Shown here one piece after another: positions 1 to 64,000 of a stretch of DNA of 64,000 nt. The translations under genes were made by a program, and so were the position numbers. Within the stretch, counting starts at the first letter, position 1. The number at the start of each line of letters is the position of its first letter. The notes below the pieces were generated by a model. It was not told the origin of the DNA and ran no database searches. It saw only the letters and a program-made list of their open reading frames with translations. The DNA comes from Candidatus Iainarchaeum sp. (GTDB lineage: Archaea; Iainarchaeota; Iainarchaeia; Iainarchaeales; JAXPJC01): assembly GCA_016187745.1 (NCBI GenBank), contig JACPJC010000006.1, forward strand, positions 32,001 through 96,000, in the 5' to 3' direction.

Positions 1-1
1 A

Positions 2-388
2 AAGGCTGCAGATGTTCTGCATAGCACGCAAGTTATGGAAAAATATCTCAGAAAGAGGCACTATAAGGTTGGGGAGTTTAATGTGCGCGTAATCAAGCCA
101 ATGCTGCTGTACGAGCCAACCGGGGGCAAGACCTATGTTGCAACAGAATTTTACAAGGAGGGGGATGTGATATTAATTTATGATATGGAATACCATAACT
201 TCGCAGACTATCGCGGGATAAAAGGCGGTTTGAAATACGGAAGAGACCTGAGATTCAGCGAGCTGAGAAAGACAATTCAGGCCATACGGATGGATGATGA
301 AAACAAAGCGGGAGATGTGTTTACTCACAATGCATTTTATCAGCCTAAAACAAACACAATTTTGCTATTTGATTTGCGCAGGCACTAA
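2..388 (+). CDS. 5'-partial hypothetical protein with a protein-kinase-like C-terminal motif
   Basis: Frame is open from the window edge (aag gct gca gat...) through the ATG at 35. GDVFTHNAFY...LLFDL resembles the kinase DxxxxN loop and D-x-x motif. Confidence 0.5.
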   Translation, partial: KAADVLHSTQVMEKYLRKRHYKVGEFNVRVIKPMLLYEPTGGKTYVATEFYKEGDVILIYDMEYHNFADYRGIKGGLKYGRDLRFSELRKTIQAIRMDDENKAGDVFTHNAFYQPKTNTILLFDLRRH

Positions 389-394
389 TGAGGG

Positions 395-850
395 ATGGAA
401 AAAATGAAACTCGCAATTGCTTCCGACCATGGCGGATTTGAATTGAAAAATTACATAATGGAATCTTTAGTAAAGGAGAAATACGATATTGAGGATTTCG
501 GCTGCGACAGCGCGGAGAGCTGCGATTATCCTGATTATGCGCTGAAGGTCGCGGATGCGGTTGCTTGCGGAAACGCTGAATTCGGAATTCTTGTCTGCGG
601 CACAGGAATCGGGATGTCAATGGCGGCAAACAAAGTGAGGGGAATCCGCGCCGCAGTTGCAAGCAGCGCGGAGCAGGCAAAACTTGCGAGGGAGCACAAC
701 AATGCGAATGTTCTCTGCATCGGGGGAAGGATTTTGCAGAAAGAGCAGGCGGAGCAAATAGTTAAAACCTTTCTCACTACATATTTTACAAATGAGGAAA
801 GGCATTTGAGAAGGGTAAATAAAATAATGGAAATTGAAAAATTAAAATAA
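395..850 (+). CDS. rpiB: ribose-5-phosphate isomerase B
   Basis: IASDHGG, DYPD, CGTGIGMSMAANK, REHNNAN, RHLRRV motifs. Confidence 0.95.
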   Translation: MEKMKLAIASDHGGFELKNYIMESLVKEKYDIEDFGCDSAESCDYPDYALKVADAVACGNAEFGILVCGTGIGMSMAANKVRGIRAAVASSAEQAKLAREHNNANVLCIGGRILQKEQAEQIVKTFLTTYFTNEERHLRRVNKIMEIEKLK

Positions 851-866
851 AAAATGTGCTGCAAAG

Positions 867-984
867 GTTCATTTCTGTTCACATCCCTGCTTATTAACCT
901 GCTCATTCGGTGCATTCGGCCATAAAAAAGGTGTTTTTTGGACATTTGCCTTGTTCATTCCTGTTCAGCCCCCTGCTTATTAAC
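867..984 (+). repeat. 32-bp imperfect direct repeat (867-898, 953-984) containing GTTCA-N5-GTTCA and TTATTAA
   Basis: gttcatttctgttcacatccctgcttattaac vs gttcattcctgttcagccccctgcttattaac, 28/32 identical. Confidence 0.8.
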
Positions 985-1005
985 AGTTCATGTGCATATC
1001 TGGCT

Positions 1006-3777
1006 ATGGAAAAAGTGGTTTTTGGGCATTGGAAGACTGCAGCAACCTTTTTGTTTGTGTTGCTGGCAATTAGCTTTGCTTATGCCATAGATTTCAATAT
1101 TTTTTACATTGACGGCAATGCGGATAATGGCGGCTTGCCTGCTTTTTCATTTGTGAGAGACGGCAATCTTAGGATAGATTTGAATGTAAGGGACAATAAC
1201 TATGGTATATTACTTTTGGATTTAAATTATTCAACATCAAGATATACGTACGGAACGCCAATTGTTGATGATTTGAACCTCAACTCTTATGCAGGCTGCC
1301 AGGACAATAATTTCATTGATTCAACCCGATGCTCAGTGTATTTTGATATAGGCGCAATTGCAGACGGAAACTATTTTATAAGCGGTGCGGCAAGGGACAC
1401 TTTTGGGGGCGCAGGGTCTTTTGCCTATGATATTTCAGACAACAACTTCATGGTTGACAATACTGTTCCAATAACAACAGATGACGCAAATGCCGGATGG
1501 CAGAATTTTAATGCAAATGTAAGAATAACCTGCAATGATGGAAACGGCTCAAGCTGTACAATATGGGGAAGTGCTCTTAATTATTATAGGAAAGATACTG
1601 ATCTTTCAGCAGCGGTTTCATATGGGGCATGGCAAATATATAACTTATCCCCCATACCATTCACCGCGGACGGAAACTGGGCTTTGGACTATTACACAAT
1701 AGATAGGGCTGGAAATGCGGAAACAATAAAAACCACTTATGTGCTAATAGACAAAACATCCCCGGATATAAATATTGTCCAGCCTGCCGGAAACAGCACT
1801 TCAAGCAATCTCCTGTGGTTTGAGGTAAGCAAAGGATATGGCTCTGACATCAATGCAAATACAATAAAAGCAGACATAAATGGTGTAGCAAGCGACCTCA
1901 ATTTCTCACAACATTGTGTAGAAACAGGCGAAGGATACAAATGCTCATGGGCAGAATCAAGCCTTGCTTCGGGAAATGATTACAACTTGGCTGTTTTTGC
2001 AAAAGACAATGTTGAATGGAGAGCAACAGCACAAAGGGTATTTACATATACAATTCCTGCGCCGGGCTCGTTGCCTGACATAAACATTAACTATATTGAC
2101 GGCCATGCAGACAGTAATGCCTTGCCTACCTTCTCATATGCGAGAGATGGCTTAATCACCATAGATTTCAATGTTGCAGATGTAACACCTGCCTCGTTTA
2201 TTTTGGACATGAATTACTCCACTTCAAATGTAAATGGAACTGGCGCTGCAATAGCTGATGATTTGAACCTTGACTCCTATGCGGGATGCGATGACACAAA
2301 CTTCTTGGATTCAACGCACTGCAGCATTGATTGGAATGCAATGGGCATTGCTGACGGGAATTACTATATTCTTGTATCACTGAGAAGCAGCCCGGATACT
2401 GCAATTGAATCATCCGATAATAATTTCTTAATTGACAACACAAAACCGGTTATTGCATTTACTTTGCCCGCGTCCGGAGAAATGATCACAAATACATTTA
2501 CAGTTAAATTTGATATAAATGATTCTGGCGGAAGCGGAGTGGACGGCGATAATGTTTTCTTTGATACAAATGCCACAGATATAAATACTGCAATTGTGAT
2601 TGGAAGCGGCTCATGGGATATGAATTATATTGCTACATATACGGTCTCAAATGTTCCGGATGGTGATTATAATGTAACAATACGTGCAGTGGATAAGGCT
2701 GGAAACCAGGCTGATCAGAACACTGCATTAATTCATTATGACACAAATGCCCCAAGCGTAAGCATTGAGTCTGTTTCAACAAGTTCGGATTCTGCAACAA
2801 TAACCTATTCGGGCTTTGATTCCGGCTCTGGAATCAAGGAGTACTGGATTAGGCTTGATTATGAAGAATCCCTAAGTGGAAGCTGGGAGAGTAATGGAAC
2901 TGCAACAAGCAAAACCTATAGCGGCTTGAGCGCAGGCTCATACACCTTCTATTTAAAAGCAACTGATTATGCTGATTCAAACAGCCCTGATGCCAATACC
3001 AATTTCACTATAAGCGCCAGCAATGGAGGGAACCCCGGAGGGGGGCCTGGTGGAGGTCCAGGCGGAGGCCCCAGCCCGCCCACCCCGACTCTGCAGTGCA
3101 CTGATACAGACAACAGCGATGATTTATTCGCTTTTGGATACGCCTATGCAAAAAGAGGGAATTCGCCAATGACGCTTTTGCAGCTGGATAAGTGCTCGGA
3201 CAAGGACAACCCAAATGAAATGAAATATGATATCATAGAGGCAATATGCATACACGAGCAGCCGAAAGGCGCTCCAAGAAATTGCCCGGAGAATTATCAT
3301 TGCGGAACATCCCCACAAACCATAAATGACACAGCATATCTGCTTGCTGCATGCGTGCCTGATGAAAATGCAGAAGAGGCAGGCGAAGAGGGGCCGTTTG
3401 AAAGCTTCAGCGAGCAGGTGGCTGAAAAACTTGCAGAACTGAGGGAAAATTTAAGTGAAAAACTGGCTGAATTTATGGAAGGCAATCCTATCATAAGCGG
3501 CCTGGTTTCGCTTGTTCTGGAAAAGAGGGCAATAGCCTCGGAAAGGGAGAGGGTAATAAGGAACTTTAATGTAAGTGATGCTGAGATAGTGGAGGGGGTT
3601 GAAGAAATTGCCTCGGAAGAAATCAATTTGGAGCAGTTTGAATCTGAGCTAAAGCTTTTCTCGGGGCACTTCAAAAAGCACCTTTATCTCGCGCTGAAGG
3701 ACGGCTCAGAAGAAGAAAAAAAATTGCTTTACAAACAGATAAAAAGCTATCTAAGCGAGGTAGAAAGGGAGTCATGA
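1006..3777 (+). CDS. large secreted Ig-like repeat surface protein, D-x-N rich
   Basis: ATG 1006 followed by signal peptide (TFLFVLLAISFAYA). DNTxP and DxAGN Ig-like boundaries, internal duplicated domain, Gly/Pro linker, Cys module, charged C-terminus. Confidence 0.8.
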   Translation: MEKVVFGHWKTAATFLFVLLAISFAYAIDFNIFYIDGNADNGGLPAFSFVRDGNLRIDLNVRDNNYGILLLDLNYSTSRYTYGTPIVDDLNLNSYAGCQDNNFIDSTRCSVYFDIGAIADGNYFISGAARDTFGGAGSFAYDISDNNFMVDNTVPITTDDANAGWQNFNANVRITCNDGNGSSCTIWGSALNYYRKDTDLSAAVSYGAWQIYNLSPIPFTADGNWALDYYTIDRAGNAETIKTTYVLIDKTSPDINIVQPAGNSTSSNLLWFEVSKGYGSDINANTIKADINGVASDLNFSQHCVETGEGYKCSWAESSLASGNDYNLAVFAKDNVEWRATAQRVFTYTIPAPGSLPDININYIDGHADSNALPTFSYARDGLITIDFNVADVTPASFILDMNYSTSNVNGTGAAIADDLNLDSYAGCDDTNFLDSTHCSIDWNAMGIADGNYYILVSLRSSPDTAIESSDNNFLIDNTKPVIAFTLPASGEMITNTFTVKFDINDSGGSGVDGDNVFFDTNATDINTAIVIGSGSWDMNYIATYTVSNVPDGDYNVTIRAVDKAGNQADQNTALIHYDTNAPSVSIESVSTSSDSATITYSGFDSGSGIKEYWIRLDYEESLSGSWESNGTATSKTYSGLSAGSYTFYLKATDYADSNSPDANTNFTISASNGGNPGGGPGGGPGGGPSPPTPTLQCTDTDNSDDLFAFGYAYAKRGNSPMTLLQLDKCSDKDNPNEMKYDIIEAICIHEQPKGAPRNCPENYHCGTSPQTINDTAYLLAACVPDENAEEAGEEGPFESFSEQVAEKLAELRENLSEKLAEFMEGNPIISGLVSLVLEKRAIASERERVIRNFNVSDAEIVEGVEEIASEEINLEQFESELKLFSGHFKKHLYLALKDGSEEEKKLLYKQIKSYLSEVERES

Positions 3778-3856
3778 ATTAACTCTGTTCAATGAAAAAG
3801 TTTTTATAAACAACTTAAAGTAATAATATATGGCACATATGGGGTGAGGGAAAGAA

Positions 3857-4711
3857 ATGAATCTGGCTAAATGCTGTTCAATCCTGTTCATAGTATTATA
3901 CATAATGGGAAGTGCACTTGCGGTTTCTGCAGATTATGATGTGAAAATATCTGAAAATGGCAATTCTCTTGTTATAATTAATATTTCAGGAAAGGACTGC
4001 TTTGATCTGCCATTGCCATTGGATGTTGCCGAGCCGAATGTAACTGGCGCCTTGTATGTATATTCAGAAAAGGGAGTTGAAGTGTGCATTGGCTCTACTG
4101 AAAGCGCGATAATTGTTTACAGGTCTGCACTGCTTACAGAGAAGACAGGGGGCTGGACATTCAAAATGGATTTGCCAGCTCTTGAAAAAGCATCTGCAAA
4201 GATCAATTTTCCGCAGAATGCCATTGTCACAAAAACAACCCCTTCTGCAAAAATTTGGCAGGCAGATGGCGCAAAATATGCAATTTACAATATCGGAAAT
4301 GCAACTTCAATAGAGGCAAAATACAAATTTGGAACTGCTGAAACTCCCGCCGCTGCAACTACCGGGTTTTACTTCCTTGCTCAAAACTATGGGCTCTACG
4401 GCATCCTGCTGCTTGTTGTAATAGCTGCTGCCCTTTCATACTTCTTTTATTTCAGCAAGAAGCTGGCAAAAATAACTCCGGGGCAGGAAAATGTTGCCAA
4501 AACCCTTACAGAGAATGAGGCAAAGGTTGTCAAAATGCTTCTTGAGAATAAAGGCAGCATTAAAAGAAACCAGCTTGAAAGGAGTTCCGAGCTTGCAAAG
4601 TCAAGCCTTGCTGCTGTGCTCTACAACCTTGAGAACAAGAATATTGTCGGGGTTGACAAGAGCAATACCGTGCATCATGTAAAACTGAGCGATTGGTTCA
4701 AAGGGCTTTAA
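3857..4711 (+). CDS. membrane-anchored winged-HTH regulator (COG2512-like)
   Basis: Signal peptide, extracellular domain, TM helix, then LTENEAKVV...RNQLERSSELAKSSLAAVLYNLENKNIV wHTH. SD-like GGGGTGAGG upstream. Confidence 0.75.
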   Translation: MNLAKCCSILFIVLYIMGSALAVSADYDVKISENGNSLVIINISGKDCFDLPLPLDVAEPNVTGALYVYSEKGVEVCIGSTESAIIVYRSALLTEKTGGWTFKMDLPALEKASAKINFPQNAIVTKTTPSAKIWQADGAKYAIYNIGNATSIEAKYKFGTAETPAAATTGFYFLAQNYGLYGILLLVVIAAALSYFFYFSKKLAKITPGQENVAKTLTENEAKVVKMLLENKGSIKRNQLERSSELAKSSLAAVLYNLENKNIVGVDKSNTVHHVKLSDWFKGL

Positions 4712-4757
4712 ACTGCTTTTTAATTATTTTGTTCTATTTTATCTATTGGTTTTTAGC

Positions 4758-6191
4758 ATGCAAACCTATAATAAAATTTCAGAGGGGATTTATGAAATTC
4801 CCAAGGATGCAGGGATGAAACTTCCCGCGCGCATTTATGCTACAGAGAAGCTGCTGAATGCAATTGAGAATGGCGCAATTCAGCAGCTGAAGAATGTTGC
4901 CTCTCTCCCTGGAGTGCAGAAATATGCAATTGGGGAAGCGGACATGCACTGGGGCTATGGGTTTCCCATTGGCGGGGTGGCGGGGATGAGTGTTGATGGG
5001 GGAGTTGTAAGCCCTGGCGGAGTTGGTTTTGACGTAAACTGCGGCGTCAGGCTGATAAAAACAAACATGGTTCTTTCTGATGTTAAGGGAAAGCTGCGCG
5101 AACTGCTGGATGTGCTTTTCAGGGAGATTCCTTCAGGATTGGGAAGCAAGGGAAAGCTGCGCCTGCAATCCGGGGAGCTGCGCGAGGCAATTGAGCAGGG
5201 CGCAAAATGGGCCGTCGGGAAGGGCTATGGGGCTGAAAAAGATTTGCAGTGCATTGAGGAATACGGCTGCATGAAGCAGGCAGATTCGGCAAAAGTCAGC
5301 GCGAGCGCGCTGCAGAGGGGCATGCCCCAATTTGGAACGCTCGGGAGCGGAAATCACTTCCTTGAAATCCAGCTTGTGGACAAGATTTTTGATGCGGAAA
5401 CCGCAAAGGCATTCGGGCTGTTTGAGGACCAAATTGTTGTGATGCTGCATACCGGGAGCAGGGGCTTCGGCCACCAGGTTGCAACGGATTATATTGCAGT
5501 AACGGACAGGGCAATGCAGAAATACGGAATTTCAGTTCCCGACAGGCAATTGGCTTGCGCGCCGATAAATTCGGATGAGGGGCAGGCCTACTTTGCGGCA
5601 ATGTGCTGCGCAGTTAATTACGCGTTCTGCAACCGCCAGGTCATGACCCATTGGATAAGGGAGAGCTTTGCAAAAGTTTTGGGAAATCCCTGGGAGGATT
5701 TGGGGATGGGGCTGCTTTATGACATCTGCCACAATGTTGCGAAACTGGAGGAGCATGAGGTTGAAGGGAAAATGAAGGAATTGCTGGTGCATAGGAAGGG
5801 CGCAACGCGCGCATTCCCTGCGGGGAGAAAGGAAAATCCTGAAATTTATGCAAAAACAGGCCATCCCGCAATAATTCCCGGGAGCATGGGAACAGCAAGC
5901 TATATCTGCGTTGGAACGCAGAAGGGATTGCAGGAAACTTTCGGAAGCGTTGCGCATGGCGCCGGGAGGGTGATGAGCAGGACTTCCGCAACAAGGCAGA
6001 GGCGGGGGGAAGAGGTGAAAAAGGCGCTTGAGGAAAAGGGCGAATTTGTAAGGGGCGCATCTGCCGAGGGATTGGCGGAGGAAGCGCCTGAGGCATACAA
6101 GGACATTGATGAGGTTGCGCTTTCAATTGAGCTGAGCGGAATCGGGAAGAAAGTCAGCAGGCATGTTCCGCTTGCGGTAATGAAGGGGTAG
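4758..6191 (+). CDS. rtcB: RNA-splicing ligase RtcB
   Basis: DMHWGYGFPIGGV, GFDVNCGVR, LGSGNHFLE, HTGSRG, HRKGATRA, HGAGR, EEAPEAYK. Confidence 0.97.
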   Translation: MQTYNKISEGIYEIPKDAGMKLPARIYATEKLLNAIENGAIQQLKNVASLPGVQKYAIGEADMHWGYGFPIGGVAGMSVDGGVVSPGGVGFDVNCGVRLIKTNMVLSDVKGKLRELLDVLFREIPSGLGSKGKLRLQSGELREAIEQGAKWAVGKGYGAEKDLQCIEEYGCMKQADSAKVSASALQRGMPQFGTLGSGNHFLEIQLVDKIFDAETAKAFGLFEDQIVVMLHTGSRGFGHQVATDYIAVTDRAMQKYGISVPDRQLACAPINSDEGQAYFAAMCCAVNYAFCNRQVMTHWIRESFAKVLGNPWEDLGMGLLYDICHNVAKLEEHEVEGKMKELLVHRKGATRAFPAGRKENPEIYAKTGHPAIIPGSMGTASYICVGTQKGLQETFGSVAHGAGRVMSRTSATRQRRGEEVKKALEEKGEFVRGASAEGLAEEAPEAYKDIDEVALSIELSGIGKKVSRHVPLAVMKG

Positions 6192-6250
6192 TTTTTTAAT
6201 GTCTATTGTCTATAATATACTATAGGAAGTTATAGAATAGGAGGATTATT

Positions 6251-6499
6251 ATGACTCATTTGACAACAATCCAATTGGACAAGTCTACAAAAAATCAGCT
6301 TGACAAGTTGAAGGAATACAAAAGAGAGACCTATGACGAGGTAGTGAAAAATCTGGTTGAGGTTGCTGAAATTCTAAAAAAAGAGCCCGAATTAAAAGAA
6401 GAAGTGTTGGAAGAAATTGCTGAAGCGAGAAAACATATCAGAATGGGCAAAGGACTGACAACTAAACAGCTAATTGCTGAGCTGGGCATAAAAATATGA
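6251..6499 (+). CDS. putative antitoxin (archaeal RelB/RHH-like)
   Basis: TTIQL...LDKLK...RETYDEVV N-terminus. 4-bp overlap with the RelE-like gene. Confidence 0.75.
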   Translation: MTHLTTIQLDKSTKNQLDKLKEYKRETYDEVVKNLVEVAEILKKEPELKEEVLEEIAEARKHIRMGKGLTTKQLIAELGIKI

Positions 6500-6759
6500 C
6501 ATATTCTGTAATCTGGTCGCCCAAAAGCAAAGAGAAACTCGAGAAATTTGAAAAGGATGTTGCAGCAAGAATAATCAGGAAGGTTTCAGACATTAGTGAA
6601 AATCCTGAGCCGTATCTTATAAAACTTACTAATTCTGATGCATTTCGCTTAAGAGTCGGGGATTATAGGGTGGTCGTTGACCTGCTGAAAGACAAAAAAG
6701 AACTGCATGTAATTACTCTCGGGCACAGAAGAAACATTTACAAAGAGTTTGGTAGATAG
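6496..6759 (+). CDS. relE: RelE/ParE family toxin
   Basis: 87 aa basic protein with FRLRVGDYRVV and GHRRNIY motifs. Confidence 0.88.
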   Translation: MTYSVIWSPKSKEKLEKFEKDVAARIIRKVSDISENPEPYLIKLTNSDAFRLRVGDYRVVVDLLKDKKELHVITLGHRRNIYKEFGR

Positions 6760-6817
6760 AGATTATAATTGCAAGAAGTCAGCAGGCATGTTCCGCTTGC
6801 TGTAATGAAGGGATAAT

Positions 6818-7276
6818 GTGGATATAAAATATAAAGAAGTAGAAATAATTAGTGAATTTATTGATGCAATTAGACTTCGGGTTGATGTATTTATCATAGA
6901 ACAGGGTTTCAAGCCAGGATGGGAACCGGATGAAGATGATAAAATATCCAGACATTTTATAGCAATGGCTGATGATAAGGTTGTTGCAACAGCCAGATTC
7001 AGGGAAATTGGAAAAAGTGAAATAAAAATTGAAAGGATGGTGACAAAGAAAGAATATCGTGGGAAGGGTATTAGCAGAGGACTTGTTAAATTCATGATTG
7101 AAGAGATAAAAAAACTTAAACCCAAGAAAATATGGCTGAGAAGCCAGGTGCAATCGCAGCCATTTTATGAAAAATGCGGATTTAAAGCTGTTTCTGGGCC
7201 GTTCGATATGTGGGGGGTGCAACATATTGATCTGGAGTATCAAAGCAACAATTCACTAATTCACTATAAACCCTAA
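6818..7276 (+). CDS. GNAT N-acetyltransferase (ElaA/YjcF-like)
   Basis: LRVDVFIIEQ, IERMV...YRGKGI, FYEKCGF, QHIDL. Confidence 0.85.
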   Translation: MDIKYKEVEIISEFIDAIRLRVDVFIIEQGFKPGWEPDEDDKISRHFIAMADDKVVATARFREIGKSEIKIERMVTKKEYRGKGISRGLVKFMIEEIKKLKPKKIWLRSQVQSQPFYEKCGFKAVSGPFDMWGVQHIDLEYQSNNSLIHYKP

Positions 7277-7317
7277 CATTTATATACACTAAGCGCTACA
7301 ATCTATTATTAGATATA

Positions 7318-9204
7318 ATGGCAGGATTTGGGGGAGTCAGGAAGTTTGGGCAGTATGGCGTGATTCTGCTAGTTCTGGTTCTGTTTGGCACTTACGCAAG
7401 CGCAGAGCCTTTCTGCGGGGAAGTAAGTTTTTCAGTTTATCCCATAAGCATAACCTCAGGAACATCAATTGACAGGACGTTTGCGCTGCAGAACAATTCT
7501 GCCGAGGGGTTTTACATTGATGATTTCAATGCCTATGACATTGATGCCGATTTTAATGTGATTAAATTGAGCAATGACTCTTATGCCGGCCCGAATGCAA
7601 CTGCAAGCTTATACATAAATATTTCCGCCTCTTCGGGGGTAAGCTCAAAAACCTCCAGCGCATATGCGAAAGTGAACGGGCATTTTGCCTCAGGGAAGGC
7701 TTGCGATTACAATGCGCTTGGGGAGAAGACCTTTGGAATTACAATTACAGGGGGAATTGTCGCAGTGGATGCGGAATGCACGAAAGTGAAAATTAGCGCG
7801 CATGCGGTAGGCATGGGAGAAAATTCTTCCGTTGCCGAAACATTCACCCTGCAGAACAATTCCTCGCAGAATTTCTATATTGATTCATTCATGGTTGATG
7901 AGAATTCAAATGATGTTTTTGCAATCGAGCAGGGATATGGGGATGTTGCAAATGCGAACGGGACAGCAGACCTGAGCCTGAAGGTTGAGTCCTATTCCAC
8001 AAGCGAAAACAAGACCGCAACAGCGTATGCGAAAGTCGCGGGGCATTTCACCTCCGGAACGCAGTGCAATTCAAATGCGATCGGGGAAACCGGCTTCAGC
8101 ATTTATGTTGCGGGAAGCGCAAGCACAAACTGCAATGATTTCCTGCTGTCAGTCCCTTCAGAAAAAAGGATGCTGAATTCTGCGGAAATTGGGATTGCCG
8201 CTGAAAATCCTACTCAGAGCTCAGCCACAATAACAATTTCAGGAGGCAATATCGGGGTGAATCAGAGCACCGTAAGCGTGCCTGCGGGGGAAACAATAAG
8301 CAAAACGCTCACGCTCAGCAATCTTGAGGGGGATGAGGCATGGCTTGCTTATGATGTTATATTGGAGAACTGCAATATCCCTTCAGGAATCACGCACATA
8401 GTGAAGGGCGCGGATTACGTTGAAGTTGCACATTACAATTCCGCAGTTGAGATTGAGGATGAGGCTAATGTGAAAGTGGAACTGAAAAACAATTCCCCGG
8501 ACGCAAAGCAGTTTGCGCTTGCAATAACAGGATTGCCCGCGGATTGGGAAGTGCAGTATCTGCAGGGCTCGCTGGAAGGGGAGGAAACGCGCGCAGTTGT
8601 TTTGGGGGTTAGGCAGAAGAATGCCGTTTTCGGGAATTCCTATGCCGCAAAGCTTGTCCTGAGCTATGATTCAGCGCAGGTTGAGAGGGATATTGAATTC
8701 AGCGCGATGCGCTCAGGGCAGATTGAGAATGCAAGCATACAGACAAGCGTTGTGCAGAAGGACGATGAAAAGGGCAGCTACGAGGTAAGTGTTGTAGTTG
8801 AAAATGGTTCAGCAAGCGGAATTTCAGGCGCAATAGAAATTGAAGTTCCGGGAAACTGGGAAGTGGAAGGCGCAAAGGAGATTGCTGTTCCCGCAGGAGG
8901 GGCCGCGCAGACAACACTGACTGTAATTCCTGACAAGGCGCAGAAGGCAGGGGAAATAGGAAGCGTCAGTTTTGTTGCGAGGGATGGGAGGAAACTTGAG
9001 GAATTTGTGAGCTTCACCCCAAAAGGGGTTGCGGCATCCGTAGCATTTGCGGCATTTGCAACAAATGCTGTGTTTTTCGGCTTCATTGCAATCATTGTAG
9101 TTGCAATCATCTTCGTTCACAGGGGCAGGATTTCAGGAACAAGGAGGGAAAGCGTGGAATGGCCCTATAATTGGGGGAAAGAAGCCGGAGAAAAACCTTT
9201 TTAA
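7318..9204 (+). CDS. surface glycoprotein with Ig-like domains and C-terminal TM anchor
   Basis: Signal peptide, two repeated N-terminal domains, many N-x-S/T sequons, C-terminal hydrophobic helix. Confidence 0.75.
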   Translation: MAGFGGVRKFGQYGVILLVLVLFGTYASAEPFCGEVSFSVYPISITSGTSIDRTFALQNNSAEGFYIDDFNAYDIDADFNVIKLSNDSYAGPNATASLYINISASSGVSSKTSSAYAKVNGHFASGKACDYNALGEKTFGITITGGIVAVDAECTKVKISAHAVGMGENSSVAETFTLQNNSSQNFYIDSFMVDENSNDVFAIEQGYGDVANANGTADLSLKVESYSTSENKTATAYAKVAGHFTSGTQCNSNAIGETGFSIYVAGSASTNCNDFLLSVPSEKRMLNSAEIGIAAENPTQSSATITISGGNIGVNQSTVSVPAGETISKTLTLSNLEGDEAWLAYDVILENCNIPSGITHIVKGADYVEVAHYNSAVEIEDEANVKVELKNNSPDAKQFALAITGLPADWEVQYLQGSLEGEETRAVVLGVRQKNAVFGNSYAAKLVLSYDSAQVERDIEFSAMRSGQIENASIQTSVVQKDDEKGSYEVSVVVENGSASGISGAIEIEVPGNWEVEGAKEIAVPAGGAAQTTLTVIPDKAQKAGEIGSVSFVARDGRKLEEFVSFTPKGVAASVAFAAFATNAVFFGFIAIIVVAIIFVHRGRISGTRRESVEWPYNWGKEAGEKPF

Positions 9205-9315
9205 ACCCTTTTCATCGCTTATATTATATAATATTATTGTAAACTGTATCCCTCGCGAACCGCACGGGATATAACTACAAAAAACACACGTTTTTTGTTT
9301 TTGAAAATGCAGCAG

Positions 9316-9345
9316 GGAAGGTATCGGAAACGCAGTTTCTGATTG
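9316..9345 (+). repeat. hairpin micro-element family A, copy 1
   Basis: ggaaggt-atcggaaac-gca-gtttctgat-tg. Identical to the reverse complement of 26952-26981. Confidence 0.85.
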
Positions 9346-9387
9346 TGCTGTGCTGCAATGCAGTTTATATTAGCCTGGTGAATCTGA

Positions 9388-10506
9388 GTGACAAAGAAGC
9401 ATAAGCCAAGAAGCGGAAGCTTGCAATTCTACCCCAGAGTGCGCTCTGCAAAGCCTGTCGCAAATTTCACAACATTCCCGAAAATAACGGATGGCGCATC
9501 AAAGCCCATGAGCTTTTTCGGATACAAGGCCGGAATGCTGCATGTGATGGCGAAGGATTTGTATGACAAGTCCGCAACTTACGGGCATGAGCTGAGAATT
9601 CCCGCAACAATAGTTGAGGCGCCCCCCATGAAGGTTTTCGGAATCCGCGCATACGGGGATTCCTCAAAGGGAAAATATGCGCTTACTGAAATAATTGCCG
9701 AGAAATTTGACAAGCATCTGGGTAAGAGGATAAAAAACTTAAAGGGAAACGGCGATTTCGGGAAGATTGAAAAATTAAGGGACAGGGTTGTTGAAATAAG
9801 GCTTATTGCGCATGCGCAGCCGCACCTGACGGGAATAGGGAAAAAAATGCCCGAGGTAATGGAAATTGCGCTTTCGGGGGATGTGAATGCGCAGACGGAC
9901 TATGCTAAAAATATTCTGGGGAAAGAAATTTCAGCGAAGGATGTTTTTTCTGACAATGAGATTGTGGATGCGAGGGCCGTAACATTGGGAAAGGGATTCC
10001 AGGGCGTTGTGAAGCGCTTTGGTGTAAGAACATTGCGCAGAAAATCAAAGAAGGAAAGGATGGTTGGAAGCATAGGGCCATGGAACCCGAGCCTTGTGAT
10101 GTGGACCGTTGCCCGCGCTGGACAAATGGGCTATCACGCAAGGGCGGAATACAACAAGCGCATACTTAAGATTTTTGAGAATCCCGCGGAGCTGAATCCG
10201 AGCTCGGGGCTTGAGGGCTATGGGACATTGAGGGGCACTGCAATTCTTGTCGCCGGCTCGCTGCCGGGGCACATAAAAAGGATTGTCGCGCTGCGCAAGG
10301 CGATAAGGAAGCCGCACATTGAAAGGAAATTGAGCGAAATTACATTCATATCAACAAGGCCTGAAATTGCAAAAACTTCTGAAGAGGAAGCCGCAGTGCA
10401 TAAGGTAAGGGCTGAAAAGAAAGTTGAGAAGGAAGAGAAAAGCGTGAAGGATGAGATTGCAATGGCAGTAAAGGGGGAGAAGGAAAAGAAGGAAAAGGAG
10501 AAGTAA
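9388..10506 (+). CDS. rpl3: 50S ribosomal protein uL3
   Basis: PRSGSLQFYPR, GYKAGM, GKGFQGVVKRFG, RAGQMGYH. Confidence 0.96.
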   Translation: MTKKHKPRSGSLQFYPRVRSAKPVANFTTFPKITDGASKPMSFFGYKAGMLHVMAKDLYDKSATYGHELRIPATIVEAPPMKVFGIRAYGDSSKGKYALTEIIAEKFDKHLGKRIKNLKGNGDFGKIEKLRDRVVEIRLIAHAQPHLTGIGKKMPEVMEIALSGDVNAQTDYAKNILGKEISAKDVFSDNEIVDARAVTLGKGFQGVVKRFGVRTLRRKSKKERMVGSIGPWNPSLVMWTVARAGQMGYHARAEYNKRILKIFENPAELNPSSGLEGYGTLRGTAILVAGSLPGHIKRIVALRKAIRKPHIERKLSEITFISTRPEIAKTSEEEAAVHKVRAEKKVEKEEKSVKDEIAMAVKGEKEKKEKEK

Positions 10507-10524
10507 AAGCGGGAAATGATTTTT

Positions 10525-11346
10525 ATGAAAGAGGCTAACGTATTTTCAGTTTCTGGGGAAATGGCGCATTCCATAAAGCTGCCCGAGGTATTCAATGAGC
10601 CCTACCACCCTGAGCTTATAAAGCGCGCGGCGCTTTCCGCTATTTCAGCAAGATTCCAGCCCAAGGGGACATACCCCGATGCGGGAAGGGAAGTTGTTAC
10701 TGAATACAGGAGTCTGCGCTCTCTCCCTGCAATGGAGCGCACTATGAATGTTGACAAGGCGCGCAAGCCCAGGACAAAACACAGGCGCGGGCTGCTTGCG
10801 GGAGATGTTGCAGCAATCCCGGGAGTTGTTGGAGGCCCAAAATCACACCCCCCTAAGGCGATTAAAACACTCCATGAGAGGATAAATGAGAAGGAGAGAA
10901 GGCTTGCAATAAAAAGCGCCATTGCCGCATCATGCGACAGGAAGCTTGTAATTGCGCACGGCCATAAGATTTCCGAAGGGATTGAGCTCCCGATAATTAT
11001 TGAGAAGGGGATTGAGAAGCTGAAGAAAACAAATGAAGTGTGCAAAATGCTCAAGGCGCTTAAATTATGGCAGGATGTGGAGCGCGCGAAAAAGAAGAAG
11101 CTGCGCTCAGGCAAGGCAAAAAGGCGCGGAAGGAAATACGCAAGAAGGAAAAGCGCGCTCATTGTTGTTTCTGGCAGCAGGGAAGGAATTTACAGGGCCG
11201 CAAGGAACATCCCTGGAATTGATGTGATTGAGCTGCGCAATTTGAATGCGGAAGTTCTTGCTCCGGGCGCAAAGGCCGGAAGGCTTGTGATATGGTCCGA
11301 GAATGCAGTAAACGAACTTTCAGAAAAAGAAAAGGTAAGTGCTTAA
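10525..11346 (+). CDS. rpl4: 50S ribosomal protein uL4
   Basis: LPEVF...LIKRA, HPPK, INEKERRLAIKSA, RNIPGID, LAPG; operon position. Confidence 0.93.
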   Translation: MKEANVFSVSGEMAHSIKLPEVFNEPYHPELIKRAALSAISARFQPKGTYPDAGREVVTEYRSLRSLPAMERTMNVDKARKPRTKHRRGLLAGDVAAIPGVVGGPKSHPPKAIKTLHERINEKERRLAIKSAIAASCDRKLVIAHGHKISEGIELPIIIEKGIEKLKKTNEVCKMLKALKLWQDVERAKKKKLRSGKAKRRGRKYARRKSALIVVSGSREGIYRAARNIPGIDVIELRNLNAEVLAPGAKAGRLVIWSENAVNELSEKEKVSA

Positions 11347-11347
11347 A

Positions 11348-11782
11348 ATGGCTGAAAAGAAAATCGCAAAGAAAGGGAAGGATGCTGAAAAGCAGAAGCC
11401 TGCGATTGCCAAGGCCGGGAAAAAGACAGCGGGGGAAAAGGCGGAAAAAAAAATTGAAAATGAAGCTGCGCAGAAGGAAAAGGCGCCGGAAAAACGCAGT
11501 TTTTCTGATATTGAGAAGGAGCTTAAGAATTTTGAAATAATTAAGTTCGCGCTCATAAGCGAGAAGGCAGTGAACATGATTGAAAGGGAAAACAAGCTGA
11601 CATTCATAGTGAACCAGAGTGCGGACAAGCCCTCAATAAAAAGGGCGATTGAGGAGATGCACAAGGTGAAGGTAGATTCCGTGAAGGTAATAAGGGACAG
11701 GAAAGGCAGAAAGAAGGCGATTGTAAAAATAGGAAAGGGCTTCAAGGCAAGCGATGTTGCAACAAGGCTGGGTGTGATATAG
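11348..11782 (+). CDS. rpl23: 50S ribosomal protein uL23 with K/A/E-rich N-terminal extension
   Basis: SEKAVNMIERENKLTFIV, KKAIVK, ASDVATRLGVI. Confidence 0.93.
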   Translation: MAEKKIAKKGKDAEKQKPAIAKAGKKTAGEKAEKKIENEAAQKEKAPEKRSFSDIEKELKNFEIIKFALISEKAVNMIERENKLTFIVNQSADKPSIKRAIEEMHKVKVDSVKVIRDRKGRKKAIVKIGKGFKASDVATRLGVI

Positions 11783-11783
11783 C

Positions 11784-12503
11784 ATGGGAAAGAGACTTAA
11801 ACAGCAGCGCAGGGGAAAGGGCAGCCCGATGTTCATAGCAAGGCACGGCATTGCTGATGTCGAATATCTGCCAATAACTCCGGAACAGAATGAGGGAACG
11901 CTCAGGGGTAAGGTTGTTGATTTGGTTCCTGATAAAGTCAGGAGCGCTGTGCTTGCGGATATTTTGTTTGAGAACGGGCTGCGCTCATATATGATTGCGC
12001 CGGAAGGGATGTTTGTGGGGCAGGAACTTCATTACGGCAGGAAAGCGCCATTGGAAATAGGGAACGTACTGCCATTGAATGAGATTGCGGAGGGCTGCCC
12101 GATATTCAATATAGAAAAGCGCCCTGGAGATGGGGGGTGTTATATTAAAACTTCCGGTATTTATGGATATATTGTAACAAAGGAGCCTGGAAGGGTTTAT
12201 GTAAAGCTGCCGAGCGGAAAAACGGTTGAGATTTCCCCGGAATCGCGCGCCACAATAGGGAATATTTCCGCGGGGGGAAGGACTGAAAAGCCCATGCTCA
12301 AGGCAGGAACGCATTATCATGCGATGCACGCAAAGGGCTACCATTACCCCGGGGTAAGGGGCGTTGCAATGAATCCTGTTGACCATCCGTTTGGGGGCGC
12401 GCAGCACCATGCGGGAAAATCCAAGAGCGTTTCAAGGCATGCCGCTCCAGGGCAGAAGGTTGGGGCAATAGCAAGCAAGCGCACAGGGAGAACAAAGAGG
12501 TAG
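11784..12503 (+). CDS. rpl2: 50S ribosomal protein uL2
   Basis: MGKRLKQQRRGKG, VRGVAMNPVDHPFGG. Confidence 0.97.
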   Translation: MGKRLKQQRRGKGSPMFIARHGIADVEYLPITPEQNEGTLRGKVVDLVPDKVRSAVLADILFENGLRSYMIAPEGMFVGQELHYGRKAPLEIGNVLPLNEIAEGCPIFNIEKRPGDGGCYIKTSGIYGYIVTKEPGRVYVKLPSGKTVEISPESRATIGNISAGGRTEKPMLKAGTHYHAMHAKGYHYPGVRGVAMNPVDHPFGGAQHHAGKSKSVSRHAAPGQKVGAIASKRTGRTKR

Positions 12504-12509
12504 AGGCAA

Positions 12510-12917
12510 ATGGTAAAAAAGGATTTTGCATTCCGCGGGCATCCTATTGAGGAACTGCTAAAGCTTTCTGACAAGGACTTTTCCAAGCTCATATGCTCAA
12601 GGTCCCGCAGGACTCTGTTGCGCAGCGGAATGGACAAGAAGATTGAGAAGAAAATCGAGAAGGCGCATGCGCTCTTGCAGCAGGGAAGGGAGGCAAAGCC
12701 CATCCGCACGCATCTGCGCAACATAATTGTTGTGCCGAGGATGGTCGGATTGAGGTTTGCAGTGCACAGGGGAAACACATTTGAGATTATAGGGATCATG
12801 CCGGAGATGCTCGGGCATTTCCTCGGGGAATTTGCGCTTACAAGGAAGAAGATGATGCACGGGAGAGCGGGAATCGGCGCGACAAAATCATCAACCGCGA
12901 TAACCGCAAGAGGATAA
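12510..12917 (+). CDS. rps19: 30S ribosomal protein uS19
   Basis: IRTHLR, MLGHFLGEFALTRK, GIGATKSS. Confidence 0.96.
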   Translation: MVKKDFAFRGHPIEELLKLSDKDFSKLICSRSRRTLLRSGMDKKIEKKIEKAHALLQQGREAKPIRTHLRNIIVVPRMVGLRFAVHRGNTFEIIGIMPEMLGHFLGEFALTRKKMMHGRAGIGATKSSTAITARG

Positions 12918-12929
12918 AGGGGAAGGAAA

Positions 12930-13406
12930 ATGGTAAAAAGGGATTATAATTTTGATTTTTCCGCCGTAAATCCGAAAAGGAGCGCGAGGGCAATACTGGC
13001 AAACCAGCCGGTTTCGCTGAAATATTCCGTTGAGCTTTGCAGGGAACTGAAGGGAAAAAGCACGAAGAACGCGGAGGCCTTCCTCAATGACCTGAAGGAA
13101 ATGCGCGCGTTTTTGCCATTGAGGAAATACCGCAAGAAGGTTCCGCATCGCGCCGGGGAGCCTAAAAGCAAGGCAAAGGCCGGGCGCTATCCCATAAAGG
13201 CTGCGGCGAAATTCCTGGATCTGCTGAAGCTTGTGAAGGCAAATGCGGATGTTAAAGGATTGGATGCGGGAAAGCTGCGAATAGTGCACCTGTTCGCTTC
13301 CCAGGGCTTTCACAGGAGAGGCATGCAGGCGCAGGGAAGAATCTCCGGAAAACAGCGCAAGAGAAAATCAACGCACCTTGAAATAGTCGTGCAAGAGGCG
13401 GGATAA
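12930..13406 (+). CDS. rpl22: 50S ribosomal protein uL22
   Basis: VSLKYSVELCR, GRYPIKAA, THLEIVV. Confidence 0.94.
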   Translation: MVKRDYNFDFSAVNPKRSARAILANQPVSLKYSVELCRELKGKSTKNAEAFLNDLKEMRAFLPLRKYRKKVPHRAGEPKSKAKAGRYPIKAAAKFLDLLKLVKANADVKGLDAGKLRIVHLFASQGFHRRGMQAQGRISGKQRKRKSTHLEIVVQEAG

Positions 13407-14152
13407 TGATAGAAAAGGCATTCATCAGGCAGGGGATAAAGAATGTGCAGCTTGAGGATTACATGAGGAAGCAGCTTAAAAGCGCGGGATTCACGCGCCT
13501 TGAGATTGTCAAAACGCCTTTAGTAACGAGGATTGTTGTGAATGTGACAAATCCCGGGCTTGCGATAGGGAAGGGCGGGCAGAACATAAGGACGCTTACA
13601 AAGGAGCTTGGGGAAAAATTCGGGATTGATAATCCGCAATTGGAAATAAAGGAGATTGAAAAGCCGCAGCTTGACGCGCAGGCGATGTCGGATTTGCTTT
13701 CAAGCCTTATTGAAAGGGGATTCTCATGGAGGAGCGTTGCATTCAAGATTGTAAGGGATATAATGAACGCGGGCGCATTGGGAGTGGAAATAATAATTTC
13801 CGGAAAGCTCGGGGGGAAGGGCGCAAGGAAGAAAAAGCAGAGGATTGCGCTCGGATACATGAAGAAGGCGGGGGAGCAGACAAGGCTTGTTGATGCGGGA
13901 ATGAAGACTTCTTACCCGAAGCAGGGCGCAATAGGAATAAAGGTAAAAATAATAAGGCCTGATGTGATGTTCCCGGATAAAATAAGGATAAGGGACGTAA
14001 TAGCGAAGAAAAGGGCGGATGAGGAAAAGGAGAATGAGAGAATCGCAAAAAGCGCGGAAGACGCTGAAAAGGCGCAGGCAAAGGAAGCCCCTGTTGCTGA
14101 AGAGGCTGCTGTGAAGGGAGAGGCTGCAGTTAAAATAGAGGAAGGCAAGTGA
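13406..14152 (+). CDS. rps3: 30S ribosomal protein uS3
   Basis: KH motif PGLAIGKGG, GALGVEIIISGKL. Confidence 0.95.
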   Translation: MIEKAFIRQGIKNVQLEDYMRKQLKSAGFTRLEIVKTPLVTRIVVNVTNPGLAIGKGGQNIRTLTKELGEKFGIDNPQLEIKEIEKPQLDAQAMSDLLSSLIERGFSWRSVAFKIVRDIMNAGALGVEIIISGKLGGKGARKKKQRIALGYMKKAGEQTRLVDAGMKTSYPKQGAIGIKVKIIRPDVMFPDKIRIRDVIAKKRADEEKENERIAKSAEDAEKAQAKEAPVAEEAAVKGEAAVKIEEGK

Positions 14153-14153
14153 A

Positions 14154-14390
14154 ATGGCGCTTAAGATAAGGCAGATAAGGGAAATGGCGGTTCAGGAGGC
14201 AGAGGAGAAGCTGCTTGAGATGCGCGCTGACCTTGCGAAGGAGAAGGCGCTTGTGGCAAGCCACACGAAGCAGGAAAACCCGGGGAAGATAAGGGCGCTG
14301 CGCAGGGCCGTTGCAAAAATACTGACAATTGTCAATGAGAAGAAGAATTCAGGCGATAAAAAAATAAAAAACAGGGGGAAAAGCGAATAA
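14154..14390 (+). CDS. rpl29: 50S ribosomal protein uL29
   Basis: NPGKIRALRRAVAKILT. Confidence 0.92.
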   Translation: MALKIRQIREMAVQEAEEKLLEMRADLAKEKALVASHTKQENPGKIRALRRAVAKILTIVNEKKNSGDKKIKNRGKSE

Positions 14391-14695
14391 TGGAAGAAGT
14401 CTGCCAGATATGCGGATTGCCTAAAAACATCTGCGTATGCACGCAAATAACAAAGGAAGCGCAGAAAATCAAGGTAAGTGCGGTAAAGCGCGCATTCGGA
14501 AAGATAATAACGACAATATCCGGAATTGATGATGTGCAGACCGCAAAGGAGCTTGAAAAAATAATGAAAAGGAAGCTTGCGTGCGGCGGAACAACGAAGG
14601 GAAAGACAATAGAGCTTCAGGGGAATCATAAAAGGAAAATAAAGGAAATACTGGTGGAACAGGGATACAAGGGGGAATCAATAGATGACAATTAA
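14390..14695 (+). CDS. translation initiation factor aIF1 (SUI1)
   Basis: CQICGLP..C.C, KLACGGT, IELQGNH. Confidence 0.93.
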   Translation: MEEVCQICGLPKNICVCTQITKEAQKIKVSAVKRAFGKIITTISGIDDVQTAKELEKIMKRKLACGGTTKGKTIELQGNHKRKIKEILVEQGYKGESIDDN

Positions 14696-14987
14696 ATATT
14701 TGATAAATGGGTCGAACCTTCCGGCGCACGAGCTCATAGGGCTGGATGCGAAAGTGGTAAAAAGCGCGGATGTGAACAAGGTGGGGCTTTCAGGAAGGAT
14801 TGTGGATGAGACAAGGAACATGTTTGAGATTGAGAAAAGGGGAAAAACAATGAGGATTCCGAAGCGCGAGGTTGTTATTGAATTCAGGCTTTCGGGAAAA
14901 AGCCTTGGGAAAATTGAATGCAGCAGGATAATCTGCAGGCCCGAGGACAGGATAAAGAATTATTTCAAAAAGGGCAGGGGCGCATAA
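14685..14987 (+). CDS. rnp1: RNase P protein subunit p29
   Basis: HELIGL, GRIVDETRNM, IPK, RPEDRIK. Confidence 0.92.
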   Translation: MTIKYLINGSNLPAHELIGLDAKVVKSADVNKVGLSGRIVDETRNMFEIEKRGKTMRIPKREVVIEFRLSGKSLGKIECSRIICRPEDRIKNYFKKGRGA

Positions 14988-14989
14988 AA

Positions 14990-15316
14990 ATGGCTGAAGA
15001 GCAAAAAAAGGAAGTTATCGGAAACGCAGTTTCTGATTGCAAGGATTTGAAATGCCCGGTTCACGGAAGCGTAAAAGTGAGGGGCAATATGTTTGAAGGA
15101 ATTGCAATAAGGGCAAAGGCGCCGAAAACAGTGATTGTTGAGCGCTATCTAATGCAGCATGTGAGGAAATACGAGAGATACAAGAAAGTTAGGTCGAGGA
15201 TTACGGCGCACAAGCCGGACTGCATTCAGGTTGCTATCGGGGATAAAGTGAGGATTGGCGAAACGCGCAAGCTCAGCAAGACAAAGAGCTTTGTGGTTAT
15301 GGAGGTGCTTAAGTAA
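14990..15316 (+). CDS. rps17: 30S ribosomal protein uS17
   Basis: CKDLKCPVHG, KYERY, GETRKLSKTKSF. Confidence 0.95.
   Translation: MAEEQKKEVIGNAVSDCKDLKCPVHGSVKVRGNMFEGIAIRAKAPKTVIVERYLMQHVRKYERYKKVRSRITAHKPDCIQVAIGDKVRIGETRKLSKTKSFVVMEVLK
15010..15039 (+). repeat. hairpin micro-element family A, copy inside the rps17 N-terminus
   Basis: ggaagttatcggaaacgcagtttctgattg, 29/30 to 9316-9345. Read in frame as EVIGNAVSD. Confidence 0.8.
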
Positions 15317-15714
15317 TGCGCGCAATAACAGCAAGAAGGGCGAAGAGCCTCCAGCACCGCTCAAACTGCTTTTGCACCGACAATTCGGGGGCAAAGGAAG
15401 TCAGGTTTGTCAGCGTAATAGGGCTGCACACGCGCAAGAAGATGTCCCCGAAGGCGGGAATAGCTGACATGATTACTGTTGTAATAACAAAGGGCAAGCC
15501 GGAAATGCGCAAGAAAGTTGAGCGCGCGATAATTGTAAGGACAAAGAAGGAATTCCGCAGGCCTGACGGGATGAGGGTAAAATTCGAGGACAATGCGGTT
15601 GTGCTCGTTGATGAGAAGGGATTGCCGAAGGCAAGCGAAATAAAGGGCGCAATAGCAAAGGAAGTCGGGGAGCGCTGGCCCAAGATTGCAGGAATTGCCG
15701 CGGCAGTAGTTTAA
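15316..15714 (+). CDS. rpl14: 50S ribosomal protein uL14
   Basis: DNSGAKEV, RRPDG..VKFEDNAVV. Confidence 0.96.
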   Translation: MRAITARRAKSLQHRSNCFCTDNSGAKEVRFVSVIGLHTRKKMSPKAGIADMITVVITKGKPEMRKKVERAIIVRTKKEFRRPDGMRVKFEDNAVVLVDEKGLPKASEIKGAIAKEVGERWPKIAGIAAAVV

Positions 15715-15733
15715 ATGATTTAAGTGTGATAAA

Positions 15734-16096
15734 ATGGAAAAAACAACAAAGCCCGGAAAGCAGAGAAAAAGGGCATATGGCGCGCCACTGCATGAGCTGC
15801 AGGGCTTCATGCATGCCGCGCTCAGCAGGCAGCTGAGGAAGGAATTGGGGAGAAGGAGCCTCGGGCTGAGAAAGGGCGACAAGGTGAAAATTACAAGCGG
15901 GGCGCACAAAAAAACAGAGGGAAAAATAATTGCGGTTGACAGGAAGAAGGGGCGGATTTTCATTGATTCGCTTAAAAGAAAAAAAGTTTCGGGAAAGGAG
16001 ATTTCAATTCCAATAAGGGCGGGAAATGCTATGCTGATTGAGCTTGAAAAGGGCGATGAGAGAAGGCTGCACGCGAAAAAAAAGGAGAAGAAGTAA
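15734..16096 (+). CDS. rpl24: 50S ribosomal protein uL24
   Basis: PGKQRK, KOW motif RKGDKVKI. Confidence 0.93.
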   Translation: MEKTTKPGKQRKRAYGAPLHELQGFMHAALSRQLRKELGRRSLGLRKGDKVKITSGAHKKTEGKIIAVDRKKGRIFIDSLKRKKVSGKEISIPIRAGNAMLIELEKGDERRLHAKKKEKK

Positions 16097-16097
16097 A

Positions 16098-16820
16098 ATG
16101 GCGAGAAAGGGCGCAAATAGGAAGCAGAAAAGGCTTTCCGCAAGCAGGGCGTTGTTTGCGATGAGAAAGACCAGCAAGTGGATAATGTCCACAAAGCCCG
16201 GGGCGCATCCGAAAGGGAATTCCGTCCCGCTCGGGTTTGCACTGAGGGAGCTCCTGAATTATGCCGGAAACGCGAAAGAAATTAAGATGCTGCTGAATTC
16301 AGGGAAGGTGCTTGTTGACGGGAAAGTAAGGAAGGGGCGCAACATGCCGCTGGGGATATTTGATGTTGTGGAGCTTCCGGAAATTGAAAAGCGCTACAGG
16401 GTCTTGTTTGATTCGAAGGGAAGGACAATGCTCAAGGAAATTCCTGCAAAGGGAAAGCTGCAGAAGCTCTGCACTGTTGTGGGAAAGCATGCGACAAAGG
16501 GAAACAAGATGCAGATTGCAACAAATGACGGGAGGAGCATTGCTGCCTCAGGGGCTGATGGGATTTCAGTGCATGATTCGCTGCTTATAGAGCTCCCAAG
16601 CCAGAAGATTGCCGCGAAATTCAGGATGGAAAAGAATTCCCTTGTTTACATAATTTCTGGAAAGCACGTTAATGAGCATGCGAGAATCCTCGATGTTGGG
16701 GAATCAACAATGAAGAGGCCGAAGCTTGTAATGCTTGAGAATGAGAGCGGGGACAAATTCAGCACGCTGGCTGAGAACATATTTGTAATAGGGGCGGAAA
16801 AGCCCGCAATTGAAATGTGA
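16098..16820 (+). CDS. rps4e: 30S ribosomal protein eS4
   Basis: KRLSA, PGAHP, VLVDGKVR, ENIFVIG. Confidence 0.94.
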   Translation: MARKGANRKQKRLSASRALFAMRKTSKWIMSTKPGAHPKGNSVPLGFALRELLNYAGNAKEIKMLLNSGKVLVDGKVRKGRNMPLGIFDVVELPEIEKRYRVLFDSKGRTMLKEIPAKGKLQKLCTVVGKHATKGNKMQIATNDGRSIAASGADGISVHDSLLIELPSQKIAAKFRMEKNSLVYIISGKHVNEHARILDVGESTMKRPKLVMLENESGDKFSTLAENIFVIGAEKPAIEM

Positions 16821-16825
16821 TTGAA

Positions 16826-17338
16826 ATGGCAGAGAACAATATGCGCAGTATAAGGGTTGCGAAAATAGTCGTCAACATGGGCGTCGGGCAGACAGGGGAG
16901 GAACTGAAAAAGGCAATGACAATACTTGAGAAAATAACAAATTCGAAGCCGGTTCAGACGCTCTGCAAGATAAAGCAGCCAACATGGAACATAAGGGAAG
17001 GGCTGCCTATTGGGACAAAGGTTACGCTGCGCGGGGAAAAGGCGATTGAGTTTTTGAAAACCGCATTTCTTGCGAAGGAGAAGGCGCTTGAAGCAGGGAA
17101 TTTCGATGAAAGGGGCAATTTCGGCTTCGGGATTGCGGAGCACATTGACATGCCGAATGCAAAGTATGACCCGAAACTCGGAATCAGGGGATTTGATGTC
17201 CTTGTCGCGCTGGAGAGGGCGGGTTACAGGATAAAGAGGAGAAAGCGCGGAAAGCACAGGGTAACAAAAAACCACATCATAGCAAAAAACGAGGCGATTG
17301 AATTCATAAAAAATAATTTCGGGGTTGAGATTAAATGA
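16826..17338 (+). CDS. rpl5: 50S ribosomal protein uL5
   Basis: KIVVNMGVG, PIGTKVTLRG, GNFGFGI.EHID. Confidence 0.96.
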   Translation: MAENNMRSIRVAKIVVNMGVGQTGEELKKAMTILEKITNSKPVQTLCKIKQPTWNIREGLPIGTKVTLRGEKAIEFLKTAFLAKEKALEAGNFDERGNFGFGIAEHIDMPNAKYDPKLGIRGFDVLVALERAGYRIKRRKRGKHRVTKNHIIAKNEAIEFIKNNFGVEIK

Positions 17339-17487
17339 CTGAAAGAATCAGCATCGGGAAGAAAAACAAGAGGACCTGCAAAATCTGCGGGAATGACAAG
17401 GGCCTGATGCAGAAATATGATATTGGGATATGCAGGCGCTGCTTCAAGGAGCGCGCTGATAAGATGGGTTTCAGGAAATACACTTAA
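17335..17487 (+). CDS. rps14: 30S ribosomal protein uS14 (zinc type; absent from the ORF track)
   Basis: Hand translation MTERISIGKKNKRTCKICGNDKGLMQKYDIGICRRCFKERADKMGFRKYT, 50 aa. Confidence 0.93.
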   Translation: MTERISIGKKNKRTCKICGNDKGLMQKYDIGICRRCFKERADKMGFRKYT

Positions 17488-17498
17488 GAGGGGAAAAA

Positions 17499-17888
17499 AT
17501 GACTTCGGACCAACTGATGAATGCTCTGATAAGCATAAAGAACCATGACGCAAAGGCGAAGAGGGAATGCATTGTAAGGCCCGCGAGCAGGCTGCTCGGG
17601 GAAGTCCTGCGCCTTCTGCAGAAAAACTCGTACATAGAGGGCTATGAGTTTGTTGATGATGGAAGGAGCGGGGTTTACAGGATTTCGCTGCTCGGAAAAA
17701 TAAACGAGTGCAAGGCTATAAAGCCGAGATATGCGGTAAAAAGGGACGGGTTTGAGAAATATGAGAAGCGCTATCTCCCCGCAAGGGACGTTGGATTGAT
17801 ATTTGTTTCAGCGCCTTCAGGGGTAATAACGCACACAGAGGCGAAAAAGCGCGAAACCGGGGGAAGGCTGCTGGCATATGTTTATTGA
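17499..17888 (+). CDS. rps8: 30S ribosomal protein uS8
   Basis: INECKAIKPR, YLPA, GGRLLAYVY. Confidence 0.95.
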   Translation: MTSDQLMNALISIKNHDAKAKRECIVRPASRLLGEVLRLLQKNSYIEGYEFVDDGRSGVYRISLLGKINECKAIKPRYAVKRDGFEKYEKRYLPARDVGLIFVSAPSGVITHTEAKKRETGGRLLAYVY

Positions 17889-17906
17889 AGTCATTGAAGT
17901 GAAAAC

Positions 17907-18437
17907 ATGAAAAAATTCGAGAAAATAATTGAACTGCCGGGGGATGTCTCCGCGCAGCTGCAGGGGAAGAGCCTTTCGCTCAAATGCAATAATGCGGAGA
18001 ACAGCAAAAAATTCAAGGCGGCAGGAATAGGGCTTTCGCTCGATGGGAACAGGATCATAATTTCCTCGGACAAGGCCGGAAAGAAAACAGATGCGGTTGC
18101 AAACACGCTTGAGAAGCATATAAAAAACATGATTCAGGGATTAAAGGAAGATTATGAATACAGGCTTTCTGTTGTTTATTCGCATTTCCCGATAAGCGTT
18201 GCGGTGAAGCAGGGCATTGTGGAAGTGAATAACTTCCTCGGGGAGAAGAAGCCGCGCAGGGCAAGGATATTGGGGAAAACAAGGGTTGAAATGAAGGGCG
18301 CGGAAATAACGGTAAGGGGAAACTCCAAGGAAGATGCCGGGCAGACAGCAGCAAACCTCGAGCAGGCAACAAGGGTTTCAGCGCGGGACAGGAGAGTTTT
18401 CCAGGATGGGGTATACATAATCAAAAAGCCGGAATGA
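17907..18437 (+). CDS. rpl6: 50S ribosomal protein uL6
   Basis: YSHFP, NFLGEK, QTAANLEQ, RDRRVFQDG. Confidence 0.95.
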   Translation: MKKFEKIIELPGDVSAQLQGKSLSLKCNNAENSKKFKAAGIGLSLDGNRIIISSDKAGKKTDAVANTLEKHIKNMIQGLKEDYEYRLSVVYSHFPISVAVKQGIVEVNNFLGEKKPRRARILGKTRVEMKGAEITVRGNSKEDAGQTAANLEQATRVSARDRRVFQDGVYIIKKPE

Positions 18438-18441
18438 AAAC

Positions 18442-18834
18442 ATGAAAGAAAATGAAGGAAAAAAGAAAAGGAAGGCGCTTAAGAGGCTGATGAAGGGCAA
18501 GTGCAGGCTCCTGTTCAAGGGAAGGTTCGGAAAGCGCGATGTGAGAAGGAAGAAAAACAAGAAATGGCAGCGCTGGAGAAAGCTGCAGGGAACTGACATG
18601 ATGAAGGAGCAGGAAGACGGGAGAATTCCGGGAACAGGCTACAGGACGCGGAAGGAAATAAGGTTCATGCACCCTTCGGGATTTTATGAGAAAATGATTC
18701 TGAACCTTGCGGACCTGAAGGGAATAAATGCCGAAAATACTGCTGCGAGAATCTCCTCGAAAATCGGGAAGAAAAAGCGCATTGCAATAATTAATGAGGC
18801 GAAAAAGCTCGGCATAAAGCTGCTGAACGCATAA
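18442..18834 (+). CDS. rpl32e: 50S ribosomal protein eL32
   Basis: WRKLQG, GYRT...HPSG, GKKKR; position between L6 and L19e. Confidence 0.88.
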   Translation: MKENEGKKKRKALKRLMKGKCRLLFKGRFGKRDVRRKKNKKWQRWRKLQGTDMMKEQEDGRIPGTGYRTRKEIRFMHPSGFYEKMILNLADLKGINAENTAARISSKIGKKKRIAIINEAKKLGIKLLNA

Positions 18835-18856
18835 GGATGCATAAGGGGAATTCAAA

Positions 18857-19285
18857 ATGGACATAAGGAAAATAAGGAAAATTGCTTCCGAGCTTCTCGG
18901 AAGCGGGGAAACCCGCGTGTGGATTGACCCCGAGAAAACAGCTGAAATTTCAAAATGCATTACCAAGGATGACATAAGGGCGAAAATAAAGGAGGGCGCA
19001 ATAAGGAAAAGGGAGTCCGCATATGCGAGCAGGGGCAGGGCAAGGGCAAGGCACAAGAAGAAAAAATTGGGGAGAAAGCGCGGCTTCGGAAAGAGGAAGG
19101 GCGGAAGGAATGCGCGCTCGGGGCAGAGGAAGTCCTGGATAAGCAACGTCAGGGCGCAGAGGAAAAAAATAAGGGAGCTTAGGGAAAAGGGCGCAATAGA
19201 CCAGAAGAAATACTCAAAGCTCTACAAGATGGTGAAGGGAAATTACTTCAAGGGGAAGAAATACATTGAGGCATTCATAAAATAA
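18857..19285 (+). CDS. rpl19e: 50S ribosomal protein eL19
   Basis: RVWIDP, ITKDDIR, GKRKG, LYKMVKG. Confidence 0.93.
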   Translation: MDIRKIRKIASELLGSGETRVWIDPEKTAEISKCITKDDIRAKIKEGAIRKRESAYASRGRARARHKKKKLGRKRGFGKRKGGRNARSGQRKSWISNVRAQRKKIRELREKGAIDQKKYSKLYKMVKGNYFKGKKYIEAFIK

Positions 19286-19296
19286 GGCGGGAAAAA

Positions 19297-19881
19297 ATGA
19301 CAAAGCAATCTATGTTTGAGGGCAAGTTCAGAAGGCGCAGGGAATGCAAGACTGATTACAGGAAAAGGCTTGCGATGGTCAAATCGGGGAAACCCAGGCT
19401 CATTGCGAGGAAGACCGACCGCTACATAATGGCGCAGGTTGTAAATTACGCTCCAAAGGGGGATGTTGTTGCGGCAGGCGCAAATTCAAGGGAGCTTGAG
19501 AAATTCGGCTGGCCGTTCGGGAAGAAGAATTTGAGCGCGGCCTATCTTACAGGAATGCTTGTTGCGCAGAGGGCGAAGGAAAAGGGCATTTCCGAGGCAA
19601 TATTCGACCTCGGCCTGCAGGCCAATGCCCATGGGGCGAGGATTTTTGCAGTCCTCAAGGGGGCGCTTGACGCGGGAATGAAAATTCCGCATGATGCTGA
19701 AGTGATTCCGAAGGCCGAAAGGATAGGCGGGAAGCACGTAGGGGATTATGCGAAAGCACATCCAAACAGCAAGCAGCAGTTTTCGGAGTATGCGAAAAAG
19801 AAGATTTCTGCAGAGAATATTCCTGCTGCATTTGAGAATGCCAAAAAGAGAATTACTGGGAATGGCGGGGAACAAAAATGA
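19297..19881 (+). CDS. rpl18: 50S ribosomal protein uL18
   Basis: RRRRECKTDY, AAYLTG, GALDAG. Confidence 0.94.
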   Translation: MTKQSMFEGKFRRRRECKTDYRKRLAMVKSGKPRLIARKTDRYIMAQVVNYAPKGDVVAAGANSRELEKFGWPFGKKNLSAAYLTGMLVAQRAKEKGISEAIFDLGLQANAHGARIFAVLKGALDAGMKIPHDAEVIPKAERIGGKHVGDYAKAHPNSKQQFSEYAKKKISAENIPAAFENAKKRITGNGGEQK

Positions 19882-20594
19882 GTGCGAAAAAGTTATCAGT
19901 TGAAGAGCCGGAGCTTTCTGCATCCGAAAGGCTGCTGAGGCAGAATGAAGAGGAGCTTCAGAAGAAGCTTGCGGCATGGGCGCCGAAGACCGAGTTGGGA
20001 AGGATGGTGCAGCGCTCCGAAATTACCGAAATGGACCAGATTTTCGAAAACAATTACAAGATACTTGAGCCGGAAATAATTGACTTCATGCTGCCTAACC
20101 TTGAGGAAAAGATTGTTGAATCGACAAAAACAACAAGGGTTAGAAGGGCCGGAAGGCAGTTCTCGTTCAGGACGGCCGTCCTTGTGGGGGACAGGAACGG
20201 CCATATCGGCCTTGGAATCGGAACTGACAGGGAGAGGCTTCCTGCGGTGCAGAAGGCAACGGAGAATGCGAAAATGCATCTGATGAGGATTAACAGGGGC
20301 TGCGGAAGCTGGGAGTGCAGGTGCAGCATGCAGCATTCTGTGCCTTATAAAATAGAGGGGCGATGCGCTTCCGTAAGGATTGTTCTGATGCCCGCGCCAA
20401 AAGGAACCGGGCTTGTTGTGGGGGAAGAAACAAAGGAAGTCCTGGAAACCGCGGGAATAACAGACGTGTGGAGCAGGACAAAGGGAAGCACGGCAACAAA
20501 GCTTAATTTTGTGAAGGCGACAATAAATGCGCTTGCAAACATATCCAAGGTGCATATTTCTGAAAACATGTCAAGAAAGCTGGAAGTGAAATGA
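19878..20594 (+). CDS. rps5: 30S ribosomal protein uS5
   Basis: WAPKTELG, RGCGSWEC, PAPKGTGL. Confidence 0.95.
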   Translation: MSAKKLSVEEPELSASERLLRQNEEELQKKLAAWAPKTELGRMVQRSEITEMDQIFENNYKILEPEIIDFMLPNLEEKIVESTKTTRVRRAGRQFSFRTAVLVGDRNGHIGLGIGTDRERLPAVQKATENAKMHLMRINRGCGSWECRCSMQHSVPYKIEGRCASVRIVLMPAPKGTGLVVGEETKEVLETAGITDVWSRTKGSTATKLNFVKATINALANISKVHISENMSRKLEVK

Positions 20595-21058
20595 AAATGT
20601 ACGCCGCAATAATGGTAAGGGGATTGATAGGCGCGAAAAAGGACGCAAAAATGGCGATGAGGCTTATGCGCCTGAACAAGCAGAACCACCTTGTGCTGCT
20701 GCCTGAAAATGATAGCAACAAGGGAACGCTCGAGAAGGTCCAGAGCTATGTTACCTATGGAAAGATTGCGAATGATGTGCTTGCAGGGCTTGTTGAAAAA
20801 TGGGCAAGGCTCATTGGAAATAAGAAAATTGATGCGGAGTTCCTGAAGAAAAACAAGTTCGGGAATTTCAATGAGCTTGCAAATGCTCTTATCGATGGGA
20901 AAACTTCGCTTGCGGAGCTGCAGATAAAGCCGGTGTTCAGGCTGCATGCGCCGAGCAAGGGGTATGAGAGAAAGGGCACAAAAAAGCCTTTTTCACTAGG
21001 GGGCGCGCTTGGCCCGAGGGAGAATGAAATAAACAAATTGATTATGAGGATGATTTAG
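20591..21058 (+). CDS. rpl30: 50S ribosomal protein uL30
   Basis: FRLHAP, GALG.R, INKLIMRMI. Confidence 0.93.
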   Translation: MKMYAAIMVRGLIGAKKDAKMAMRLMRLNKQNHLVLLPENDSNKGTLEKVQSYVTYGKIANDVLAGLVEKWARLIGNKKIDAEFLKKNKFGNFNELANALIDGKTSLAELQIKPVFRLHAPSKGYERKGTKKPFSLGGALGPRENEINKLIMRMI

Positions 21059-21143
21059 AATGAAGGAAGGGAATCAGGATTAACCTAAAACTGAAGGGAA
21101 ACCTTGGTTTCCCTGCGGTTTGGATGAGGATGATTTAGAATGA
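21044..21143 (+). mobile_element. putative hairpin micro-element family B (21064-21123) flanked by a perfect 20-bp duplication
   Basis: atgaggatgatttagaatga at 21044-21063 and 21124-21143. The insert is homologous to 27069-27131. Confidence 0.65.
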
Positions 21144-21589
21144 CTGTGCGAAAAAGGAAAAGGAAAAACAAGCTGCGCGGTTCGCGCACTTTCGGAACCG
21201 GAAATACCAAGCATAAGCGCGGCTCAGGATGCAGGGGCGGAAAGGGAAGGGCCGGAAGCCACAAGCACAAGTATTCCAAATATTACGATACGTTTGGAGT
21301 AACGCTGAGGCTGAAGCCAAGGAAACTCAAGGGGAATGAAATGAACCTCTGGCAGGTTGATGAAAACATCGAAGGCTGGCTTTCCGGAAAAATGATTGAG
21401 AAGAGCGGCGACGCTTACGTAATTGACTGCAAAAAGCTCGGAATAAGGAAAATACTTTCAAAGGGGAATCTTGCAAGGAAAGTTATCCTGAGGAATGCGC
21501 AGCTAAGCGAAAAGGCAAGGGAAAAAATAATCGCATCAAAGGGAATCATTGAGGAAGCAGGGGAGAAAAAGGAGAAGGGTGAAAAATGA
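21140..21589 (+). CDS. rpl15: 50S ribosomal protein uL15
   Basis: RGSRTFG.G, RGSGCRGGKGRAG, KILSKG. Confidence 0.93.
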   Translation: MTVRKRKRKNKLRGSRTFGTGNTKHKRGSGCRGGKGRAGSHKHKYSKYYDTFGVTLRLKPRKLKGNEMNLWQVDENIEGWLSGKMIEKSGDAYVIDCKKLGIRKILSKGNLARKVILRNAQLSEKAREKIIASKGIIEEAGEKKEKGEK

Positions 21590-22956
21590 GCATCCTTGAT
21601 GTTTTTGAGCCAATTTACAAGCTGCTTCCTGAGGTGAAGAGCCCGGAAGTAAAGCCGGCGCTTAAGCGCAGGCTCATGTGGAGTGCGCTGGCGCTCCTGC
21701 TGTTTTTCATAATGGGCAATATTACTGTCTATGGGATTGACCTTTCAAGAAGCCTGGGGGGCAATCTCGCGGCATTTGAGCTCATACTTGCAAGCAAGAT
21801 TGGAAGCCTTATAACTGTGGGAATAGGCCCGATAGTGCTCGCATCAATCATACTGCAGATGCTTGTGGGGGGCAAAATAATAAACATAGACCTTTCAAAC
21901 CCAAAGGACAGGGCGCGCTTCACGAGCATGCAGAAGCTGTTTGGGATCGTGCTTTGCTTCTTCGAGGCATTTGTATATTCCGCATTCGGGTTTTTGGTTC
22001 CAGATTCGGGAATGCTTCTGCCTGTAATCCTGCAGATAGCATTCGGCGCAATAATCCTGATATATCTGGATGAAGTTGTTTCAAAGTATGGAATAGGCTC
22101 TGGAATCGGATTGTTTATTGCAGGCGGAGTCGCAGGCTCAATAGGATGGCGCATTTTCGCCCCTTACCTTGTCACAAACGTTGGAATAGTTGAGGGCCTG
22201 CTGCTGCAGATTGTTGGGGAGGCGGTGAAGGGAAGCCTGCTCAATGCGTTTGTCCTGTCGGTTCCGATAATATTTGTGATTGTGATTTTTCTCGTGGTTG
22301 TTTTTGCGGAGGGAATGCACGTAAATATCCCGATTACCGTAGGGAGGAGCGGGGCGACATCGCGCTTCCCCGTGAAATTCCTCTATGTGAGCAACCTTCC
22401 AGTTATACTTGCAATGGCGCTGTATGCGAACCTGCAGATGTGGGCGATAGCGGGCGCAAATATCCCAATACTCGGAACAATGCTCGGCGCAGTAAGCTAT
22501 GCAACTGCAATCCCGAGGGTCGGGGGAACAGCGCTCTTTGAGGCGATTTTCCTGCAGGGGCTTTCGGGAATTGTGATTGCTGAAATCCTGCATGCGGTGC
22601 TTTATATTGCGGTCTTTGTTGTCATTTGCGTTGTTTTCGGAAAATTCTGGGTGGAGATGGCAGGGCAGGGGCCTGCGGCAATTTCAGAGCAATTGCAGAA
22701 AGCCGGAATGTCTATTCCTGGATTCAGGAAGGACCCGCGCATCATAAGGCAGATTTTGGATAGGTACATTCCGCCAATTACAATCCTTGGGAGCGCATTT
22801 GTTGCGCTGCTTGCGGGGCTTGCGGATTTGACCGGAGCACTTGGGAGCGGGACGGGAATACTTCTGACTGTTGGAATTGTTTACAGGCTTTATGAGGAAC
22901 TTGCAAGGGAGCAGCTCATGGAAATGCACCCGTTGCTTGGGAGACTTTTCAAATGA
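21586..22956 (+). CDS. secY: preprotein translocase subunit SecY
   Basis: GIGPIV, KYGIGSGIGLFI, IPGFRKD, GSGTGILL. Confidence 0.97.
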   Translation: MSILDVFEPIYKLLPEVKSPEVKPALKRRLMWSALALLLFFIMGNITVYGIDLSRSLGGNLAAFELILASKIGSLITVGIGPIVLASIILQMLVGGKIINIDLSNPKDRARFTSMQKLFGIVLCFFEAFVYSAFGFLVPDSGMLLPVILQIAFGAIILIYLDEVVSKYGIGSGIGLFIAGGVAGSIGWRIFAPYLVTNVGIVEGLLLQIVGEAVKGSLLNAFVLSVPIIFVIVIFLVVVFAEGMHVNIPITVGRSGATSRFPVKFLYVSNLPVILAMALYANLQMWAIAGANIPILGTMLGAVSYATAIPRVGGTALFEAIFLQGLSGIVIAEILHAVLYIAVFVVICVVFGKFWVEMAGQGPAAISEQLQKAGMSIPGFRKDPRIIRQILDRYIPPITILGSAFVALLAGLADLTGALGSGTGILLTVGIVYRLYEELAREQLMEMHPLLGRLFK

Positions 22957-22990
22957 CTAAGTGGAAGTTTGAGGAAACGGAGGGTTTCTG

Positions 22991-23485
22991 ATGTGGCAAC
23001 TGATAAATCCTACAATTGATATTCTGCTGATTTCAATAGGCATAGCTGCGGTATCGCAGCTGTTCCAGATGAAATTTACAGACAGGAAAAAAATGCGAGC
23101 AATGCAGAAGGAAATGAAGGACAAGCAGAAGAGAATGCGCGAGCTTGCGGGAAAAACCGATGCTAACGCGCTTGCGGAAATCAAGAAACTCGAGCAGGAG
23201 ATGATGCATGCGCTCAATGAGAGCATGAAGCACAGCATGGGCAGCATGATAAAGCTTATGCCGCTTACAGTAATTTTCCTGTTTGTTTACTGGCTGCTTG
23301 GCAGCGCCTATGGGAGCAGCGCGGTGCCAACGCTTTTCCCAATAAGCATAGTCAAGCCCGCAATGGGCTGGATATGGTGGTATGTGATATGCGTATTTAT
23401 AGCAAGCATTGTAATAAGCGCATTAACGAATGCTGTTGAGAACAGGATGGAATCAAAAGCGCAGGGAGTTGCAAAAAATGGTTGA
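22991..23485 (+). CDS. DUF106 / EMC3-TMCO1 family membrane insertase-like protein
   Basis: TM helix, coiled coil with Met-rich stretch, GWIWWY; conserved position after secY. Confidence 0.82.
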   Translation: MWQLINPTIDILLISIGIAAVSQLFQMKFTDRKKMRAMQKEMKDKQKRMRELAGKTDANALAEIKKLEQEMMHALNESMKHSMGSMIKLMPLTVIFLFVYWLLGSAYGSSAVPTLFPISIVKPAMGWIWWYVICVFIASIVISALTNAVENRMESKAQGVAKNG

Positions 23486-23819
23486 ACCTAAGAAAAGGAA
23501 TATGAAAAGGCGCTATGTGAGGACCTCGGGCGGAGTGGTAAGGCTGCATTTCGGAAAGCGCAAGTCCTCAAAGCACGAATGCGCGCTTTGCGGAAGGACA
23601 ATGCACGGGATGCTCCACGGCTCGGGAATAAGCGAGGCGCATGATGCGGCAAAGACGGAAAAAAGGCCAAGCGCACTGCTCGCAGGCGCATTATGCAACA
23701 AATGCAGGGCAGTGGCAACAGAAGAGGCGATAAAAGTAAAGCACGGAATAAAGCCGATTGATGAGGTTGATCTGGGCTTCAGGAAATACGCTGAAATGAT
23801 AATGAAGAGGATTGAGTGA
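23478..23819 (+). CDS. rpl34e: 50S ribosomal protein eL34
   Basis: VRTSGG, CALCG, KTEKRPS...LCNKC. Confidence 0.88.
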   Translation: MVEPKKRNMKRRYVRTSGGVVRLHFGKRKSSKHECALCGRTMHGMLHGSGISEAHDAAKTEKRPSALLAGALCNKCRAVATEEAIKVKHGIKPIDEVDLGFRKYAEMIMKRIE

Positions 23820-24298
23820 ATATGATAGTAACAATATCGGGCCTGCCGGGAACGGATGCAAGGGAGATCTGCAAGCAGATAGCGCTTGAATTCAACCTGC
23901 AGTATGTTTCCCTTGAGCAGATAGGAAAGGGGATTGCGCTTCCGGGCAATGCCGCAAGGATTTCAGAAATGCTCAAGGCGGCAGTGCGCAGGAAAAACTG
24001 CATAGTGGAGCATGCGCTCGCGGGAATAATGCTCAGCAATGCGGATGCGAAGGTCTTCCTGCTTTCATTCAGGCTCAACAGGGCGAGGATGCTTTCCAAG
24101 CGCGAAAAAATAGAATTCGATGCCGCGCTCGGAAAAATCGAGGGCGAAGAGGAAATCCTGGGGAAAATCGCATCAGACGAACTTGGGATTGGAATGGACA
24201 GCCTTAATCCCTATGACCTTGTGCTTAACTCTGACAAAATCGGCAGCAATGATGCGGCGGAGCTAATAAAGAATTACATAAAGAGGGCCGTTGCATAA
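23816..24298 (+). CDS. cmk: cytidylate kinase homolog with degenerate P-loop
   Basis: IVTISGLPGT, YDLVLN; position between L34e and L14e. Lacks GK[ST]. Confidence 0.7.
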   Translation: MNMIVTISGLPGTDAREICKQIALEFNLQYVSLEQIGKGIALPGNAARISEMLKAAVRRKNCIVEHALAGIMLSNADAKVFLLSFRLNRARMLSKREKIEFDAALGKIEGEEEILGKIASDELGIGMDSLNPYDLVLNSDKIGSNDAAELIKNYIKRAVA

Positions 24299-24317
24299 AT
24301 TTTAGGGAGGGAAAAAA

Positions 24318-24539
24318 ATGCCTGCGCTTGAAGTTGGAAGAATCTGCGTGAAAACGCGCGGAAGGAATGCCGGAAAGAGGGTAGCAATAGTGGAAATGCA
24401 GAAGAATTTTGCGGTAATTGACGCGCCGAACATGAAGAGGAAGCGCTGCAACATCCTGCACCTGATTCCGCTTGAGGAGAAGATTGATGTGAACAAGGGC
24501 ACAAGCCATGAGGAAATTGCAAAAATTATGAAAAAATAG
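24318..24539 (+). CDS. rpl14e: 50S ribosomal protein eL14
   Basis: EVGRICVKTRGRNAGK, KRKRCNILHL. Confidence 0.93.
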   Translation: MPALEVGRICVKTRGRNAGKRVAIVEMQKNFAVIDAPNMKRKRCNILHLIPLEEKIDVNKGTSHEEIAKIMKK

Positions 24540-24569
24540 TGGAAAATAGTTTGTGTTTTTAAATAGAAT

Positions 24570-25133
24570 ATGGGGAAAATTAATATGGTTGAAGGAAAAA
24601 TTGCAGAAAATCCGGATGAAATCCGCTATATTGTCAGGATTGTCGGAAAGGACCTTAACGGCCTTTCCCCAATATGGCATGCGCTTCTTGGAATAAAGGG
24701 GATAGGGCAGAGAATGGCAATAATGATGGCAAGGGCATTTGAAAGCAGGACAGGAATCGGATATGATGCTAAGCTCGGGGAGATTCCAGAGGACAAGCAC
24801 AAGGTGCTTGAGGATATTGTGATGCACCCGGGGAATTATGGCATTCCCTCCTGGGCATTCAACAGGGGGAAGGATATTGAGAGCGGGAAAGACATGCATC
24901 TCGTAATGTCGGAGCTTGATTTTTCATTGCGCAATGACTTGCAGAGGCTGAGGGAAATAAAGACCTACAGGGGGATGAGGCACACCTGGGGGCTTCCGGT
25001 AAGGGGCGGAAAAACAAGGACAAGGGCAAGGAAGCGCGGCGTTTCCGTCGGAGTGGAGAAGAAGGCTGCAAAGGCCGCAATGGCCCCGAAGGCCGGGGAA
25101 AAGGCAGAGGCAAAAGAGGAAAAAAAGAAGTGA
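24570..25133 (+). CDS. rps13: 30S ribosomal protein uS13
   Basis: IKGIGQR, YRGMRH.WGLPVRG. Confidence 0.95.
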   Translation: MGKINMVEGKIAENPDEIRYIVRIVGKDLNGLSPIWHALLGIKGIGQRMAIMMARAFESRTGIGYDAKLGEIPEDKHKVLEDIVMHPGNYGIPSWAFNRGKDIESGKDMHLVMSELDFSLRNDLQRLREIKTYRGMRHTWGLPVRGGKTRTRARKRGVSVGVEKKAAKAAMAPKAGEKAEAKEEKKK

Positions 25134-25139
25134 TGAACA

Positions 25140-25748
25140 ATGGGCGATCCTAAAAGGGCCGAAAGGCAGTATGAAATTCCCAGGAAGCACTGGGATCTTG
25201 CCATAATAGAGAATGAGCGCAAGACCATGGAGACCTATGGCCTGAAAAACAAGCGCGAGCTGCACCACCTGCAGGCGATTGTAAAGACCAAAAGGCACAA
25301 TGCGAGAAGTTTGCTTGCGCTTTCCGCGGAACAGCGCGTGAAAAGGCAGTCCGAACTTCTTAAAAGCCTTGAGAGAATAGGATTGCTGCCGGAGCATGCT
25401 ACGCTTGATGATGTTTTGGTTCTTTCAATTGAGGAATTGCTCGAAAGGCGCCTCCAAACTGTAGTGTGGAGGAAAGGGCTTGCAAATACGATAGGGCAGG
25501 CAAGGCAGTTCATAGTGCACGGGCATATTGCGGTTAACGGCAGAAAAATTGACCGGCCGGGCTACATAGTTTCAAAAGGCGAGGAAGAAAAGGTCGCATA
25601 TTATGGGAAGCAAATGCAGCTTGCGGCAAAGGAAAAGGTTGAGGAAATTAAAAAAGGGCAGGATGCGGAGGCGCAGGGAACTGAGGAAGCGGAAGCCGCA
25701 TCGGGGGAAACTGCCGAAGAGGCAATAAATATGGAAGAGGCGTCTTAA
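25140..25748 (+). CDS. rps4: 30S ribosomal protein uS4
   Basis: [29 protein letters not shown]. Confidence 0.96.
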
Positions 25749-25749
25749 A

Positions 25750-26142
25750 ATGAGCGATGAGGAAAAGCGCGGGATTCTGCACATATATGCGAGCCATAAC
25801 AACACGATTCTCCTGCTTACTGATGTGAGCGGCGCGGAAACAATTGCAAAATGCTCCGGGGGAATAGTTGTAAAGGCGCAGCACAAGGAGGCTTCTCCGT
25901 ATGCGGCAATGAAGGTTGCGGAGGTTGTTGCGGAGAAGGCAAGGGAGCGCGGAATCAGGTTCATTGATGTCAAGGTGAGGGCATCCGGAGGCACAAAGCT
26001 AAAATCCCCGGGTCCGGGGGCTGAAGCCGCAATCCGCTCGCTGACAAGGCAGGGGCTTATAATAAGGAACATTGAGAATGTAACTCCGATGCCGCATGAC
26101 GGGACAAGAAGGAAAAGGAAATACAGGAGCAAAAAAAAGTAA
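25750..26142 (+). CDS. rps11: 30S ribosomal protein uS11
   Basis: SPYAAM, PGPGA, TPMPHDG. Confidence 0.96.
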
Positions 26143-26173
26143 ATATTAATTTTTCCTGAAAGAAGGGAAATTA

Positions 26174-26196
26174 ATAAGAAACCGGAGGTTTCTTAT
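26174..26196 (+). promoter_or_regulatory. perfect 10-bp hairpin overlapping the rpoD SD (GGAGG) and abutting the ATG
   Basis: ataagaaacc-gga-ggtttcttat. Confidence 0.55.
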
Positions 26197-26946
26197 ATGG
26201 ATGTAAAAAAAATTGCACAGAAGGAAAATACCCTTAAATTCCTTGTAAGGGGGGTAAATTCCGAATTTGCGAATTCCCTGCGCAGGGCAATAATGGCTGA
26301 TGTGCCCATACTTGCGATAGAGGATGTTTCAGTATATGAAAATTCCTCAATATTATATGATGAGTTCCTTACCCAGAGGCTTGCATTGATTCCATTGACA
26401 ACAGATTTGAAAACATACAAGAAGGGTGAATCCGCTAAAATGAGCATCGATAAGGAAGGGCCCTGCACGGTCTATTCAAAGGACATAAAATGCAGCGATC
26501 CGAAAATTGAGGTAGCGGACAAGCGCATTCCGATTGTCAAATTGCTGAAGGACCAGAAATTAAAGCTTGAGATGAAGGCAGTAATGGGCTTCGGGAAGGA
26601 GCATGCGAAATGGCAGCCTGCGGTTGTTTCCTACAGGCAGCTTGCAACAATAAGCATTGGGAAGGACTGCGACCTGTGCGGGAAATGCATTGAGAACTGC
26701 GCAAAGAAGCTTCTGGAGGCAAAGGCAAAGAAGATTGTCCTGGAAACGCCGATTGAATGCGATTTGTGCGGAAAATGCAGGGATGTGTGCAACCTGCAGC
26801 AGCTTGCGATAGAATACAGCAAGGATGATTTTTTGTTCACTGTGGAAAGCCACGGGGCCCTTGAGGCCTCTGAAATAGTGGAAAAGGCTGCGGAAATCCT
26901 GAAAGACAGGAATTCGGACTTCAGGAAGGAGATTAAAAAATTATAA
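26197..26946 (+). CDS. rpoD: RNA polymerase subunit D (Rpo3) with 2x[4Fe-4S] ferredoxin-like domain
   Basis: ANSLRR, NSSILYDE, EHAKWQP, two CDLCGKC...C motifs. Confidence 0.95.
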   Translation: MDVKKIAQKENTLKFLVRGVNSEFANSLRRAIMADVPILAIEDVSVYENSSILYDEFLTQRLALIPLTTDLKTYKKGESAKMSIDKEGPCTVYSKDIKCSDPKIEVADKRIPIVKLLKDQKLKLEMKAVMGFGKEHAKWQPAVVSYRQLATISIGKDCDLCGKCIENCAKKLLEAKAKKIVLETPIECDLCGKCRDVCNLQQLAIEYSKDDFLFTVESHGALEASEIVEKAAEILKDRNSDFRKEIKKL

Positions 26947-27034
26947 CATTACAATCAGAAACTGCGTTTCCGATACCTTCCTTTGTTTCAAGGGAAACTC
27001 GGACGAGGAGATTAATAAATTATAACATTACAAT
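26927..27034 (-). mobile_element. putative family A hairpin element (26952-26981, minus orientation) flanked by a 29-bp duplication of the rpoD 3' end
   Basis: aggagattaa(a/t)aaattataacattacaat at 26927-26955 and 27006-27034. Confidence 0.65.
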
Positions 27035-27055
27035 TATTATGGGAAAGCCCGGTGG

Positions 27056-27130
27056 AATCCTGAACCTTAAGGGAAAGGGTCAGGATTAGCCTAAAACTGG
27101 GGAAAACCGTAGGTTTTCCGCGGTTTGGAT
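27056..27130 (+). repeat. family B double-hairpin element directly upstream of tRNA-Leu
   Basis: aatcctgaacctt/aagggtcaggatt stem, then ggaaaacc-gta-ggttttcc stem. Homologous to 21064-21126. Confidence 0.7.
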
Positions 27131-27272
27131 GCAGGGGTACCCAAGCGGCCAAAGGGGCAGGTGAGTTTTGATTTGAAAAAAACAAAATTCTGCCAAACTT
27201 AAGGTCTCTTGAAAAAAGGATGGGAAATCCTGTGGCTTAGTGCCTTCAAGGGTTCAAATCCCTTCCCCTGCA
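27131..27272 (+). tRNA. tRNA-Leu(UAA) with two introns (27162-27196 at 30/31; 27204-27226 at 37/38)
   Basis: Acceptor GCAGGGG/CCCCTGC-A, D arm, spliced anticodon arm CAGGA-CTTAAGA-TCCTG, long variable arm, T arm AAGGG-TTCAAAT-CCCTT. BHB motifs at both introns; typical rpoD-tRNALeu-L18e position. Confidence 0.9.
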
Positions 27273-27281
27273 CACCAATCC

Positions 27282-27304
27282 CTTTTCTTTTAGGAAAAGA
27301 AAAG
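27282..27304 (+). terminator. T-rich perfect inverted repeat after the tRNA
   Basis: cttttctttt-agg-aaaagaaaag. Confidence 0.45.
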
Positions 27305-27397
27305 ATCTGGGTTTTACCCCAAAAGAAAATAAAAAATAAAATTCAGGGAAAGAGAAAATAATTTTCGGAAAAAAAATAAAAAATCGGGAATGAGAAA

Positions 27398-27766
27398 ATG
27401 AAAGTTACAGGGCCTACGGAACTCGGAACTCAGGTTCTTATAAGAAGGCTTGAGAAGCTCGGAAAAAGCAGCGGGCAGGCCATGTGGCTTGACCTTGCGG
27501 AAAGGCTGGGAAAGCCGCGCAGGATAAGGCCTTCGGTTAATTTGTGGAAGCTCGGGAAAATGGCAAAGAAATTCCCGGGAAAAACATTGCTTGTTCCGGG
27601 GAAGGTGCTTGGCTCGGGCTCGCTGGATTCCGCGCTTTCAATATGCGCGCTTGAATTTTCCGCTGGCGCAATGAAAAAAATCTCCGGGCACAAGGGAAAG
27701 GCGCTGACGCTGGATGAATTCGTAGGAAAGCCCGCAGATGCGAAGGACATTGCAATAATAAAGTGA
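27398..27766 (+). CDS. rpl18e: 50S ribosomal protein eL18
   Basis: VNLWKL, VPGKVLGSG, FSAGA..KI. Confidence 0.93.
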   Translation: MKVTGPTELGTQVLIRRLEKLGKSSGQAMWLDLAERLGKPRRIRPSVNLWKLGKMAKKFPGKTLLVPGKVLGSGSLDSALSICALEFSAGAMKKISGHKGKALTLDEFVGKPADAKDIAIIK

Positions 27767-27771
27767 TTTTT

Positions 27772-28197
27772 ATGACAACAATAAATGCAGAAAACCTGAT
27801 TCTGGGAAAGCTTGCGACAAATGTTGCAAAGCGCCTTATTTCAGGGGAAACCATAGCCATTGCAAACGCGGAAAAATCCGTAATGCTCGGGACAAAAGAG
27901 GCAAAGGCATACAAGTTCAAGGTGAGGCTGGGAATCGCGTACAAGGGGATGCCTGAGCGCGGGCCGAAATACTCGAACAGGCCTGAAACCATAATGAGAT
28001 ATGCAATAAGGGGCATGCTGCCAATGGAAAGGGCCTCGGGGAGGGATGCATTCAGAAGGCTGAAGGTTTATTCAGGCCTGCCAATGGAGCTTAAGGACAG
28101 GAATTTAAAAACAGTTCCTGATGCAAAGTGTAAAAGCGACAGGTTTGTTTATCTGGAAGAGGTTTGCAAGCATCTGGGATATGAGGCGAAAGCATGA
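27772..28197 (+). CDS. rpl13: 50S ribosomal protein uL13
   Basis: ILGKLA..VAK, NAEK, IRGMLP. Confidence 0.94.
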   Translation: MTTINAENLILGKLATNVAKRLISGETIAIANAEKSVMLGTKEAKAYKFKVRLGIAYKGMPERGPKYSNRPETIMRYAIRGMLPMERASGRDAFRRLKVYSGLPMELKDRNLKTVPDAKCKSDRFVYLEEVCKHLGYEAKA

Positions 28198-28628
28198 GCG
28201 CGGAGCAGAAGGCATCAAAAAAGGCAAGGCGCAAGGGCGTTGTAACAAAGGCAAGGCGCAAGACCGCAATAGCGCACGCCATTCTCAGAAAGGGCACCGG
28301 GAAAATAAGGGTGAACAGGATGCTCCTTGGAATTGTGCAGCCAAGGTATGTGCAATTGCTCATAAAGGAGCCTATAACACTTGCGGGGGAGCTTGCAAAT
28401 GACATTGATGTTGATGTAAGCGTAAAGGGCTCGGGGCAGATGGCGCAGGCGGTTGCCGCGCGCGGAGCAATAGCAAAGGCGCTGGTCGCATACACCAATA
28501 GCCCTAAGCTTAAAAAGGAATTCCTGGATTACAACAGGATGCTTATTGTTGATGACATAAGGCAGACCGAGCCCAAGAAGCCTTTGGGAAAAGGCGCAAG
28601 GGCAAAGAAGCAGAAATCAAAGAGATGA
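28194..28628 (+). CDS. rps9: 30S ribosomal protein uS9
   Basis: RKTAIA, GSG..AQA.A, EPKK..GKGARAK.QKS.R. Confidence 0.95.
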   Translation: MSAEQKASKKARRKGVVTKARRKTAIAHAILRKGTGKIRVNRMLLGIVQPRYVQLLIKEPITLAGELANDIDVDVSVKGSGQMAQAVAARGAIAKALVAYTNSPKLKKEFLDYNRMLIVDDIRQTEPKKPLGKGARAKKQKSKR

Positions 28629-28683
28629 CAAACATGGGGTTAATAAGGGCATTATGCCATTATAGCAGAAATCAAAGAGGTAA
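28609..28683. mobile_element. putative family C hairpin element (28635-28666) flanked by a 16-bp duplication of the rps9 3' end
   Basis: agcagaaatcaaagag at 28609-28624 and 28664-28679. 28635-28666 is 29/32 identical to the reverse complement of 35422-35453. Confidence 0.62.
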
Positions 28684-28700
28684 AATTCAGAGGTGAAAAA

Positions 28701-28898
28701 ATGATTGTTCCGGTAAGATGCTTTTCATGCGGGAAGGTTCTCGCTGGCATGTATGACGAGTATCTGCAGCGCATAAGAAAGGGGGAAAGCGCGCAGAAGG
28801 TCATGGATGCTTTGGGAATAGAAAGATACTGCTGCAGGCGCACTATTTTCGCGCATGTTGATTTGATGGATGAGATGCTTAAATTCCCAAGGCAGTAG
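28701..28898 (+). CDS. rpoN: RNA polymerase subunit N (Rpo10)
   Basis: PVRCFSCGK, RYCCRR. Confidence 0.97.
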   Translation: MIVPVRCFSCGKVLAGMYDEYLQRIRKGESAQKVMDALGIERYCCRRTIFAHVDLMDEMLKFPRQ

Positions 28899-28912
28899 AT
28901 GGAGTTGCAATA

Positions 28913-29731
28913 ATGAGCGAAGAAAAAAAGCACACTGAAAAGGCGGAAGCAGTGAAAACTCCGCAGAATGGGGATAAGCCGATTCCATCCCCGCAGAACG
29001 TTTACGGGAATGAGGAGTTCCAGATTTCAGGGAAAACGCTTGTTCCTGCCGACGTTTACCTCAAGGCGGGCGTGCACATTGGCACAAAATTCAAGTCCGG
29101 GGACATGTCGCGCTACATTTACAAGCAGAGAAGGGACGGCCTGAAGGTTATGGACATTGCGACATTTGATGAGCACCTGAGAATTGCTGCTAATTTCATC
29201 GCGCAGTTTGCCCCTGAAAGGGTTGCGATTGTCTCGCGCAAGCTTTACGGCCAGAAGCCAGTGCAGGAATTCGCTGAATCCATAGGCGCGCGCGCATTTG
29301 TTGCTAGGTTTGTGCCGGGAACCTTCACAAACCCCGAGGGGAAGGAGTTTGTCGAGCCGCAGCTTGTAATTGCAAATGACCCCGGGGCGGATGCGCAGGC
29401 AATATCGGAAGCAACAGTAATGAAAAGACCTGTAATCGCATTCTGCAATACCGACAGTTCGCTGAAAAATATTGACTTGGCAATCCCGATGAACAACAAG
29501 GGAAGGAAAAGCCTTGCGCTTGCGTACTGGATACTCACAAGGGAAGTCCTGCTCCTGCTCAACAAGATAAAGAGCCCTGCGGAATTCACAAAAAAGGTTG
29601 AGGATTTTGAATATGTGCTGAAGGAAGGGGCCTCTGAATCCGATGAGGGGGAAGAGGGCGGCAGGAAAAAAAGCTATGGAAGGGACAGGGAGCGCACTGA
29701 AAGAAGGGGATTCAGAAGGCGCGAATACTGA
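28913..29731 (+). CDS. rps2: 30S ribosomal protein uS2
   Basis: YLKAGVHIGT, RFVPGTFTNP, IPMNNKGRKSLAL. Confidence 0.96.
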   Translation: MSEEKKHTEKAEAVKTPQNGDKPIPSPQNVYGNEEFQISGKTLVPADVYLKAGVHIGTKFKSGDMSRYIYKQRRDGLKVMDIATFDEHLRIAANFIAQFAPERVAIVSRKLYGQKPVQEFAESIGARAFVARFVPGTFTNPEGKEFVEPQLVIANDPGADAQAISEATVMKRPVIAFCNTDSSLKNIDLAIPMNNKGRKSLALAYWILTREVLLLLNKIKSPAEFTKKVEDFEYVLKEGASESDEGEEGGRKKSYGRDRERTERRGFRRREY

Positions 29732-29750
29732 TTCTCCAGAATGAAAAAAC

Positions 29751-30563
29751 ATGGATTCAAGGAAGTGCGCGGTCTCGGGCTCTTTTTACCCTTCAAACGC
29801 TGAAGAATTGAAATACGCTGTTTCTGGATTTTTCGCAAATGTTAAGCTGATGCATAAGAACAAAACTTCCGTAATTGTCGCTCCGCACGCGGGATACGGA
29901 TATTCGGGGCAAACGGCGGCATACGCCTACTCTGTTTTGAATTCCGCTGAAACATTTGTAATCCTTTGCCCTAATCACACAGGGCTGGGAAGCGCGGTTT
30001 CAATCTCCTCAAGTGCGCAATGGGAAACCCCTCTGGGAAATCTGCAGGTTGATGCGCAATTTGCTGATGCGCTTGCTGATGCTCTCAGAATTGAACGTGA
30101 TGATTTAGCGCATTTGCAAGAGCATGCAATTGAAGTGCAGCTCCCCTTCATAATCCGCAAATTCGGGAACAAAGTGAAAATCGTTCCGATTTGTTTAGCA
30201 ATTGATGATTTTAATTCCTTAATAAAAGTTGGGCAGGCGATAAGTGAAATTCAGGCTAAAACAAAAACAAAAATCTGCGTCATTGCAAGCTCTGATTTCT
30301 CGCATTTCATCCCTTTGGAAAGCGCGAAGGAGAAGGATTCTGAGGCGATAGAAGAAATCAAAAAACTGGATGTCTCCGCTTTCTACAAATTGGTGCATTC
30401 CAGGCGCCTAAGCATCTGCGGATACGGGGCGATAATTGCGGCAGTTAAGTATGCGAAGGAAAAGGGGATGGAGCGCGCTGAGTTCCTGCGTTACTCAACA
30501 AGCGCCGATGCAACGCGCGACAGGAGCAGTGTTGTGGGCTATGCCGCATTGGCATTTTACTAG
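29751..30563 (+). CDS. MEMO1 family protein (AmmeMemoRadiSam protein B)
   Basis: VSGSFYP, PHAGYGYSG, EHAIEVQLPF, ASSDFSH, CGYG, VGY. Confidence 0.93.
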   Translation: MDSRKCAVSGSFYPSNAEELKYAVSGFFANVKLMHKNKTSVIVAPHAGYGYSGQTAAYAYSVLNSAETFVILCPNHTGLGSAVSISSSAQWETPLGNLQVDAQFADALADALRIERDDLAHLQEHAIEVQLPFIIRKFGNKVKIVPICLAIDDFNSLIKVGQAISEIQAKTKTKICVIASSDFSHFIPLESAKEKDSEAIEEIKKLDVSAFYKLVHSRRLSICGYGAIIAAVKYAKEKGMERAEFLRYSTSADATRDRSSVVGYAALAFY

Positions 30564-30598
30564 TTAGATTTAAATTGAACATGAACGTTAGATTATCT

Positions 30599-31228
30599 AT
30601 GAAACTGAACTTTAAGGATCCAACAGTCATTTCCCTTGTTCTGGCAAACCTGATTACAATTGTCATAGCGGTCTGGTTCAGCTGGAACCTGCTTGATTTG
30701 CTCTGGGTTTACTGGTGGCAGAGTATAATAATCGGGTTTTTCACCTTTTTTAAAATATTGTCGCTTAAGGATTTTTCTACAAAGAACTTTACCATACACG
30801 TTAGTGGCATAATTGCTGGCACAACCAAAGGGCAGCCAAAGCCGGTAAAAGTTGGCAAGGAGGGTGCTGCCCTCTTTTTCGCATTCCACTACGGCTTTTT
30901 TCATTTGGGGTATGCTGTTTTTTTGATGACTCTGCCATTCGGAACTTCCGCTAATTTCGGATATGTGGCGCTTGCTGCAGCAGCCTTTTTAATAAATCAT
31001 CTTTTTTCCTTTTTGTATTACAGGGGCCGGCAAAAGAAAAAGCAGAACCTTGGGGCAATAATGCTTTCCCCCTACAAGAGGATAGTTCCCATGCACTTCA
31101 CAATGATTGCAGGCGGGTTTTTAGCAGCCGGCGCCATATTGCTTGTTATATTCCTCCTTCTTAAAACAGCCGTTGATGTCATAATGCACGCTATAGAGCA
31201 CGAGGGGCGGCAGCCGGATAAGCTGTAA
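30599..31228 (+). CDS. membrane protein (DUF6498-like)
   Basis: YWWQS.IIG, FF.FHYG.F, PYKRI.PMH, LKT..D...H; start uncertain. Confidence 0.7.
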   Translation: MKLNFKDPTVISLVLANLITIVIAVWFSWNLLDLLWVYWWQSIIIGFFTFFKILSLKDFSTKNFTIHVSGIIAGTTKGQPKPVKVGKEGAALFFAFHYGFFHLGYAVFLMTLPFGTSANFGYVALAAAAFLINHLFSFLYYRGRQKKKQNLGAIMLSPYKRIVPMHFTMIAGGFLAAGAILLVIFLLLKTAVDVIMHAIEHEGRQPDKL

Positions 31229-31345
31229 TTTTCTGTCAAGCCGCCCGTTATCTCTTTTTGGCTAAAAACGAAAAAAGCAAAACAGCGCTGTTTAAATACT
31301 TCAGAGTCTTGTTATAGTTAAATTCAACGCAAAGGAGGTGCACAA

Positions 31346-31819
31346 ATGGCTGATATCGGGAAGTTGTTGAGCGCAACAAAATTGCAGCTTGCAATAGTGA
31401 TTGTGCTGGGAATAATCTCAGCGGCAATAACCTACATGGCATATTCGGGGATTAGCACTGTGGAAGATATGCTCGCGCTTGCGGCAAGCCCAGTAATGCT
31501 GGTTTCAAGCGTTTTGGGGCTGGTCGGCCTTATGGTAATAATATGGGCAGGCTATGTCGCGGCAAAGGCAGTCAGGGGCGGAGCTGTTGATGGCGGGCTT
31601 GCAGGGGCATTGATCGGAGTCATTTCAGGCGTAATCGGCGGAATAATAAGCCTTGCAACAATAATGCCGTTAATGGCAAAGCTGTATGCTGCGGTTCCCA
31701 TGATGTCCGGCGCATTAGCGGGCGCTGGTGCAGTTAGCCTTGTAATCGGCGTAATAGTCGCTGCAATAATCGGCTTCATTCTGGGGGCAATAGGCGGATT
31801 CATCGGAAGGAAAAAATAG
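31346..31819 (+). CDS. Gly-rich four-TM membrane protein
   Basis: GGAGGTG SD; hydrophobic helices with GxxxG motifs. Confidence 0.75.
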   Translation: MADIGKLLSATKLQLAIVIVLGIISAAITYMAYSGISTVEDMLALAASPVMLVSSVLGLVGLMVIIWAGYVAAKAVRGGAVDGGLAGALIGVISGVIGGIISLATIMPLMAKLYAAVPMMSGALAGAGAVSLVIGVIVAAIIGFILGAIGGFIGRKK

Positions 31820-31861
31820 GCGGGCTTTCAATCCGCTTTTCCTTCTTTTTCTTGTTTTTTT
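31820..31861 (+). terminator. hairpin plus oligo-T terminator
   Basis: gcgg...ccgc followed by ttttccttctttttcttgtttttt. Confidence 0.5.
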
Positions 31862-31927
31862 GCTGTTTGCCTATGGGCAGAAAGCCTACCAAAAGCCTTT
31901 TATTCACTGAAAGCAGTAAATATTATA

Positions 31928-31950
31928 TATACTAAAGGTACTATAGTATA
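31928..31950. promoter_or_regulatory. palindromic operator candidate upstream of the TrmB-family gene
   Basis: TATACTA-N9-TAGTATA, containing TACT-aaa-GGTA and TACT-at-AGTA. Confidence 0.5.
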
Positions 31951-31973
31951 AGCAAGGCATTTTGGGTTAGAAC

Positions 31974-32735
31974 ATGGACTTGGAAGCTGTAAATGGGTTT
32001 TTGCAGAGGCTTGGGCTTACTGAATATGAGGCAAGGACTCTTTCCTCATTGTTCAGGCTGCGCGAGGCCGAAGCTCCGGAAATAAGCAGGAGCGCCCAGG
32101 TTCCGAAAACGCGCGTTTATGATGTTCTGGAAAGGCTTATGAAGCGCAAGCTTGTTATTGAAACATACGGCAGGCCAAAAAAATACAGGGTATTGGAAAG
32201 CGAGGCTGTTTTTAAGGAACTTCTGAACGGAAAGAAAAATGAGATTTCAGATTTGGAAAGGGAAGCGGGCGCAATAAGAAGCGTGATTTCCGACTCGGGC
32301 GCAATTGCAAAATCCGAGGGCGAGAGGGTAATGAAGGTGAAGGACCGCAATGACTTCATAAAAATACTTTCCCAGGAATTGGGAAGCGCAAAAAGCGATG
32401 TGATTGCATTTACGAATTTCTCAAAGCACCATTATCCGGAGTTTGCGGACGCGATAAAGAAGGCAAGCTCTAAAAGGGTCAAGGTCAGGGTGCTTGCAAA
32501 ATTGCCGAATGAAGTTGCGCATCTTTCCAAGGAATTCGCAAAATCGGGGGTTTCACACAGGGATGCGGAGCACGGGATGCACGCGTATGTTGTTGATGGA
32601 AGGAAAGTAATACTTGCAATAAGCGATTTCACTGAGGAAAGGCCGGAATACCATTTCACAATCTGGCCGAACAACAAGGGAATGGCCTCAGCGCTTTCAG
32701 GCTATTTTGAGGAAGTCTGGAAGAAGGGGAAATAA
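31974..32735 (+). CDS. TrmB family transcriptional regulator
   Basis: LGLTEYEAR...VPKTRVYDVLERL wHTH plus PLD-like effector domain. Confidence 0.9.
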   Translation: MDLEAVNGFLQRLGLTEYEARTLSSLFRLREAEAPEISRSAQVPKTRVYDVLERLMKRKLVIETYGRPKKYRVLESEAVFKELLNGKKNEISDLEREAGAIRSVISDSGAIAKSEGERVMKVKDRNDFIKILSQELGSAKSDVIAFTNFSKHHYPEFADAIKKASSKRVKVRVLAKLPNEVAHLSKEFAKSGVSHRDAEHGMHAYVVDGRKVILAISDFTEERPEYHFTIWPNNKGMASALSGYFEEVWKKGK

Positions 32736-32788
32736 GCCGGAATGGAAGCATACTCTGAAAATTTTAAACTATATAAGAGGAAAACAAA

Positions 32789-33070
32789 ATGAGATTCAAT
32801 CCCCTTAGAAGGCTTAAAAGAGGGGTATATTCCAGAAATGAAGGCTGGAGATGGGGAAAAGAAGACGAACATGTTTGGAAACATGGAGGCGGGGGAGGGG
32901 ATAAACCTACTTTTGAAGACCTCAAGAATTTTATAAGAGGCCAGATTAGAGTGGATGCACCTCTGAAAGAGGTGAATGATGCCCTGAATAGCATGAAACA
33001 ACATTTTTCAGAGGAGCAGATATTGGCTGCACAAAGGGCTGTTGAAGAAGAGCGCAAGGTAAAGAAATAA
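32789..33070 (+). CDS. small orphan hypothetical protein
   Basis: 93-aa ORF with upstream TATA-like and GAGG sequence; basic N-terminus. Confidence 0.55.
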   Translation: MRFNPLRRLKRGVYSRNEGWRWGKEDEHVWKHGGGGGDKPTFEDLKNFIRGQIRVDAPLKEVNDALNSMKQHFSEEQILAAQRAVEEERKVKK

Positions 33071-33101
33071 TTTGTGGCAAGCAGATAAAGGGGGATAAAT
33101 C

Positions 33102-33299
33102 ATGAAGCCAGGCGGTGCAATTAGAAAAGCTAACATTGCGAGAGTTAAGAATTTCATTATAAAAGGAAAGGGCGGAAATGAATTGTCTGGAAAGGAAAAA
33201 AGTTTGCTTAATAGGTATATAGGAATAAAGGGAAAAACTCCGAAAGTAAAGCGCCTGAATGCGCCAAGGGTGCGCAGGTTTTTGAAAAATGCAGGGTAA
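33102..33299 (+). CDS. small basic orphan protein
   Basis: 65 aa, K/R-rich, GGGGA SD-like. Confidence 0.5.
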   Translation: MKPGGAIRKANIARVKNFIIKGKGGNELSGKEKSLLNRYIGIKGKTPKVKRLNAPRVRRFLKNAG

Positions 33300-33557
33300 G
33301 TGAAAAAAGTGCCAGTATTCCGTGGAAAACCAGAGAGATACCCGCGCCCACTTCGTAAAGGCGAAGAAATAAATCTTAAATCTGACTTGATGCGATTCAC
33401 TGACTTTAAGATAAATATTGACCTGAACAAATTAAATTATGAAGAATTAGAGATGCTTAAACCAATTGTAGACGATATAAAAAGGGGAAATAAAATGGAT
33501 AAAAAACGCCTAAACCTATACGACACATTGATGAAAAAGCTTACCCGTGAAACCTAA
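33300..33557 (+). CDS. small basic orphan protein
   Basis: 85 aa, GTG start adjacent to the upstream stop. Confidence 0.5.
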   Translation: MKKVPVFRGKPERYPRPLRKGEEINLKSDLMRFTDFKINIDLNKLNYEELEMLKPIVDDIKRGNKMDKKRLNLYDTLMKKLTRET

Positions 33558-33594
33558 TTTTATATACCCTTGCGGCATAATATTACTGGTTGAA

Positions 33595-35316
33595 ATGGCT
33601 GAGGAAAGCGCGGATCTTGAAGGGCTTATTTACAAGTATGCCATCAAAAATGCATTCCTTCACAGCGGGAAGGCCGATGTTGGCGCGGTTGTGGGGAAGG
33701 TTATTGCGCTGCAGAAGGAAGCGGAAGTTGACTTGAAGAAAATAGTTCCCAAAATCCAGGGGATTGTGAAGGGAATAAATTCAATGCCTTTTGCTGAGAT
33801 TGAAGAGGAGTATAAGAAATTTGAGGAAGCGGGATATGAGCTGAAGCCGAAGGAGAAAAAGATTGGATTGCCGGATTTGGAGTGGATGCAATCCGGAAAG
33901 GAAAGTGTTGTTGCAAGGTTTGCGCCGAATCCGAATGGCCCAATGCATTTCGGGCATGCGCGCGCCTGCTATATGAGCTATGCGTTTGCGGAGAAATATG
34001 CTGGCAAGTTTATTTTGAGGTTTGATGATACCGACCCGAAAATCAAGAAGCCTGTTGCGGAAGCTTATAAGGCATTTGAGAGGGATGTGGAATGGCTCAA
34101 TGGAAGTGCGCCAAATGAAATCATTTACGCTTCGGACAGGCTGGATTTGTATTATGATTATATGCGCAGGCTGATTGAAAAGGACGGCGCGTACATATGC
34201 AACTGCGCTTCAGAGAAATGGCGCGGGCTCATAAGAAAGGGAAAGGGCTGCAAGTGCAGGGCTGAAAACAAAAAAGAACAGATGAAGAAATTCAAGAAGA
34301 TGCTGGCGCATGAGTCCAGGGAAGGGGAAGCCGTAATCCGCATCAAGACCGATTTGGCGCACAAGGACCCGAGCACAAGGGACTGGTGGATTGCAAAAAT
34401 CGTTGACAAGCCGGAGCATCCGAGAGTTTCGGGAAAGTACCTGTGGCCAAGCTATAATTTCGCGAGCGCAATAGATGACCATGAGCTTGGAATTACATTA
34501 ATAATAAGGGGGCAGCAGCACGCGCAGAATGAGACGAAGCAGAAATTCCTCTATGAGTATTTCAAGTGGAAATACCCCCATGCAATTACATATGGGCTGC
34601 TGAAACTGAGTGAAACAGTACTGAGCAAGAGCAAGATAAAGGCGAAGATTGAGGAGGGGGAATTCTCAGGGTTTGATGACCCCAGAGTCGGAACGCTTGA
34701 GAACCTCCGCAGGAGGGGCATAACTGCAGAAGCAATAAGGGAAATCCTGATTGATATCGGGGTTAAGCCGAATGACATTACAGTGAGCGAGGATGCGCTT
34801 TATGATGCGAACCGCAATGTAATTGATGCTAATGCGGACAGGATAATTTTCATTTCGGAGCCGGTGCTGATTGATGTGCAGTTCGCGCAGGGGATTGACG
34901 CGAAACTGCCAAGGCACCCTGATGCTTCGGAGCGCGGGGAGAAGGTTTATCATTTGAATGAGGGCATGCAGCGCTTCATAATTGAGAAGGGCGATGCCGA
35001 GAAATTGAAAACAGGGGAAACAATAAGGCTTAAGCATGCATACAATGTGAGGATTGTAAAAAAGGATTCCATGCAGATTTTTGCTGAATTCGTGAGCGCT
35101 TCAAAAATTGATGCGCCGCTGATTCCCTGGCTTTTGGAAGAGGAGAGCATTGGGATTGAGGTGCTGATGCCTGATGCAAAAATTGTTTACGGGAGCGCGG
35201 AAGCGGAACTGCTCAAATATGATGTTGGAAGCATCCTGCAGCTGGAAAGATTGGGATATGCAAGGCTTGATGCAAGGGAAGGGAATTCCGCCAGGCTCTG
35301 GTTTGCGCATAAATGA
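33595..35316 (+). CDS. gltX: glutamyl-tRNA synthetase (archaeal type)
   Basis: RFAPNPNGPMHFGH, RFDDTDP, LSKS, GFDDPR, QLERLGY. Confidence 0.96.
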   Translation: MAEESADLEGLIYKYAIKNAFLHSGKADVGAVVGKVIALQKEAEVDLKKIVPKIQGIVKGINSMPFAEIEEEYKKFEEAGYELKPKEKKIGLPDLEWMQSGKESVVARFAPNPNGPMHFGHARACYMSYAFAEKYAGKFILRFDDTDPKIKKPVAEAYKAFERDVEWLNGSAPNEIIYASDRLDLYYDYMRRLIEKDGAYICNCASEKWRGLIRKGKGCKCRAENKKEQMKKFKKMLAHESREGEAVIRIKTDLAHKDPSTRDWWIAKIVDKPEHPRVSGKYLWPSYNFASAIDDHELGITLIIRGQQHAQNETKQKFLYEYFKWKYPHAITYGLLKLSETVLSKSKIKAKIEEGEFSGFDDPRVGTLENLRRRGITAEAIREILIDIGVKPNDITVSEDALYDANRNVIDANADRIIFISEPVLIDVQFAQGIDAKLPRHPDASERGEKVYHLNEGMQRFIIEKGDAEKLKTGETIRLKHAYNVRIVKKDSMQIFAEFVSASKIDAPLIPWLLEEESIGIEVLMPDAKIVYGSAEAELLKYDVGSILQLERLGYARLDAREGNSARLWFAHK

Positions 35317-35374
35317 GCGGATTAGTTTGATTTAAAAACCTTAAGGCGCAGGGTATATTATACGTTTTGATTCT

Positions 35375-35420
35375 GGGTTGCATCTTTTTTTGATAAAACC
35401 TGTGATAAAACGATGAACCC
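35375..35420 (+). promoter_or_regulatory. K-loop/kink-turn-like hairpin in the L7Ae 5' leader
   Basis: gggtt-g-catc pairs with gatg-aaccc. Apical TTTTTGA (D-like) and GTGATAAAA (C-like) give tandem G.A pairs plus U.U. Confidence 0.6.
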
Positions 35421-35421
35421 C

Positions 35422-35453
35422 GCAATAAGGGCATAATGCCCTTATGAACCCCA
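35422..35453 (-). repeat. family C hairpin element
   Basis: Perfect palindrome ataagggcat-a-atgcccttat (35425-35445); atgaacccc repeated at 35413 and 35444. Confidence 0.7.
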
Positions 35454-35499
35454 AGCAGGAAAATTGTTTGGGCAGGGGCGAGAAAAGGAGGTTTCTGAT

Positions 35500-35853
35500 A
35501 TGGCTGAGAAGAAAGCTGAAAAGGCCGAGGCAAAGGAAGTCAGTGTGCAGAATCCGCTTGCGCTTGTCGAGAAAGTGAAGAAGACAGGCAAGCTGAAAAT
35601 AGGCATAAATGAGGTTACAAAGGCTGTTGAGAGGGGAGTCGCAAAGGCGGTTGTTGTTGCGGAGGACGTTAACCCCAAGGAAATAGTGATGCATCTGCCT
35701 GCGCTTTGCAAGGAAAAGAACATCCCGTTGCTGAATGCTCCGAGCAAAAAAGAGCTTGGTGAGAAGGCAGGGATTGTTGTCGGAACTGCGGCAGTTGCCG
35801 TTCTTGAAGAGGGCGATGCGAAGAAGGATATTGACGCGCTGCACAAGAAATGA
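35500..35853 (+). CDS. rpl7ae: 50S ribosomal protein L7Ae
   Basis: KIGINEVTKAVERG, AEDVNP.EIV.HLP.LC.EK; GGAGG SD before ATG 35500. Confidence 0.95.
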   Translation: MAEKKAEKAEAKEVSVQNPLALVEKVKKTGKLKIGINEVTKAVERGVAKAVVVAEDVNPKEIVMHLPALCKEKNIPLLNAPSKKELGEKAGIVVGTAAVAVLEEGDAKKDIDALHKK

Positions 35854-35871
35854 ATTTAAGGGGAAATTAAA

Positions 35872-36093
35872 ATGGCTGAATACAGGGAAAGGGGCACTCC
35901 GGCAGAGGTTGTTGAAGTTGTGAAGCGCACGGGCGTGTATGGGGAAATCAAGCAGGTGCTGTGCAAAATACTGGAAGGGCCGGAAGTTGGAAGGGTAAAG
36001 CGCAGGAATGTGAAGGGAAATCTCAAGAAAGGGGACATTGTTGTGCTGTTGAGCACAGAGCGCGAGGCAAAAGAAATCAAGGCGAGGGGTTGA
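35872..36093 (+). CDS. rps28e: 30S ribosomal protein eS28
   Basis: RTGVYGE, RNVKG...GDI..L..TEREA. Confidence 0.94.
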
Positions 36094-36095
36094 AT

Positions 36096-36296
36096 ATGCC
36101 AAAGTGCAGTTTTTGCGGGGACAATCTGCTCCGCGGCTCGGGGCTCATGTATGTCAAGAAGGACACTACAGTTTATTATTTCTGCAGCCGCAAGTGCGAG
36201 AAGAATCTCCTGAATTTGCGCAGAAACCCGAGAAAGGCGGAATGGACCGCAACGCATAAGAAGTGGAAAGGCGCGGGCTCAAAGGAAGGCGGCTAA
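36096..36296 (+). CDS. rpl24e: 50S ribosomal protein eL24
   Basis: CSFCG, FCSRKCEKN, RNPRK.EWT. Confidence 0.94.
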   Translation: MPKCSFCGDNLLRGSGLMYVKKDTTVYYFCSRKCEKNLLNLRRNPRKAEWTATHKKWKGAGSKEGG

Positions 36297-36297
36297 A

Positions 36298-36777
36298 ATG
36301 GTGAATGAGCGCACCCTGATAATAGTAAAGCCCGATGCATTGAATAGGGATTTGGCGGGGGAGGCTATTTCAAGGTTCGAGAGAAAGGGCCTCAAAATTG
36401 TTGCAATGAAGATGGAGCATCTTCCTGTTTATAAACTGAAGGAGCATTATGCGCACCTTGCGGAAAAGGCATTTTTCGAAGAGTTAATAAAATACATGTC
36501 AAGCATACCCTCAATCCTGATGGTTTTGGAGGGAAAGGAAGCGTGCAAGGTTGCAAGAAAGCTTATCGGGGGGACTTACGGAAGGGAGGCTGAGCCTGGA
36601 ACTTTAAGGGGAGACTACAGCGTCAGCAACCAGATGAACCTTGTGCATGCGTCCGAAACCCCTGAAATAGCCGAGAAGGAAATAAAGAACTTCTTTGCAG
36701 AAAAGGAAATTTTTGAATACAACAAGACAAACTTTGACTGGATTTATGCAAGGGATTCCAAAGGCGAAATTGTGTAG
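36298..36777 (+). CDS. ndk: nucleoside diphosphate kinase
   Basis: ERTLIIVKPD, PGTLRGD, NLVHASE. Confidence 0.96.
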   Translation: MVNERTLIIVKPDALNRDLAGEAISRFERKGLKIVAMKMEHLPVYKLKEHYAHLAEKAFFEELIKYMSSIPSILMVLEGKEACKVARKLIGGTYGREAEPGTLRGDYSVSNQMNLVHASETPEIAEKEIKNFFAEKEIFEYNKTNFDWIYARDSKGEIV

Positions 36778-36779
36778 GG

Positions 36780-38474
36780 CTATTTCTTTTCCCTTAATTC
36801 TGAGTCCTGCGCATATTCAAGATTGCGCTTCAGCGCGAATTCGGCTTTCTGGAGCTCCGCGCCCAAATAGAGCGCGTGGGAAGTGTTTATCTGCGCCTTA
36901 AATGCAAGCTGCTCATAAATCTCGCGCGCGCTTGCGCCGCAGATTTTCTCAATCTCGCGGTTTGTTTCGGGATGCAGGAGCGCAATTGAGATTTTCCCAT
37001 CCTCAATTGCAATGACATAATTGCCCCTTGGGTCGGAATAATCTATTTTGGGTTTGCGGAACTTTGAGAGCATCTCCTCAACTTGCTTGTAGTAATGCGC
37101 ATAAATCTGGGCGCTGCCAGAGATTATTGTAATTATCCCTGTTGGCAATCCGATTGCGTCTGCGATTGTTTTCTGTATTGCCGCGCATCCGTAAGCGTTT
37201 TCAGGCCAGCCCTGCACCATGTCATGAGACCTGAAATAAACCATCAGATTCAGCCTTTCATCCTGCACTATCGGGTGCAGCAGAACAAGGCAGGGGCTGC
37301 TCTTGTGCTTGCGCATAAGCTCATCGGAAACATGCCATGTGATTGCAACGCCTGCCTTTGAGTAGGGGTCGCGCTTCAGCGCATCTATAATATCTGCAAT
37401 CTGGTCAATTTCACAGCCCTTTTCCAGGTATTTCACATTTGCATCAAGGTGCGCGCCCTTTCCGAACTCAAAATCCTTGTAGGCAGGGCTGTTTGCAAGC
37501 TCCTTGACAACGCCTGCGTCTTCAACCAAATATGCGCGCAGCTTGTTGCCGTAAGTGTAGGCCTTTCCCTCGGGAAGAAGCGGGGACAAGACCTCTTTTT
37601 GGTATGCAAGGATTTTTTCATTTGTAAGAGGGACAAGGAATGGATTCAGGGACAAACCGCCATTCTGCGGGCTGTGGATTACCGCAACCAAATTGTTTAT
37701 TTCCTTTACCCGGCGGTCAGTGTTTGCGTTCATCAGATTCCTTTTTCCATAGCGGGAGATCGCGTGCATTATTTCAATCCAGGTTTCGGGGATTGAATTT
37801 CCTGAAACAAGAAGCGCGCTTCCCTCATGGGGGAATTCCTCGGCGCTCGGTTCATAGGGAAAAATTTGTGGCGTGTCTGAAAACGGCTGCTTCCTTTCAG
37901 CTTCCTTCATTATCCTGTTGGCTTCGGCAATCTTCTCCTCAAGGGATGCCCTTGGCATTCTTGAATTCAGATCAATTAATTCCACAGAAGCCATTATTCC
38001 GTTTATTGCTTCCGAGGGAATATTCCTGTCGAAATAAACCGCGCTTTCAAATCCCTGAAGCTTGCGCCCGGAATTTATGCCCTTCTCGAAAAATGCCCTT
38101 ATTGAGTTTGCGCTTGTCTGCTGGACTGGCGAATTTGGTGAAAGGGTTTTCTGCTGCTCCGCGGCGGAATACTCGCTTCCAAGAACTATCATGTAGCGTA
38201 TGAAGGGGTTTGCAAGGATGTTGCGCGCCATTCCTTCAAGCCCCGCGGGAGTGTAAAAATTGCTCGCAATCGCAAGCCTTTCCTTTTCCAGTTTTGGCAG
38301 AATCGCATCGCGCATTGTCCAGAGGAAGGTAACTGCAAAATCCGCATTTGTAATGCGCGTTTCGTTCCTTTCGGGAAATGCTATCCTGTCCCTAACGCTA
38401 ACGGGCCAGCCCTTTGCGCCCGAGCTGCCAACAAGCCCGCGCATAGCATTTAGAATCTGTTCATCAGAAGGCAT
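36780..38474 (-). CDS. thyA: thymidylate synthase fused to an MtrA-like N-terminal and DUF4346-like C-terminal domain
   Basis: YTYGNKL, SPCL catalytic Cys, FRSHD...WPEN, SAQIY. N-terminal NILANPFIRY; C-terminal DPRG...HALYLGAELQKAE...YAQD. Confidence 0.75.
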   Translation of the reverse strand: MPSDEQILNAMRGLVGSSGAKGWPVSVRDRIAFPERNETRITNADFAVTFLWTMRDAILPKLEKERLAIASNFYTPAGLEGMARNILANPFIRYMIVLGSEYSAAEQQKTLSPNSPVQQTSANSIRAFFEKGINSGRKLQGFESAVYFDRNIPSEAINGIMASVELIDLNSRMPRASLEEKIAEANRIMKEAERKQPFSDTPQIFPYEPSAEEFPHEGSALLVSGNSIPETWIEIMHAISRYGKRNLMNANTDRRVKEINNLVAVIHSPQNGGLSLNPFLVPLTNEKILAYQKEVLSPLLPEGKAYTYGNKLRAYLVEDAGVVKELANSPAYKDFEFGKGAHLDANVKYLEKGCEIDQIADIIDALKRDPYSKAGVAITWHVSDELMRKHKSSPCLVLLHPIVQDERLNLMVYFRSHDMVQGWPENAYGCAAIQKTIADAIGLPTGIITIISGSAQIYAHYYKQVEEMLSKFRKPKIDYSDPRGNYVIAIEDGKISIALLHPETNREIEKICGASAREIYEQLAFKAQINTSHALYLGAELQKAEFALKRNLEYAQDSELREKK

Positions 38475-38620
38475 AGCCAGCTCCCAATAAGAATAATCCG
38501 AATAACCCTTAAAAAGCATTCCCTACAATAGTTATTACAGAATAGCGCTCTTCTTTTTGGCTTTGCATATTGTTCTGAGTTGCTTGTTCGAAATTGAAAG
38601 TTTTAAACTGGTGAGCTGAA

Positions 38621-40381
38621 ATGAATGCAATAAGGCAGCCCATAATTGTTGTTATGGGGCATGTGGACGCTGGAAAGACAAGCCTGCTTGACCGCATTAG
38701 GGGCACAACTGTTGCGGCGCGCGAGGCGGGCGCAATAACCCAGCATATTGGCGCTACGGAAGTCCCTGTAGAAATAATAAGCAGAATTTCCGGCGCGCTG
38801 CTCGGGAAATACGGCTTCAAATTGAACATTCCAGGGCTGCTGTTCATTGACACGCCTGGGCATGAGGCATTTACGCATTTGCGCGAGAGGGGGGGGAGCA
38901 TTGCGGATTTGTGCGTGCTTGTAGTGGATGCAATAAAGGGATTGCAGGAGCAGAGCTTTGAGGCGCTGAATATTTTAAGGACATTCAAGACCCCGTTCAT
39001 TGTTGCAATGAACAAAATAGACAATATTGCGGGATGGAAGACCGCGGATGCGAGCTTCACTGCAAATCTTGCGCAGCAGAACGCATATGCGCTTGAGGCG
39101 CTTGACAAGAAGTTATATGAAGTTGTGGGGCAGCTGCACGCAAGGGGATTCAATTCCGAGAGGTTTGACCGCTGCGAGAATTTTACGCAGCAGATTCCGA
39201 TAATCCCGGTGTGCTCGAAATCGGGGGAAGGGATTGCCGAAGTGCTTGTGTTTTTGTCGGGATTGAGCCAGAAATTCCTGGAAAGCGAGCTGGCGCTGCA
39301 TGTGAAGGGCGCGGCGCGCGGGAGCGTGCTTGAGGTAAATGAGGAGCGGGGATTGGGGACAACGATTGACATTATTTTATACGATGGAACTCTGCACGCA
39401 AAGGAGGAAATTGCGGTTCTCGGAAGGGCGGGGGTCATAACAACGAAAGTGCGCGCAATATTGAAGCCCAGGGCGCTTGAGCAGATGGGAACAGGGGAAA
39501 AATTCTTCAATGTGCTGGAAGCGCATGCGGCTTCGGGAATAAAAATTTCCGCGCCCCTTCTTGAGAATGCAATTGCGGGCTCCCCGTTCATTGCGGTAAG
39601 CTCGGAAAAGGACATTGAGGAACTTAAAAAAGAATCAAGGGAAATAAAAATCGAAAGCGATGTTGCAGGGGTTGTAATAAAGGCGGATACGCTTGGAAGC
39701 TTGGAAGCCATGGTCAAGCTGCTGCAGAATGCGGGGCTTAAAATAAGGTTTGCGGATCTTGGCGCAATAAGCAGGAATGATGTGATGTGCGCCCTTGCGG
39801 TAAGGGAGAATGATGCGGAAAAGGCGGTAATATTCGCATTCAATGTGCCTGCCCTTCCGGAAGCGCTGCAGGAGGCCGAAAAGAAGGGAATAAAAATATT
39901 CTCTGGGAACGTTATATACAGGCTTATTGAGGATTACACTCAATGGATTGAGCTTTTCAAGGAGCAGGCAAGGAAGCAGAAGGAAGCGGAGCTCATTTAC
40001 CCCTTTGCCTTCAAAATACTTCCAGGCATGGTCTTCAGGAACAGCAAGCCGGCTGTTGCGGGAATCCATGTGACAAGCGGAAAAATAAAGCCCGGAGTGG
40101 AAATTATGAACGAGAATGGAGAAATTGTTGGGAAGGTGGAATCGCTGCAGTCGGAGGGAAAAACGCTTCATGAGGCCGGGAAGGGGGATGAAGTCGCAAT
40201 CGCGATTTCCGGAGCGACAATAGGGAGGCAGATAAGCGAGAATGAGACCCTGTATTCTGCAATAACCCAGAAGGGGCTTGCAAAAATCCTGCAGAACGCG
40301 GACATGTTCAGTTCTGAGGAAATTGAGCTTGCGAAAAAATTGTTTGAAAAACTAAAAAGCACTGAAGAAGAGGGCAATTGA
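38621..40381 (+). CDS. infB: translation initiation factor aIF5B (IF-2)
   Basis: GHVDAGKT, EAGAITQHIGA, DTPGHEAF, NKID. Confidence 0.97.
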   Translation: MNAIRQPIIVVMGHVDAGKTSLLDRIRGTTVAAREAGAITQHIGATEVPVEIISRISGALLGKYGFKLNIPGLLFIDTPGHEAFTHLRERGGSIADLCVLVVDAIKGLQEQSFEALNILRTFKTPFIVAMNKIDNIAGWKTADASFTANLAQQNAYALEALDKKLYEVVGQLHARGFNSERFDRCENFTQQIPIIPVCSKSGEGIAEVLVFLSGLSQKFLESELALHVKGAARGSVLEVNEERGLGTTIDIILYDGTLHAKEEIAVLGRAGVITTKVRAILKPRALEQMGTGEKFFNVLEAHAASGIKISAPLLENAIAGSPFIAVSSEKDIEELKKESREIKIESDVAGVVIKADTLGSLEAMVKLLQNAGLKIRFADLGAISRNDVMCALAVRENDAEKAVIFAFNVPALPEALQEAEKKGIKIFSGNVIYRLIEDYTQWIELFKEQARKQKEAELIYPFAFKILPGMVFRNSKPAVAGIHVTSGKIKPGVEIMNENGEIVGKVESLQSEGKTLHEAGKGDEVAIAISGATIGRQISENETLYSAITQKGLAKILQNADMFSSEEIELAKKLFEKLKSTEEEGN

Positions 40382-40436
40382 GAAATAAAATAAGAAAAAT
40401 AAGAATAATTTCAACAAATCAAACGGAGGAGAAAAA

Positions 40437-40928
40437 ATGCAATTATCAATTTCAGATCCGAAAAGCGGAAAAGCATATTCAAAAAAAATAGAGGAAGCGG
40501 GAATATTCCTCAACAAAAAGCTCGGGGACACTGTCGAGCTTTCTGCAATAGGGATGCAGGGATACAGGGCGAAAATTGCGGGAGGCTCGGACAAGTGCGG
40601 ATTTCCCATGCACCCCGGGGTTTCAGGGCTTGCGAGAAAAAGGCTTTTCATTGCGGAGGGAACAGGCTTCAATGCGGAGAAGCGCGGGGAAAGGAAGCGC
40701 AAGAACGTAAGGGGAAATGTAATCGGCGCTGACATAAATCAGCTGAACTTAAGGGTTTCCGAATATGGAAGTGTTCCCTTGAGCGAGCTGTTTGCGGGGG
40801 AAATTGCAAAGCCGAAGGAAGAGAAGAAGTCAGCAAAGGAAGCGCTGGTTGAGCAGAGCCTTGAGCAGGTTGGAAAGGTAGAAATTGCCGGCGACTCAAG
40901 CAAAATAAAGGGGAAGGCGAAGGGTTAG
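40437..40928 (+). CDS. rps6e: 30S ribosomal protein eS6
   Basis: ISDPKSGK, GGSDKCGFPM, GERKRK.VRG. Confidence 0.95.
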   Translation: MQLSISDPKSGKAYSKKIEEAGIFLNKKLGDTVELSAIGMQGYRAKIAGGSDKCGFPMHPGVSGLARKRLFIAEGTGFNAEKRGERKRKNVRGNVIGADINQLNLRVSEYGSVPLSELFAGEIAKPKEEKKSAKEALVEQSLEQVGKVEIAGDSSKIKGKAKG

Positions 40929-40931
40929 TGA

Positions 40932-42149
40932 ATGCGTACAGCTGAAAACCAGTCAAATGAGCCGTTGCAGGCTGAGGTCAATATAGGCATGGTGGGGCAC
41001 GTTGACCATGGGAAAACAAGCCTTACTAAGGCAATAACCGGAAAGTGGACTGACACGCATTCCGAGGAGCTGAAGCGCGGAATTTCCATAAGGCTTGGGT
41101 ATGCGGATGCGGTCTTCTACAAGTGCGAAAAATGCTCTGGCGCAGGGGCATACGCAACAAAGCCGAAATGCGGAAAGTGCTCGGGAAATGCGAAGCTCCT
41201 TAGGAAAGTGAGCTTTGTTGATGCGCCCGGGCATGAAACACTTATGACCACAATGCTTTCAGGAGCCGCGCTAATGAACGGCGCGATTCTTGTAATTGCT
41301 GCAAATGAGCCCTGCCCGCAGCCGAGGACTGCGGAGCACTTGACTGCACTGAAGATGTCGGGGATAAACAGCATTGTTGTTGCGCAGAACAAGATAGACC
41401 TTGTATCAAGGGAAAAGGCGCTGGAATCCTTCAGGGAAATAAGGGAATTCCTGAAGGAATATGATGCGGAGGATGCGCAGATAATCCCTGTTGCGGCGCA
41501 CTTCAATGCGAACATTGACGCGCTTGTTGAGGCGCTGGAAAAGGCAATTCCCTCCCCAAAATTCGAATCCGGGAAGCCGCTGAGGATGTTTATTGCAAGA
41601 AGCTTTGACATAAACAGGCCCGGAAGCAAGGCAGAGGAGCTAAAGGGCGGGGCGCTCGGGGGCTCAATAACGCTTGGCTTTGCAAAGGTCGGGGATGAAA
41701 TTGAAATAGCCCCGGGAATTGACGGGAAGAAATTGAAAACAAAAATCTCAAGCCTGAGCACAGCAAATTACGAATTGAAGGAGGCAAAGCCCGGGGGGCT
41801 TATAGCAATAGGGACAACTCTTGACCCTTCAATCACAAAAAACGACCAGATGCGCGGGCAGGTTGTGGGGGCGCTCAACACGCTTCCGGAGCCGGTTTCA
41901 AGGGTGAAGCTCGAGGTGCATGAGATGAAAAGGCTGCTTGAGGAGATAGGGAAAATAAAGGTGAATGAAACTGTCGTGCTTACTGTTGGAACTGCAAGCA
42001 TTGCTGCGAGCGTTGCAAAAATGGCAGGGAGCAACAAATTCGAATTCCTGCTCAAATCGCCTGTTGTTGTAGAGCCCAAACAGAAGGTTGCAATAAGCAA
42101 GCTGGTAAAATCGGCATGGCGCCTTGCGGCGTATGGTGTTGTTTCATGA
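40932..42149 (+). CDS. eif2g: translation initiation factor 2 gamma subunit
   Basis: GHVDHGKT, HSEELKRGISI, DAPGHE, zinc knuckle. Confidence 0.96.
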   Translation: MRTAENQSNEPLQAEVNIGMVGHVDHGKTSLTKAITGKWTDTHSEELKRGISIRLGYADAVFYKCEKCSGAGAYATKPKCGKCSGNAKLLRKVSFVDAPGHETLMTTMLSGAALMNGAILVIAANEPCPQPRTAEHLTALKMSGINSIVVAQNKIDLVSREKALESFREIREFLKEYDAEDAQIIPVAAHFNANIDALVEALEKAIPSPKFESGKPLRMFIARSFDINRPGSKAEELKGGALGGSITLGFAKVGDEIEIAPGIDGKKLKTKISSLSTANYELKEAKPGGLIAIGTTLDPSITKNDQMRGQVVGALNTLPEPVSRVKLEVHEMKRLLEEIGKIKVNETVVLTVGTASIAASVAKMAGSNKFEFLLKSPVVVEPKQKVAISKLVKSAWRLAAYGVVS

Positions 42150-42538
42150 GGATAGCAATTGACGCGAATATGCTGCTTGCAATCGCAAATGAGAAGATTG
42201 ACGTTTTCGGGCAGATAAGGGATGAGTTCGGAAAAACTGCTGAAATCATAATTCCGAGGCAGGTAATTGATGAGCTGAAAATCCTTTCGAAGCGGAACAA
42301 AAAAAATGAAAATGCGGTGAAAATTGCAATGCAGGAAATTGAAAAGAATGATGCGCGCATTCGGGAAGTAAATGCAAAAAATGCCGATGAGGCGCTGATT
42401 GCGCTTGCAAGGGAAGGAACTGCTGTTGCAACAAATGATTCCGCGCTCAAGAAAGAGGTTAAAAAACTTAACGCTGGGATAATATTTACAAGAAAAGGGC
42501 GATTTTTGGCATTTTCTTCTATGAATCTTCTGTTTTAA
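42146..42538 (+). CDS. PIN domain protein (Fcf1/VapC9-like)
   Basis: IDANML, ADEAL, ATND..L; conserved position after aIF2-gamma. Confidence 0.85.
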   Translation: MRIAIDANMLLAIANEKIDVFGQIRDEFGKTAEIIIPRQVIDELKILSKRNKKNENAVKIAMQEIEKNDARIREVNAKNADEALIALAREGTAVATNDSALKKEVKKLNAGIIFTRKGRFLAFSSMNLLF

Positions 42539-42563
42539 TGGATTTAAATGGAGTTAGAGAAAA

Positions 42564-43184
42564 ATGTATGCACTTTGTGAAATCCGGGATACAATACGCG
42601 TGCCCCCTGACAAGTTTGAAAGCAACCTGGAGAAGGCGATGCTGAAAATAATCCAGGAGGAGTATGAGGGGCTGGTGGATGAGGACCTTGGGGTTATTGT
42701 TGCGGTCAATGATGTGAAGAACATCGGCGAGGGAAAAGTAATTCCGGGGGAGGGCGCGGCGTATTACTCCGCCGACTTTGAATTGCTTGTTTACAAGCCA
42801 GAGGTTCAGGAAGTTGTGGAGGGATTTGTTTCCGAGGTTGCGGAATTCGGGGCTTTCCTGCGCACGGGCCCTGTGGAAGGCCTTATACACGTTTCGCAGA
42901 TAATGGATGATTACATAAATTATGACGGGAAACTGCCGGGGTTTGTGGGAAAATCCTCAAAGAAGAAGCTGGTTGTAAATGATGAGGTAATTGCAAGGGT
43001 AATTTCAGTGAGCCTGAAGGGAAGCATTGCGGAATCAAAGATAGGACTGACAATGAGGCAGCCCTTCCTTGGAAAAGAGGAATGGCAGAAGATTGATGAG
43101 AAGCTCAAGCTCAGGGAAAAGCCGAAGCCGCAGGAAAAGAAGCAGGTGAAGCAGGCGCCGGACAGAAGGCCTGAGAAAAAGTAA
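42564..43184 (+). CDS. rpoE: RNA polymerase subunit E' (Rpo7)
   Basis: IRVPP, FGAF...GP.EGLIHVSQI, IGLTMRQP.LG. Confidence 0.96.
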   Translation: MYALCEIRDTIRVPPDKFESNLEKAMLKIIQEEYEGLVDEDLGVIVAVNDVKNIGEGKVIPGEGAAYYSADFELLVYKPEVQEVVEGFVSEVAEFGAFLRTGPVEGLIHVSQIMDDYINYDGKLPGFVGKSSKKKLVVNDEVIARVISVSLKGSIAESKIGLTMRQPFLGKEEWQKIDEKLKLREKPKPQEKKQVKQAPDRRPEKK

Positions 43185-43206
43185 GGGAAGCTAATAATGA
43201 AAATGA

Positions 43207-43234
43207 GGAAGGTATCGGAAACGTAGTTTCTGAT
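43207..43234 (+). repeat. family A hairpin element with GTA loop
   Basis: ggaaggtatcggaaacgtagtttctgat, 27/28 to the 9316 copy. Confidence 0.8.
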
Positions 43235-43246
43235 GAAAGGTGTCTT

Positions 43247-43468
43247 ATGCAAAAAGGGAAGGCATGCAGGAGCTGCAGGAAAATAATTGAGGAAAGCAAC
43301 ACAGACAAATGCCCGAACTGCGGGAACAATGCGTTTACAACCTTCTGGAGAGGGTATGTTGTTGTAATCAATCCGGAAAACTCTGAGCTTGCAAAAAAAA
43401 TGGGAATTTCCGCGGCGGGGAAATATGCGCTGCATATCAGCAGATGGATGAGGTTGAGGTTTCCGTGA
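43247..43468 (+). CDS. spt4: transcription elongation factor Spt4 (RpoE'')
   Basis: KACRSC...CPNCG, W.G.V....PE.S..A, GKYAL; atypical C-terminal tail. Confidence 0.9.
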   Translation: MQKGKACRSCRKIIEESNTDKCPNCGNNAFTTFWRGYVVVINPENSELAKKMGISAAGKYALHISRWMRLRFP

Positions 43469-43746
43469 AGGATTTGGAAAAAACCCCCTCAAGGCTTGAG
43501 CTCAAGAAGGAAATCGCGCACAAGCTTAATGCGCCCGAGGACTGCATTGCGCTTGGGAGCATAAGCCAGCAATTCGGGTTTAAGGGGGCGGAATGCTCAG
43601 CGCATGTTTATGAGAGCAGGGAGAAATTGCAGAAAACAGAGCTGCAGCACAGGGCCGACAAGAGTTTTGGAATAAGCCGCTCAAAGGGAGCAAAGCAGGC
43701 CGCGAGCTCTGCAAAGGCCGAAGCTCCTGCGGAAGAAAAAAAGTGA
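43444..43746 (+). CDS. rps24e: 30S ribosomal protein eS24, apparently N-terminally truncated
   Basis: TPSR.E.K..IA..L, QFG, A.VY; the usual N-terminal NPLL.R segment is absent. Confidence 0.75.
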   Translation: MDEVEVSVKDLEKTPSRLELKKEIAHKLNAPEDCIALGSISQQFGFKGAECSAHVYESREKLQKTELQHRADKSFGISRSKGAKQAASSAKAEAPAEEKK

Positions 43747-43763
43747 AAAGGGAGTGACTGAAA

Positions 43764-43991
43764 ATGCCTGAAGCGCTTGAAGCAGAAGAGAAATCCAAAA
43801 AGCCAAAGAAGGAAGGGAAGCGCACAAAAAAGGCGCATAAGAAAATGAAAAAAGGCTCTTATTATTCGGTTTCTTCTGAGAAGCTTGAGAGGAAAAAGCG
43901 CTTCTGCCCGAAATGCGGCCCCGGAACCTTCATGGCCGAGCACAAGAACAGGTTCGCATGCGGAAAGTGCGCATACACTGAATTCAAATGA
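43764..43991 (+). CDS. rps27ae: 30S ribosomal protein eS31 (S27ae)
   Basis: [18 protein letters not shown]. Confidence 0.95.
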
Positions 43992-44010
43992 AAGGGGATG
44001 AGCAGCCATA

Positions 44011-44556
44011 TTGAGGACATTGCTCTTGAACCTCCTGATTGATGCCATATTAATTGGAATTCCCGCATTTTACTTCTATAAGTTCGGGAAGGCAAAAACC
44101 CTTAAAAAAATCCTTAAGGAATTCGGGCTGTTTTTCCGCTCAGGGAGGAAGGATGCTATTTCCTCGGCGCTGATTTTCATTGAGCTGTTTGCCGCCTCAA
44201 TTGCAATTTCGCTTGCGCTTTCGGCATTCGGGCTTAATGACCTTGGAAATGTAACAAATGCAATTGAAACGGTAAAGAAAACAGCCCCTTTGCTGCTTAT
44301 TTATATCTTTTTGGTGAGAATTCCGGCAGAAGAGCTGTTTTTCCGCTCATTTTTGACAAAAAGGCTTGGAATATGGCTTTCTTCGGCAATATTCGCCCTT
44401 GCGCATGTTTCTTACTATTCAACAGGGGAAGTGATTGGCGCTTTTATCCTGGGGGCCATACTTGCCCATAATTTCAGGGCGAACAGGACAATAGTGCCTA
44501 ATATTATAGCCCATATATTATATAATTTTATAATCATTATACTGGTATTGGTGTAA
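44011..44556 (+). CDS. CPBP (CAAX-like) intramembrane metalloprotease
   Basis: EELFFR, FALAH, H..YN; start uncertain. Confidence 0.85.
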   Translation: MRTLLLNLLIDAILIGIPAFYFYKFGKAKTLKKILKEFGLFFRSGRKDAISSALIFIELFAASIAISLALSAFGLNDLGNVTNAIETVKKTAPLLLIYIFLVRIPAEELFFRSFLTKRLGIWLSSAIFALAHVSYYSTGEVIGAFILGAILAHNFRANRTIVPNIIAHILYNFIIIILVLV

Positions 44557-44558
44557 TT

Positions 44559-45194
44559 ATGTGCCTTATACTGCATATTTCCGGCAGGAAACAGCCCATG
44601 CTCATAAGGCTGGCTGCCTCGGCGCTTGATGAGGGGGCAATAGCAATATTCCCAACAGAAACCTGCTATGGGATTGGGTGCGATGCGACTGATGAAACTG
44701 CAGTAAGGCGCATTTTTGAAATAAAAAAGCGCAATAAGAAAAAGGCGCTCCCTGTAATTGTAAATGACATCCAAACCGCGGAGCGATACTGCTACATAAC
44801 ACCAACTGCTGAACTCCTTGCAAAGAAGTTTATGCCCGGCCCTTTAACCCTTGTTGTAAAGGCAAGGGGAAATCTGCCAAAAGCGCTTACCGCAAGTTCA
44901 GGGAAAATCGCTTTCCGCATTTCAAGCAACAAAATTGCGAATGCGCTTGCCAAGGAATTGGGAAAGCCGCTTGTTGCAACAAGCGCAAACCCCGGGGGAA
45001 AGGGGGAAATTTACTCGGGAAAGGAGGCAATTGAGAAATTCGCGCAGTGCGTTGACATAATAATTGATGCGGGCGCGCTCAAAAAAAGAAAGCCCAGCAC
45101 AATCTATGACACGCTCAGCAATAAAATCCTTCGCGCGGGGGAAATCAGCGGCGGGCGCATAAACAAGGCGCTTAAAACAGCAACTAATAAATAG
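44559..45194 (+). CDS. tsaC: threonylcarbamoyl-AMP synthase (YrdC-only TsaC/Sua5)
   Basis: PTETCYG, K.R...K, PGPLT, TSAN, PSTI; no Sua5 C-terminal domain. Confidence 0.9.
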   Translation: MCLILHISGRKQPMLIRLAASALDEGAIAIFPTETCYGIGCDATDETAVRRIFEIKKRNKKKALPVIVNDIQTAERYCYITPTAELLAKKFMPGPLTLVVKARGNLPKALTASSGKIAFRISSNKIANALAKELGKPLVATSANPGGKGEIYSGKEAIEKFAQCVDIIIDAGALKKRKPSTIYDTLSNKILRAGEISGGRINKALKTATNK

Positions 45195-45226
45195 TGCTTT
45201 GGGAGTAATTCTATTGGCGTGGAAAC

Positions 45227-45556
45227 ATGGGCGGATTGAAAATCAGCAAGCGGGGCAATGTTGTGGGCCTGAATCCATTATTGAAAAATCAGCCGAAGGC
45301 CGTGCAGCGAAGCATATTGAAAGCCGCCCTGGATGACCTTGTTGCGGAGCGCGCAAAAATCAGCCGCCAGATAATAAAAAACAAAAATGCCAAAATTGTT
45401 GTCAGAAGCCCGAATATGGTTTTTGAGGAAAGCAGCAGGGTAATTAAGGGGAATAAAAGAACCATTAAAACCCCCATGTTTGTTGAAGGGCGGCTTACCG
45501 GGAAGCTGCATGTCAGTACGGCAATAAACAACCTCAGGAAGCAAATCAAGAAATAG
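45227..45556 (+). CDS. basic orphan hypothetical protein
   Basis: 109-aa ORF filling the gap on the same strand. Confidence 0.55.
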   Translation: MGGLKISKRGNVVGLNPLLKNQPKAVQRSILKAALDDLVAERAKISRQIIKNKNAKIVVRSPNMVFEESSRVIKGNKRTIKTPMFVEGRLTGKLHVSTAINNLRKQIKK

Positions 45557-45576
45557 CCCTTTGCGCCGATTATGCT

Positions 45577-45762
45577 ATGAAACTTAATTTTATAAGGGAG
45601 TTCAGGGGCTTTTTGCGGAAGCGCAGGCAGGAAAAGCAGATGCTTGCGTGGAGAGCGCAGCAGAAGGCTATTGAAGATTCCTTGAGAAAAGAAATGCAAA
45701 AGCCGAATTCGCCTGAGCGCAACAAAAGGATAGCTGAACTCAGACAAAGACTTCTTCAGTGA
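45577..45762 (+). CDS. small basic orphan protein
   Basis: 61 aa, R/K-rich, helical. Confidence 0.45.
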   Translation: MKLNFIREFRGFLRKRRQEKQMLAWRAQQKAIEDSLRKEMQKPNSPERNKRIAELRQRLLQ

Positions 45763-45813
45763 TTTTTCATTCTTGTTTTTAATCTATTTGACTCCCAATT
45801 ATTCTGTGGTTGC

Positions 45814-46806
45814 ATGATTGCCCTTGGGATTGAAAGCACTGCGCATACGTTCGGCTGCGGGATTGTTTCTGATTCCGGCGGAAAATGCAATATCCTCGCA
45901 AACGAGAAGTCCGCCTACACTACACAATCCGGGGGAATACATCCGAAGGAAGCGATGGAGCACCATCTGAAAAATGCAAAAAGCGTAATTGAAAATGCAT
46001 TGCGCACTGCAAAAACTGATTGGAATGGAATTGATTTAATTTCCTTTTCCCAGGGTCCGGGCCTTGGACCCTGCCTGCGAGTTGGCGCAATTGCCGCGCG
46101 CGCTCTTGCGCTCAGATACAAAAAGCCCTTGCTGGGAGTTAATCACTGCATTGCGCATATTGAAATAGGAAAGGCGCTTACGCAGGCAAAAAACCCGATA
46201 ATCGTTTATGTTTCGGGCGCAAACACACAAATTACTGGCTATGAATCAGGGTGCTACAGGATTTATGGGGAAACCCTTGACATTGGCGTTGGGAACCTTC
46301 TTGATGTTTTTGGAAGGGCGCTTGGGATTGGATTTCCTGCAGGCCCGCAATTGGATAAGATGTATTTTGAATCTCAGAACTATATTGCGTTTCCATACAC
46401 GGTAAAGGGGATGGATTTGACTTTTTCAGGGCTGCTTACGGCTGCTGAAAATAAGGCAAAATCAAAGCAGTATGGAAATGCGGATCTTGCTTATTCCCTG
46501 CTGCACACTGCTTTTGCAATGGTAACAGAAGTGGCTGAAAGGGCGCTTGCGCATACTGAGAAAAATGAAATTCTTCTTACAGGGGGAGTTGCTGCAAGCC
46601 GCGCGCTTCAGCAAATGATGCAGAAGATGTGCGATGCGAGGAATGCAAAAATGTTTGTTCCGCCTGCATCAGTGGCAACGGACAATGCAGCAATGATTGC
46701 ATGGCTTGGCTTGATTGAGCATAAGGCAGGCATCAAACAAAAAATTGGGGATACAAAAATCCTCCCTATGCAGCGCACGGACCAGGTGGAAGTGAAGTGG
46801 GCCTGA
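45814..46806 (+). CDS. kae1: KEOPS complex t6A synthase Kae1
   Basis: LGIESTAHT, GGIHP, GPGLGPCL, NHCIAHIE, GETLD, DNAAMIA, RTDQV. Confidence 0.96.
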   Translation: MIALGIESTAHTFGCGIVSDSGGKCNILANEKSAYTTQSGGIHPKEAMEHHLKNAKSVIENALRTAKTDWNGIDLISFSQGPGLGPCLRVGAIAARALALRYKKPLLGVNHCIAHIEIGKALTQAKNPIIVYVSGANTQITGYESGCYRIYGETLDIGVGNLLDVFGRALGIGFPAGPQLDKMYFESQNYIAFPYTVKGMDLTFSGLLTAAENKAKSKQYGNADLAYSLLHTAFAMVTEVAERALAHTEKNEILLTGGVAASRALQQMMQKMCDARNAKMFVPPASVATDNAAMIAWLGLIEHKAGIKQKIGDTKILPMQRTDQVEVKWA

Positions 46807-46807
46807 A

Positions 46808-47299
46808 TCATTCCCTGAATTTCTTCTTCAGCGCAAGTGCCACATTCTTCGGCACTAAATTGCCGAATTTCCCGCGCAGGTGCGCCAGTTCCTTTATGAG
46901 CGTGGAATTTAAATAGAAGTATTCCGGGGAGGTCATTATGAAAACTGTTTCAATCCCGTTGTTTGCTAATTTGCGGTTCACAATCGCCTGCTGGAACTCA
47001 TATTCAAAATCCGAAATGGCGCGCAGCCCCCTGATTATGATTTTCGCGTTTTTCCTTTTTAAGTAATCCACAAGCAGCCCGGAAAATGAATCCACTTCGG
47101 CATTGCTTATTTTTCCCGTGGCATCCTTCGCCATTTTCAGCCTTTCATCCTTCGAGAAGAAGCAGTGCTTTTTTTGGGGGTTGTCTACGACTGCAATTAT
47201 TACCTTGTCAAAAAGCGCAAGCGAACGCTTAATCACGTCCATATGGCCCAGCGTTATTGGGTCAAATGTTCCGGGATAGACCGCAATCCTTTCCTTCAT
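46808..47299 (-). CDS. coaD: phosphopantetheine adenylyltransferase, bacterial type
   Basis: YPGTFDPITLGH, IIRGLRAISDFEYE, NSTLIKE. Confidence 0.95.
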   Translation of the reverse strand: MKERIAVYPGTFDPITLGHMDVIKRSLALFDKVIIAVVDNPQKKHCFFSKDERLKMAKDATGKISNAEVDSFSGLLVDYLKRKNAKIIIRGLRAISDFEYEFQQAIVNRKLANNGIETVFIMTSPEYFYLNSTLIKELAHLRGKFGNLVPKNVALALKKKFRE

Positions 47300-47886
47300 T
47301 TCATTCCCCCTATGATTGCCGCCAGTGCCTTTGCCTGTTCTTTTGTTCTTTCCAGGGCCCCATCATTATCTATTACACAATCAGCCATTTTAATCTTTTC
47401 ATTAAGCGGCATTTGCGAGGAAATGCGCGCAAGCGCTTCTTTCCTGCTAAAGCCCTTGCGCATCAGCCTTTTTATTTGGGTTTCCCTGCCTGCATTCACT
47501 ACAACAACCAAATCGCACAAATCCTGCAATTTTGCTTCCAAGAGAAGCGGGGCATCAATAATTGCAATTTCTGATTTTGAATTTTTTATCCGCTTTTTGA
47601 TTTCCGCAATTACAAAGGGATGCACTGCGGAATTTAATTTTTTAAGCGCAGTTTTATTTTTGAAAACAATCGCTGAAAGTTTTTGGCTGTTAATGGCCTT
47701 GTTTTTGTTCAGGATTTCTGCGCCGAATATCCTTGCGATCTTCTTATATGCCGGCTTGCCGATGCGCATTTCCCCTTTTGCAATTTTATCAGCATCCAAA
47801 ATTGCCGCATGCGCATATTTGGACAGCATTCTTGCAACAGTTGTCTTGCCGCAGGCGATTCCGGAGGTCAGGCCGATGACAAGCAT
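47296..47886 (-). CDS. coaE: dephospho-CoA kinase, bacterial type
   Basis: IGLTSGIACGKTT, DADKIA, L...VHP, DAPLLLE, RI.SQM. Confidence 0.93.
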   Translation of the reverse strand: MLVIGLTSGIACGKTTVARMLSKYAHAAILDADKIAKGEMRIGKPAYKKIARIFGAEILNKNKAINSQKLSAIVFKNKTALKKLNSAVHPFVIAEIKKRIKNSKSEIAIIDAPLLLEAKLQDLCDLVVVVNAGRETQIKRLMRKGFSRKEALARISSQMPLNEKIKMADCVIDNDGALERTKEQAKALAAIIGGMK

Positions 47887-47892
47887 TTGCGC

Positions 47893-49014
47893 TCAGCGCC
47901 CGTAGGTCTTTTTCTTATAGCTCCACTTGCTCTTTCCGAGCGCTTCCTTTTCAAGCTTTCTCATTGCACCTTGAACAGCAGAAAGCAGATTCCAGTCCGC
48001 ATCTGTCGCAACAAGCGTGAGCCCGGGGGCGGAGAAATGCGCATGCACCTCGTATTTTGTCCTGCCGAACTGCGCTGAATATTCCTTGAACTGGATGTTC
48101 AATGAAAGGATGCTCTGCACAACCCTCTGCAGCTTGTCATAGGCTTCATTCACTGAATTGTTGAGCGTGTGCATATCTATCTCGTCAATTTTTGGCATGC
48201 TTATGAATTGAATATTGCGCTTTTCCTGCTTCTGCGCAGCGGCCTGCTTGAGCAAATCCCTTATTGTTATTATCCCGACGGGCCTGTCATTTTCAACAAG
48301 CACAATATCGGGCAGGGAATGCTGCTCCATGAGCTGCATTATCCTTGAGAGGCTGTCCTTTTTTCCTGCTGTAACGACAACATCGGACATTTCGCCAGCA
48401 ATCGGCAGGTCAAGCATGCTTGCGTGCTCCGGGGAAAAGCTTGAGGAAGCCGACCTTCCCCTTGAAACTGAAGCGCCCTTCCTGTTGACGGGCTTAAGGA
48501 GATATTTTTCCACAATATCGCGGAAGCTTAAAATTCCGGAAAGCCTGCCTTTTGTGCTCATTGCCTTCGCAATTGTGTCCCTTTCATTAAGCAGAATCGG
48601 ATTCAGCGTTGCAATCTGCTGCGCCTGCATATTCGCAATTTCATTCACTGCGCGCAATTCATTAATTACATCAAGCGCATGCACCACCCCTATTACTCTG
48701 CCATCCTTCGCAACAGGAAGCATGCGCGTTTCAGAAGTGAGCATCAGCTTTACAATCCTTTCAATGCCATCGCTTTCAGAAAGCGCAGGGCATTTTTCTA
48801 TTACTTTCTGTATTTTCATTTTTGCAACATCAATTTTTGTCTTAAAAAGCCTGCGCTTTGTGACTATCCCGCAGTAGGTTCCATCAGATACAACAGCGCC
48901 TTCGGCTTTGCTCTCCTTCATTTTTCCTATGAGCTTTGAAATCGGCGCATCCTCCGAAAGGTTTATGAAATCGTTTTTCATCAGATTTGCGGCAGTAATA
49001 TTATTAAACGCCAT
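47893..49014 (-). CDS. four-CBS-domain protein with C-terminal HPF/RaiA-like domain (HibA-like hibernation factor)
   Basis: CBS motifs, then KYEVHAHF...LVATDADWNLLSAVQGAMRKLEKE resembling the HPF C-terminal helix. Confidence 0.7.
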   Translation of the reverse strand: MAFNNITAANLMKNDFINLSEDAPISKLIGKMKESKAEGAVVSDGTYCGIVTKRRLFKTKIDVAKMKIQKVIEKCPALSESDGIERIVKLMLTSETRMLPVAKDGRVIGVVHALDVINELRAVNEIANMQAQQIATLNPILLNERDTIAKAMSTKGRLSGILSFRDIVEKYLLKPVNRKGASVSRGRSASSSFSPEHASMLDLPIAGEMSDVVVTAGKKDSLSRIMQLMEQHSLPDIVLVENDRPVGIITIRDLLKQAAAQKQEKRNIQFISMPKIDEIDMHTLNNSVNEAYDKLQRVVQSILSLNIQFKEYSAQFGRTKYEVHAHFSAPGLTLVATDADWNLLSAVQGAMRKLEKEALGKSKWSYKKKTYGR

Positions 49015-49102
49015 TCTCCCACCTCCCAACTCCATTGCACTCCATATAATAGAAAAGAATGTAATTTAAGGTTTTGGTTCAACAATTGTTTTAAGAACTT
49101 AT

Positions 49103-49678
49103 ATGCAGATAAAAGCAGCAAACAAGCCTATTGCAAGGCATTTAATAACGCATGCAGCGGATTGGGCAAAAGGAGATATGTATAATCGCGGCCGCCTGCA
49201 AAGGCTGAAAAAAATAATGAAGTTCGGAAAGCCCTACATAAACAGCTTCCCTGAGAGAGAAATCAAGAATCTCAAAATGGGCATAGTCAGGGGCGGCGCT
49301 GAATCGCCTGTTGGAATAGGGATTTCTTATCCTTCCGGCAGATTTATCGCAAAATTGCTTATGGGCTTTGGAAAAGAAACCTTCACTATATATGCTGTTA
49401 AAGGAGAGCAAAATGCAGAGGAAATGCGCGCTGCTGTCGGAACGCTGGGAAAGCCATGGGGGGAACTCTTAATGGAAGAAGCATTAAAACATGCGAAGGC
49501 ATTGGGACTTAAAAGGGCAGAACTTCTTGACCCCCTGCACAACCCCGAAATACATTGGAGCTGGCTGGATAAAAAACAGAAAGATGCACTAATAAACTTT
49601 TACAGCAAATTGAGGGATAAGTTTGATTTCAAAGAGGCAAAGGGTTCACCGTACTGGACCAAATCATTGGCTGATTGA
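49103..49678 (+). CDS. orphan protein, divergent GNAT-like C-terminal half
   Basis: WGELLMEEALKHAKALGLKRAEL...FYSK...F pattern. Confidence 0.5.
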   Translation: MQIKAANKPIARHLITHAADWAKGDMYNRGRLQRLKKIMKFGKPYINSFPEREIKNLKMGIVRGGAESPVGIGISYPSGRFIAKLLMGFGKETFTIYAVKGEQNAEEMRAAVGTLGKPWGELLMEEALKHAKALGLKRAELLDPLHNPEIHWSWLDKKQKDALINFYSKLRDKFDFKEAKGSPYWTKSLAD

Positions 49679-50326
49679 TTATTGCCCAGGCTTGTAAGCG
49701 GCCTTTTTGCACACGGCATTGAACCTGCACGCAGCGCACTTCCATTTCTCATCCGCCGCGGAGAAATCAGCATTTCCCGAGAAGAGCGCATGCATGCGCG
49801 AAATAAGCCCCTCAGCTGCAAGCTTTGCGTCCTCATTGAACCGCTCCGCGAAAACGAATTTCTGAGATTCTGAATTCTGGACCGCATTGCAGATTTCCCC
49901 TTCCCATCTGTAGGCATCGGAAAAGCACAGGCAATATGCGCGCAGCTGGTTTATGTCTGCAGCCTTTGCGCTCAGGGAGGGCTTGTTGTCTATTATGAGG
50001 GCGCGCTCCCTGAACAGCTGGATTTCATCAATTTTTCCGGTTAGCCTGTATTTTTCGGATTTTAGTGAAAACTCGCGCATGCTGAAGGGCTCAATTTCCC
50101 CGCGGAGCAACTTATTTATGTGAGTTTCAATAGGCTCCTCTATCGGGGCTGCCTTTTCCCTGAAAGCCTGCTCAAGCTCCGCGTGCTTCTGCAGGCCTGA
50201 AAGCATTTCTTTTGTCGCCGGCAATTTTATGCGCAGGACATGCTGAAGGTAAAGCTGATACTCGCAGAAATCCTGCGTGTGAAGCCAGCTTATGGGGATT
50301 AAATCGCGCTTTATGAGCTCAAACAT
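49679..50326 (-). CDS. solo Cas4-like PD-(D/E)XK nuclease with Fe-S cysteines
   Basis: FCEYQ, H, GKIDE, IIDNK, QLRAY, CAACRFNAVC. Confidence 0.8.
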   Translation of the reverse strand: MFELIKRDLIPISWLHTQDFCEYQLYLQHVLRIKLPATKEMLSGLQKHAELEQAFREKAAPIEEPIETHINKLLRGEIEPFSMREFSLKSEKYRLTGKIDEIQLFRERALIIDNKPSLSAKAADINQLRAYCLCFSDAYRWEGEICNAVQNSESQKFVFAERFNEDAKLAAEGLISRMHALFSGNADFSAADEKWKCAACRFNAVCKKAAYKPGQ

Positions 50327-50381
50327 GTAAGAATTGGGGAAAATCCGTTTATATTGATTTGGATAGCAGACCGCCGCTGAA

Positions 50382-51713
50382 TTATCTGTTAATTATCCTA
50401 TAAATCGGATATCCAAGCGCAACGACAACCAGCCCGAAAATTATTATCGGGATGTCATAGCCCAATATGTGCACAACCTCAATGAACTGGAAGAGCATGA
50501 AGAAGCAGAAGAGCGCTCCCAAAAAGGAAAGCACTGGGAATTTTCCAATGCTGATTGGCGCTTTAAAGGTGCGCTTTGCATTGGGCTTGGAATAGCGGAG
50601 CAGGACAACTGCTGCATTCACCGCAAGGAATACCACAAAAACCCCGAAATCAGTAATGGAGGCGACAACGCCGATTTTCCCAAGGAGCGTGAAAAGCATT
50701 GCAAAAACAGCGCTCAGCGCAATAGCAATATGCGGAGTCTTTCTCCCGTCATGGACTTTTGCAAGCCATTTTGGAAGGGAACTTTCGGAAGCCATCCCAT
50801 AGAGCATGCGGCTAGTTACAATAAGCAGAATCAGCACCGTGTTTGCTGTTGCAAACAATGCCATTACCGCAAGCAGGAAGTAGGCGGAACCCCCGAATGA
50901 TTTTTCAGCAACCGTTGCTAAGGGGGCATTACTCTGGGAAAGCTCATTCCAGGGAACAGCGCTTACTGCGGCAATGGAAACAAGGATGTAAATTACAGTG
51001 CTTATTGCAAGCGCAATCAGCAGGGCTTTGGGAATTGTTTTCTTTGCGTTTTTGGTTTCCTCGGACATGTTTGCCATTTCCTCGAAGCCGAGGTATGCGA
51101 AAAATATTATTGCAGTTGCGGCAAGGATTGTGGAGAAGAACTCAAGGCTGAAGGGAAGCGCGTTTCCCGGAACCTCAAGATAATTCACATTTCCGAAGAA
51201 TGAAACCCCCAGTGCAATTATTATCAGCAGGCCTAGCATCTCAACTGCTGTTGCAACAATGTTGAATCTTGCTGATTCCTTTATTCCCCAGAAATTCAGG
51301 AGGGAAAGAACGGCAATAAGTGCAAGCGCATTCAGTATTTGGGGAGTTCCAAAAATAGCCTGGAAGTAGCCCCCGAAGCCCAGCGCAACCGTGGAAACCG
51401 AAACAATTCCCGTAACAATTCCGACCCAACCGATAATGAATGCGAGGGACTTTTTCCTTGTGGCCTCCTTCACATAAACAAATTCTGCCGCCTCCTTTGA
51501 AAACATTCCTGAAAGCTCGGCATAGCTGAAGGCCGTAAAGCTGGCAATTATTGCTGCAACTACAAAAGAAAGCCAGATTGCATTGCCCGCAATCCCTGCT
51601 GCGTGCCCTATGAGCGCATAAATCCCTGCGCCCAGAATAATGCCTACCCCATAAGCAGTAGCCTCAAACAGGCCCAATGCCTTCTTCAGCTTTACTTCCT
51701 TTTTGAGCTTCAT
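50382..51713 (-). CDS. APC family amino acid permease
   Basis: G.ILGAGIY, FAYLGFE, EE.KN, SRMLYGMA, TPH.AI. Confidence 0.93.
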   Translation of the reverse strand: MKLKKEVKLKKALGLFEATAYGVGIILGAGIYALIGHAAGIAGNAIWLSFVVAAIIASFTAFSYAELSGMFSKEAAEFVYVKEATRKKSLAFIIGWVGIVTGIVSVSTVALGFGGYFQAIFGTPQILNALALIAVLSLLNFWGIKESARFNIVATAVEMLGLLIIIALGVSFFGNVNYLEVPGNALPFSLEFFSTILAATAIIFFAYLGFEEMANMSEETKNAKKTIPKALLIALAISTVIYILVSIAAVSAVPWNELSQSNAPLATVAEKSFGGSAYFLLAVMALFATANTVLILLIVTSRMLYGMASESSLPKWLAKVHDGRKTPHIAIALSAVFAMLFTLLGKIGVVASITDFGVFVVFLAVNAAVVLLRYSKPNAKRTFKAPISIGKFPVLSFLGALFCFFMLFQFIEVVHILGYDIPIIIFGLVVVALGYPIYRIINR

Positions 51714-51718
51714 TCAAA

Positions 51719-52081
51719 TCAGCGCTTTTTCTTTTTTCTGCTCTTTTTAACCGCGCCTTTTATTCCGGAGCGCTTCTGCTTGAGGAGCTCAGTGAAATGC
51801 GCTATGCGGTTGTATGTGTAGATTATTGCAACAACAAGCACGGCAAAGCCTGCATATTCAAGGATGCTTGGAATTCCCTTCGGGAGAAGGTTTATTTCAG
51901 GGTCAAAATAGACTATTATTGCCGCAACAAGCACAAAAACAAGCGCGAGTTCAACAGCAGCAAGAAGCACAACGCTCTTGTCCTCTTTCACATGGCGCAG
52001 CTTTGATTTCGCGCCTTCAATCGCATATTCGGTTCCCTTTCCGCCCAGGGATTCCTTAAGCGCCCTTAATTTCCTTCCCAT
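51719..52081 (-). CDS. two-TM hypothetical membrane protein
   Basis: Two hydrophobic helices, basic tail. Confidence 0.6.
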   Translation of the reverse strand: MGRKLRALKESLGGKGTEYAIEGAKSKLRHVKEDKSVVLLAAVELALVFVLVAAIIVYFDPEINLLPKGIPSILEYAGFAVLVVAIIYTYNRIAHFTELLKQKRSGIKGAVKKSRKKKKR

Positions 52082-52277
52082 GATCTAAATAAATCAACTA
52101 ACTTATAAATAAGGATTTTGGTGGGATTTGGCTTATTTTTGAGCTTTGTACTATTTAGAATTTGTACCAAAATCGCTTTATAAAGCCTCAAATGCTGTTT
52201 AATATAATAACTTCCCAAACACAAGGCCTGGGCGCATGCTCAGGTTTTGTGCACCCTCACAAAAGAATGATGTTTGA

Positions 52278-52317
52278 GAAGAAAGGCCCCGAAGCCTTTC
52301 TTCCATCCTATTTTTTT
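52278..52317 (+). terminator. 10-bp hairpin plus T-tract within a long leader
   Basis: gaagaaaggc-cccgaa-gcctttcttc...ttttttt. Confidence 0.5.
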
Positions 52318-52355
52318 AACATTTCGGTTCAGATAGTTAGCAAGGTGATGAAACA

Positions 52356-52658
52356 ATGGCTCCGTGGGACCCTCTGAAAATGCTGATTGGAAGCGCTGAA
52401 ACCCTTTCCGCGCCGATAATATGGATTGTACTAATACTCTCAATTGCGCTTTTTGCAATATCCTTTTTGGCATACAACAAAAATAAAACCAAAAAGCTCC
52501 TTTTCGTGTGCATTGCATTTTTCCTTTTTGCTGTGAAGTTCGTCCTGATGGCGCTTGATTTGTATGTGAGCCCGGGAAAGTTCTTTTCAGTTCCCATAGG
52601 GAATGTCTTTGACCTTGCAATAATGCTACTTCTGTTTGCTGCAATATTCAGGAAGTAG
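52356..52658 (+). CDS. small three-TM membrane protein
   Basis: S..AY....TKKLLFV..AF.LFA.K pattern; adjacent to a wHTH regulator; AGGTGA SD. Confidence 0.7.
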   Translation: MAPWDPLKMLIGSAETLSAPIIWIVLILSIALFAISFLAYNKNKTKKLLFVCIAFFLFAVKFVLMALDLYVSPGKFFSVPIGNVFDLAIMLLLFAAIFRK

Positions 52659-52669
52659 GTGCATCCGGA

Positions 52670-53284
52670 ATGCAACCTATGCAGCCCGAGGCGCAGGAAA
52701 TTCCTTATTTTGATGAGGCAAAGGAGGCGCTTGCGCTGGGCGTAAGGAATAAAATATACAAGGTTGTCGAGGGTGCCCCTGGATTGCATTTCCGCGAAAT
52801 CCAGAGGCGCACAAACCTTGCAATCGGAAGCCTGCAGTACCATCTGGAGTACCTGCAGAAAAAGCATTTATTGCGCGCAGAGCGCGAGGGGAAATTCGTA
52901 AGATACTATGCAATACGCGCGCCGGATTTGGGCGCCGACACGCAGCTAATGAACCTGCTCAGGCAGCAGAGCATAAGGAGGATTGCACTTTTTTTATTAA
53001 CGCGCAAGCGCGCGAGCAATGCGGCGATTGCCGCTGCAATAGGCGTTTCGCCTTCAACAGCCTCATGGCACATTGATAAGCTCATAAAGACTAATATTGT
53101 CGCAAAAAAGCGCAGGGGGAGAAAATGCTCCTTTTATTTGGTTGAGCCTGACAGAGTAAGGAATCTCATCCTGAATTACAGGAAGAGCTTTTTGGATGAG
53201 CTTGTGGACGGCTTTGCGGAAATCTGGGACCAGATGGAAGTCGCGAATGCCGCAAAGGAAAGCGCAAGGGCGAGGAAGAAATAA
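52670..53284 (+). CDS. double winged-HTH regulator (COG3398-like)
   Basis: PGLHFREIQR...GSLQYHL and second HTH SPSTASWHIDKL. Confidence 0.85.
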   Translation: MQPMQPEAQEIPYFDEAKEALALGVRNKIYKVVEGAPGLHFREIQRRTNLAIGSLQYHLEYLQKKHLLRAEREGKFVRYYAIRAPDLGADTQLMNLLRQQSIRRIALFLLTRKRASNAAIAAAIGVSPSTASWHIDKLIKTNIVAKKRRGRKCSFYLVEPDRVRNLILNYRKSFLDELVDGFAEIWDQMEVANAAKESARARKK

Positions 53285-53320
53285 ATAGTGTTTTATGCCT
53301 TAATGCCGGAAACCGCAAAT

Positions 53321-55182
53321 TTACTTGACGCATGCACCGTCTTCGCAGCTGCCTGCGCACGCAACTAGATCTCCGCCGGTTTTTCCCTCAGAGGTGCAGT
53401 AAAACTCCATAACATTGCTCTTGTCTGGACAATAATCATCCTGGCTTCTATAGCCATCATCAAATGTCCCCGTAACAGTTCCTTTAATCGTAGTTTCTAT
53501 TCCGCCATCTGTGTCTGTGCATGCTTCTTTTAGGCATGCACCATCATTGCAGCCGTTTGCGCAGGGCACCCATGATTCATAAACCGGCGTGCTGTCTTCG
53601 CAATATCCCTCATTCAGGTAACAATTGCTTCCTGAGCAGCTATCTACAAGATAATCCTTTTTTGTAATGTCCAAGCATGTGTCATCGGCGAAAGTCTCCA
53701 GCCCATTGACTATCCCCTTAGCAACCCCTTGTACATAATAGTCCTTTCCGCCGTCGGAGTCTGTGCATGTTGCTTCTGTTACTTTCAGCATTTTTATTTT
53801 AACTGAGGTTGTTTTGTTTGCAGAAACTGACACTTTTTGCCTGGCTTCCAAATAACCCTTCTTTTTTACTGAAACTTCATATGAGCCTGTGGCTAAAGAT
53901 TTGATAGTAACTGGTGTTTTGCCTAGGCTTTCCCATTCGCCAATACCTGAGCTCCTTATATAAGCATCCGCCTTGCTCGGTGTTGAAGTGATTTTCAATT
54001 TGCCAGTGGTAACTGTTTCTTTTTTGAGTTTTGCATGCACCTTTGTAGTCTTATTTGCGGATATTTTTATTGTTTTAATATAGGAAATATAACCTCCCAG
54101 CTCAACTGCAATCTTGTAAGTGCCTACATCAACTTCCATTTCCAGCGGAGTTTTCCCGGGGCTGTTTGTTACATTGAGCCCAACATTAGTTAGCCAGACA
54201 GTTGCACCACTTGGATCAGAAGTTATTTGCAATTTGCCAAATGCTGTAGGCACTGTAGCTGCGCCTGTTGTTTTTGCTGATTTGCCCTTTGTTTTCTTTG
54301 TTGTGGTTGCCTTTGTCAGCTTTGCATGCATGGGGGTTGTTCTGTTTGCCTTAACCACAACGCTCTTGCTGTAATCCTTGTAGCCTTTCTTTTTGACCAG
54401 AACCTTGTGAGTTCCTGTTGTTTGGTCCTTAACCGTCAAGGGGGTCATGCCGGCGTATCTCTCATCAACATAAACATCCGCCTTGCTGGGGCTGGAGGTC
54501 ACTTTTATTTTGCCGTATTCCTGCTTTTTGCAAGCGCCATCATCACATCCGCTGGAGCACACATAATGCACAGAAGAAGTAAAACTTGTGTTGGAGGGGC
54601 AGAAATATTCGCGCAAAGCATCTTCTACAAATTTGCCATCAATTATTGCATCAACACAAGCATCATTAACCTGTGTTGTGTCTACTAATGCCCTGTTGCT
54701 GTCGCTGCCTGCATTTACATCATATTTACTAGTTGTAGTCGTGCCTTTTGCATAGTAATCCTGCCCACCATCGCTTTCCGAGCATTCATAGGCAGTTGAC
54801 CTGTTTGAGTCTGAAGTGTTTGAATCTGCATTTGCATCTGATTTTTGCAGTTCTGCTTTCAGCAAGCTAGTGTTATACGGTATGAAATAATCCGCCGCAT
54901 ATTCGCTTTCATAATCCTTATAGCCAGACATCTTTAATACTAATTTAAATTCAGTTGGGGCTGATGAAATGCCTATTGGCGTTTTTCCATATAGTAGAAT
55001 TCCTTATTTATGCCGAGATTTGTAAAATACACATCTGCCCCGCTTGGATTTGATGTTATATACATATATCCGTTTTCATCGCCATACATCCAGCCATTGC
55101 CGGTATCAAGTGCCTTTGCGTTAGCAGTGGATAAAAACAGGATAAGAAGCGCAAATGCAAAAATAATTTTTGTGGAATTCAT
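53321..55182 (-). pseudogene. secreted PEGA-domain and Cys-module protein split by a 1-nt frameshift near 54988
   Basis: The 55182-54973 ORF has a signal peptide and ITSNPSGA. One extra G gives MGKTPIGISSAPTEFKLVLKMSGYKDY, in frame with 54931-53321. Confidence 0.75.
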
Positions 55183-55259
55183 TCTATCTAATGAATTAAT
55201 GCTTATTCCATATATATATCTTTCTGTTTTGTTAGTTGATTTGGATGTTCGGCAAATGC

Positions 55260-55874
55260 CTATTGCGTGGAGAGCGCCTTTGCAATTCCCATCAGTATTG
55301 CATCAATCAGCGAGAAAAGCGCGGTAATTATGCCTGGATTGTAGGCTGAGAGCAGGACAAATGCAAGCCATATTATGCGGAAGGCAAAGGCGTAATTGAA
55401 AAGGAGCATCAGGCCAAGCAGGAGCACAAGCGGAATAAATACAAAGGGGAATGTAATCAGCCAGAAGATGCGCATTGATGCCTTTTTTCCGCGCAATATT
55501 GCCTTTGAATAGAAATTTATGAGCGTGCTGAAGGAGTTTTTCGCATCCTGCACGCTTGGGAAGGAATAGAGGATAAGCGCGAAGGCGAACCAGTAGTAAA
55601 TAATTACAATAATATTGAATTCCGAAAGCATTGCATTTGCGGCATTGAGGAGCAATATGGCGAAGAAATTCCCCAATACGAACGGCGCAAGCGTAATTAC
55701 TATTGATTGCCAGACATTCGGCTGCTCGTGCGCTACATATGCTTCCTCGGTTCCGAAGAATTTTACTTTCCGGACTTTAACTCCGCAGAAAATGCAGGCG
55801 ATGTAGTGCGAGAGCTCGTGGAATATCATTCCCGGAAAAAATACGTAATGCCAGAATAATTGCCTTGAAGCCAT
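55260..55874 (-). CDS. membrane zinc metalloprotease-like protein (HExxH)
   Basis: PG..FHELSH, LAP, FPS..D. Confidence 0.75.
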   Translation of the reverse strand: MASRQLFWHYVFFPGMIFHELSHYIACIFCGVKVRKVKFFGTEEAYVAHEQPNVWQSIVITLAPFVLGNFFAILLLNAANAMLSEFNIIVIIYYWFAFALILYSFPSVQDAKNSFSTLINFYSKAILRGKKASMRIFWLITFPFVFIPLVLLLGLMLLFNYAFAFRIIWLAFVLLSAYNPGIITALFSLIDAILMGIAKALSTQ

Positions 55875-55910
55875 AATTTAAATTGGGCATTCAAATTTAA
55901 AATGCAGACG

Positions 55911-56126
55911 CTATATTGGGAGTTCGGGGGGCGCATCAGAGCTTGCTGCCGTTTCGCTTCCCGGAGTTGGCGGATTTGAAATCTTGCAGTCATTTGCGCA
56001 ATTTTCAACATTCTCGCCCTTGTCGCATGTGCTGTTGTTGTTGCATGCCTGCTCAACGCAGCCGCTGAGCAACAATAGCAAAACCAGCGCAACCCCGAAA
56101 ATTAAAATCGTTTTTTTCATTTTCAT
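55911..56126 (-). CDS. small Cys-rich lipoprotein
   Basis: LLSGC lipobox, CNNNSTCDKGEN..NC..DC. Confidence 0.65.
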   Translation of the reverse strand: MKMKKTILIFGVALVLLLLLSGCVEQACNNNSTCDKGENVENCANDCKISNPPTPGSETAASSDAPPELPI

Positions 56127-59100
56127 TATCCCTCTTTGTTGGTACGTTCAAGTACGCATATGCTTGCCTGGCATTTTGGCTCAGGAGCAAAACAGGTCCA
56201 GTCGTCTGATATTACTGTTGGGCAAAGAGTGTTCCTGCATTTTTCTGATAATAATTCATCCCAATACTCAGAGTATTTTTTATTTATTGCAATATTGCTT
56301 CCCCCTGAGCTGCAGCCGCAGCAGCCACCCTGAACTGAAATGCAGTCGTCATTCTCTTCGCAGGCATAAACATTGGGCTCGGGCTCAGGGTTTTCAGGCT
56401 CTTCGGGCTCATCAGGCATTGGGGGCTCAATCTCTCCTTCCCCGAGAATGCAGGATTCCTCAGCATAAACTGCCATTCCCTTGCCCAGATCGCTTTCGCT
56501 TATTTCCCTTGTAAGCGCCTTTTCCCATTTCCTGCTGTTCGCATTGTAGAAATATGCCGCCTTGAATTCGCAGTTCTCAAAGTCCGTTATTTTCTTTTTC
56601 AGCATATCTGCAAACACAGGGATGAAATTCCAGCCCTTTTCAAGGGGGGCTATAAACTCCAATGGGAATGATTTCCTGACAGTGCCTTCCGGAGAGCAGC
56701 CCTTTCCGGGATTGTAAAGCCAGATTGCCCTTGTAAATGAAGGCTGTGTTACCGGCTCAAACTTGTTTTCGGCAGTGTTGTATTCAAATATGCGCCAGTC
56801 GCTTACCTCGCAGTCAAATGCGCTCTCTCCGTCTATTTCCCCTGGCAAAGAAATGAGGTTCCAGCCCTTGTATATTTCAAGCTTTATCCTCAGGTCCGTG
56901 TTTTTCTCCGTAACAATGAATTCCGCGCTGCTGCCGCCCACTGCAATAACCTTTATCGTGAAATCCCCCACATCAACGCTTTCGCCTGCACCCAATCTGT
57001 AGGTTTCAAATGGCATTGGCGGCATTGAAATTACCTGCATTGCCGCGTGGCCTGTAATGGCTACTGATGTTGCCGCAACTTGGGTTTTCTTTACAGTTGT
57101 TTCGTAAGTTTCCTGCTCAAGGCGCTTTCCTGTTTCTTTTGCGCTTAGGAGGTAATTGCTGACGCTGAATTCAACCTGCGAGTTTGAGGAATTTATCTGC
57201 AGGATATCAATGCGCAAATTCGCTTCCAGGACATTTGCAGCCTGCTGCCCGGAAAGCTTGAAGGGCTCGTTTGTATGGACATTGATTACCGCTTCGGAGC
57301 CTTTTGTAACCAGGAATGCCGCCGCATTCCCTGATGCCTTTGTCAGCTTTATTTCAAGGCCGTAAAGGCTGAGGGTTTCGCCCTCTGTTATTGTGTAAAT
57401 TGCAACAGGCGGCCGGGATGCTGTTGCGCTTTCGGCATCCGATGCGGGCTGCGCAATTGTTTCATATTTCCAGACGCTTATTTTCGCACTGCCTGTCTTG
57501 ACAGCGTGCAGCTTTATGTTCAGCCCTTCCTCAACAACATATGCTGTTTGCTCCACTTTCAAATCAAACTGCTCATTCAGATGAGCAGTTATAATTTCTT
57601 CCCCGCCACTTTTCTTTACAATAAAAACAGCATTCCCGCTTCCTATGTCAAGAAGCCTTATGGAATAATTCCCAAGGGCGCGCTCCTCTCCCTCCCTCAA
57701 GGAAATATACTGCGGCAGCGCCTGAACGCACATCGCATTTTTAGGGCACGAGGGAACCAGCTGAACCATAATCCTTGCAACAGGCCTTGAGTCGCATCTG
57801 ACCATTTCCTTGGATTTGCCTTTTTCTGCTTTTTCTGTTGCGCATAAAATTTCTTCAAGCCCCTGCAGTGTAATATTCATTGCTATGTTCAGCGCTCTCG
57901 CTTCCTGCATCTGCCCATCATAAACATTTGCTGTCTGGTTCACAAACAGGGAGAATTTGTCGTTCAGATATGCTGTTACTTCCTTGCGCTCTTTCCCCCT
58001 CCTTACAATCAGGCTTGCGGAGTCCCTGCCAACATTTGTAAGCGTTATTTCATGGCCGAAAATTTCCTGGACATTCAGCCCCTTCCTCTGGGTATTTAAT
58101 TTTATATAATCTGTTTGTCCATTGGCTTGAGAAACTGAGAATGCTGCAGTTCCACTCTCGGCATCAAGGCCTTCAAGAGTTATTTTTAATTCAGTTTCCT
58201 TTACAAGCGCGGTCTGGTGCAGCTGCAAATTAAATCCGGAATTAAGGCTTACTGTAATCAAATCGGGCTTTTCCGCTTTTTCAACCATAATGCCTGAGAA
58301 ATGCCTTCCCTCAACCGTTGTCCAAAGGCCGGAAAGCGTGATTTTGTAATTTTCAACATATTCATAGCCGCTGAGCTTAATCCTTATTACATGCACACTT
58401 CCTGAGGCAATGCTCACTGTGAGCTGGGCGTATTCTGCCGCTTCACAAGGTGCTTTCACGCAGACAACATCCCCATAAACTACAATGTCATCAACCGTAA
58501 CTTTCATTAATTCCTCCCCGGATTCGCTGAAAACCCTTGCTGTCTGCTTTTCCTCAAGTGTGATATGCTCCCCAAGCCTTGCCTTTACTTCTTCCGGGGT
58601 TGTTTCCTTTGTTATTACAAAGCTCGCCCAATTGTCAGCAGAAATTGCCGTATTTTTTATTTCAACCCCGAAAACATTTGCAGTGCCACCTACACTGAGC
58701 ATAGTGCTTGTCCCTATGCTCCCCTGGGTTATTGAAATCTGCGCTTCAGGATTTGTGCCGGGGCATTTCTCCCCATAACTGCATTTCACAATCGGATAAT
58801 TCACGCTTGTGAGCTGGATTTCAATATTGTCAGATTCAAGGTATGCTTTTTCCCCGGCATTGAGGCTGAATTCCTCTCCTAATTTTACAACTTTCTTTTG
58901 CTCTTCGCTTACCTGCAGAGTAAATGTGTAGGAATTATTCGATTCGTCAGTTTCAGGAATCTGGTTCAGGTAATCCGCATAGATTGTTATCTTATAGGTG
59001 CCTGCCTTTGTGGCATAGCCCGTCAGAGCCGTTCCTGCGGATTGGTTGTGGCTGAGATAGAGTGAAAATTTATTGTCATATATCTGGACAGCGCCTGAGT

Positions 59101-60202
59101 CTGATTTTGCTGAAATCAGGAAAGCCTGCGAAACCGCTGCGCTGCCCTTGTTGATTATTCCCAGGTCTATGGAGAATTTTTCATTTACCTTTACACTTGA
59201 GGGCGCAGCAAGCTTGTAGATTGAAATGTCGGGCAAGCCGCCTGTTGGAACGCATGCGCCGTTGCTGCAGCCGCTTGCGCACGCAATTACATCTCCGCCG
59301 GTTTTTCCCTCAGAGGTGCAGTAAAACTCCATAACATTCGCAGTGTCTGTGCAATAGTCTGTCTGGCTCCTATATTCAACATCAAATGTCCCAGTAACGC
59401 TTCCCTTGATTGCAGTATCTTTCCCGCCATCTGTGTCTATGCATGTTGCCGATGGTGTAAAGCAGCTCCCCGAACCCTCGCAATCGGTGGTGCATATATT
59501 CCCTGAGCAGGATGAAGGAAGGCATTTCCTTGTACACGTTGAAGGGCAATTGCTATAGCGGTAGTCCTCACATCTCAACAGACTTGTTAATTTCATCGTT
59601 ATTATTACTGCGCTCCCTGAATTTGCATAAACCTTGAACAATTCTGTTTTTGCTGCGCTGTATTTGCTGCCTGGGTCTTCAGCATAAATGTAATATGTGC
59701 CGGCTGGAACTGAAGAAAACACAGAATAGCCGCTTTCCGTGCTTTGCGTTTTGACTAAAGTAATGGCGGAAGTTAAAGAGCCCGAATCGGAATAAAGCGT
59801 CAGGTTTATTTTTGCCATCAGCTGGCTGCCGTGCTCATCATAAAGCGTTAGGGAAATTTCCCCTGTTTCTATTTCGGGAATGGAAAGGCATGCGCCGGCG
59901 TTGCAGCCGTTCGGGCATTGAAGATTGCGCCCGTAGCAGCTGTTTGAGGAATTGCAGAGCTGCTCCTCAACATATGTGTTGTTTTCAGTGCATGTGTCAT
60001 AAGTCGGCCCGTAAACTACCCCGAGGGAATCAACATACTTGCAGCTTCCCGCAGTGTAAAGGTATTCGCCGCCGTCGGAGTCATTACACGTAACAATGCT
60101 CGCATTGGAATCCGCAGCGCTTGCGAGGTTGCTTAAAAGGAGCGTAAATGCAAATATCAGCACAAATCCCGCGCAAATCCGGGCAATTCTTTTTTCATGC
60201 AT
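56126..60202 (-). CDS. large secreted modular surface protein (Cys modules, CARDB-like domain, beta-rich repeats)
   Basis: Signal peptide, CxDSDGG modules, PETDESNN, repeated (L/F)..E.F.L units, KGWNLIS repeats, C-terminal Cys-rich domain. Confidence 0.8.
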   Translation of the reverse strand: MHEKRIARICAGFVLIFAFTLLLSNLASAADSNASIVTCNDSDGGEYLYTAGSCKYVDSLGVVYGPTYDTCTENNTYVEEQLCNSSNSCYGRNLQCPNGCNAGACLSIPEIETGEISLTLYDEHGSQLMAKINLTLYSDSGSLTSAITLVKTQSTESGYSVFSSVPAGTYYIYAEDPGSKYSAAKTELFKVYANSGSAVIITMKLTSLLRCEDYRYSNCPSTCTRKCLPSSCSGNICTTDCEGSGSCFTPSATCIDTDGGKDTAIKGSVTGTFDVEYRSQTDYCTDTANVMEFYCTSEGKTGGDVIACASGCSNGACVPTGGLPDISIYKLAAPSSVKVNEKFSIDLGIINKGSAAVSQAFLISAKSDSGAVQIYDNKFSLYLSHNQSAGTALTGYATKAGTYKITIYADYLNQIPETDESNNSYTFTLQVSEEQKKVVKLGEEFSLNAGEKAYLESDNIEIQLTSVNYPIVKCSYGEKCPGTNPEAQISITQGSIGTSTMLSVGGTANVFGVEIKNTAISADNWASFVITKETTPEEVKARLGEHITLEEKQTARVFSESGEELMKVTVDDIVVYGDVVCVKAPCEAAEYAQLTVSIASGSVHVIRIKLSGYEYVENYKITLSGLWTTVEGRHFSGIMVEKAEKPDLITVSLNSGFNLQLHQTALVKETELKITLEGLDAESGTAAFSVSQANGQTDYIKLNTQRKGLNVQEIFGHEITLTNVGRDSASLIVRRGKERKEVTAYLNDKFSLFVNQTANVYDGQMQEARALNIAMNITLQGLEEILCATEKAEKGKSKEMVRCDSRPVARIMVQLVPSCPKNAMCVQALPQYISLREGEERALGNYSIRLLDIGSGNAVFIVKKSGGEEIITAHLNEQFDLKVEQTAYVVEEGLNIKLHAVKTGSAKISVWKYETIAQPASDAESATASRPPVAIYTITEGETLSLYGLEIKLTKASGNAAAFLVTKGSEAVINVHTNEPFKLSGQQAANVLEANLRIDILQINSSNSQVEFSVSNYLLSAKETGKRLEQETYETTVKKTQVAATSVAITGHAAMQVISMPPMPFETYRLGAGESVDVGDFTIKVIAVGGSSAEFIVTEKNTDLRIKLEIYKGWNLISLPGEIDGESAFDCEVSDWRIFEYNTAENKFEPVTQPSFTRAIWLYNPGKGCSPEGTVRKSFPLEFIAPLEKGWNFIPVFADMLKKKITDFENCEFKAAYFYNANSRKWEKALTREISESDLGKGMAVYAEESCILGEGEIEPPMPDEPEEPENPEPEPNVYACEENDDCISVQGGCCGCSSGGSNIAINKKYSEYWDELLSEKCRNTLCPTVISDDWTCFAPEPKCQASICVLERTNKEG

Positions 60203-60370
60203 TTCCTTTTCGCCTGCTTCTTATTTGCTGTATAATTTGCTATATATATTCATTTATTTATAAGCATTGCTGTTTTGGTGTTTCCAGCGTATTTATCATG
60301 CATCTCGCTTTATTTAAGGGTTTGGATTTTGTTAGGCAGGCGGCTAAAATGCCGGTGCTGCCTGCAAATG

Positions 60371-60676
60371 TCAATTTCTTCCTGAATGCATCCTGTGGGA
60401 ATGCGCCCTGTGCCTCGAGAGCCCGCCTATGCGGTGGAAGCCGAACTTCCTATGATGAAACTTATGGGTCATTAATTGTTCCGGGCCTTGCGTTTCGGCA
60501 GGCGCAAGCTCTTCATTTTCCGGGTTATCTTGCAGGTCTGCGGCCTTTTTGTGCGCCCTTAGGGCATACCAAATAAAAAAGGCGATTCCCGCTACGATTA
60601 CCAATATGACTACAACAGCCAGAATGATGCCTGTGAAAAAAAGCCCCGAGGCATCCGCACCCGAGAATGCTGCCAT
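60371..60676 (-). CDS. single-TM hypothetical protein with His/Arg-rich tail
   Basis: 101-aa ORF with TM helix. Confidence 0.55.
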   Translation of the reverse strand: MAAFSGADASGLFFTGIILAVVVILVIVAGIAFFIWYALRAHKKAADLQDNPENEELAPAETQGPEQLMTHKFHHRKFGFHRIGGLSRHRAHSHRMHSGRN

Positions 60677-60790
60677 AATCTAACTGTAGCTGCTTTCATC
60701 TATATAAAACTTCCTTTGAAATGGAATTGCATATCGGCTTATGCGTTCGTAAGTGTTAAATATCTGTTTGCTGAACATTCTACTGAAAAC

Positions 60791-61393
60791 ATGGGAAAGA
60801 AACTTGGCGCGCTTCTGCTTATTGCCATAATTGCTGTTATTGCGTATTTTGCCTTCGGAAAGGATATTTTCGGGAATATTTTCGGGAATTCATTTGAGGG
60901 CGGGCTTGCGCAAATTGGGGGGGTTGATGGGAAATTCGGGATTGAAGAAAACATGCTGATGCCCGCAAATGCAAATGAAACCGCAAATTACATTTCTGAA
61001 CTGGATTCCTTAAAAGCGCAGTTTGAAAATGCCCCTGAAAGCAGGGAGAAGAGCGCTTTGCTTCTGCTTATTGGAAGCAGGATTTATGCTGCAGATGCGC
61101 AGAAAAGCATGATTGACGGGGTGGAGGCATACAGGCGCATAAGCAAAGTGAAATACGAGTGCGGGGAGGGGGAAACCGCAGGTGTTGCGAAAATAGATTT
61201 CGGTAAGGCTGCTGAAAATGCTGAAAGGGCGCTGAGCCTGCGCGGAACTTTCATTGAGAATTATCCTGATTTTGCTGAAACCGCAGGGATAGGTTCAACC
61301 GATATAAGCGGGCTTGCGCTTAAGGCTATTGCGGAAAGCGCGGGGGAACTTGTTAAAAATATTGAGGCATACTGTAGCATACAGAATGCATGA
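60791..61393 (+). CDS. secreted or membrane-anchored hypothetical protein
   Basis: MGKKLGALLLIAIIAVIAYF N-terminal anchor; overlaps the bud32 start. Confidence 0.65.
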   Translation: MGKKLGALLLIAIIAVIAYFAFGKDIFGNIFGNSFEGGLAQIGGVDGKFGIEENMLMPANANETANYISELDSLKAQFENAPESREKSALLLLIGSRIYAADAQKSMIDGVEAYRRISKVKYECGEGETAGVAKIDFGKAAENAERALSLRGTFIENYPDFAETAGIGSTDISGLALKAIAESAGELVKNIEAYCSIQNA

Positions 61394-62000
61394 GAAAATT
61401 CTTTTGCGGCAGGGCGCTGAGGCAAACCTTTACAAATCTGAATACTTGGGAAAGGAAGCGCTCATAAAGGAAAGGATTCCGAAGGATTACAGGAACGCGG
61501 AGCTTGATTCTGAAATAAGGAAAAGGCGCACTAAGGAGGAGGCGCAGCTCCTGTACAATGCGAAGGCGCTCGGGGTAAGAACCCCTTTAATATATAAGAT
61601 TGATTTGAGCGGAGCGACTATAATAATGGAATTTATTGAGGGAAAAAGAATGAAGGATGCGCTTAACGGGAAGAACCTGAATTTATGCAAATTGCTGGGA
61701 AATAAAATCGGGATTCTGCATTCAAACGGGATTGTGCACGGGGATTTAACTACAAGCAATATTATTATACATAACAATGCGCCGGTTTTCATTGATTTCG
61801 GCTTGGGATTCCATTCGCGCAAGACTGAGGACTTTGCAGTGGATTTGCTGAATTTCAGGAAAACATACAATGCGACGCACTACAAACTGGGGAAGGGATG
61901 GAATTTAATCGTGAGGGGCTATATTGAACGGAGAGGAAACGCAGGAAAAGAAGTTGTGGGGAGGATTCCAAAAATTGAGGAGAGGGGTAGGTATTTATAG
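61386..62000 (+). CDS. bud32: KEOPS complex kinase/ATPase Bud32
   Basis: QGAEA, KERIPK.YR...LD, HGDLTTSN, IDFGL, AVDL, RGRY. Confidence 0.95.
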   Translation: MHEKILLRQGAEANLYKSEYLGKEALIKERIPKDYRNAELDSEIRKRRTKEEAQLLYNAKALGVRTPLIYKIDLSGATIIMEFIEGKRMKDALNGKNLNLCKLLGNKIGILHSNGIVHGDLTTSNIIIHNNAPVFIDFGLGFHSRKTEDFAVDLLNFRKTYNATHYKLGKGWNLIVRGYIERRGNAGKEVVGRIPKIEERGRYL

Positions 62001-62028
62001 AAGTAATTTGCATATATGTGTGAAAAAT

Positions 62029-63705
62029 ATGGACAAGCCGGCGCTTTTAATTGTTTTAATAATGCTCATTGCCGCGCTGGTTCTGCTGAGCGGCTGCGTT
62101 ACATATGACAAATGCGATTTGAACAAGGACGGGAAGGTAAGCGAGATTGAAAAGCAGGACTGCGCCCGGGGGGACGGAAACACCAGCAGAAAGTGCGGGG
62201 ACGGAGTATGCGGGCCTGTTGAGAAGCAGAAGGGAACATGCCCGCAGGACTGCGAACAGGACGGCAATAACGGCGGTAGCGTGGGCAAATGCGGGGACGG
62301 GATTTGCGGGGCAATGGAAGAGCAGAAGGGAACATGCCCGGAAGATTGCAATAACGGCCAGCCCGACCAGAATATTTCGCCAAGGGAAAAGGAAAGGGCG
62401 TCAATATCGGTAGATTTTTCTTCGGACAATGGAAGAATCAGCGATTACCTTTTCGGCACTATTGCGGGCCCGATATTTGATGAAAGGGCGTTTCCACTTC
62501 TTCAGGAGGCCGGCTTCAGGCTTGTTGAGATAAGGGTGAATATTGCAATGCCTGAAAACCCCGGAGACATTTCAGGTTATGATTTCTCCCAGCTGGACAG
62601 CCAGGTAAATTCAACAATTTCAATAGGCGCTACACCAATTATTTGGTTCATTCAGGAATCAAAGCCTGATCTGGAGAATTACAAGGCCTATGTGGAAACA
62701 GTTGTTTCGCATGCAAAAGGGCTGAGCCGGGATGTGAAGCTTTTCAGGTTCGGAAACGAGCCTGATGGCGGGATGTATTGGAAGGGAACTGAGCAGGATT
62801 ATTTCGAAACATATGCCGCATTTGCGGAGGCAGTAAAGTCTGTTGACAATTCAAACATCCTTATCGCGCCTTCGGTTATGCATGCCTGCGAGGCGGATTG
62901 CCCCGGCATTCTGGATTTTTCGCGGAATTTCCTTGATTACCTGAAAGAGAACAATGTGAAGCTTGATTATTTCACTTTTCATGCCTATTCCTATGTCCCC
63001 TATTCAAGGTTCTATCTCCAGCCGTCAAAAATTTCTGAACTCCTGAAAAGCTATCCTGTTTCCGATGTTTATGGGGCCCCGAGGCTCGGCAATGATGAGT
63101 GGAACCTGATGGTCGGGGACACATGGTCTGGAAAATACAATTCTGTTTTTGACACTGCGGAGGTTGCCGCAAGCAACATAAACAGCCTGATAAGCATGGC
63201 AAATGCGGGAGTTTCGCTTTCAGTGAGGTATGGCGGCGCCTCAAACAGCGGGGGGCATGATTTCCCTTTAACAGATAAAAATTACAAAGGAAAGCCCTCA
63301 TTTTATGCGTTTAAGGGGTTCGGCATGCTCTATGGCCATTATCTTTTGGACAGCACCGGCGGGGACAGCTTCAATCTGGGCGTTATTGCAGGGAAGTCAG
63401 ATGATGAGTTAATCATAATAATATCAAATTTTGACATAGAGGATTATATCAACAAGCATCAGCCGAAGAAACGCGACGAATATGAGAATTATTCATCGCA
63501 AATCAGGGCCTATGACGGCTATTTGCTGGCAATAACCGGCATCCCCTGGGCAGGAAGCCTTGCTTTTGAGAGATATCTGGTTGATGATTCGCACAAACTT
63601 GAGCTTGTTGAAAGCAGGACGATTAATGCTGCAGCCGCGCTGGCATTTGAGAACCCCATATCCGCCCCCTCGCTCCAAATAATAAAGATTAGCAGGCAAG
63701 CCTAA
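62029..63705 (+). CDS. lipoprotein with EF-hand-like loop, CGDG Cys repeats and GH39-like (clan GH-A) domain
   Basis: LSGC lipobox, DLNKDGKVSEIE, two CGDG.C repeats, GNEPD, FHAY, DEWN, KPSFYAF. Confidence 0.75.
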   Translation: MDKPALLIVLIMLIAALVLLSGCVTYDKCDLNKDGKVSEIEKQDCARGDGNTSRKCGDGVCGPVEKQKGTCPQDCEQDGNNGGSVGKCGDGICGAMEEQKGTCPEDCNNGQPDQNISPREKERASISVDFSSDNGRISDYLFGTIAGPIFDERAFPLLQEAGFRLVEIRVNIAMPENPGDISGYDFSQLDSQVNSTISIGATPIIWFIQESKPDLENYKAYVETVVSHAKGLSRDVKLFRFGNEPDGGMYWKGTEQDYFETYAAFAEAVKSVDNSNILIAPSVMHACEADCPGILDFSRNFLDYLKENNVKLDYFTFHAYSYVPYSRFYLQPSKISELLKSYPVSDVYGAPRLGNDEWNLMVGDTWSGKYNSVFDTAEVAASNINSLISMANAGVSLSVRYGGASNSGGHDFPLTDKNYKGKPSFYAFKGFGMLYGHYLLDSTGGDSFNLGVIAGKSDDELIIIISNFDIEDYINKHQPKKRDEYENYSSQIRAYDGYLLAITGIPWAGSLAFERYLVDDSHKLELVESRTINAAAALAFENPISAPSLQIIKISRQA

Positions 63706-63772
63706 CCTATATAAACCTTTTTGCGCAAGGGTTATTATAAGCAAATTTTATATTTTGCTTTTTTGTTTCGGC

Positions 63773-64000
63773 ATGAGCAAAAAGGCGTTGTTGCGCATTG
63801 CACAATTGTGGTGAAATCTTTGGCTAAAAAGAAGGAACTCATTGAGGAGAAGGCTGAAAAGAAGAGCGGAGCAAAGGGCGCGAAGAAAGAGGAAAGGGCC
63901 CATGAAAAGCCGAAAAAAGCGGAAAAGCCGGAGCCAAAGGCGAAAGTCAGGGCTGTGCCGAAAACAGAGGCGCAGGAGAAGAGGGATGCGCTTAAGAGGG
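63773..64000 (+). CDS. 3'-partial ORF with K/E-rich N-terminus, product not assignable
   Basis: Open frame from an ATG near 63773 (or TTG near 63820) to the window end; TATA-like sequence upstream. Confidence 0.45.

Follow-up and report, generated by a model that had tools for sequence, protein, structure and literature searches.

A D-x-N motif specific to exported proteins of Iainarchaeota, a candidate N-glycosylation sequon

The exported proteins of an archaeon of the Iainarchaeota (Diapherotrites, DPANN) are enriched in the tripeptide D-x-N. The enrichment holds for D but not for E, for N, and for one spacing and one order of the two, and it is a discrete lineage trait that is common to relatives within the Iainarchaeota. 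We suggest, as a reading with about an even chance of being right, that D-x-N is the main N-glycosylation sequon of the Iainarchaeota, its Asn serving as acceptor for the single oligosaccharyltransferase AglB. The window, i.e. the whole stretch of DNA analysed, is 64,000 nucleotides long and encodes the surface protein P0001 (Table 1). The source organism is uncultivated.

Table 1. Position and properties of P0001, its parts and other proteins discussed in the text (window coordinates unless stated otherwise).
Feature	Position	Strand	Residues	D-x-N	Remarks
P0001 gene, surface protein	1006..3777	+	923 aa		Stop codon counted in; ORF 910-3777
Signal peptide	1006..1086	+	1-27		Hydrophobic core, SFAYA then IDFN; cleavage site inferred by eye
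D1, beta-sandwich	1087..1449	+	28-148	10	AF2 model
D2, Ig-like, OmpL47-type barrel match	1450..1773	+	149-256	4	NCBIfam NF047446 43.8 bits (cut-off 40), AF2, column analysis
D3, Ig-like	1774..2064	+	257-353	4	AF2, pLDDT about 90
D4, D1 paralogue	2065..2457	+	354-484	9	7 motifs in D1-equivalent columns; AF2 and motif counts
D5, Big_13 / Big_3_3-type Ig-like	2458..2769	+	485-588	7	Pfam PF19077 31.2 bits, PF13750 43 bits (both above cut-off), AF2
D6, Y_Y_Y-type Ig-like	2770..3021	+	589-672	2	Pfam PF07495 36.1 bits (above cut-off), AF2
Gly/Pro-rich linker, predicted disordered	3022..3090	+	673-695	0	pLDDT about 46-51
C-terminal part	3091..3774	+	696-923	1	Six Cys, then acidic helical region with short hydrophobic stretch (827-838)
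Surface protein, control of the initial annotation	7318..9204	+	628 aa	4 (expected 1.7)	13 N-x-S/T
PEGA-type ORF	53321..54931	-	536 aa as called	5	PEGA is a label from the initial annotation
AglB (STT3 family)	G000:C6:16108-18396, outside the window				PF02516 40.7 bits, over cut-off

P0001 is an adhesin-type surface protein, exported and built of several Ig-like domains. Its most likely start is the ATG at 1006, and the N-terminal hydropathy score is 2.58. Two AF2 models (pLDDT 78.8 and 84.0) predict rods of tandem Ig-like beta-sandwiches, and the nearest structures found by Foldseek are SiiE 2yn5 (E 3e-7), protocadherins and the MpIBP region 5irb. D1 and D4 are identical at 62 of 117 positions, with seven D-x-N columns in common. 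A family-model search with the C-terminal part gave no match. A second protein of 923 aa, P0002, is 88% identical to P0001.

The counting stretch of P0001, residues 28-675, is 648 aa long and holds 68 D and 66 N. D-x-N occurs in it 36 times where an iid model predicts 6.9, and none of 20,000 shuffles of the stretch reached that number (mean 6.90, sd 2.37, maximum 18). The initial annotation had counted the motifs by hand, and the recount confirms the excess, which is even greater than described there: D-x-N takes in 36 of its 66 Asn (55%), and seven of the 36 motifs continue as D-x-N-x-S/T. Related patterns are rare in the same stretch (N-x-D 2, D-x-D 3, D-x-x-N 5), and the last 223 aa of the protein hold one D-x-N against 0.64 expected. 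When D4 is left out, 27 motifs remain against 5.0 expected (maximum 14 in 10,000 shuffles), and thus the internal D1/D4 duplication inflates the total only slightly. Elsewhere in the window the earlier statements fared unevenly. The PEGA-type ORF does carry a cluster, with all of its motifs in the first 80 residues against 1.6 expected in total. The 1358-aa ORF at 56126-60202 on the negative strand, described as sharing the motif, has only one D-x-N against 2.8 expected. The 628-aa surface protein was taken as a control that uses ordinary N-x-S/T; it does hold such sites, but its D-x-N are also above expectation.

Across the genome, ORFs were called and split into 124 secreted-like and 584 cytoplasmic-like ORFs, both steps being crude heuristics. 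The secreted-like set contains 456 D-x-N against 187.3 expected (observed/expected 2.43, z 19.6), the highest enrichment of all a-x-b pairs, and the ratio is 0.92 in the cytoplasmic-like set; the contrast between compartments that the initial annotation proposed to test is thus observed. In segments of low hydrophobicity the counts are 118 against 44-47 for secreted ORFs and 46 against 34-38 for cytoplasmic ones. It should be noted that some large exported proteins are poor in the motif, with 6 against 13.6 expected in the same genome and 0 against 4.8 and 0 against 4.0 in relatives.

The counts might be an artefact, caused by paralogy, by composition or by a bias at the DNA level. The paralogy of D1 and D4 speaks for it, as does the fact that 203 of the 456 motifs come from six large paralogues. 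The shuffling results and the count without D4 speak against it, and the 118 secreted-like ORFs that lack P0001-type domains still hold 253 motifs against 138.1 expected. The codons of the motif residues are used as they are outside the motif, and the DNA pattern occurs 455 times in frame compared with 6 and 76 times in the other frames, so that selection acts on the protein and a DNA-level motif is ruled out. The enrichment also recurs in two further genomes, G029 and G046 (2.40 in each). An artefact is therefore already largely refuted, and we consider it highly improbable.

The motif is narrowly defined. Of the spacings between D and N, i,i+2 alone shows an excess (0.80-1.11 at gaps 0 and 2-5), and in the secreted-like ORFs the related pairs stay at or below expectation (N-x-D 0.97, E-x-N 0.77, D-x-D 0.97, D-x-Q 0.80), with no enrichment of D-x-S/T either. 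Glu at -2 is depleted, at 0.64-0.79 in the genome and 0.43-0.61 in homologues. Among 4545 motifs of homologues, no residue is more depleted at the x position than Pro, whose 0.15x lies below the chance share of about 0.22, and its avoidance at +1 is milder (0.40x). Both x and +1 favour F, L, V, Y and I and disfavour charged residues and Pro.

Binding of Ca2+, or of a mineral or ligand, has to be weighed here: side chains of D and N that point to one face would hold cations, and these would stiffen the Ig-like rods. P0001 resembles SiiE, the MpIBP extender and protocadherins in being built as tandem Ig-like rods (AF2, Foldseek; Pfam Big_3_3, Big_13, Y_Y_Y), adhesins and cadherins that bind Ca2+ are its closest structural matches, and there is a weak match to NCBIfam NF033510, 'Ca2+-stabilized repeat', of 30.2 bits, below the cut-off of 50. 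Unlike these proteins P0001 has no DxDxDG-like loops, no DxDxD and no cadherin DxNDN. The specificity also speaks against this role, as D-x-D, N-x-D and E-x-N are unenriched and D-x-N is followed at +2 by fewer acidic residues than expected (D 0.80, E 0.23), and single D-x-N occur in Ala/Lys-rich linkers. The initial annotation had raised ordinary Ca2+ sites kept in other lineages as an objection to a sequon; we find no canonical loops, and D-x-N is missing from homologous domains of Ca2+-adhesin type outside the phylum, where it is depleted (0.60) and N-x-S/T stands at 1.57-1.66x. We regard metal binding as improbable.

A structural or physicochemical role of unmodified residues is another explanation: Asp(i)/Asn(i+2) might be a polar pair favoured on exposed strand faces and turns of this lineage's extracellular proteins for solubility, edge protection or hydrogen bonding. 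In the two AF2 models of P0001, 26 of the 36 motifs touch a beta-strand, 12 of them within it and 14 at its edge, and the remaining 10 lie outside. The residue choice at x and +1 resembles that of amphipathic strands, and the motifs occupy preferred columns, in which other lineages show D-x-T/S. Against such a role stand the strict order (N-x-D 0.97, D-x-N 2.43) and the absence of an excess of D-x-S/T. The enrichment is equal in low-hydrophobicity linkers, and strings of D-x-N are found in A/K/G-rich linkers behind a lipobox and in pilin-like proteins; the motif thus occurs in strands, loops and disordered linkers, and is independent of fold and secondary structure. Other archaea have the same folds without D-x-N, and some exported giants of the same genome avoid it. 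A purely structural role is in our view unlikely, though it deserves more weight than metal binding. The comparison of P0001 with its 88%-identical homologue shows that motif N is kept in 36 of 36 cases and other N in 26 of 31, and that motif D is kept in 32 of 36 and other D in 30 of 32, too few changes to be informative.

The distribution among homologues is bimodal. Of 151 homologues, 40 have D-x-N values below 1.5, none lies between 1.5 and 2, and 102 reach at least 3; in homologues D-x-N stands at 4.45x and E-x-N at 0.57x. Within the same families, a domain holds either 4-5 D-x-N or 0.2-0.3. D1-related domains were found in 100 of the 151 homologues, 92 of them D-x-N-rich and one D-x-N-poor. 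Four of ten homologues looked up carry names, the two rich ones from Diapherotrites and the two poor ones from Aenigmatarchaeota/Natronoplasma and Thermoplasmata. The D-x-N columns are partly conserved: each domain has 4-5 columns in which the motif reaches a frequency of 0.3-0.7. The alignment that the initial annotation had proposed as a test shows D-x-T/S or N-x-T in the D-x-N columns in other lineages.

The residue at +2 after the Asn modulates the enrichment. In the genome D-x-N-x-S/T (3.38x) exceeds D-x-N followed by another residue at +2 (2.28x), which exceeds N-x-S/T outside D-x-N (0.94x). Ser or Thr at +2 is present in 94 of 456 motifs (21%) and adds about 1.5x. All N-x-S/T in exported proteins taken together stand at 1.09x. 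The 100 D-x-N-rich homologues show the same order (6.46, 3.99 and 0.77, respectively), and it is reversed in the 40 D-x-N-poor ones (0.84, 0.54 and 1.66). The proposal of a lineage-specific sequon in the initial annotation is partly supported, in that the enrichment, compartment, column and AglB tests agree with it and no outcome that it named as refuting was observed, but D-x-N looks like the main motif rather than a second one.

The bacterial oligosaccharyltransferase PglB has the sequon D/E-X-N-X-S/T, the 'minus-two rule', according to extracts of PMC4894442 and PMC7226087, and accepts both D and E at -2 (extract of PMC4894442). The motif described here resembles it at -2 in Asp though not in Glu, and shares with it the exported targets, the avoidance of Pro at -1 and +1, and the gain from S/T at +2. 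It differs in using Asp only, in that S/T at +2 is not required, and in its candidate enzyme, an archaeal AglB. With the canonical archaeal and eukaryal N-X-S/T system it shares a single STT3-family AglB and targets that are surface proteins, pilin-like proteins and linkers; unlike in that system, N-x-S/T shows no enrichment where Asp is missing at -2. Asn-2 of the Halobacterium salinarum S-layer is reportedly glycosylated with no need for Ser/Thr. This sets a precedent in archaea for an Asn-linked glycan that is independent of a +2 hydroxyl, though one of a single site, glycan type and protein rather than a proteome-wide Asp(-2) motif.

We suggest that the D-x-N tripeptides would be copies of a short linear motif that is positively selected in exported proteins throughout the phylum. 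AglB would glycosylate the Asn, with Asp at -2 as the main determinant, comparable to the minus-two rule of PglB, and Ser/Thr at +2 would only enhance acceptance. The modification of the Asn, AglB as the enzyme and the mode of Asp recognition are what we infer.

The AglB of this genome has 763 aa and 11 hydrophobic segments, which fits a multi-pass membrane domain. Its external C-terminal domain aligns with AglB chains of Pyrococcus and Archaeoglobus (E 2e-6 to 2e-5), PF22627 is annotated on its homologues, and a homologue search returned 21 close relatives. A search of 41 genomes (this one among them) recovered STT3/AglB in 38, with one copy here. The extra STT3/AglB paralogue that the initial annotation suggested looking for was not found in this genome: a second, weak match at the end of contig C1 is spurious, as it runs opposite to an asparaginase/GatD-like ORF on the other strand, which leaves the single AglB as the candidate enzyme.

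The altered WWD motif that had also been anticipated is present. The WWDYG site reads WWDEG in this genome, and among 34 AglBs there are 6 WWDYG, 19 WWD[EQKVN]G, 6 WWNxG and 3 WWGxG. Degenerate forms thus occur across D-x-N-rich genomes, in 28 of 34 AglBs; the Tyr is lost in 27 and the Asp of the motif also in nine (six WWN, three WWG). To our knowledge WWDYG is near-universal in AglB/STT3, and it is present in the three PDB alignments listed for this AglB. The only D-x-N-poor family (three genomes) has kept it. The Asp of WWDYG hydrogen-bonds to the +2 hydroxyl (extract of PMC7226087).

Since the D-x-N-poor family is one clade, the correlation between AglB and D-x-N amounts to about one independent contrast. 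Against the link, G011 and G020 keep WWDYG and yet have D-x-N-rich surface ORFs. G041 keeps it too, with an ambiguous D-x-N count (9 against 5.1, from few small loci), and the samples from G033 (1 against 3.4) and G096 (2 against 1.9) are tiny. The DK/MxxI region reads D-F-A-L-F in this genome, and the K position is K/R, L, Q, A, E or V in relatives. The Arg that contacts the -2 residue in PglB is R331. In AglB, the DNRN segment that follows WWD has a conserved Arg, which differs in the D-x-N-poor family and is a lead only. As a reader of the -2 residue this Arg is insufficient, as two D-x-N-rich genomes lack it (Thr in G046, Gln in G017).

Recognition by some other extracytoplasmic process is a further alternative. 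A different modification of Asn or Asp, cross-linking, maturation by proteolysis, or attachment to a host or the cell envelope could draw on the same compartment and specificity evidence, as a linear motif whose reading machinery is left unspecified. No candidate enzyme tracks the trait: the one PMT_2-type GT-C glycosyltransferase (G000:C2:6065-7633), tried as the transferase, turned up in only 12 of the 40 relatives, and G029, a D-x-N-rich genome in a single contig, gave no match; a search for a GT41 N-glycosyltransferase found none. Lys-Asn isopeptides cannot explain the 36 motifs of P0001 because only 13 Lys are available. The Sulfolobus thread bond differs from the isopeptide idea (extract of PMC9715654). 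The gain of about 1.5x from S/T at +2 fits an oligosaccharyltransferase, and another process of this kind is in our estimate quite unlikely.

Going further, we speculate that the Iainarchaeota switched their acceptor code for N-glycosylation: AglB may read Asp(-2), its +2 pocket may be decaying (WWDxG/WWNxG/WWGxG), and the surface proteins may have been rewritten from N-x-S/T to D-x-N. We hold this somewhat tentatively, a little short of even confidence. The rewriting would have reached a density of about three D-x-N sites per 100 residues in surface proteins. Several observations run against a sequon. About four fifths of the D-x-N lack S/T at +2, and yet the AglB of this genome keeps WWD; Glu is depleted at -2, unlike in PglB; the preference for hydrophobic over charged residues at x would also be predicted by a strand-based structural role; and the partly conserved columns and the D-x-N-poor large exported proteins of the same genomes also count against it.

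A literature search of titles and abstracts found no report of a D-x-N sequon or of glycosylation in Iainarchaeota. N-x-S/T is treated as near-universal for oligosaccharyltransferases. If the sequon is real, D-x-N would be a 'minus-two' sequon, the first in archaea, and AglB the first natural oligosaccharyltransferase without need for the +2 hydroxyl. Its use throughout a phylum would show that evolution can rewrite the acceptor code, and the enzyme would offer glyco-engineering a natural catalyst with a new site specificity. The claim is directly testable. Even without a glycan, D-x-N is a testable puzzle of two residues, one compartment and one lineage, and in giant surface proteins it takes in half of the Asn. 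Glycosites on DPANN surface proteins are thought to mediate host attachment, and if D-x-N is the sequon, they would have to be predicted differently.

The Ig-like surface protein P0001 has a hydrophobic signal at its N-terminus, six beta-sandwich domains (D1 to D6), a Gly/Pro linker and a C-terminal part whose acidic region includes a 12-residue hydrophobic stretch. A family search with the C-terminal 228 residues gave no match, and they hold nearly no D-x-N (Asp, any residue, Asn). Residues 28-675 contain 36 D-x-N versus 6.9 expected, a number never approached in 20,000 shuffles (at most 18), and 55% of the Asn in this region lie within the motif. The reverse order, N-x-D, occurs twice. The initial annotation, which proposed D-x-N as a sequon, had put the motif at about 36 copies, above chance, 7 of them with Ser/Thr at +2, and both counts hold. 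D1 and D4 are paralogous (62 of 117 aligned residues identical, 7 motif columns common to both); with D4 excluded, 27 D-x-N remain versus 5.0 expected (maximum 14 over 10,000 shuffles). In two AlphaFold models of P0001 (mean pLDDT 78.8 and 84.0), 10 motifs are predicted outside strands; of the others, 12 lie entirely within strands and 14 at their edges.

Positions of the P0001 gene, its parts and other features; positions are those of the window unless P0001 residues or contigs of the source genome (G000) are named
Feature	Position	Strand	Description
P0001 ORF	910-3777	+	start most likely the ATG at 1006, product 923 residues
Six beta-sandwich domains	P0001 residues 28-672		Pfam Big_3_3, Big_13, Y_Y_Y; NCBIfam OmpL47-type barrel match; AlphaFold models
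Gly/Pro linker	P0001 residues 673-695
C-terminal part of P0001 (last 228 residues)	3091-3774	+	six Cys, then acidic heptad-like helical region
Regulator-like ORF	3857-4711	+	284 aa, adjoins P0001 gene
RtcB-type RNA ligase (by eye)	4746-6191	+	ordinary context
Overlapping small ORFs	6251-6759	+	82 and 87 aa; by eye resemble antitoxin/RelE-ParE-type toxin pair
Ribosomal-protein operon (by eye)	9388 onwards	+	L3, L4, L23, L2 and so on; ordinary context
STT3/AglB, sole one in G000	G000:C6:16108-18396		763 aa, outside the window
PMT_2-type GT-C glycosyltransferase	G000:C2:6065-7633		outside the window; 27.1 bits, cut-off 26.1
Lipoprotein-like ORF	G000:C5:6842-7411	-	189 aa, 8 D-x-N
Lipoprotein-like ORF	G000:C1:188355-188972	-	205 aa, 8 D-x-N
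Exported Ig-like giant	G000:C2:69979-75948		outside the window; 1989 aa, only 6 D-x-N versus 13.6 expected

The ORF adjoining the P0001 gene encodes a protein that starts with a signal-like sequence and contains another hydrophobic segment. The C-terminal region is of winged-helix type, with weak DUF7343 and TrmB matches, both below cut-off. The predicted architecture is odd, that of a membrane-anchored regulator-like protein.

The 0.96 Mb genome G000 gave 998 non-overlapping ORFs by a simple longest-ORF rule, sorted by hydropathy into three compartment classes, with a remainder unclassified. With heuristic ORF calls, and classes that are rough because the longest-ORF rule and hydropathy stand in for a gene finder and a signal-peptide predictor, D-x-N was observed 456 times versus 187.3 expected in 124 secreted-like ORFs (2.43), 271 versus 293.6 in 584 cytoplasmic-like ORFs (0.92) and 70 versus 59.1 in 113 multi-pass membrane ORFs (1.18). 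The motif is thus enriched in exported and not in cytoplasmic proteins, as the initial annotation anticipated. In the secreted-like set its z of 19.6 is the highest among all a-x-b pairs (runner-up T-x-T, 5.9), and the enrichment is found at i,i+2 only, gaps of 0 and 2-5 giving 0.80-1.11. The ratios for related pairs are 0.97 for N-x-D, 0.77 for E-x-N, 0.97 for D-x-D, 0.85 for N-x-N, 0.80 for D-x-Q, 1.01 for D-x-S and 0.97 for D-x-T, and all N-x-S/T together are barely enriched (1.09). D-x-N is a linear, two-residue, orientation-specific motif. Asp and Asn codon usage is the same inside the motif as outside, and the DNA pattern GAYNNNAAY occurs 455 times in frame versus 6 and 76 times in the other two frames, indicating that selection acts on the protein. 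That the signal is an artefact is highly implausible.

Six secreted-like ORFs with P0001-type domains hold 203 D-x-N versus 49.2 expected. The remaining 118, which include pilin-like proteins with class-III-type N-termini, hold 253 versus 138.1 (N-x-D 1.03). Segments with very few hydrophobic residues contain 118 D-x-N versus 44-47 expected in secreted-like ORFs, and 46 versus 34-38 in cytoplasmic-like ORFs. D-x-N is bound to no single fold or structural context. It might be a structural polar pair that carries no modification: hydrophobic residues are preferred at x, just as in strands, and the motif columns are partly conserved, both weak points for a sequon. We consider such a pair conceivable, if unlikely. 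In both small lipoprotein-like ORFs, 5-6 D-x-N are closely strung in a low-complexity Ala/Gly/Lys/Asn-rich linker directly after the lipobox Cys, and these proteins are good test substrates.

An exhaustive HMMER search gave 3161 P0001 homologues. Among the best 150 of these and the query, the D-x-N ratio is bimodal, with 40 below 1.5 (poor), none between 1.5 and 2, and 102 at 3 or above (rich). Four of the ten homologue clusters checked carry organism names; two rich ones are 'Candidatus Diapherotrites', the DPANN phylum (Iainarchaeota) to which G000 belongs, and two poor ones are Aenigmatarchaeota/Natronoplasma and Thermoplasmata. The D2, D5 and D6 domain families are present in both groups, with 4.1-5.0 D-x-N per ~105-residue domain in rich copies versus 0.16-0.34 in poor ones. 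The rich-group motifs occupy 10-13 columns in each domain, with frequencies between 0.1 and 0.7; in these columns poor copies show D-x-T, D-x-S, E-x-T, S-x-T, N-x-T or x-x-R.

Observed/expected ratios of motif classes
Motif	100 rich homologues	40 poor homologues	G000 secreted-like ORFs
D-x-N	4.45 (4545 vs 1020.8)	0.60	2.43
N-x-T	1.17	1.57	1.13
N-x-S	1.31	1.62	1.06
D-x-T	1.00	1.51	0.97
D-x-N-x-S/T	6.46	0.84	3.38
D-x-N-x-other	3.99	0.54	2.28
other-x-N-x-S/T	0.77	1.66	0.94

Most of the signal therefore comes from Asp at -2, and Ser/Thr at +2 raises the enrichment a further ~1.5-fold. Without Asp at -2, the classical sequon is not selected for in Iainarchaeota. Pro is disfavoured within the 4545 motifs: at x, where no other residue is as strongly depleted, it stands at 0.15x, and at +1 it stands at 0.40x.

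By Foldseek, the structural neighbours of the first half of P0001 are tandem Ig-like rods of giant Ca2+-binding adhesins/cadherins (SiiE, protocadherins, MpIBP), and the motif could accordingly bind metal. However, P0001 holds no DxDxDG-like, DxDxD or DxNDN motif. In addition, acidic residues are depleted two positions past the motif Asn (D 0.80, E 0.23), neither D-x-D nor N-x-D is enriched, and D-x-N is depleted in the homologous domains elsewhere. Nothing here matches what the initial annotation listed as refuting a sequon, such as motifs that form ordinary Ca2+ sites conserved in other lineages. Metal binding is improbable.

Five relatives, not independent samples, were covered as whole 280-400-kb stretches. 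The secreted-like and cytoplasmic-like D-x-N ratios are 2.40 and 0.89 in G029, 1.50 and 0.91 in G015, 1.31 and 0.81 in G016, and 0.90 and 0.84 in G002 (GC 25%), all of the same order; G046, from another order of the class, gave 2.40 and 1.65, the latter inflated by a surface ORF truncated where a contig ends. In 25 further relatives, the surface ORFs at P0001-type matches gave pooled ratios of ~2.2-5.5, except in G005, with a single qualifying ORF (517 aa; 1 versus 1.6). Family f3 (G002, G033 and G096; same order) is without enrichment, G002 having 148 versus 165.3 in 57 secreted-like ORFs. GC content in the family is very low (24.6% in G002), and its oligosaccharyltransferase AglB is canonical (WWDYG, DNTN). 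This family is a natural contrast group for D-x-N.

That some exported giants avoid the motif is a further weak point for a sequon. The 1989-aa giant of G000 is nearest to D-x-N-poor homologues (P0091, E 8e-292), thus not every poor homologue is foreign to the lineage. Motif-free giants were also seen in G023 (0 versus 4.8, beside 63 versus 10.1) and G030 (0 versus 4.0). Such giants may avoid the motif or may have been transferred recently.

AglB was detected in 38 of 41 genomes, including G000, where its external domain aligns, around WWDYG, with AglB chains of Pyrococcus and Archaeoglobus whose structures are solved. The initial annotation envisaged extra AglB/STT3 paralogues with altered WWD/DK motifs. 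No extra paralogue is found in G000, where a weak second STT3 match is spurious and antisense to another gene. Among the 34 Iainarchaeal sequences that could be extracted (G000 and loci L095-L124, L227-L230), the motif is degenerate in most: 6 have WWDYG, 19 WWD(E/Q/K/V/N)G (WWDEG in G000), 6 WWNxG and 3 WWGxG. Extracts of a review (PMC7226087) describe the +2 Ser/Thr hydroxyl as hydrogen-bonded by Trp and Asp of WWD, and the acidic residue at -2 as met by Arg R331 in PglB. The WWNxG and WWGxG enzymes therefore lack this Asp partner of the +2 hydroxyl. WWD is kept in G000, again a weak point for a sequon. The PglB rule, as summarized in PMC4894442, is D/E-X-N-X-S/T with X not Pro; PglB accepts Glu at -2, whereas the Iainarchaeota statistics indicate that Glu is not accepted, another weak point.

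WWDYG is kept in all three sampled genomes of the sole D-x-N-poor family (D-x-N ratios of 0.90 in G002, 0.29 in G033 and 1.05 in G096, the last two from <800 residues each). G041, of another order, also has WWDYG, with ambiguous D-x-N (9 versus 5.1), and G011 and G020 have WWDYG yet D-x-N-rich surface ORFs. The association is only suggestive, because it amounts to about one independent contrast. The poor family also differs at the Arg of the DNRN segment that follows WWD; as sole explanation this Arg is ruled out, being missing from the D-x-N-rich G046 and G017. Another extracytoplasmic recognition process is rather improbable. The PMT_2-type enzyme does not track the trait (found in 12 of 40 relatives, not in G029), and the candidate-enzyme search found no GT41.

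The literature, mostly in the form of abstracts, gave no report of a D-x-N sequon or of Iainarchaeota glycosylation. Selection favours D-x-N at the protein level, in the exported proteins of a single archaeal phylum, and there the motif takes the statistical place of N-x-S/T in homologues elsewhere. As the best explanation, to which we give an even chance, we suggest that D-x-N(-x-S/T) is an N-glycosylation sequon: a divergent AglB would read it and glycosylate the Asn on exported proteins.

What the first reader, a model, noticed from the sequence alone, without database searches (positions are those of the whole stretch)
9316..43234. Dispersed 30-nt GNA-triloop hairpin element (family A), including copies translated inside ribosomal proteins
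Seen: GGAAGGT-ATCGGAAAC-GCA-GTTTCTGAT-TG occurs at 9316-9345 (L3 leader), 26952-26981 (reverse strand, 30/30), 15010-15039 (in frame in the S17 N-terminus, 29/30) and 43207-43234 (GTA loop, 27/28). Variants lie at 11487-11509 (inside the L23 extension, longer A/T stem) and 22963-22992 (before DUF106). The loop change keeps the c-GNA-g pattern, known to form very stable ssDNA hairpins. Inference: a REP/RPE-like selfish micro-element in a DPANN-type genome, possibly mobilised in trans and contributing new peptide sequence to r-protein tails.
Basis: partly seen in the sequence, partly recalled or inferred. Interest (0 to 1): 0.75.

Follow-up and report, generated by a model that had tools for sequence, protein, structure and literature searches.

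The report
Dispersed 29-base tagged hairpin element
A 29-base hairpin-forming motif is scattered through this archaeon's ribosomal-protein gene cluster, once inserted in frame into protein S17, and almost the same motif sits beside tRNA and integrase genes of other archaea and inside a repeat family of gut bacteria, so it is a real and unusually widespread small element whose way of spreading is still unknown.

Summary
Four near-identical copies lie at the stated coordinates, with 0 expected by chance. Each is an unpaired AGGAAGGT tag followed by a 9-bp stem with one G.T wobble and a G-N-A loop.

The variant at 22963 is borderline. The one at 11487 (L23) is at chance level.

The S17 copy is a lineage-specific 39-nt in-frame insertion. 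It occurs in 5 of 120 homologues, and 96 of 120 begin M-x-x-C, so empty sites exist. The reverse copy lies 5 nt after the RpoD stop. It is a 39-nt insert between two copies of the RpoD 3' end.

The element is not private to this lineage. A truncated public-genome scan found the same tag plus hairpin in 13 archaeal loci and in 81 bacterial loci, most of the latter titled Gastranaerophilales. The archaeal copies abut tRNA genes or the starts of integrase ORFs. The bacterial copies head a repeat of about 130 nt.

No transposase lies near any copy, and no Rfam family or paper matches.

Best reading (0.45): a REP-like tagged-hairpin element that spreads by insertion and is tolerated co-directionally with transcription. 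The mobilising enzyme is unknown. A conserved 5'-leader function remains a serious rival.

The parts
9316..9345 (+). Copy 1, in the 183-nt spacer before L3 (start 9388). The flanks CAGCA / UGCUG extend the hairpin. The A-rich leader TGAAAATG begins at 9302.
14999..15037 (+). 39-nt in-frame insertion in S17 (codons 4-16, EQKKEVIGNAVSD). It consists of an A-rich leader plus the tag and hairpin. The core 30-mer is 15010-15039.
26952..26981 (-). Copy 3, reverse orientation, 5 nt after the RpoD stop codon (26944-26946). The 39 nt at 26956-26994 lie between the two direct repeats.
26911..26955 (+). Direct repeat 1: the native 3' end of RpoD (..NSDFRKEIKKL*) plus 9 nt.
26995..27034 (+). Direct repeat 2: a decayed duplicate of the RpoD 3' end (reads GNSDEEINKL*, with a 6-nt deletion).
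43207..43236 (+). Copy 4 (GTA loop), in the 62-nt spacer between RpoE' (ends 43184) and Spt4 (ATG 43247). It shares the leader TGAAAATG with copy 1.
22963..22992 (+). Borderline relative. It keeps GGAAGTT..GGAAACG..GTTTCTGAT, but the loop is GGAGG (Shine-Dalgarno-like) and the ATG of the EMC3/YidC-like gene (22991) overlaps its 3' end.
11487..11509 (+). Claimed L23 variant, not supported as a member (chance-level score, no indel against relatives).
26160..26199 (+). Hairpin ATAAGAAACC-GGA-GGTTTCTTAT ending at the RpoD ATG, with a Shine-Dalgarno-like sequence in the loop. Model E 1.2, so the relation to the element is uncertain.

Best explanation
It is a short 'tagged hairpin' repeat of the REP kind. 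The core has 29 nt: an unpaired purine tag AGGAAGGT, then a strand-specific 9-bp stem (ATCGGAAAC / GTTTCTGAT) with one G.T (G.U) wobble, closed by a G-N-A triloop. In this genome it is carried with an A-rich leader of about 10 nt as a discrete unit of about 39 nt.

Shown:
- The unit has been copied into new places. One is a clean 39-nt in-frame insertion after codon 3 of S17. Another is a 39-nt insert between two copies of the RpoD 3' end.
- Close relatives of the core occur in several archaeal phyla and in a bacterial repeat family.
- No copy has a second copy or a transposase beside it.

Inferred:
- The unit is non-autonomous and is inserted by a function encoded elsewhere. Two candidates are a single-strand (HUH/Y1-type) enzyme that reads the hairpin and its 5' tag on one strand, and a function of the integrating elements that carry the element beside their integrase gene in Bathyarchaeia.
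- Selection then filters orientation. On the sense strand the element is only a 5'-proximal stem-loop with a Shine-Dalgarno-like tag, which is tolerated in leaders and even inside S17. Its complement reads hairpin + ACCUUCCUUU(U), which looks like an archaeal terminator. That orientation survives only at an operon end (after RpoD) or behind tRNA genes.
For: - Four copies with 0-3 mismatches, against 0 expected.
- S17: only 5 of 120 listed homologues (the query and its 4 closest, 72-86% identical) carry the 13-residue insert. 96 of 120 start M-x-x-C, including P0005, which is 83% identical. 6 have other longer N-termini and 13 lack the Cys motif.
- RpoD copy: a 39-nt insert between direct repeats of 40-45 nt. 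Repeat 1 matches the C-terminus of relatives 89-95% identical, and repeat 2 is decayed.
- The copies share 37-42 nt including an A-rich leader.
- Hairpin: 153 of 153 cells paired in 17 archaeal copies, with 2 compensatory pairs at the two outer positions that my search pattern did not fix. The forward strand folds about twice as well as the reverse strand.
- Spread across genomes: of 119 loci, 13 archaeal loci carry AGGAAGGTA+core, 81 bacterial loci carry AGGAAGGT+core, 8 belong to another repeat family sharing the core, 15 look like chance and 2 are cut by contig ends. About 17 chance hits is my own estimate from pattern length and collection size.
- The bacterial copies are intergenic in all four gene-orientation classes (10, 7, 6 and 4). 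That fits a selfish repeat.
- Intragenic, amino-acid-encoding REPs and unpaired end tags are described for bacteria (PMC3733652, passages read).
Against: - No transposase, reverse transcriptase or integrase lies in the 64-kb window. None lies beside copies in 175 flanking ORFs, except one IS3 transposase and two integrases.
- No inverted doublets or second copies lie within 2 kb, apart from one tandem pair in L087.
- No GTAG tag.
- Insertion footprints are inconsistent: none or at most 4 nt at S17, about 45 nt at RpoD.
- The S17 insertion predates the split of lineages 72-86% identical in S17. Yet its core still matches the other window copies at 29 of 30 bases, third codon positions included. 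Neutral decay of a dead selfish copy does not predict this. It points to selection on the nucleotide sequence or to gene conversion.
- 16 of 17 archaeal copies are co-oriented with a gene, tRNA or ORF start that follows within 0-44 nt, or in one case contains them. That also fits a functional leader.
- Near-identity of tag and hairpin between Archaea and Bacteria is unusual for REP-like repeats, which the census paper PMC11602168 (passages read) describes as taxon-specific for MITEs.
Confidence: 0.45

Rival explanations
1. A conserved cis-acting 5'-leader module that works as RNA. The purine tag AGGAAGGU acts as a Shine-Dalgarno-like or protein-binding single strand, and the G.U hairpin brings it next to the start codon or marks a processing or stability site. 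Genes and mobile elements recruit it because it is useful, not because it is selfish.
For: - 16 of 17 archaeal copies lie on the sense strand of what follows or contains them. L3 follows at 44 nt and Spt4 at 12 nt. tRNA 5' ends follow within 3 nt in L038, L087 and L112. Integrase ORFs start 5 nt (L075) and 9 nt (L052) after the core.
- In the other Bathyarchaeia loci a start-like codon opens a frame reading ..RAGFEP.. 0-11 nt after the hairpin.
- The old S17 copy keeps the nucleotide consensus.
- Three genes in the window have a Shine-Dalgarno sequence followed by a closely similar spacer: YidC-like and L7Ae (GGAGG(G)TTTCTGAT(AT)G) and RpoD (GGAGGTTTCTTATATG). In the YidC-like and RpoD genes it sits in the loop of a GAAAC/GTTTC hairpin.
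- The tag is conserved in both domains although my pattern did not demand it.
Against: - S17 lacked it in 96 of 120 homologues, so it is not an ancestral regulatory site there.
- A translation signal makes no sense in front of tRNAs or inside an ORF.
- One copy is antisense to RpoD.
- Bacterial copies show no orientation preference.
- No Rfam family matches.
- Many of the archaeal loci share one RHH-element-integrase cassette, so they are not independent. About 9 independent contexts remain.
Confidence: 0.25
2. A protein-binding palindrome that belongs to integrating mobile elements, either an operator for the neighbouring RHH/CcdA-like protein or an integrase arm site next to attP. Under this reading the chromosomal copies in this window are scars left by integration and imperfect loss of such elements.
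For: - In Bathyarchaeia the element lies downstream of an RHH/CcdA-like ORF in 8 of 10 loci by translation (Pfam CcdA matched only the L074 ORFs). It is followed by an integrase ORF that contains a tRNA fragment (L075, L052), or by a complete tRNA whose 3' end faces it (L007, L039, L074, L090, L092, L107).
- The RpoD copy has the same geometry: the host gene's 3' end faces the CTGAT end of the element, with att-like direct repeats on both sides.
- A toxin-antitoxin cassette in the same window is likewise flanked by a 42-nt duplicate of the RtcB 3' end.
- In another repeat family, with 2-4-bp target duplications, the half-site ATCRGAAAC lies in both terminal repeats.
- Compensatory changes keep dyad symmetry, which also fits a dimeric binder.
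Against: - The S17 insertion is a clean 39 nt with no duplicated flank.
- The L3 and Spt4 copies have no att-like repeats.
- No integrase or matching RHH gene lies in the window. The only RHH-like gene is the antitoxin of a ParE pair.
- The invariant G/A asymmetry of the half-sites and the unpaired tag are not explained.
- The DPANN copies abut tRNA 5' ends, not 3' ends.
Confidence: 0.15
3. An autoregulatory r-protein binding site that mimics ribosomal RNA, as in bacterial S10, spc and alpha operon leaders.
For: - Copies lie at the head of the L3 operon, at the start of S17 and before Spt4-S24e-S27ae.
- The stem holds a G.U pair next to a G-C pair.
- The reverse complement aligns to the 3' tail of E. 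coli 16S rRNA better than 1996 of 2000 shuffles. This comparison was chosen after the fact.
Against: - Not positionally conserved at S17.
- Also found beside integrases and tRNAs, and tens of times in bacterial intergenic DNA.
- One copy is on the wrong strand.
- The 16S similarity needs 3 gaps in 27 columns and puts the loop in a different register.
Confidence: 0.05

Closest known systems
REP / REPIN elements of Bacteria (RAYT-associated, GTAG- or CGTC-tagged palindromes)
   Same: A 20-40-nt imperfect palindrome with an unpaired conserved tag at one end. It is dispersed, mostly between genes, and occasionally sits inside ORFs where it encodes a few residues. It can supply stop codons or terminators (PMC3733652, passages).
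   Different: The tag is AGGAAGGT, not GTAG or CGTC. There are no head-to-head doublets. No RAYT was seen. It occurs in Archaea, whereas that survey lists bacterial phyla only. The same sequence is shared across domains.
Rickettsia palindromic elements (RPE)
   Same: Selfish palindromic DNA inserted in frame into essential protein genes, adding a peptide segment (from my own knowledge and the mention in PMC3733652).
   Different: RPEs are about 100-150 bp and confined to Rickettsia. This unit has 39 nt, and only one in-frame copy is shown here.
IS200/IS605 ends and their miniature derivatives (PATEs)
   Same: A strand-specific imperfect hairpin with a conserved stretch 5' of its foot. The S17 insertion shows no clear target duplication. 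That family occurs in both Bacteria and Archaea (own knowledge).
   Different: Those elements need two different hairpin ends and a fixed 4-5-nt target. Here there is a single hairpin, and the only shared left flank is a loose TGA|A 6-17 nt upstream. No TnpA was seen.
IS5-family terminal inverted repeats / MITEs
   Same: Both ends of E. coli IS5A begin with the same 7 bases as the element's tag. A repeat family of about 125 nt in two bacterial MAGs uses the half-site ATCRGAAAC in its terminal repeats and has short target duplications.
   Different: Identity to IS5 stops after 7 bases. The element has no second GGAAGGT end and no consistent target duplication. It is far below MITE size.
Archaeal oligo-T / hairpin terminators
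   Same: The reverse strand reads a hairpin followed by ACCTTCCTTT(T). The reverse copy lies 5 nt after the last gene of the S13-S4-S11-RpoD block. In Bathyarchaeia it follows tRNA 3' ends.
   Different: Terminators are not conserved in sequence across phyla. Three of the four window copies are in the non-terminator orientation.

Membership tests
REP/REPIN (RAYT-mobilised) | Short imperfect palindrome (20-40 nt) present in many copies | tested here: met
   29-nt core with a 9-bp stem. 4 copies in 64 kb. The genome-wide count could not be tested.
REP/REPIN (RAYT-mobilised) | Unpaired GTAG (or CGTC) tag at one end | tested here: not met
   The unpaired end is AGGAAGGT in all 17 archaeal copies. 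GTAG occurs only across the loop and stem of GTA-loop copies.
REP/REPIN (RAYT-mobilised) | Copies commonly arranged as inverted doublets | tested here: not met
   No second copy within 2 kb in any locus or in the window. The only exception is one direct tandem in L087.
REP/REPIN (RAYT-mobilised) | Cognate Y1 transposase (RAYT) in the genome, flanked by REPs | not testable with these tools
   None in the window or among 175 flanking ORFs. The rest of the source genome was not available.
MITE | Terminal inverted repeats flanking an internal region, size about 50-500 bp | tested here: not met
   The only inverted repeat is the hairpin itself, 3 nt apart. The unit has 29-39 nt.
MITE | Target-site duplication of fixed length | tested here: not met
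   S17: no duplication beyond a possible CTGA. RpoD: about 45 nt. L3 and Spt4: none consistent.
IS200/IS605-derived element | Two subterminal hairpins (left and right end) and insertion 3' of a fixed 4-5-nt target | tested here: inconclusive
   There is a single hairpin. A TGA|A lies 6-17 nt upstream of the tag in all four window copies, but not in most other archaeal copies.
Rfam RNA families (leaders, riboswitches, ribozymes, CRISPR repeats) | Match to a curated covariance model | tested here: not met
   No match at gathering score in the window. None at E up to 0.1 in 14 loci apart from tRNAs and two weak sub-threshold hits elsewhere in the loci. Only far-sub-threshold long-hairpin hits for the bacterial repeat.
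r-protein operon autoregulatory site | Positional conservation in orthologous operons of relatives | tested here: not met
   Absent from S17 of 96 of 120 homologues, including one 83% identical. The L3 and Spt4 leaders could not be compared because no relative DNA was available.
Intrinsic / archaeal terminator | Hairpin followed by a T-run on the transcribed strand at a gene's 3' end | tested here: inconclusive
   This holds only for the reverse orientation (1 of 4 window copies, and the Bathyarchaeia copies behind tRNAs). The simple terminator scan did not flag it.

The most novel reading that the evidence does not exclude
The tag plus G.U hairpin is a single nucleic-acid module kept nearly unchanged in at least three archaeal phyla and in Melainabacteria-type bacteria. 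Under this reading it persists because a widespread, still unidentified machinery reads it on one strand. That would be either a new hairpin-guided insertion system that targets the first bases of transcription units (tRNA +1, leaderless integrase genes, operon leaders), or a universal RNA-binding factor. Its ability to land in frame in an essential r-protein would be a side effect.
Probability: 0.2. Interest if true: 0.85.

Novelty: new variant of a known kind. Interest (0 to 1): 0.65.

Why it matters
Short tagged palindromes (REPs) are well described in Bacteria. The one REP survey I read lists only bacterial phyla, and I searched no paper for archaeal REP-like repeats. They are usually lineage-specific.

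Here one motif, tag included, recurs in a Diapherotrites-like DPANN genome, Micrarchaeota and Bathyarchaeia. With a one-base difference it also recurs tens of times per genome in gut Gastranaerophilales. It sits at the exact boundaries of tRNA and integrase genes and has added 13 residues to ribosomal protein S17.

If it is mobile, it points to an unrecognised mobilising activity shared across domains. If it is functional, it is an uncatalogued cis-element of highly expressed genes. Either way it gives a concrete, searchable handle: a 29-mer, a covariance model and a filled/empty site in S17.

Tried and rejected
- Rfam at gathering score on the window, at E up to 0.1 on 14 loci and at E up to 10 on one bacterial repeat: no family.
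- ARAGORN on the window: nothing.
- BLAST of the unit against phage and plasmid collections: only chance-level hits, E 0.6-0.7.
- Full-text search for six 14-mers of the element in DNA, RNA and reverse-complement spelling: 0 papers. Search for Melainabacteria + repetitive element + hairpin: 0 papers. The DPANN/MITE search gave only a general MITE census.
- Similarity of the reverse complement to the 16S rRNA 3' tail: nominally unusual (4 of 2000 shuffles). It was chosen after the fact, is gapped and is structurally out of register, so I dropped it as an explanation.
- IS5 end: identity is limited to 7 bases, so it is kept only as a lead.
- The sigma-70/terminator scan did not flag the element and is not designed for archaea.
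- The 11-mer shared upstream of S17 and L7Ae is not above chance.
- Rejected by eye only, with no tool: hammerhead core, K-turn or box C/D, bulge-helix-bulge intron, CRISPR repeat (no array), dif or hix-type recombination site (odd 3-nt centre).
The source genome itself was not among the hits: BLAST of all loci against the window found only the element.
Full report
**What is there**

| Position | Strand | Mismatches |
|---|---|---|
| 9316-9345 | + | 0 |
| 15010-15039 | + | 1 |
| 26952-26981 | - | 0 |
| 43207-43236 | + | 3 |

None of 100 dinucleotide shuffles gave a match. Pairwise alignment shows that the copies share 37-42 nt. There is an A-rich leader (TGAAAATGA, TTGAAACAAA, AGCAAAAAAA), then AGGAAGGT, then ATCGGAAAC-G(C/T)A-GTTTCTGAT.

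Pfam annotation shows an archaeal ribosomal-protein super-operon. The best protein hits are labelled Candidatus Diapherotrites. The copies lie as follows:
- 44 nt before the L3 start.
- In codons 7-16 of S17.
- 5 nt after the RpoD stop, on the other strand.
- 12 nt before the Spt4 ATG.

The window holds no transposase, integrase or reverse transcriptase.

**Structure**

On the strand given, the element forms a 9-bp stem with one G.U (G.T) pair and a three-base loop.
- As RNA it folds at -8 to -13 kcal/mol, with z-scores -1.9 to -3.6.
- The complementary strand has an A.C mismatch and folds at -4.5 to -6.8 kcal/mol.
- With DNA parameters the values are -4.6 to -4.8 against -2.4 to -2.6 kcal/mol.

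In 17 archaeal copies all 153 pair cells are standard pairs. The two outermost pairs each show one compensatory change: A-U to G-C in L038, and U-A to C-G in the second copy of L087. My search pattern fixed the inner seven pairs and the G-N-A loop of the fetched copies, so their invariance says nothing.

**The claimed variants**

A covariance model of the 17 copies scores the four copies at E 1.7e-11 to 4.1e-10. These four were part of the model's alignment, so they match by construction. Nothing else in the window scores below E 0.78.
- 22963-22992 keeps GGAAGTT, GGAAACG and GTTTCTGAT. Its loop is GGAGG, and the ATG of the EMC3/YidC-like gene overlaps its end. Its local-alignment score of 29 is reached by 5 of 100 random sequences, so it is borderline.
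- 11487-11509 scores 25 against a random mean of 24. In an alignment of 15 L23 homologues, the residues it encodes (KRSFSD) line up without an indel with AKTSAE or TKSAAD in clade relatives. It is not supported.

**Evidence of insertion**

*S17.* I examined 120 listed homologues.
- Five, the query and its four closest relatives at 72-86% identity, read MAE-[13 residues containing (E)G/V-I-G-N..]-C.
- 96 start M-x-x-C. P0005, 83% identical over the rest, reads MAEC.
- Six have other longer N-termini, and 13 lack the Cys motif.

The S17 copy is therefore a derived 39-nt in-frame insertion (14999-15037) shared by a small clade. That it is translated is inferred: no in-frame start lies between the ATG at 14990 and the first conserved Cys.

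*RpoD.* The 39 nt at 26956-26994 lie between two direct repeats.
- Repeat 1 (26911-26955) is the native end of the gene. Relatives 89-95% identical end ..NSDF(R/K)KEIKK(L/I).
- Repeat 2 (26995-27034) is a decayed duplicate that would read GNSDEEINKL*.

The two events share the insert length of 39 nt but not the footprint.

**Distribution elsewhere**

I sorted them by the flank that the pattern did not fix.

| Class | Loci |
|---|---|
| AGGAAGGTA before the core; all archaeal | 13 |
| AGGAAGGT before the core; all from bacterial records | 81 |
| Different repeat of about 125 nt (GGCCAA-core-TTGGCC) | 8 |
| Unrelated flanks, chance-like | 15 |
| Cut by contig ends | 2 |

- The 13 archaeal loci comprise Bathyarchaeia (10), Micrarchaeota (2) and an unclassified archaeon (1). 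No bacterial locus has the extra A.
- Most of the 81 bacterial loci carry Gastranaerophilales titles or come from untitled MAGs with the same repeat. At least one (L078, Moraniibacteriota) may be a chance match.
- About 17 chance hits is my own estimate from pattern length and collection size, close to the 15 seen.
- Retrieved bacterial copies reach 10-17 per genome, which is a lower bound.

None of the loci is otherwise similar to the window.

**Context of the archaeal copies**

- In Micrarchaeota (L038, L112) and the unclassified archaeon (L087), the hairpin ends within 3 nt of a tRNA 5' end. L087 has a full copy, a partial copy and a second full copy in tandem.
- In Bathyarchaeia the element lies downstream of an RHH/CcdA-like ORF in 8 of 10 loci by translation. 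Pfam's CcdA model matched only the L074 ORFs.
- It is followed either by an integrase ORF that starts 5-9 nt after the core and contains a tRNA-like stretch (L075, L052), or by a complete tRNA on the other strand whose 3' end faces it after 3-11 nt.
- The RHH frame runs through the element in different reading frames, or stops before it. Conservation is therefore at the nucleotide level.
- Counting the window, 16 of 17 archaeal copies are on the sense strand of the start that follows within 0-44 nt, or, for S17, of the gene that contains them. Many Bathyarchaeia loci share one cassette, so roughly nine contexts are independent.

**Context of the bacterial copies**

The tag and hairpin head a repeat of about 130 nt. 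After them come a variable 40-190 nt and then a long polypyrimidine/polypurine hairpin.
- The repeats are intergenic, beside ordinary housekeeping genes. All four orientation classes are represented: 10, 7, 6 and 4.
- Among 175 flanking ORFs scanned, the only mobility genes were one IS3 transposase and the two archaeal integrases.
- No locus has a second copy within 2 kb except L087.

**Comparison with known families**

- REPs share the architecture of an unpaired tag plus an imperfect palindrome, and occasional intragenic copies that encode residues (PMC3733652, passages read). Against membership: the tag differs, there are no doublets, no RAYT was seen, and that survey lists only bacterial phyla.
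- MITE criteria are not met: no terminal repeats around a body, no fixed target duplication, and the size is too small.
- IS200/IS605-like logic fits the strand asymmetry and the tag, but needs two ends.
- Both ends of E. coli IS5A begin with the element's first 7 bases and share nothing further.
- No Rfam family matches. There are no phage or plasmid hits. No paper contains the sequence.

**Interpretation**

*Shown:*
- A discrete unit has been inserted at least twice in this lineage.
- It is strand-specific.
- Its tag and hairpin recur across phyla and, with one base fewer, across domains.
- It travels without a neighbouring transposase.

*Inferred:*
- It is a REP-like, non-autonomous element inserted by a function encoded elsewhere.
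- Orientation is filtered by selection. The reverse strand reads a hairpin plus ACCTTCCTTT(T), which is terminator-like. That orientation is seen only after RpoD and behind tRNAs.

*Against a purely selfish reading:*
- The S17 copy is old, being shared by lineages 72-86% identical. Yet it still matches the other window copies at 29 of 30 bases, all third codon positions included.
- Copies hug gene starts.

These points keep a functional 5'-leader reading alive (0.25). A third reading treats the element as a binding site belonging to integrating elements, with the chromosomal copies as scars. It fits the RpoD copy and the Bathyarchaeia cassettes but not S17 (0.15).

**Limits**

- No DNA of close relatives could be fetched.
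- The only collection scan was truncated.
- All functional statements are inferences from sequence.

Noticed in passing
window 27134-27285: A tRNA-like gene. By eye it has the acceptor GCAGGGG/CCCCTGC, a T-arm AAGGG-TTCAAAT-CCCTT, a long variable region and at least one intron. Neither ARAGORN nor Rfam calls it.
   Followed up: partly
window 6149-6191 and 6774-6816, flanking 6251-6759: A two-gene cassette (DUF7557 antitoxin-like plus ParE-type toxin domain) sits between two 95%-identical copies of the last 42 nt or so of RtcB, stop codon included. This is the same kind of gene-3'-end duplication as at RpoD.
   Followed up: partly
window 27282-27304; L087 178-203; L112 217-239; L006, L054, L068, L073, L097, L105: A second shared hairpin, CTTTTCTTTT-loop-AAAAGAAAAG. 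It lies in the tRNA trailer of the window, inside tRNA introns of two DPANN loci, and as the 3' hairpin of the bacterial 130-nt repeat in 6 loci. The sequence is low in complexity, so homology is uncertain.
   Followed up: partly
loci L001-L119, bacterial subset (e.g. L001 1992-2125): A repeat of about 130 nt in Gastranaerophilales-type MAGs. It runs tag + hairpin, a variable middle, then a 17-20-bp polypyrimidine/polypurine hairpin. At least 10-17 copies per genome were retrieved, often at contig ends. No Rfam family matches.
   Followed up: partly
L005, L008, L009, L014, L022, L061, L088, L072: A GC-rich MITE-like repeat of about 125 nt. Both ends contain ATCAGAAA, and the same core is extended to a 14-bp hairpin. 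It is flanked by 2-4-bp direct repeats (CTAG, CTCG, CGAG). Seven loci come from one MAG labelled Enterobacteriaceae and one from a Myxococcales MAG.
   Followed up: partly
L075 2024-2893, L052 712-1992: Bathyarchaeia integrase ORFs (Pfam Phage_integrase / Archaeal phage integrase) whose first codons are encoded by a tRNA-like stretch. This is the arrangement expected when attP lies inside the integrase gene.
   Followed up: partly
window 28635-28666 and 35422-35453: A second palindromic pair, 91% complementary over 32 nt and centred on AAGGGCAT(T/A)ATGCC(C/A)TT. One lies after S9 and one before L7Ae. Two matches are reached by 6 of 100 shuffles.
   Followed up: partly
window 22975-22993, 26177-26199, 35482-35503: Three genes (YidC-like, RpoD, L7Ae) have a Shine-Dalgarno sequence followed by a closely similar spacer: GGAGG(G)TTTCTGAT(AT)G in two and GGAGGTTTCTTATATG in RpoD. 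In YidC-like and RpoD it sits in the loop of a GAAAC/GTTTC hairpin. Most other genes in the window have an A-rich spacer instead.
   Followed up: partly
window 11348-11540 (L23 N-terminus): A Lys/Glu-rich N-terminal extension of about 55 residues on L23. It is shared by the 9 closest homologues and absent from the next ones.
   Followed up: yes
proteins P0066, P0082, P0041, P0004 (S17 homologues): Other S17 homologues carry different N-terminal inserts, such as ..GLR(N/S)FGG(K/R)KME before the Cys motif. P0004 has a further 17-residue insert nested inside the element-encoded peptide.
   Followed up: no

Follow-up and report, generated by a model that had tools for sequence, protein, structure and literature searches.

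The closest described counterparts of the short dispersed modules considered here are MITEs, REP/BIME, Correia and Rickettsia palindromic elements, which like the modules are short (24–110 nt), structured, multi-copy, non-coding and non-autonomous; as with MITEs and small palindromic repeats, the modules are intergenic, sometimes lie in frame within genes (cf. rps17) and are able to nest. The target site duplications of MITEs are typically short and fixed. In target-primed reverse transcription of LINEs, SINEs and processed pseudogenes, variable duplications of up to ~20 bp accompany a precise 3′ junction with microhomology; for LINE/SINE elements, the 5′ end is variable and the templates are abundant small structured RNAs. 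Archaeal MITEs are listed for Sulfolobus, Halobacterium and others (PMC10969869), and a MITE-like C/D box sRNA gene family of Pyrobaculum calidifontis is described as having multiplied like a mobile element (PMC6009581). For the IS1634 family, frequent in Euryarchaeota, direct repeats of 8–514 bp are reported, with no model proposed (PMC2266710). Closely similar upstream or leader sequences standing before unrelated genes, across taxa, have been described as putative mobile promoters, the mechanism being stated as unknown (Nijveen, Matus-Garcia, van Passel 2012; PMC3575422).

The window, that is, the whole stretch analyzed, comprises 64,000 nt of Candidatus Iainarchaeum sp. (GCA_016187745.1, JACPJC010000006.1:32001-96000; its own genome is labelled G000). 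Short structured modules, members of dispersed non-autonomous mobile families, were recently inserted at three of its gene junctions. The initial annotation had placed duplicated gene 3′ ends at these junctions, and a direct-repeat search together with sequence reading recovered all of them: rpl30/rpl15 (20/20 identical, spacing 80), rpoD/tRNA (28/29, spacing 79) and rps9/rpoN (16/16, spacing 55). The upstream stop codon lies inside or abuts the first repeat copy in every case, and L30, L15, RpoD/Rpb3-like, S9 and RpoN were confirmed by Pfam as the flanking genes.

20591..21058, plus strand: rpl30 (ribosomal protein L30, PF00327), stop TAG inside the first copy of the 20-nt duplication
21044..21063, plus strand: rpl30/rpl15 duplication copy a, with the rpl30 end, SD-like GAGGATGA and the ATG that is the ancestral rpl15 start
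21064..21123, plus strand: 60-nt insert, a family B module with extended hairpin
21124..21143, plus strand: rpl30/rpl15 duplication copy b, serving rpl15 (start at 21140)
21140..21589: rpl15 (L15)
26197..26946: rpoD (RpoD/Rpb3-like)
26927..26955, plus strand: rpoD/tRNA duplication copy a, 29 nt of the rpoD end including stop TAA
26956..27005, minus strand: 50-nt insert, family A hairpin GGAAGGTATCGGAAAC-GCA-GTTTCTGAT with 24 nt of extra 5′ sequence
27006..27034, plus strand: rpoD/tRNA duplication copy b, with one A/T mismatch to copy a
27075..27128, plus strand: resident family B module, separated by 2 nt from the tRNA 5′ end
27131..27273, plus strand: intron-bearing type-II tRNA, Leu-like (aragorn -i; Rfam)
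27274..27329, plus strand: family D terminator-like module (CCAATCCCTTTTCTTTTAGGAAAAGAAAAG...), with raised depth in the Logan contig comparison
28194..28628: rps9 (S9)
28609..28624, plus strand: rps9/rpoN duplication copy a, 16 nt of the rps9 end
28625..28663, plus strand: 39-nt insert, 10 extra nt followed by a family C palindrome module (GGGGTTAATAAGGGCATTATGCC...)
28664..28679, plus strand: rps9/rpoN duplication copy b, running on as the ancestral AGG TAA and then the rpoN leader
28701..28898: rpoN

As had been read earlier, both rps9 copies end in K-R-stop (AGA TGA vs. AGG TAA), the AGA TGA being completed by the first bases of the 39-nt insert. The hairpin of the 60-nt insert consists of an outer helix AAACUG/CGGUUU and an inner helix GGGAAACC/GGUUUCCC; this insert is 91% identical to C6:15020-15077 and 90% identical to a tRNA-leader copy of the relative L013.

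Common assembler default k values give k−1 close to 20 and 28–29, which the repeat lengths at two junctions resemble. An assembly or scaffolding artefact, with allelic bubbles joined serially and repeats of about k-mer length, is nevertheless hardly credible: Logan contigs from runs X1 and X3 extend across 20900–26980 and 27275–28800 with 0 differences, independent k=31 re-assembly in two runs reproduced two of the three junctions in identical contigs and the third in two overlapping contigs, the 28/29 repeat is inexact, and the same geometry recurs in other genomes and in a separate metagenome contig. It is confirmed that the three duplications are real and independently re-assembled. In the whole genome, 16-mers recurring within 150 nt were observed at 198 positions, most of them coding tandem repeats, compared with 0–2 per shuffle in 10 second-order Markov shuffles. 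The genome contains a fourth fresh case (C5:120687/120782, 29/29) with two A hairpins and a non-coding repeat. A 77-nt tandem repeat was also seen at the S5/L30 junction of locus L022, and a 29-nt repeat, 83% identical, precedes rpl18e.

In L013 (~92% identical), the rpl30/rpl15 and rps9/rpoN junctions are single-copy and free of inserts; rpl30/rpl15 is likewise empty in L014 (80% identical), the 20-nt repeat being single-copy there too. In Logan contigs of X5 and X6, which come from two further studies, 28608 is followed directly by 28664, without the rps9/rpoN insert. The estimated L30–L15 spacer at other loci was −7 to 13 nt in 14 of 15 and 37 nt in one (81 here), and the S9–RpoN spacer was 4–27 nt in nine of nine (72 here). 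Since L013 and the outgroups have compact junctions, insert and duplication at both sites arose in this lineage, which fixes the direction of change at these two junctions out of three. The original proposal, namely, that short structured sequences enter with long duplications of variable length that leave the upstream stop and the downstream start in place, is borne out by these empty sites and the compact outgroups. Pre-insertion alleles in relatives exist at rpl30/rpl15 and rps9/rpoN; at rpoD/tRNA, the duplication came before at least one insert, which the initial annotation had itself named as an outcome that would refute its proposal. It should be noted that L013 has an insert of its own (106 nt, duplication of 6 nt) at rps13/rps4.

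At rpoD/tRNA, L013 shares both the duplication and its mismatch, but in place of A it contains a 57-nt family B module, and the length of the first copy differs between G000 and L013 (29 vs. 20 nt). Because the duplication is shared and the inserts differ, at least one insert came after the duplication, and a single insertion-with-duplication event therefore cannot explain both alleles. This locus speaks for a reading in which slippage-type tandem duplication creates a dispensable spacer where modules later land or are exchanged, as do the duplications with just 4–16 nt of filler at C3:48952, C8:25696 and C8:33560 and the repeats at S5/L30 and ahead of rpl18e. However, in at least nine cases, the module 3′ end lies 0–5 nt from the right copy, with no remnant of a larger duplicated unit, and a module placed on the exact boundary every time makes uncoupled events unlikely; in addition, no insert-free duplication was found at rpl30/rpl15 or rps9/rpoN in the relatives compared. 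A duplication preceding the insertions is quite unlikely as a general account. The neighbouring gene had been called tRNA-Leu. A tRNA is recovered when introns are allowed, whereas default ARAGORN misses it, the intron mode mis-calls it as Phe, and its Rfam tRNA score (23.3 bits) is below the cut-off of 29; its Leu-like character is read from the long variable arm and the CTTAAG loop. Copies of this tRNA in other organisms skip 27162–27223 (Logan contigs), and the resident B module has a folding energy of −21.9 kcal/mol (z −3.6).

Four dispersed structured families were distinguished: A/A2, a hairpin of 21–26 nt; B, of ~60 nt; C, a palindrome; and D, a terminator-like hairpin. In the genome, A is represented by 19 credible copies among 21 regex matches, B by five intact copies and two interrupted by A, C by 10 loci, and D by ~13 loci following tRNA ends, the 16S end and ORF stops. 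As the initial annotation had indicated, each junction insert has a homolog in a leader region of the window: for B the resident module described above, and for A and C the following copies, listed with an A copy in rps17.

9323..9343, plus strand: family A hairpin, rpl3 leader
15017..15037, plus strand: family A hairpin, within the 5′ part of the rps17 coding sequence, in frame
35425..35453, plus strand: family C palindrome, rpl7ae leader, with a 9-nt direct repeat (ATGAACCCC) on both flanks
43214..43234, plus strand: family A hairpin, 12 nt before spt4

The neighbours of the modules are tRNA, rRNA and ORF boundaries: one A copy ends 1 nt before 16S, one B copy ends ~35 nt before 23S, and A, B or C stands 1–4 nt before four of the 45 tRNAs. 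The position of module 3′ ends 1–4 nt before tRNA and 16S 5′ ends is only suggestive of a unit that may be a discrete RNA; among sequencing runs, no RNA run was found that contains the stretch. The B helix shows covariation across 16 copies, and A1 and A2 are related by a compensatory change (AAC/GTT to ACC/GGT) with the G·T wobble retained. Among 196 genomes of the order, A/A2 was present in 16 (reversed-pattern control, 0), distributed patchily over 11 families with near-identical stems, and B, likewise patchy, gave strong matches in three, including G000, and weaker ones in six more. No Rfam family matched the modules and no C/D boxes were seen by eye, whereas the Pyrobaculum calidifontis elements have C/D boxes and flanking inverted repeats.

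The modules resemble MITEs in being multi-copy and in their presence/absence polymorphism between close relatives. In contrast to MITEs, B has no terminal inverted repeats (its ends being AAGGAAGGG ... GCGGTTTGG; in A and C, the entire element is one hairpin), a parent IS was not recovered, and the flanking duplications are long and variable, with a fixed 3′ and a variable 5′ junction. A MITE with terminal inverted repeats matching a parent IS was rejected on the ends of B and on the absence from G000 of multi-copy IS-like repeats of at least 120 nt. A MITE with a fixed short duplication was rejected on the variation within families, namely, 6–29 nt in A/A2 (6, 12–15, 13, 19, 29 and 29 nt) and 14–20 nt in B (14, 17, 18, 20 and 20 nt); duplications span 6 to ~40 bp across all cases and 16–29 bp at the three junctions. 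With mobile promoters, the modules share reuse ahead of unrelated genes and across taxa, and in genome G025 a BRE/TATA-like AAGATTTAGGAAAAATATATAG precedes the B copies. They differ from mobile promoters in that insertion events are documented by empty sites and flanking duplications, the promoter role being putative here, and in that they also precede stable RNA genes and are found in tRNA introns. The modules are classed as MITE-like or mobile-promoter-type elements.

The same junction pattern was found elsewhere. B loci of other genomes had flanking repeats of 14–18 nt at three of nine; one B case, L095, duplicates a tRNA 3′ end; A2 loci had repeats of 12–29 nt at four of 40, the right copy being 0–5 nt from the hairpin 3′ end; and one A copy lies inside B, accompanied by a 6-nt AAAACT duplication. 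The right copy is abutted by the module 3′ end, and 0–44 extra nt stand on the module 5′ side. Bases ambiguous between module and target number 1–3 at the 3′ junctions (AT(G) at B/rpl15, TG at both A cases), and the nearest candidate templates are only 90–91% identical; no donor identical to any insert occurs in the assembly, the best being 91% for B and 26–33 nt for A. Target sequences are often non-coding and promoter-like.

Profile searches of G000 (completeness 91%) gave no match to RVT_1, Cas1, Y1_Tnp, DDE_Tnp_1, Resolvase, rve, Transposase_mut or Prim-Pol, and thus no known mobility enzyme that accounts for the junction insertions was found there. The reverse transcriptase, Cas1 and HUH enzymes that the initial annotation had proposed to search for are among those not recovered: reverse transcriptase (PF00078) had no match in G000, G004, G025, G054 or G044 and two in G001, and the DDE transposase PF01609 had none in G000 or G004. 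Cas1-mediated integration is not supported, since PF01867 had no match in G000 and since lengths of 16, 20 and 29 nt within 7.6 kb are not ruler-like. Integrative elements at tRNA or gene 3′ ends (att) and Cas1-type integration (casposons, CRISPR repeats) do share with the modules repeats of tens of bp that restore the gene 3′ end, but the modules have no adjoining integrase, common core or Cas1, and the inserts are as small as 30–60 nt. A tyrosine-integrase att duplication is likewise not supported, as all repeat sequences are different and the sole PF00589 match lies at the edge of contig C10. Target-primed reverse transcription corresponds to the modules in its variable duplication, precise 3′ junction and variable 5′ end, and differs in that G000 and G004 have no reverse transcriptase, the modules no poly-A tails, some cargo contains promoter DNA, and duplications reach ~40 bp. 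IS1634/IS1549 elements, which are similar in their long direct repeats of variable length on insertion, are 1.5–2 kb long and carry a DDE transposase.

MAG binning often loses plasmids, viruses and IS. An enzyme of an unbinned element, such as an IS1634/IS1549-like DDE transposase, a reverse transcriptase acting by target priming, or a new family, could thus recognize module ends in trans and make long, variable staggered cuts. Such classical non-autonomous transposition would account for the discrete, family-specific ends and precise 3′ junction; the patchy spread over 11 families with near-identical stems suggests horizontal spread, G001 carries reverse transcriptase and DDE genes, and the long IS1549/IS1634 repeats cited above offer a parallel. 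It is still unlikely, since module-rich G004 (94% complete) has fresh duplications, as does G000, yet RVT_1 and DDE_Tnp_1 are missing from both and TnpB from G004; TnpB showed no co-distribution with the modules across genomes. Furthermore, one geometry is common to at least four families, whose ends are unrelated, and to unrelated cargo of 0.2–4 kb, and B is without terminal inverted repeats.

The rtcB case had been proposed to have the same geometry with larger cargo, and this was found to be so.

6151..6190, plus strand: copy a of the rtcB duplication, made up of the terminal 40 nt of the gene (3′ end)
6191..6775, plus strand: rtcB cargo of 585 nt, with DUF7557 (6251–6499) and a ParE-family toxin (6496–6759)
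6776..6815, plus strand: rtcB end, copy b, 38/40 match to copy a

Both differences between the rtcB copies (GCG..GGG TAG vs. GCT..GGA TAA) are synonymous in the rtcB frame, and the stops differ. Copy differences also cluster at the stop-codon end, mostly synonymously, at rps9, C8:55637 and L148 of G004. Simple fill-in does not predict this clustering, whereas a homologous donor gene end would, which would fit recombination with diverged donor DNA carrying a gene end with a module or cassette, through homology-facilitated illegitimate recombination or the Campbell-type integration of a circle, so that one of the repeats would stem from the donor; archaeal integrating elements are described as duplicating parts of tRNA genes (PMC3293823). 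Against this, the rpl30/rpl15 and C5:120687 repeats are fully identical, many targets are non-coding and promoter-like, no case has an adjoining integrase, and the origin of the first duplication is merely shifted into the donor, so that this reading is very unlikely. The rtcB cargo includes its own promoter-like DNA, which argues against an RNA template for such larger cargo.

We give about an even chance to the reading that the modules are non-autonomous mobile "punctuation" elements placed by a target-primed, template-copying or staggered-break fill-in process; of the mechanisms first suggested, the most plausible is still templated break repair or target-primed copying, with enzymology and template inferred. 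At a staggered break or stalled fork, the target 3′ end would base-pair over 1–3 nt with the 3′ terminus of a module copy (ssDNA or RNA) and copy the module, the second strand would be opened at a variable distance upstream, and fill-in would generate the duplication. Short-patch conversion may later put other family members in the place of resident modules, candidate exchanges being A1 vs. A1′ at rps17 and A vs. B at rpoD/tRNA (G000 vs. L013). Host enzymes of replication or repair are the most probable agents, as the searches turned up no element-specific enzyme. Several observations weigh against target-primed copying: the discrete module ends are those expected from a sequence-specific enzyme, possibly lost in binning; no insert has an identical donor; the rpoD/tRNA duplication is common to alleles with different inserts; copy differences cluster at the stop; and microhomologies of 1–3 nt are weak evidence.

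In operons as compact as these, the upstream stop overlaps the ribosome-binding site and start of the next gene, and duplication therefore gives each gene one intact copy of the overlap, so that such insertions survive at compact junctions. Thus, in a small archaeal genome, hairpin modules have recently been copied into tight gene junctions, leaving both neighbouring genes intact.

The genome of Candidatus Iainarchaeum sp. (G000) comprises 964 kb in 10 contigs (C1–C10; 45% G+C, estimated completeness 91%); its size and gene content point to a DPANN-type archaeon, and no relative of the same family was present among the genomes compared. The window corresponds to C5:32001–96000. The three junctions at which the initial annotation described gene ends duplicated around short hairpin inserts fall within a large ribosomal-protein/RNA-polymerase gene cluster, in which L30, L15, SecY, S13, S4, S11, RpoD, L18e, L13, S9, RpoN and S2 were confirmed by Pfam. 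A repeat search of the window and inspection of the sequence recovered all three duplications at the positions claimed for them:

21044/21124: direct repeat, 20/20 nt, rpl30/rpl15 junction, family B insert
26927/27006: direct repeat, 28/29 nt, rpoD/tRNA-Leu junction, family A insert on the minus strand
28609/28664: direct repeat, 16/16 nt, rps9/rpoN junction, family C insert

In all three pairs, the first copy includes or adjoins the upstream gene's stop codon, and the second copy is located 5' of the downstream start or of the tRNA leader. The tRNA concerned (27131–27273), called tRNA-Leu in the initial annotation, is an intron-bearing type-II tRNA that is missed by default ARAGORN and mis-named by aragorn -i. 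The same geometry with larger cargo, ascribed earlier to rtcB, was also found, a copy of the 40-nt rtcB end (38/40) being located 625 nt downstream. A scan of the genome for short-spaced direct repeats revealed 198 positions with 16-mers recurring within 150 nt, far above the 0–2 found in each of 10 Markov-shuffled genomes; exact pairs of at least 16 nt within 250 nt numbered 35 genome-wide, most of them tandem repeats inside single ORFs. The duplications are not assembly artefacts. Contigs built at k = 31 from two runs of what is probably the source study had zero differences from the window over 20900–26980 and 27275–28800 and thus bridged the first and third duplications independently, while the second was represented by two such contigs overlapping within the insert, where the repeated hairpin breaks the assembly graph. 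A search for runs containing the stretch listed no RNA run.

The metagenome contig L013 (identity of 92% over 14244–25133 and 87% over 25120–30748) carried pre-insertion alleles at two of the junctions. Its rpl30/rpl15 junction was uninterrupted (...GATT-ATGAGGATGATTTAGAATGA-CTGTG), as was that of L014, a contig of 80% identity, and its rps9/rpoN junction read ...AGCAGAAATCAAAGAG-GTAA...; the same rps9/rpoN join, with 55 nt skipped and 16 letters shared, was found in contigs from runs X5 and X6 of two further studies. In more distant loci, the estimated L30–L15 spacer was −7 to 13 nt in 14 of 15 cases and 37 nt in one, compared with 81 nt in G000, and the S9–RpoN spacer was 4–27 nt in 9 of 9, compared with 72 nt in G000. 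Consequently, at rpl30/rpl15 and rps9/rpoN, the insert and the duplication are the derived state in G000.

At rpoD/tRNA, the assumption that the duplication was made together with the present insert did not stand: L013 has the same duplication, including the A/T mismatch, with its first copy ending after 20 nt, and carries a 57-nt family B module where G000 has an inverted family A module. The duplication is therefore older than the split of the two sequences, and one of the inserts, if not both, is a replacement. This is awkward for a simple insertion model, and the copies that differ add to the difficulty, as their changes are mostly synonymous and clustered in the last codons, at the stop end. 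Four pairs are of this kind, namely, rtcB (6151–6190 vs 6776–6815), rps9 (28621–28628 vs 28676–28683), C8:55637/56934 and locus L148 of another genome of the order (G004:C42); TAG or TGA is the stop of the functional copy and TAA that of the relic, and for rps9, the relic form is ancestral according to L013. The swapped inserts and the stop-end differences keep alive two other explanations, that the duplication came first or that the donor already carried the gene end.

Over 16.6 kb of ribosomal-protein genes, four junctions distinguish G000 from L013 (about 92% identity). The rps13/rps4 junction (L013 10813–10925, equivalent to window 25133) has a 106-nt insert with a 6-nt AAGTGA duplication in L013 only, composed of a terminator-like family D module with an A2 hairpin nested inside. 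In rps17, variant A1 of G000 is exchanged in place for A1' (+3 nt) in L013. A 29-nt direct repeat (27331–27359/27371–27399, 83% identical, spacing 40) just 5' of the rpl18e start is single-copy in L013.

The inserts belong to dispersed families of short structured modules, no insert or module of which was matched by an Rfam family:

Family A/A2: hairpin (R)GGAAGGT-ATCGGAAAC-GNA-GTTTCTGAT, with 19 credible copies among 21 regex matches in G000; the A2 form has ACC/GGT at a compensating position, and a G.T wobble is conserved
Family B: extended hairpin of ~60 nt with an outer helix AAACUG/CGGUUU and an inner helix of varying sequence but kept pairing (GC/AU/GU/CG alternatives across 16 copies from five genomes and L013); folding energies of −19 and −21.9 kcal/mol
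Family C: palindrome TAAGGGCAT-N-ATGCCCTTA, often with GGGGTT 5' of it; 10 loci
Family D: CCAATCCCTTTTCTTTTAGGAAAAGAAAAGGTCTAGGTTTTACCCCAAAAGAAAA, a conserved hairpin-plus-tail at ~13 loci (for example, window 27274–27329, C1:38390, C3:8796, C4:30185 and C4:30509), starting at the CCA end of tRNAs, past the 16S 3' end and past ORF stops

Only 1 nt separates the end of a family A module from the 16S 5' end, and ~35 nt separate a family B module from that of 23S. An A, B or C module was found 1–4 nt upstream of 4 of the 45 predicted tRNAs, the remaining ones having a TTTAAA-type box ~30 nt upstream and no module. The leader homologs reported earlier within the window were likewise identified, with family A preceding rpl3 and spt4 and family C preceding rpl7ae. 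The modules may act as leader and terminator "punctuation". One family A hairpin (15017–15037) is read in frame within the 5' portion of rps17 (14918–15316), where it encodes EVIGNAVSD; the A1' variant of L013 encodes EGIGNEGFLI, and more distant relatives lack the segment.

Similar hairpins were also observed at tRNA genes. Family-D-like CCTTTTCTTT-N-AAAGAAAAGG hairpins are present inside tRNA introns (C8:3860–4004, C1:292925–293048 and C4:30246–30380), and A2 hairpins lie inside tRNA genes, as apparent introns, or adjoin them at five loci (L126, L132, L145, L147 and L151) of the genomes G001, G053, G004 and G048, which suggests a link between the modules and tRNA intron gain. At C4:9649–10603, aragorn -i predicted a tRNA-Ser with an 869-nt "intron" holding two D-type modules 638 nt apart; the tRNA at this locus may be split or interrupted.

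The module families have the behaviour of mobile DNA. Besides the three junctions, a fourth fresh insertion was detected at C5:120687/120782, where promoter-like sequence is duplicated (29/29) around a 66-nt insert with two A hairpins; two B copies contain a nested family A module, with AAAACT (6 nt) duplicated, and the C copies at C1:7805 and window 35426 have flanking repeats of 11 and 9 nt, respectively. In a control, common substrings of at least 11 nt occurred at 26 of 2000 random sites, not at offsets like those of the C copies. When older module copies were scanned, most had no flanking repeat above background. Among 196 genomes of the order, the A/A2 pattern was found in 16, representing 11 families besides that of G000, and the reversed pattern gave no matches in any of the 196. 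Strong matches of family B were found in G000, G004 and G025 and weaker ones in six more of the 196 genomes. In other genomes, flanking repeats were detected at three of nine B loci (17 nt at a gene end, 14 nt at an intergenic site and 18 nt at the 3' end of a tRNA) and at 4 of 40 A2 loci (19, 29, 12–15 and 13 nt). Commonly, the right repeat copy begins 0–5 nt past the 3' end of the module, and 0–44 nt of unrelated sequence separate its 5' side from the left copy; at the 3' junction, AT(G) for family B at rpl15 and TG for family A at both fresh sites could belong to either module or target. A different arrangement was observed at the S5/L30 junction of L022 (6924–7104), from another family of the order, where a 77-nt unit containing the S5 stop, the L30 start and T-rich filler is repeated ~2.3 times.

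The rtcB repeats enclose a DUF7557/ParE toxin–antitoxin pair, and exact repeats of 16–41 nt flank further candidate cargo in G000:

208-nt Zn-ribbon ORF: 18-nt repeat including the stop codon
199-nt segment with a small hydrophobic ORF: 16-nt repeat over the SD and ATG
1.27-kb segment past a Pyr_redox_2 gene: 27-nt exact repeat, then 15 nt diverged
AAA_14/DUF4143 ATPase gene: exact repeat within the 16–41-nt range
Two cases: duplicated sequence TATA-like
C1:249572–249612/253730–253770, 4.1-kb segment: perfect 41-nt repeats

The 4.1-kb segment, which encodes a radical-SAM/B12-binding protein and small wHTH-like proteins and has a third partial motif copy at C1:255060, may be an integrated element. 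None of the larger-cargo candidates encoded a recognisable transposase or integrase. It should be noted that L29 and L5 coding sequences (14232–14258/17069–17095, both LAKEKAL) share 22 nt of exact identity (27 nt at 93%) without insertion, so that biased coding sequence can yield long matches, and the larger-cargo cases therefore stay candidates.

The initial annotation had proposed a single insertion mechanism and named reverse transcriptase, Cas1 and HUH enzymes as those to look for. The long variable duplications were borne out at two of the three sites; the enzymes were not found. A Pfam-profile search of the 91%-complete G000 bin gave no RVT_1, Cas_Cas1, Y1_Tnp, DDE_Tnp_1, Resolvase, rve, Transposase_mut or Prim-Pol, the one Phage_integrase was a fragment at a contig edge, and self-BLAST revealed no IS-like multi-copy repeats. 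Mobile elements are often lost from bins, and absence from an incomplete one is no proof. In G004 (94% complete), which has 12 A2 hairpins and several B copies, as well as flanking repeats in at least four cases, no RVT_1, DDE_Tnp_1 or TnpB was found, whereas G001 has both RT and DDE genes; the modules thus have no consistent partner enzyme. Three TnpB-like (Cas12f1-like TNB) genes whose ends are conserved both upstream and downstream are present in G000, in which no Y1 transposase was found:

C8:69456–70601: TnpB-like gene
C1:262318–263544: TnpB-like gene
C1:264891–266141: TnpB-like gene

TnpB was rejected as the mobiliser because the flanks of these genes share nothing with families A–D and because TnpB, although above the cut-off in 37 of the 196 genomes, was not found in the hairpin-bearing G004, G048 and G049.

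A cut-and-paste transposase or a Cas1-type ruler is disfavoured by duplication lengths that vary within one family and by the same geometry in unrelated families and cargo, and no such enzyme was found. The precise 3' junction, with 1–3 nt of possible pairing, the variable 5' extent and the long variable duplications favour insertion by target-primed copying or by filling in a staggered break. LINE/SINE retroposition follows the same logic, as do models in which template switching or fill-in produces small duplications with filler. The template might be RNA, as released leaders and trailers match the unit boundaries, or DNA, for which promoter-bearing cargo and composite modules argue. In compact operons, only insertions duplicating the stop/RBS overlap would survive, which may explain three fresh cases within 7.6 kb of the ribosomal cluster. 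Three other origins of the junction inserts were rejected. A remnant of an integrated element would require repeated deletions, each sparing exactly one B unit at the right repeat; a bulge-helix-bulge intron is contradicted by direct repeats, which cannot form the helix, and by the intactness of both ORFs; and for C/D box sRNA, no C/D box pattern was seen by eye, the Pyrobaculum architecture being different in the accessible part of its description (PMC6009581).

Among the closest known kinds are MITEs and other small palindromic repeats (PMC10969869, in part), the MITE-like C/D sRNA elements of Pyrobaculum (PMC6009581, in part) and putative mobile promoters, for which the source states that the mode of movement is unknown (PMC3575422); a further close kind is integrating elements by which parts of tRNA genes are duplicated (PMC3293823, in part). 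IS1634/IS1549 is, in the portion of the source available, the sole IS group reported with long variable repeats, and no model is proposed there (PMC2266710). For each enzyme-defined class, the defining enzyme was not found, and a limited search of open-access literature, supplements excluded, returned no description of 24–60-nt hairpin modules with 6–40-bp variable target duplications in archaea. The inserts are classed with MITE-like or mobile-promoter elements, and their mobilisation may be host-driven. We regard as a long shot the wider proposal that host enzymes, without RT or transposase, carry out retroposition-like, target-primed copying into the chromosome of hairpin RNAs processed from leaders, trailers and introns, or of the corresponding ssDNA, and that this process also punctuates operons with new leaders and terminators and seeds tRNA introns and in-frame peptide inserts across the order.

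To our knowledge, archaeal tRNA intron gain is an open question, on which the process would bear, since the same hairpins occur both in tRNA introns and within the reading frame of a ribosomal protein gene. If the modules are mobile as suggested, mobility driven by host enzymes alone would be a novelty among prokaryotes, the long variable duplications would explain harmless insertion into overlapping stop/start junctions, and the modules would be a main route by which very compact archaeal genomes gain leaders and terminators, and possibly internal promoters, in essential operons and rearrange them.
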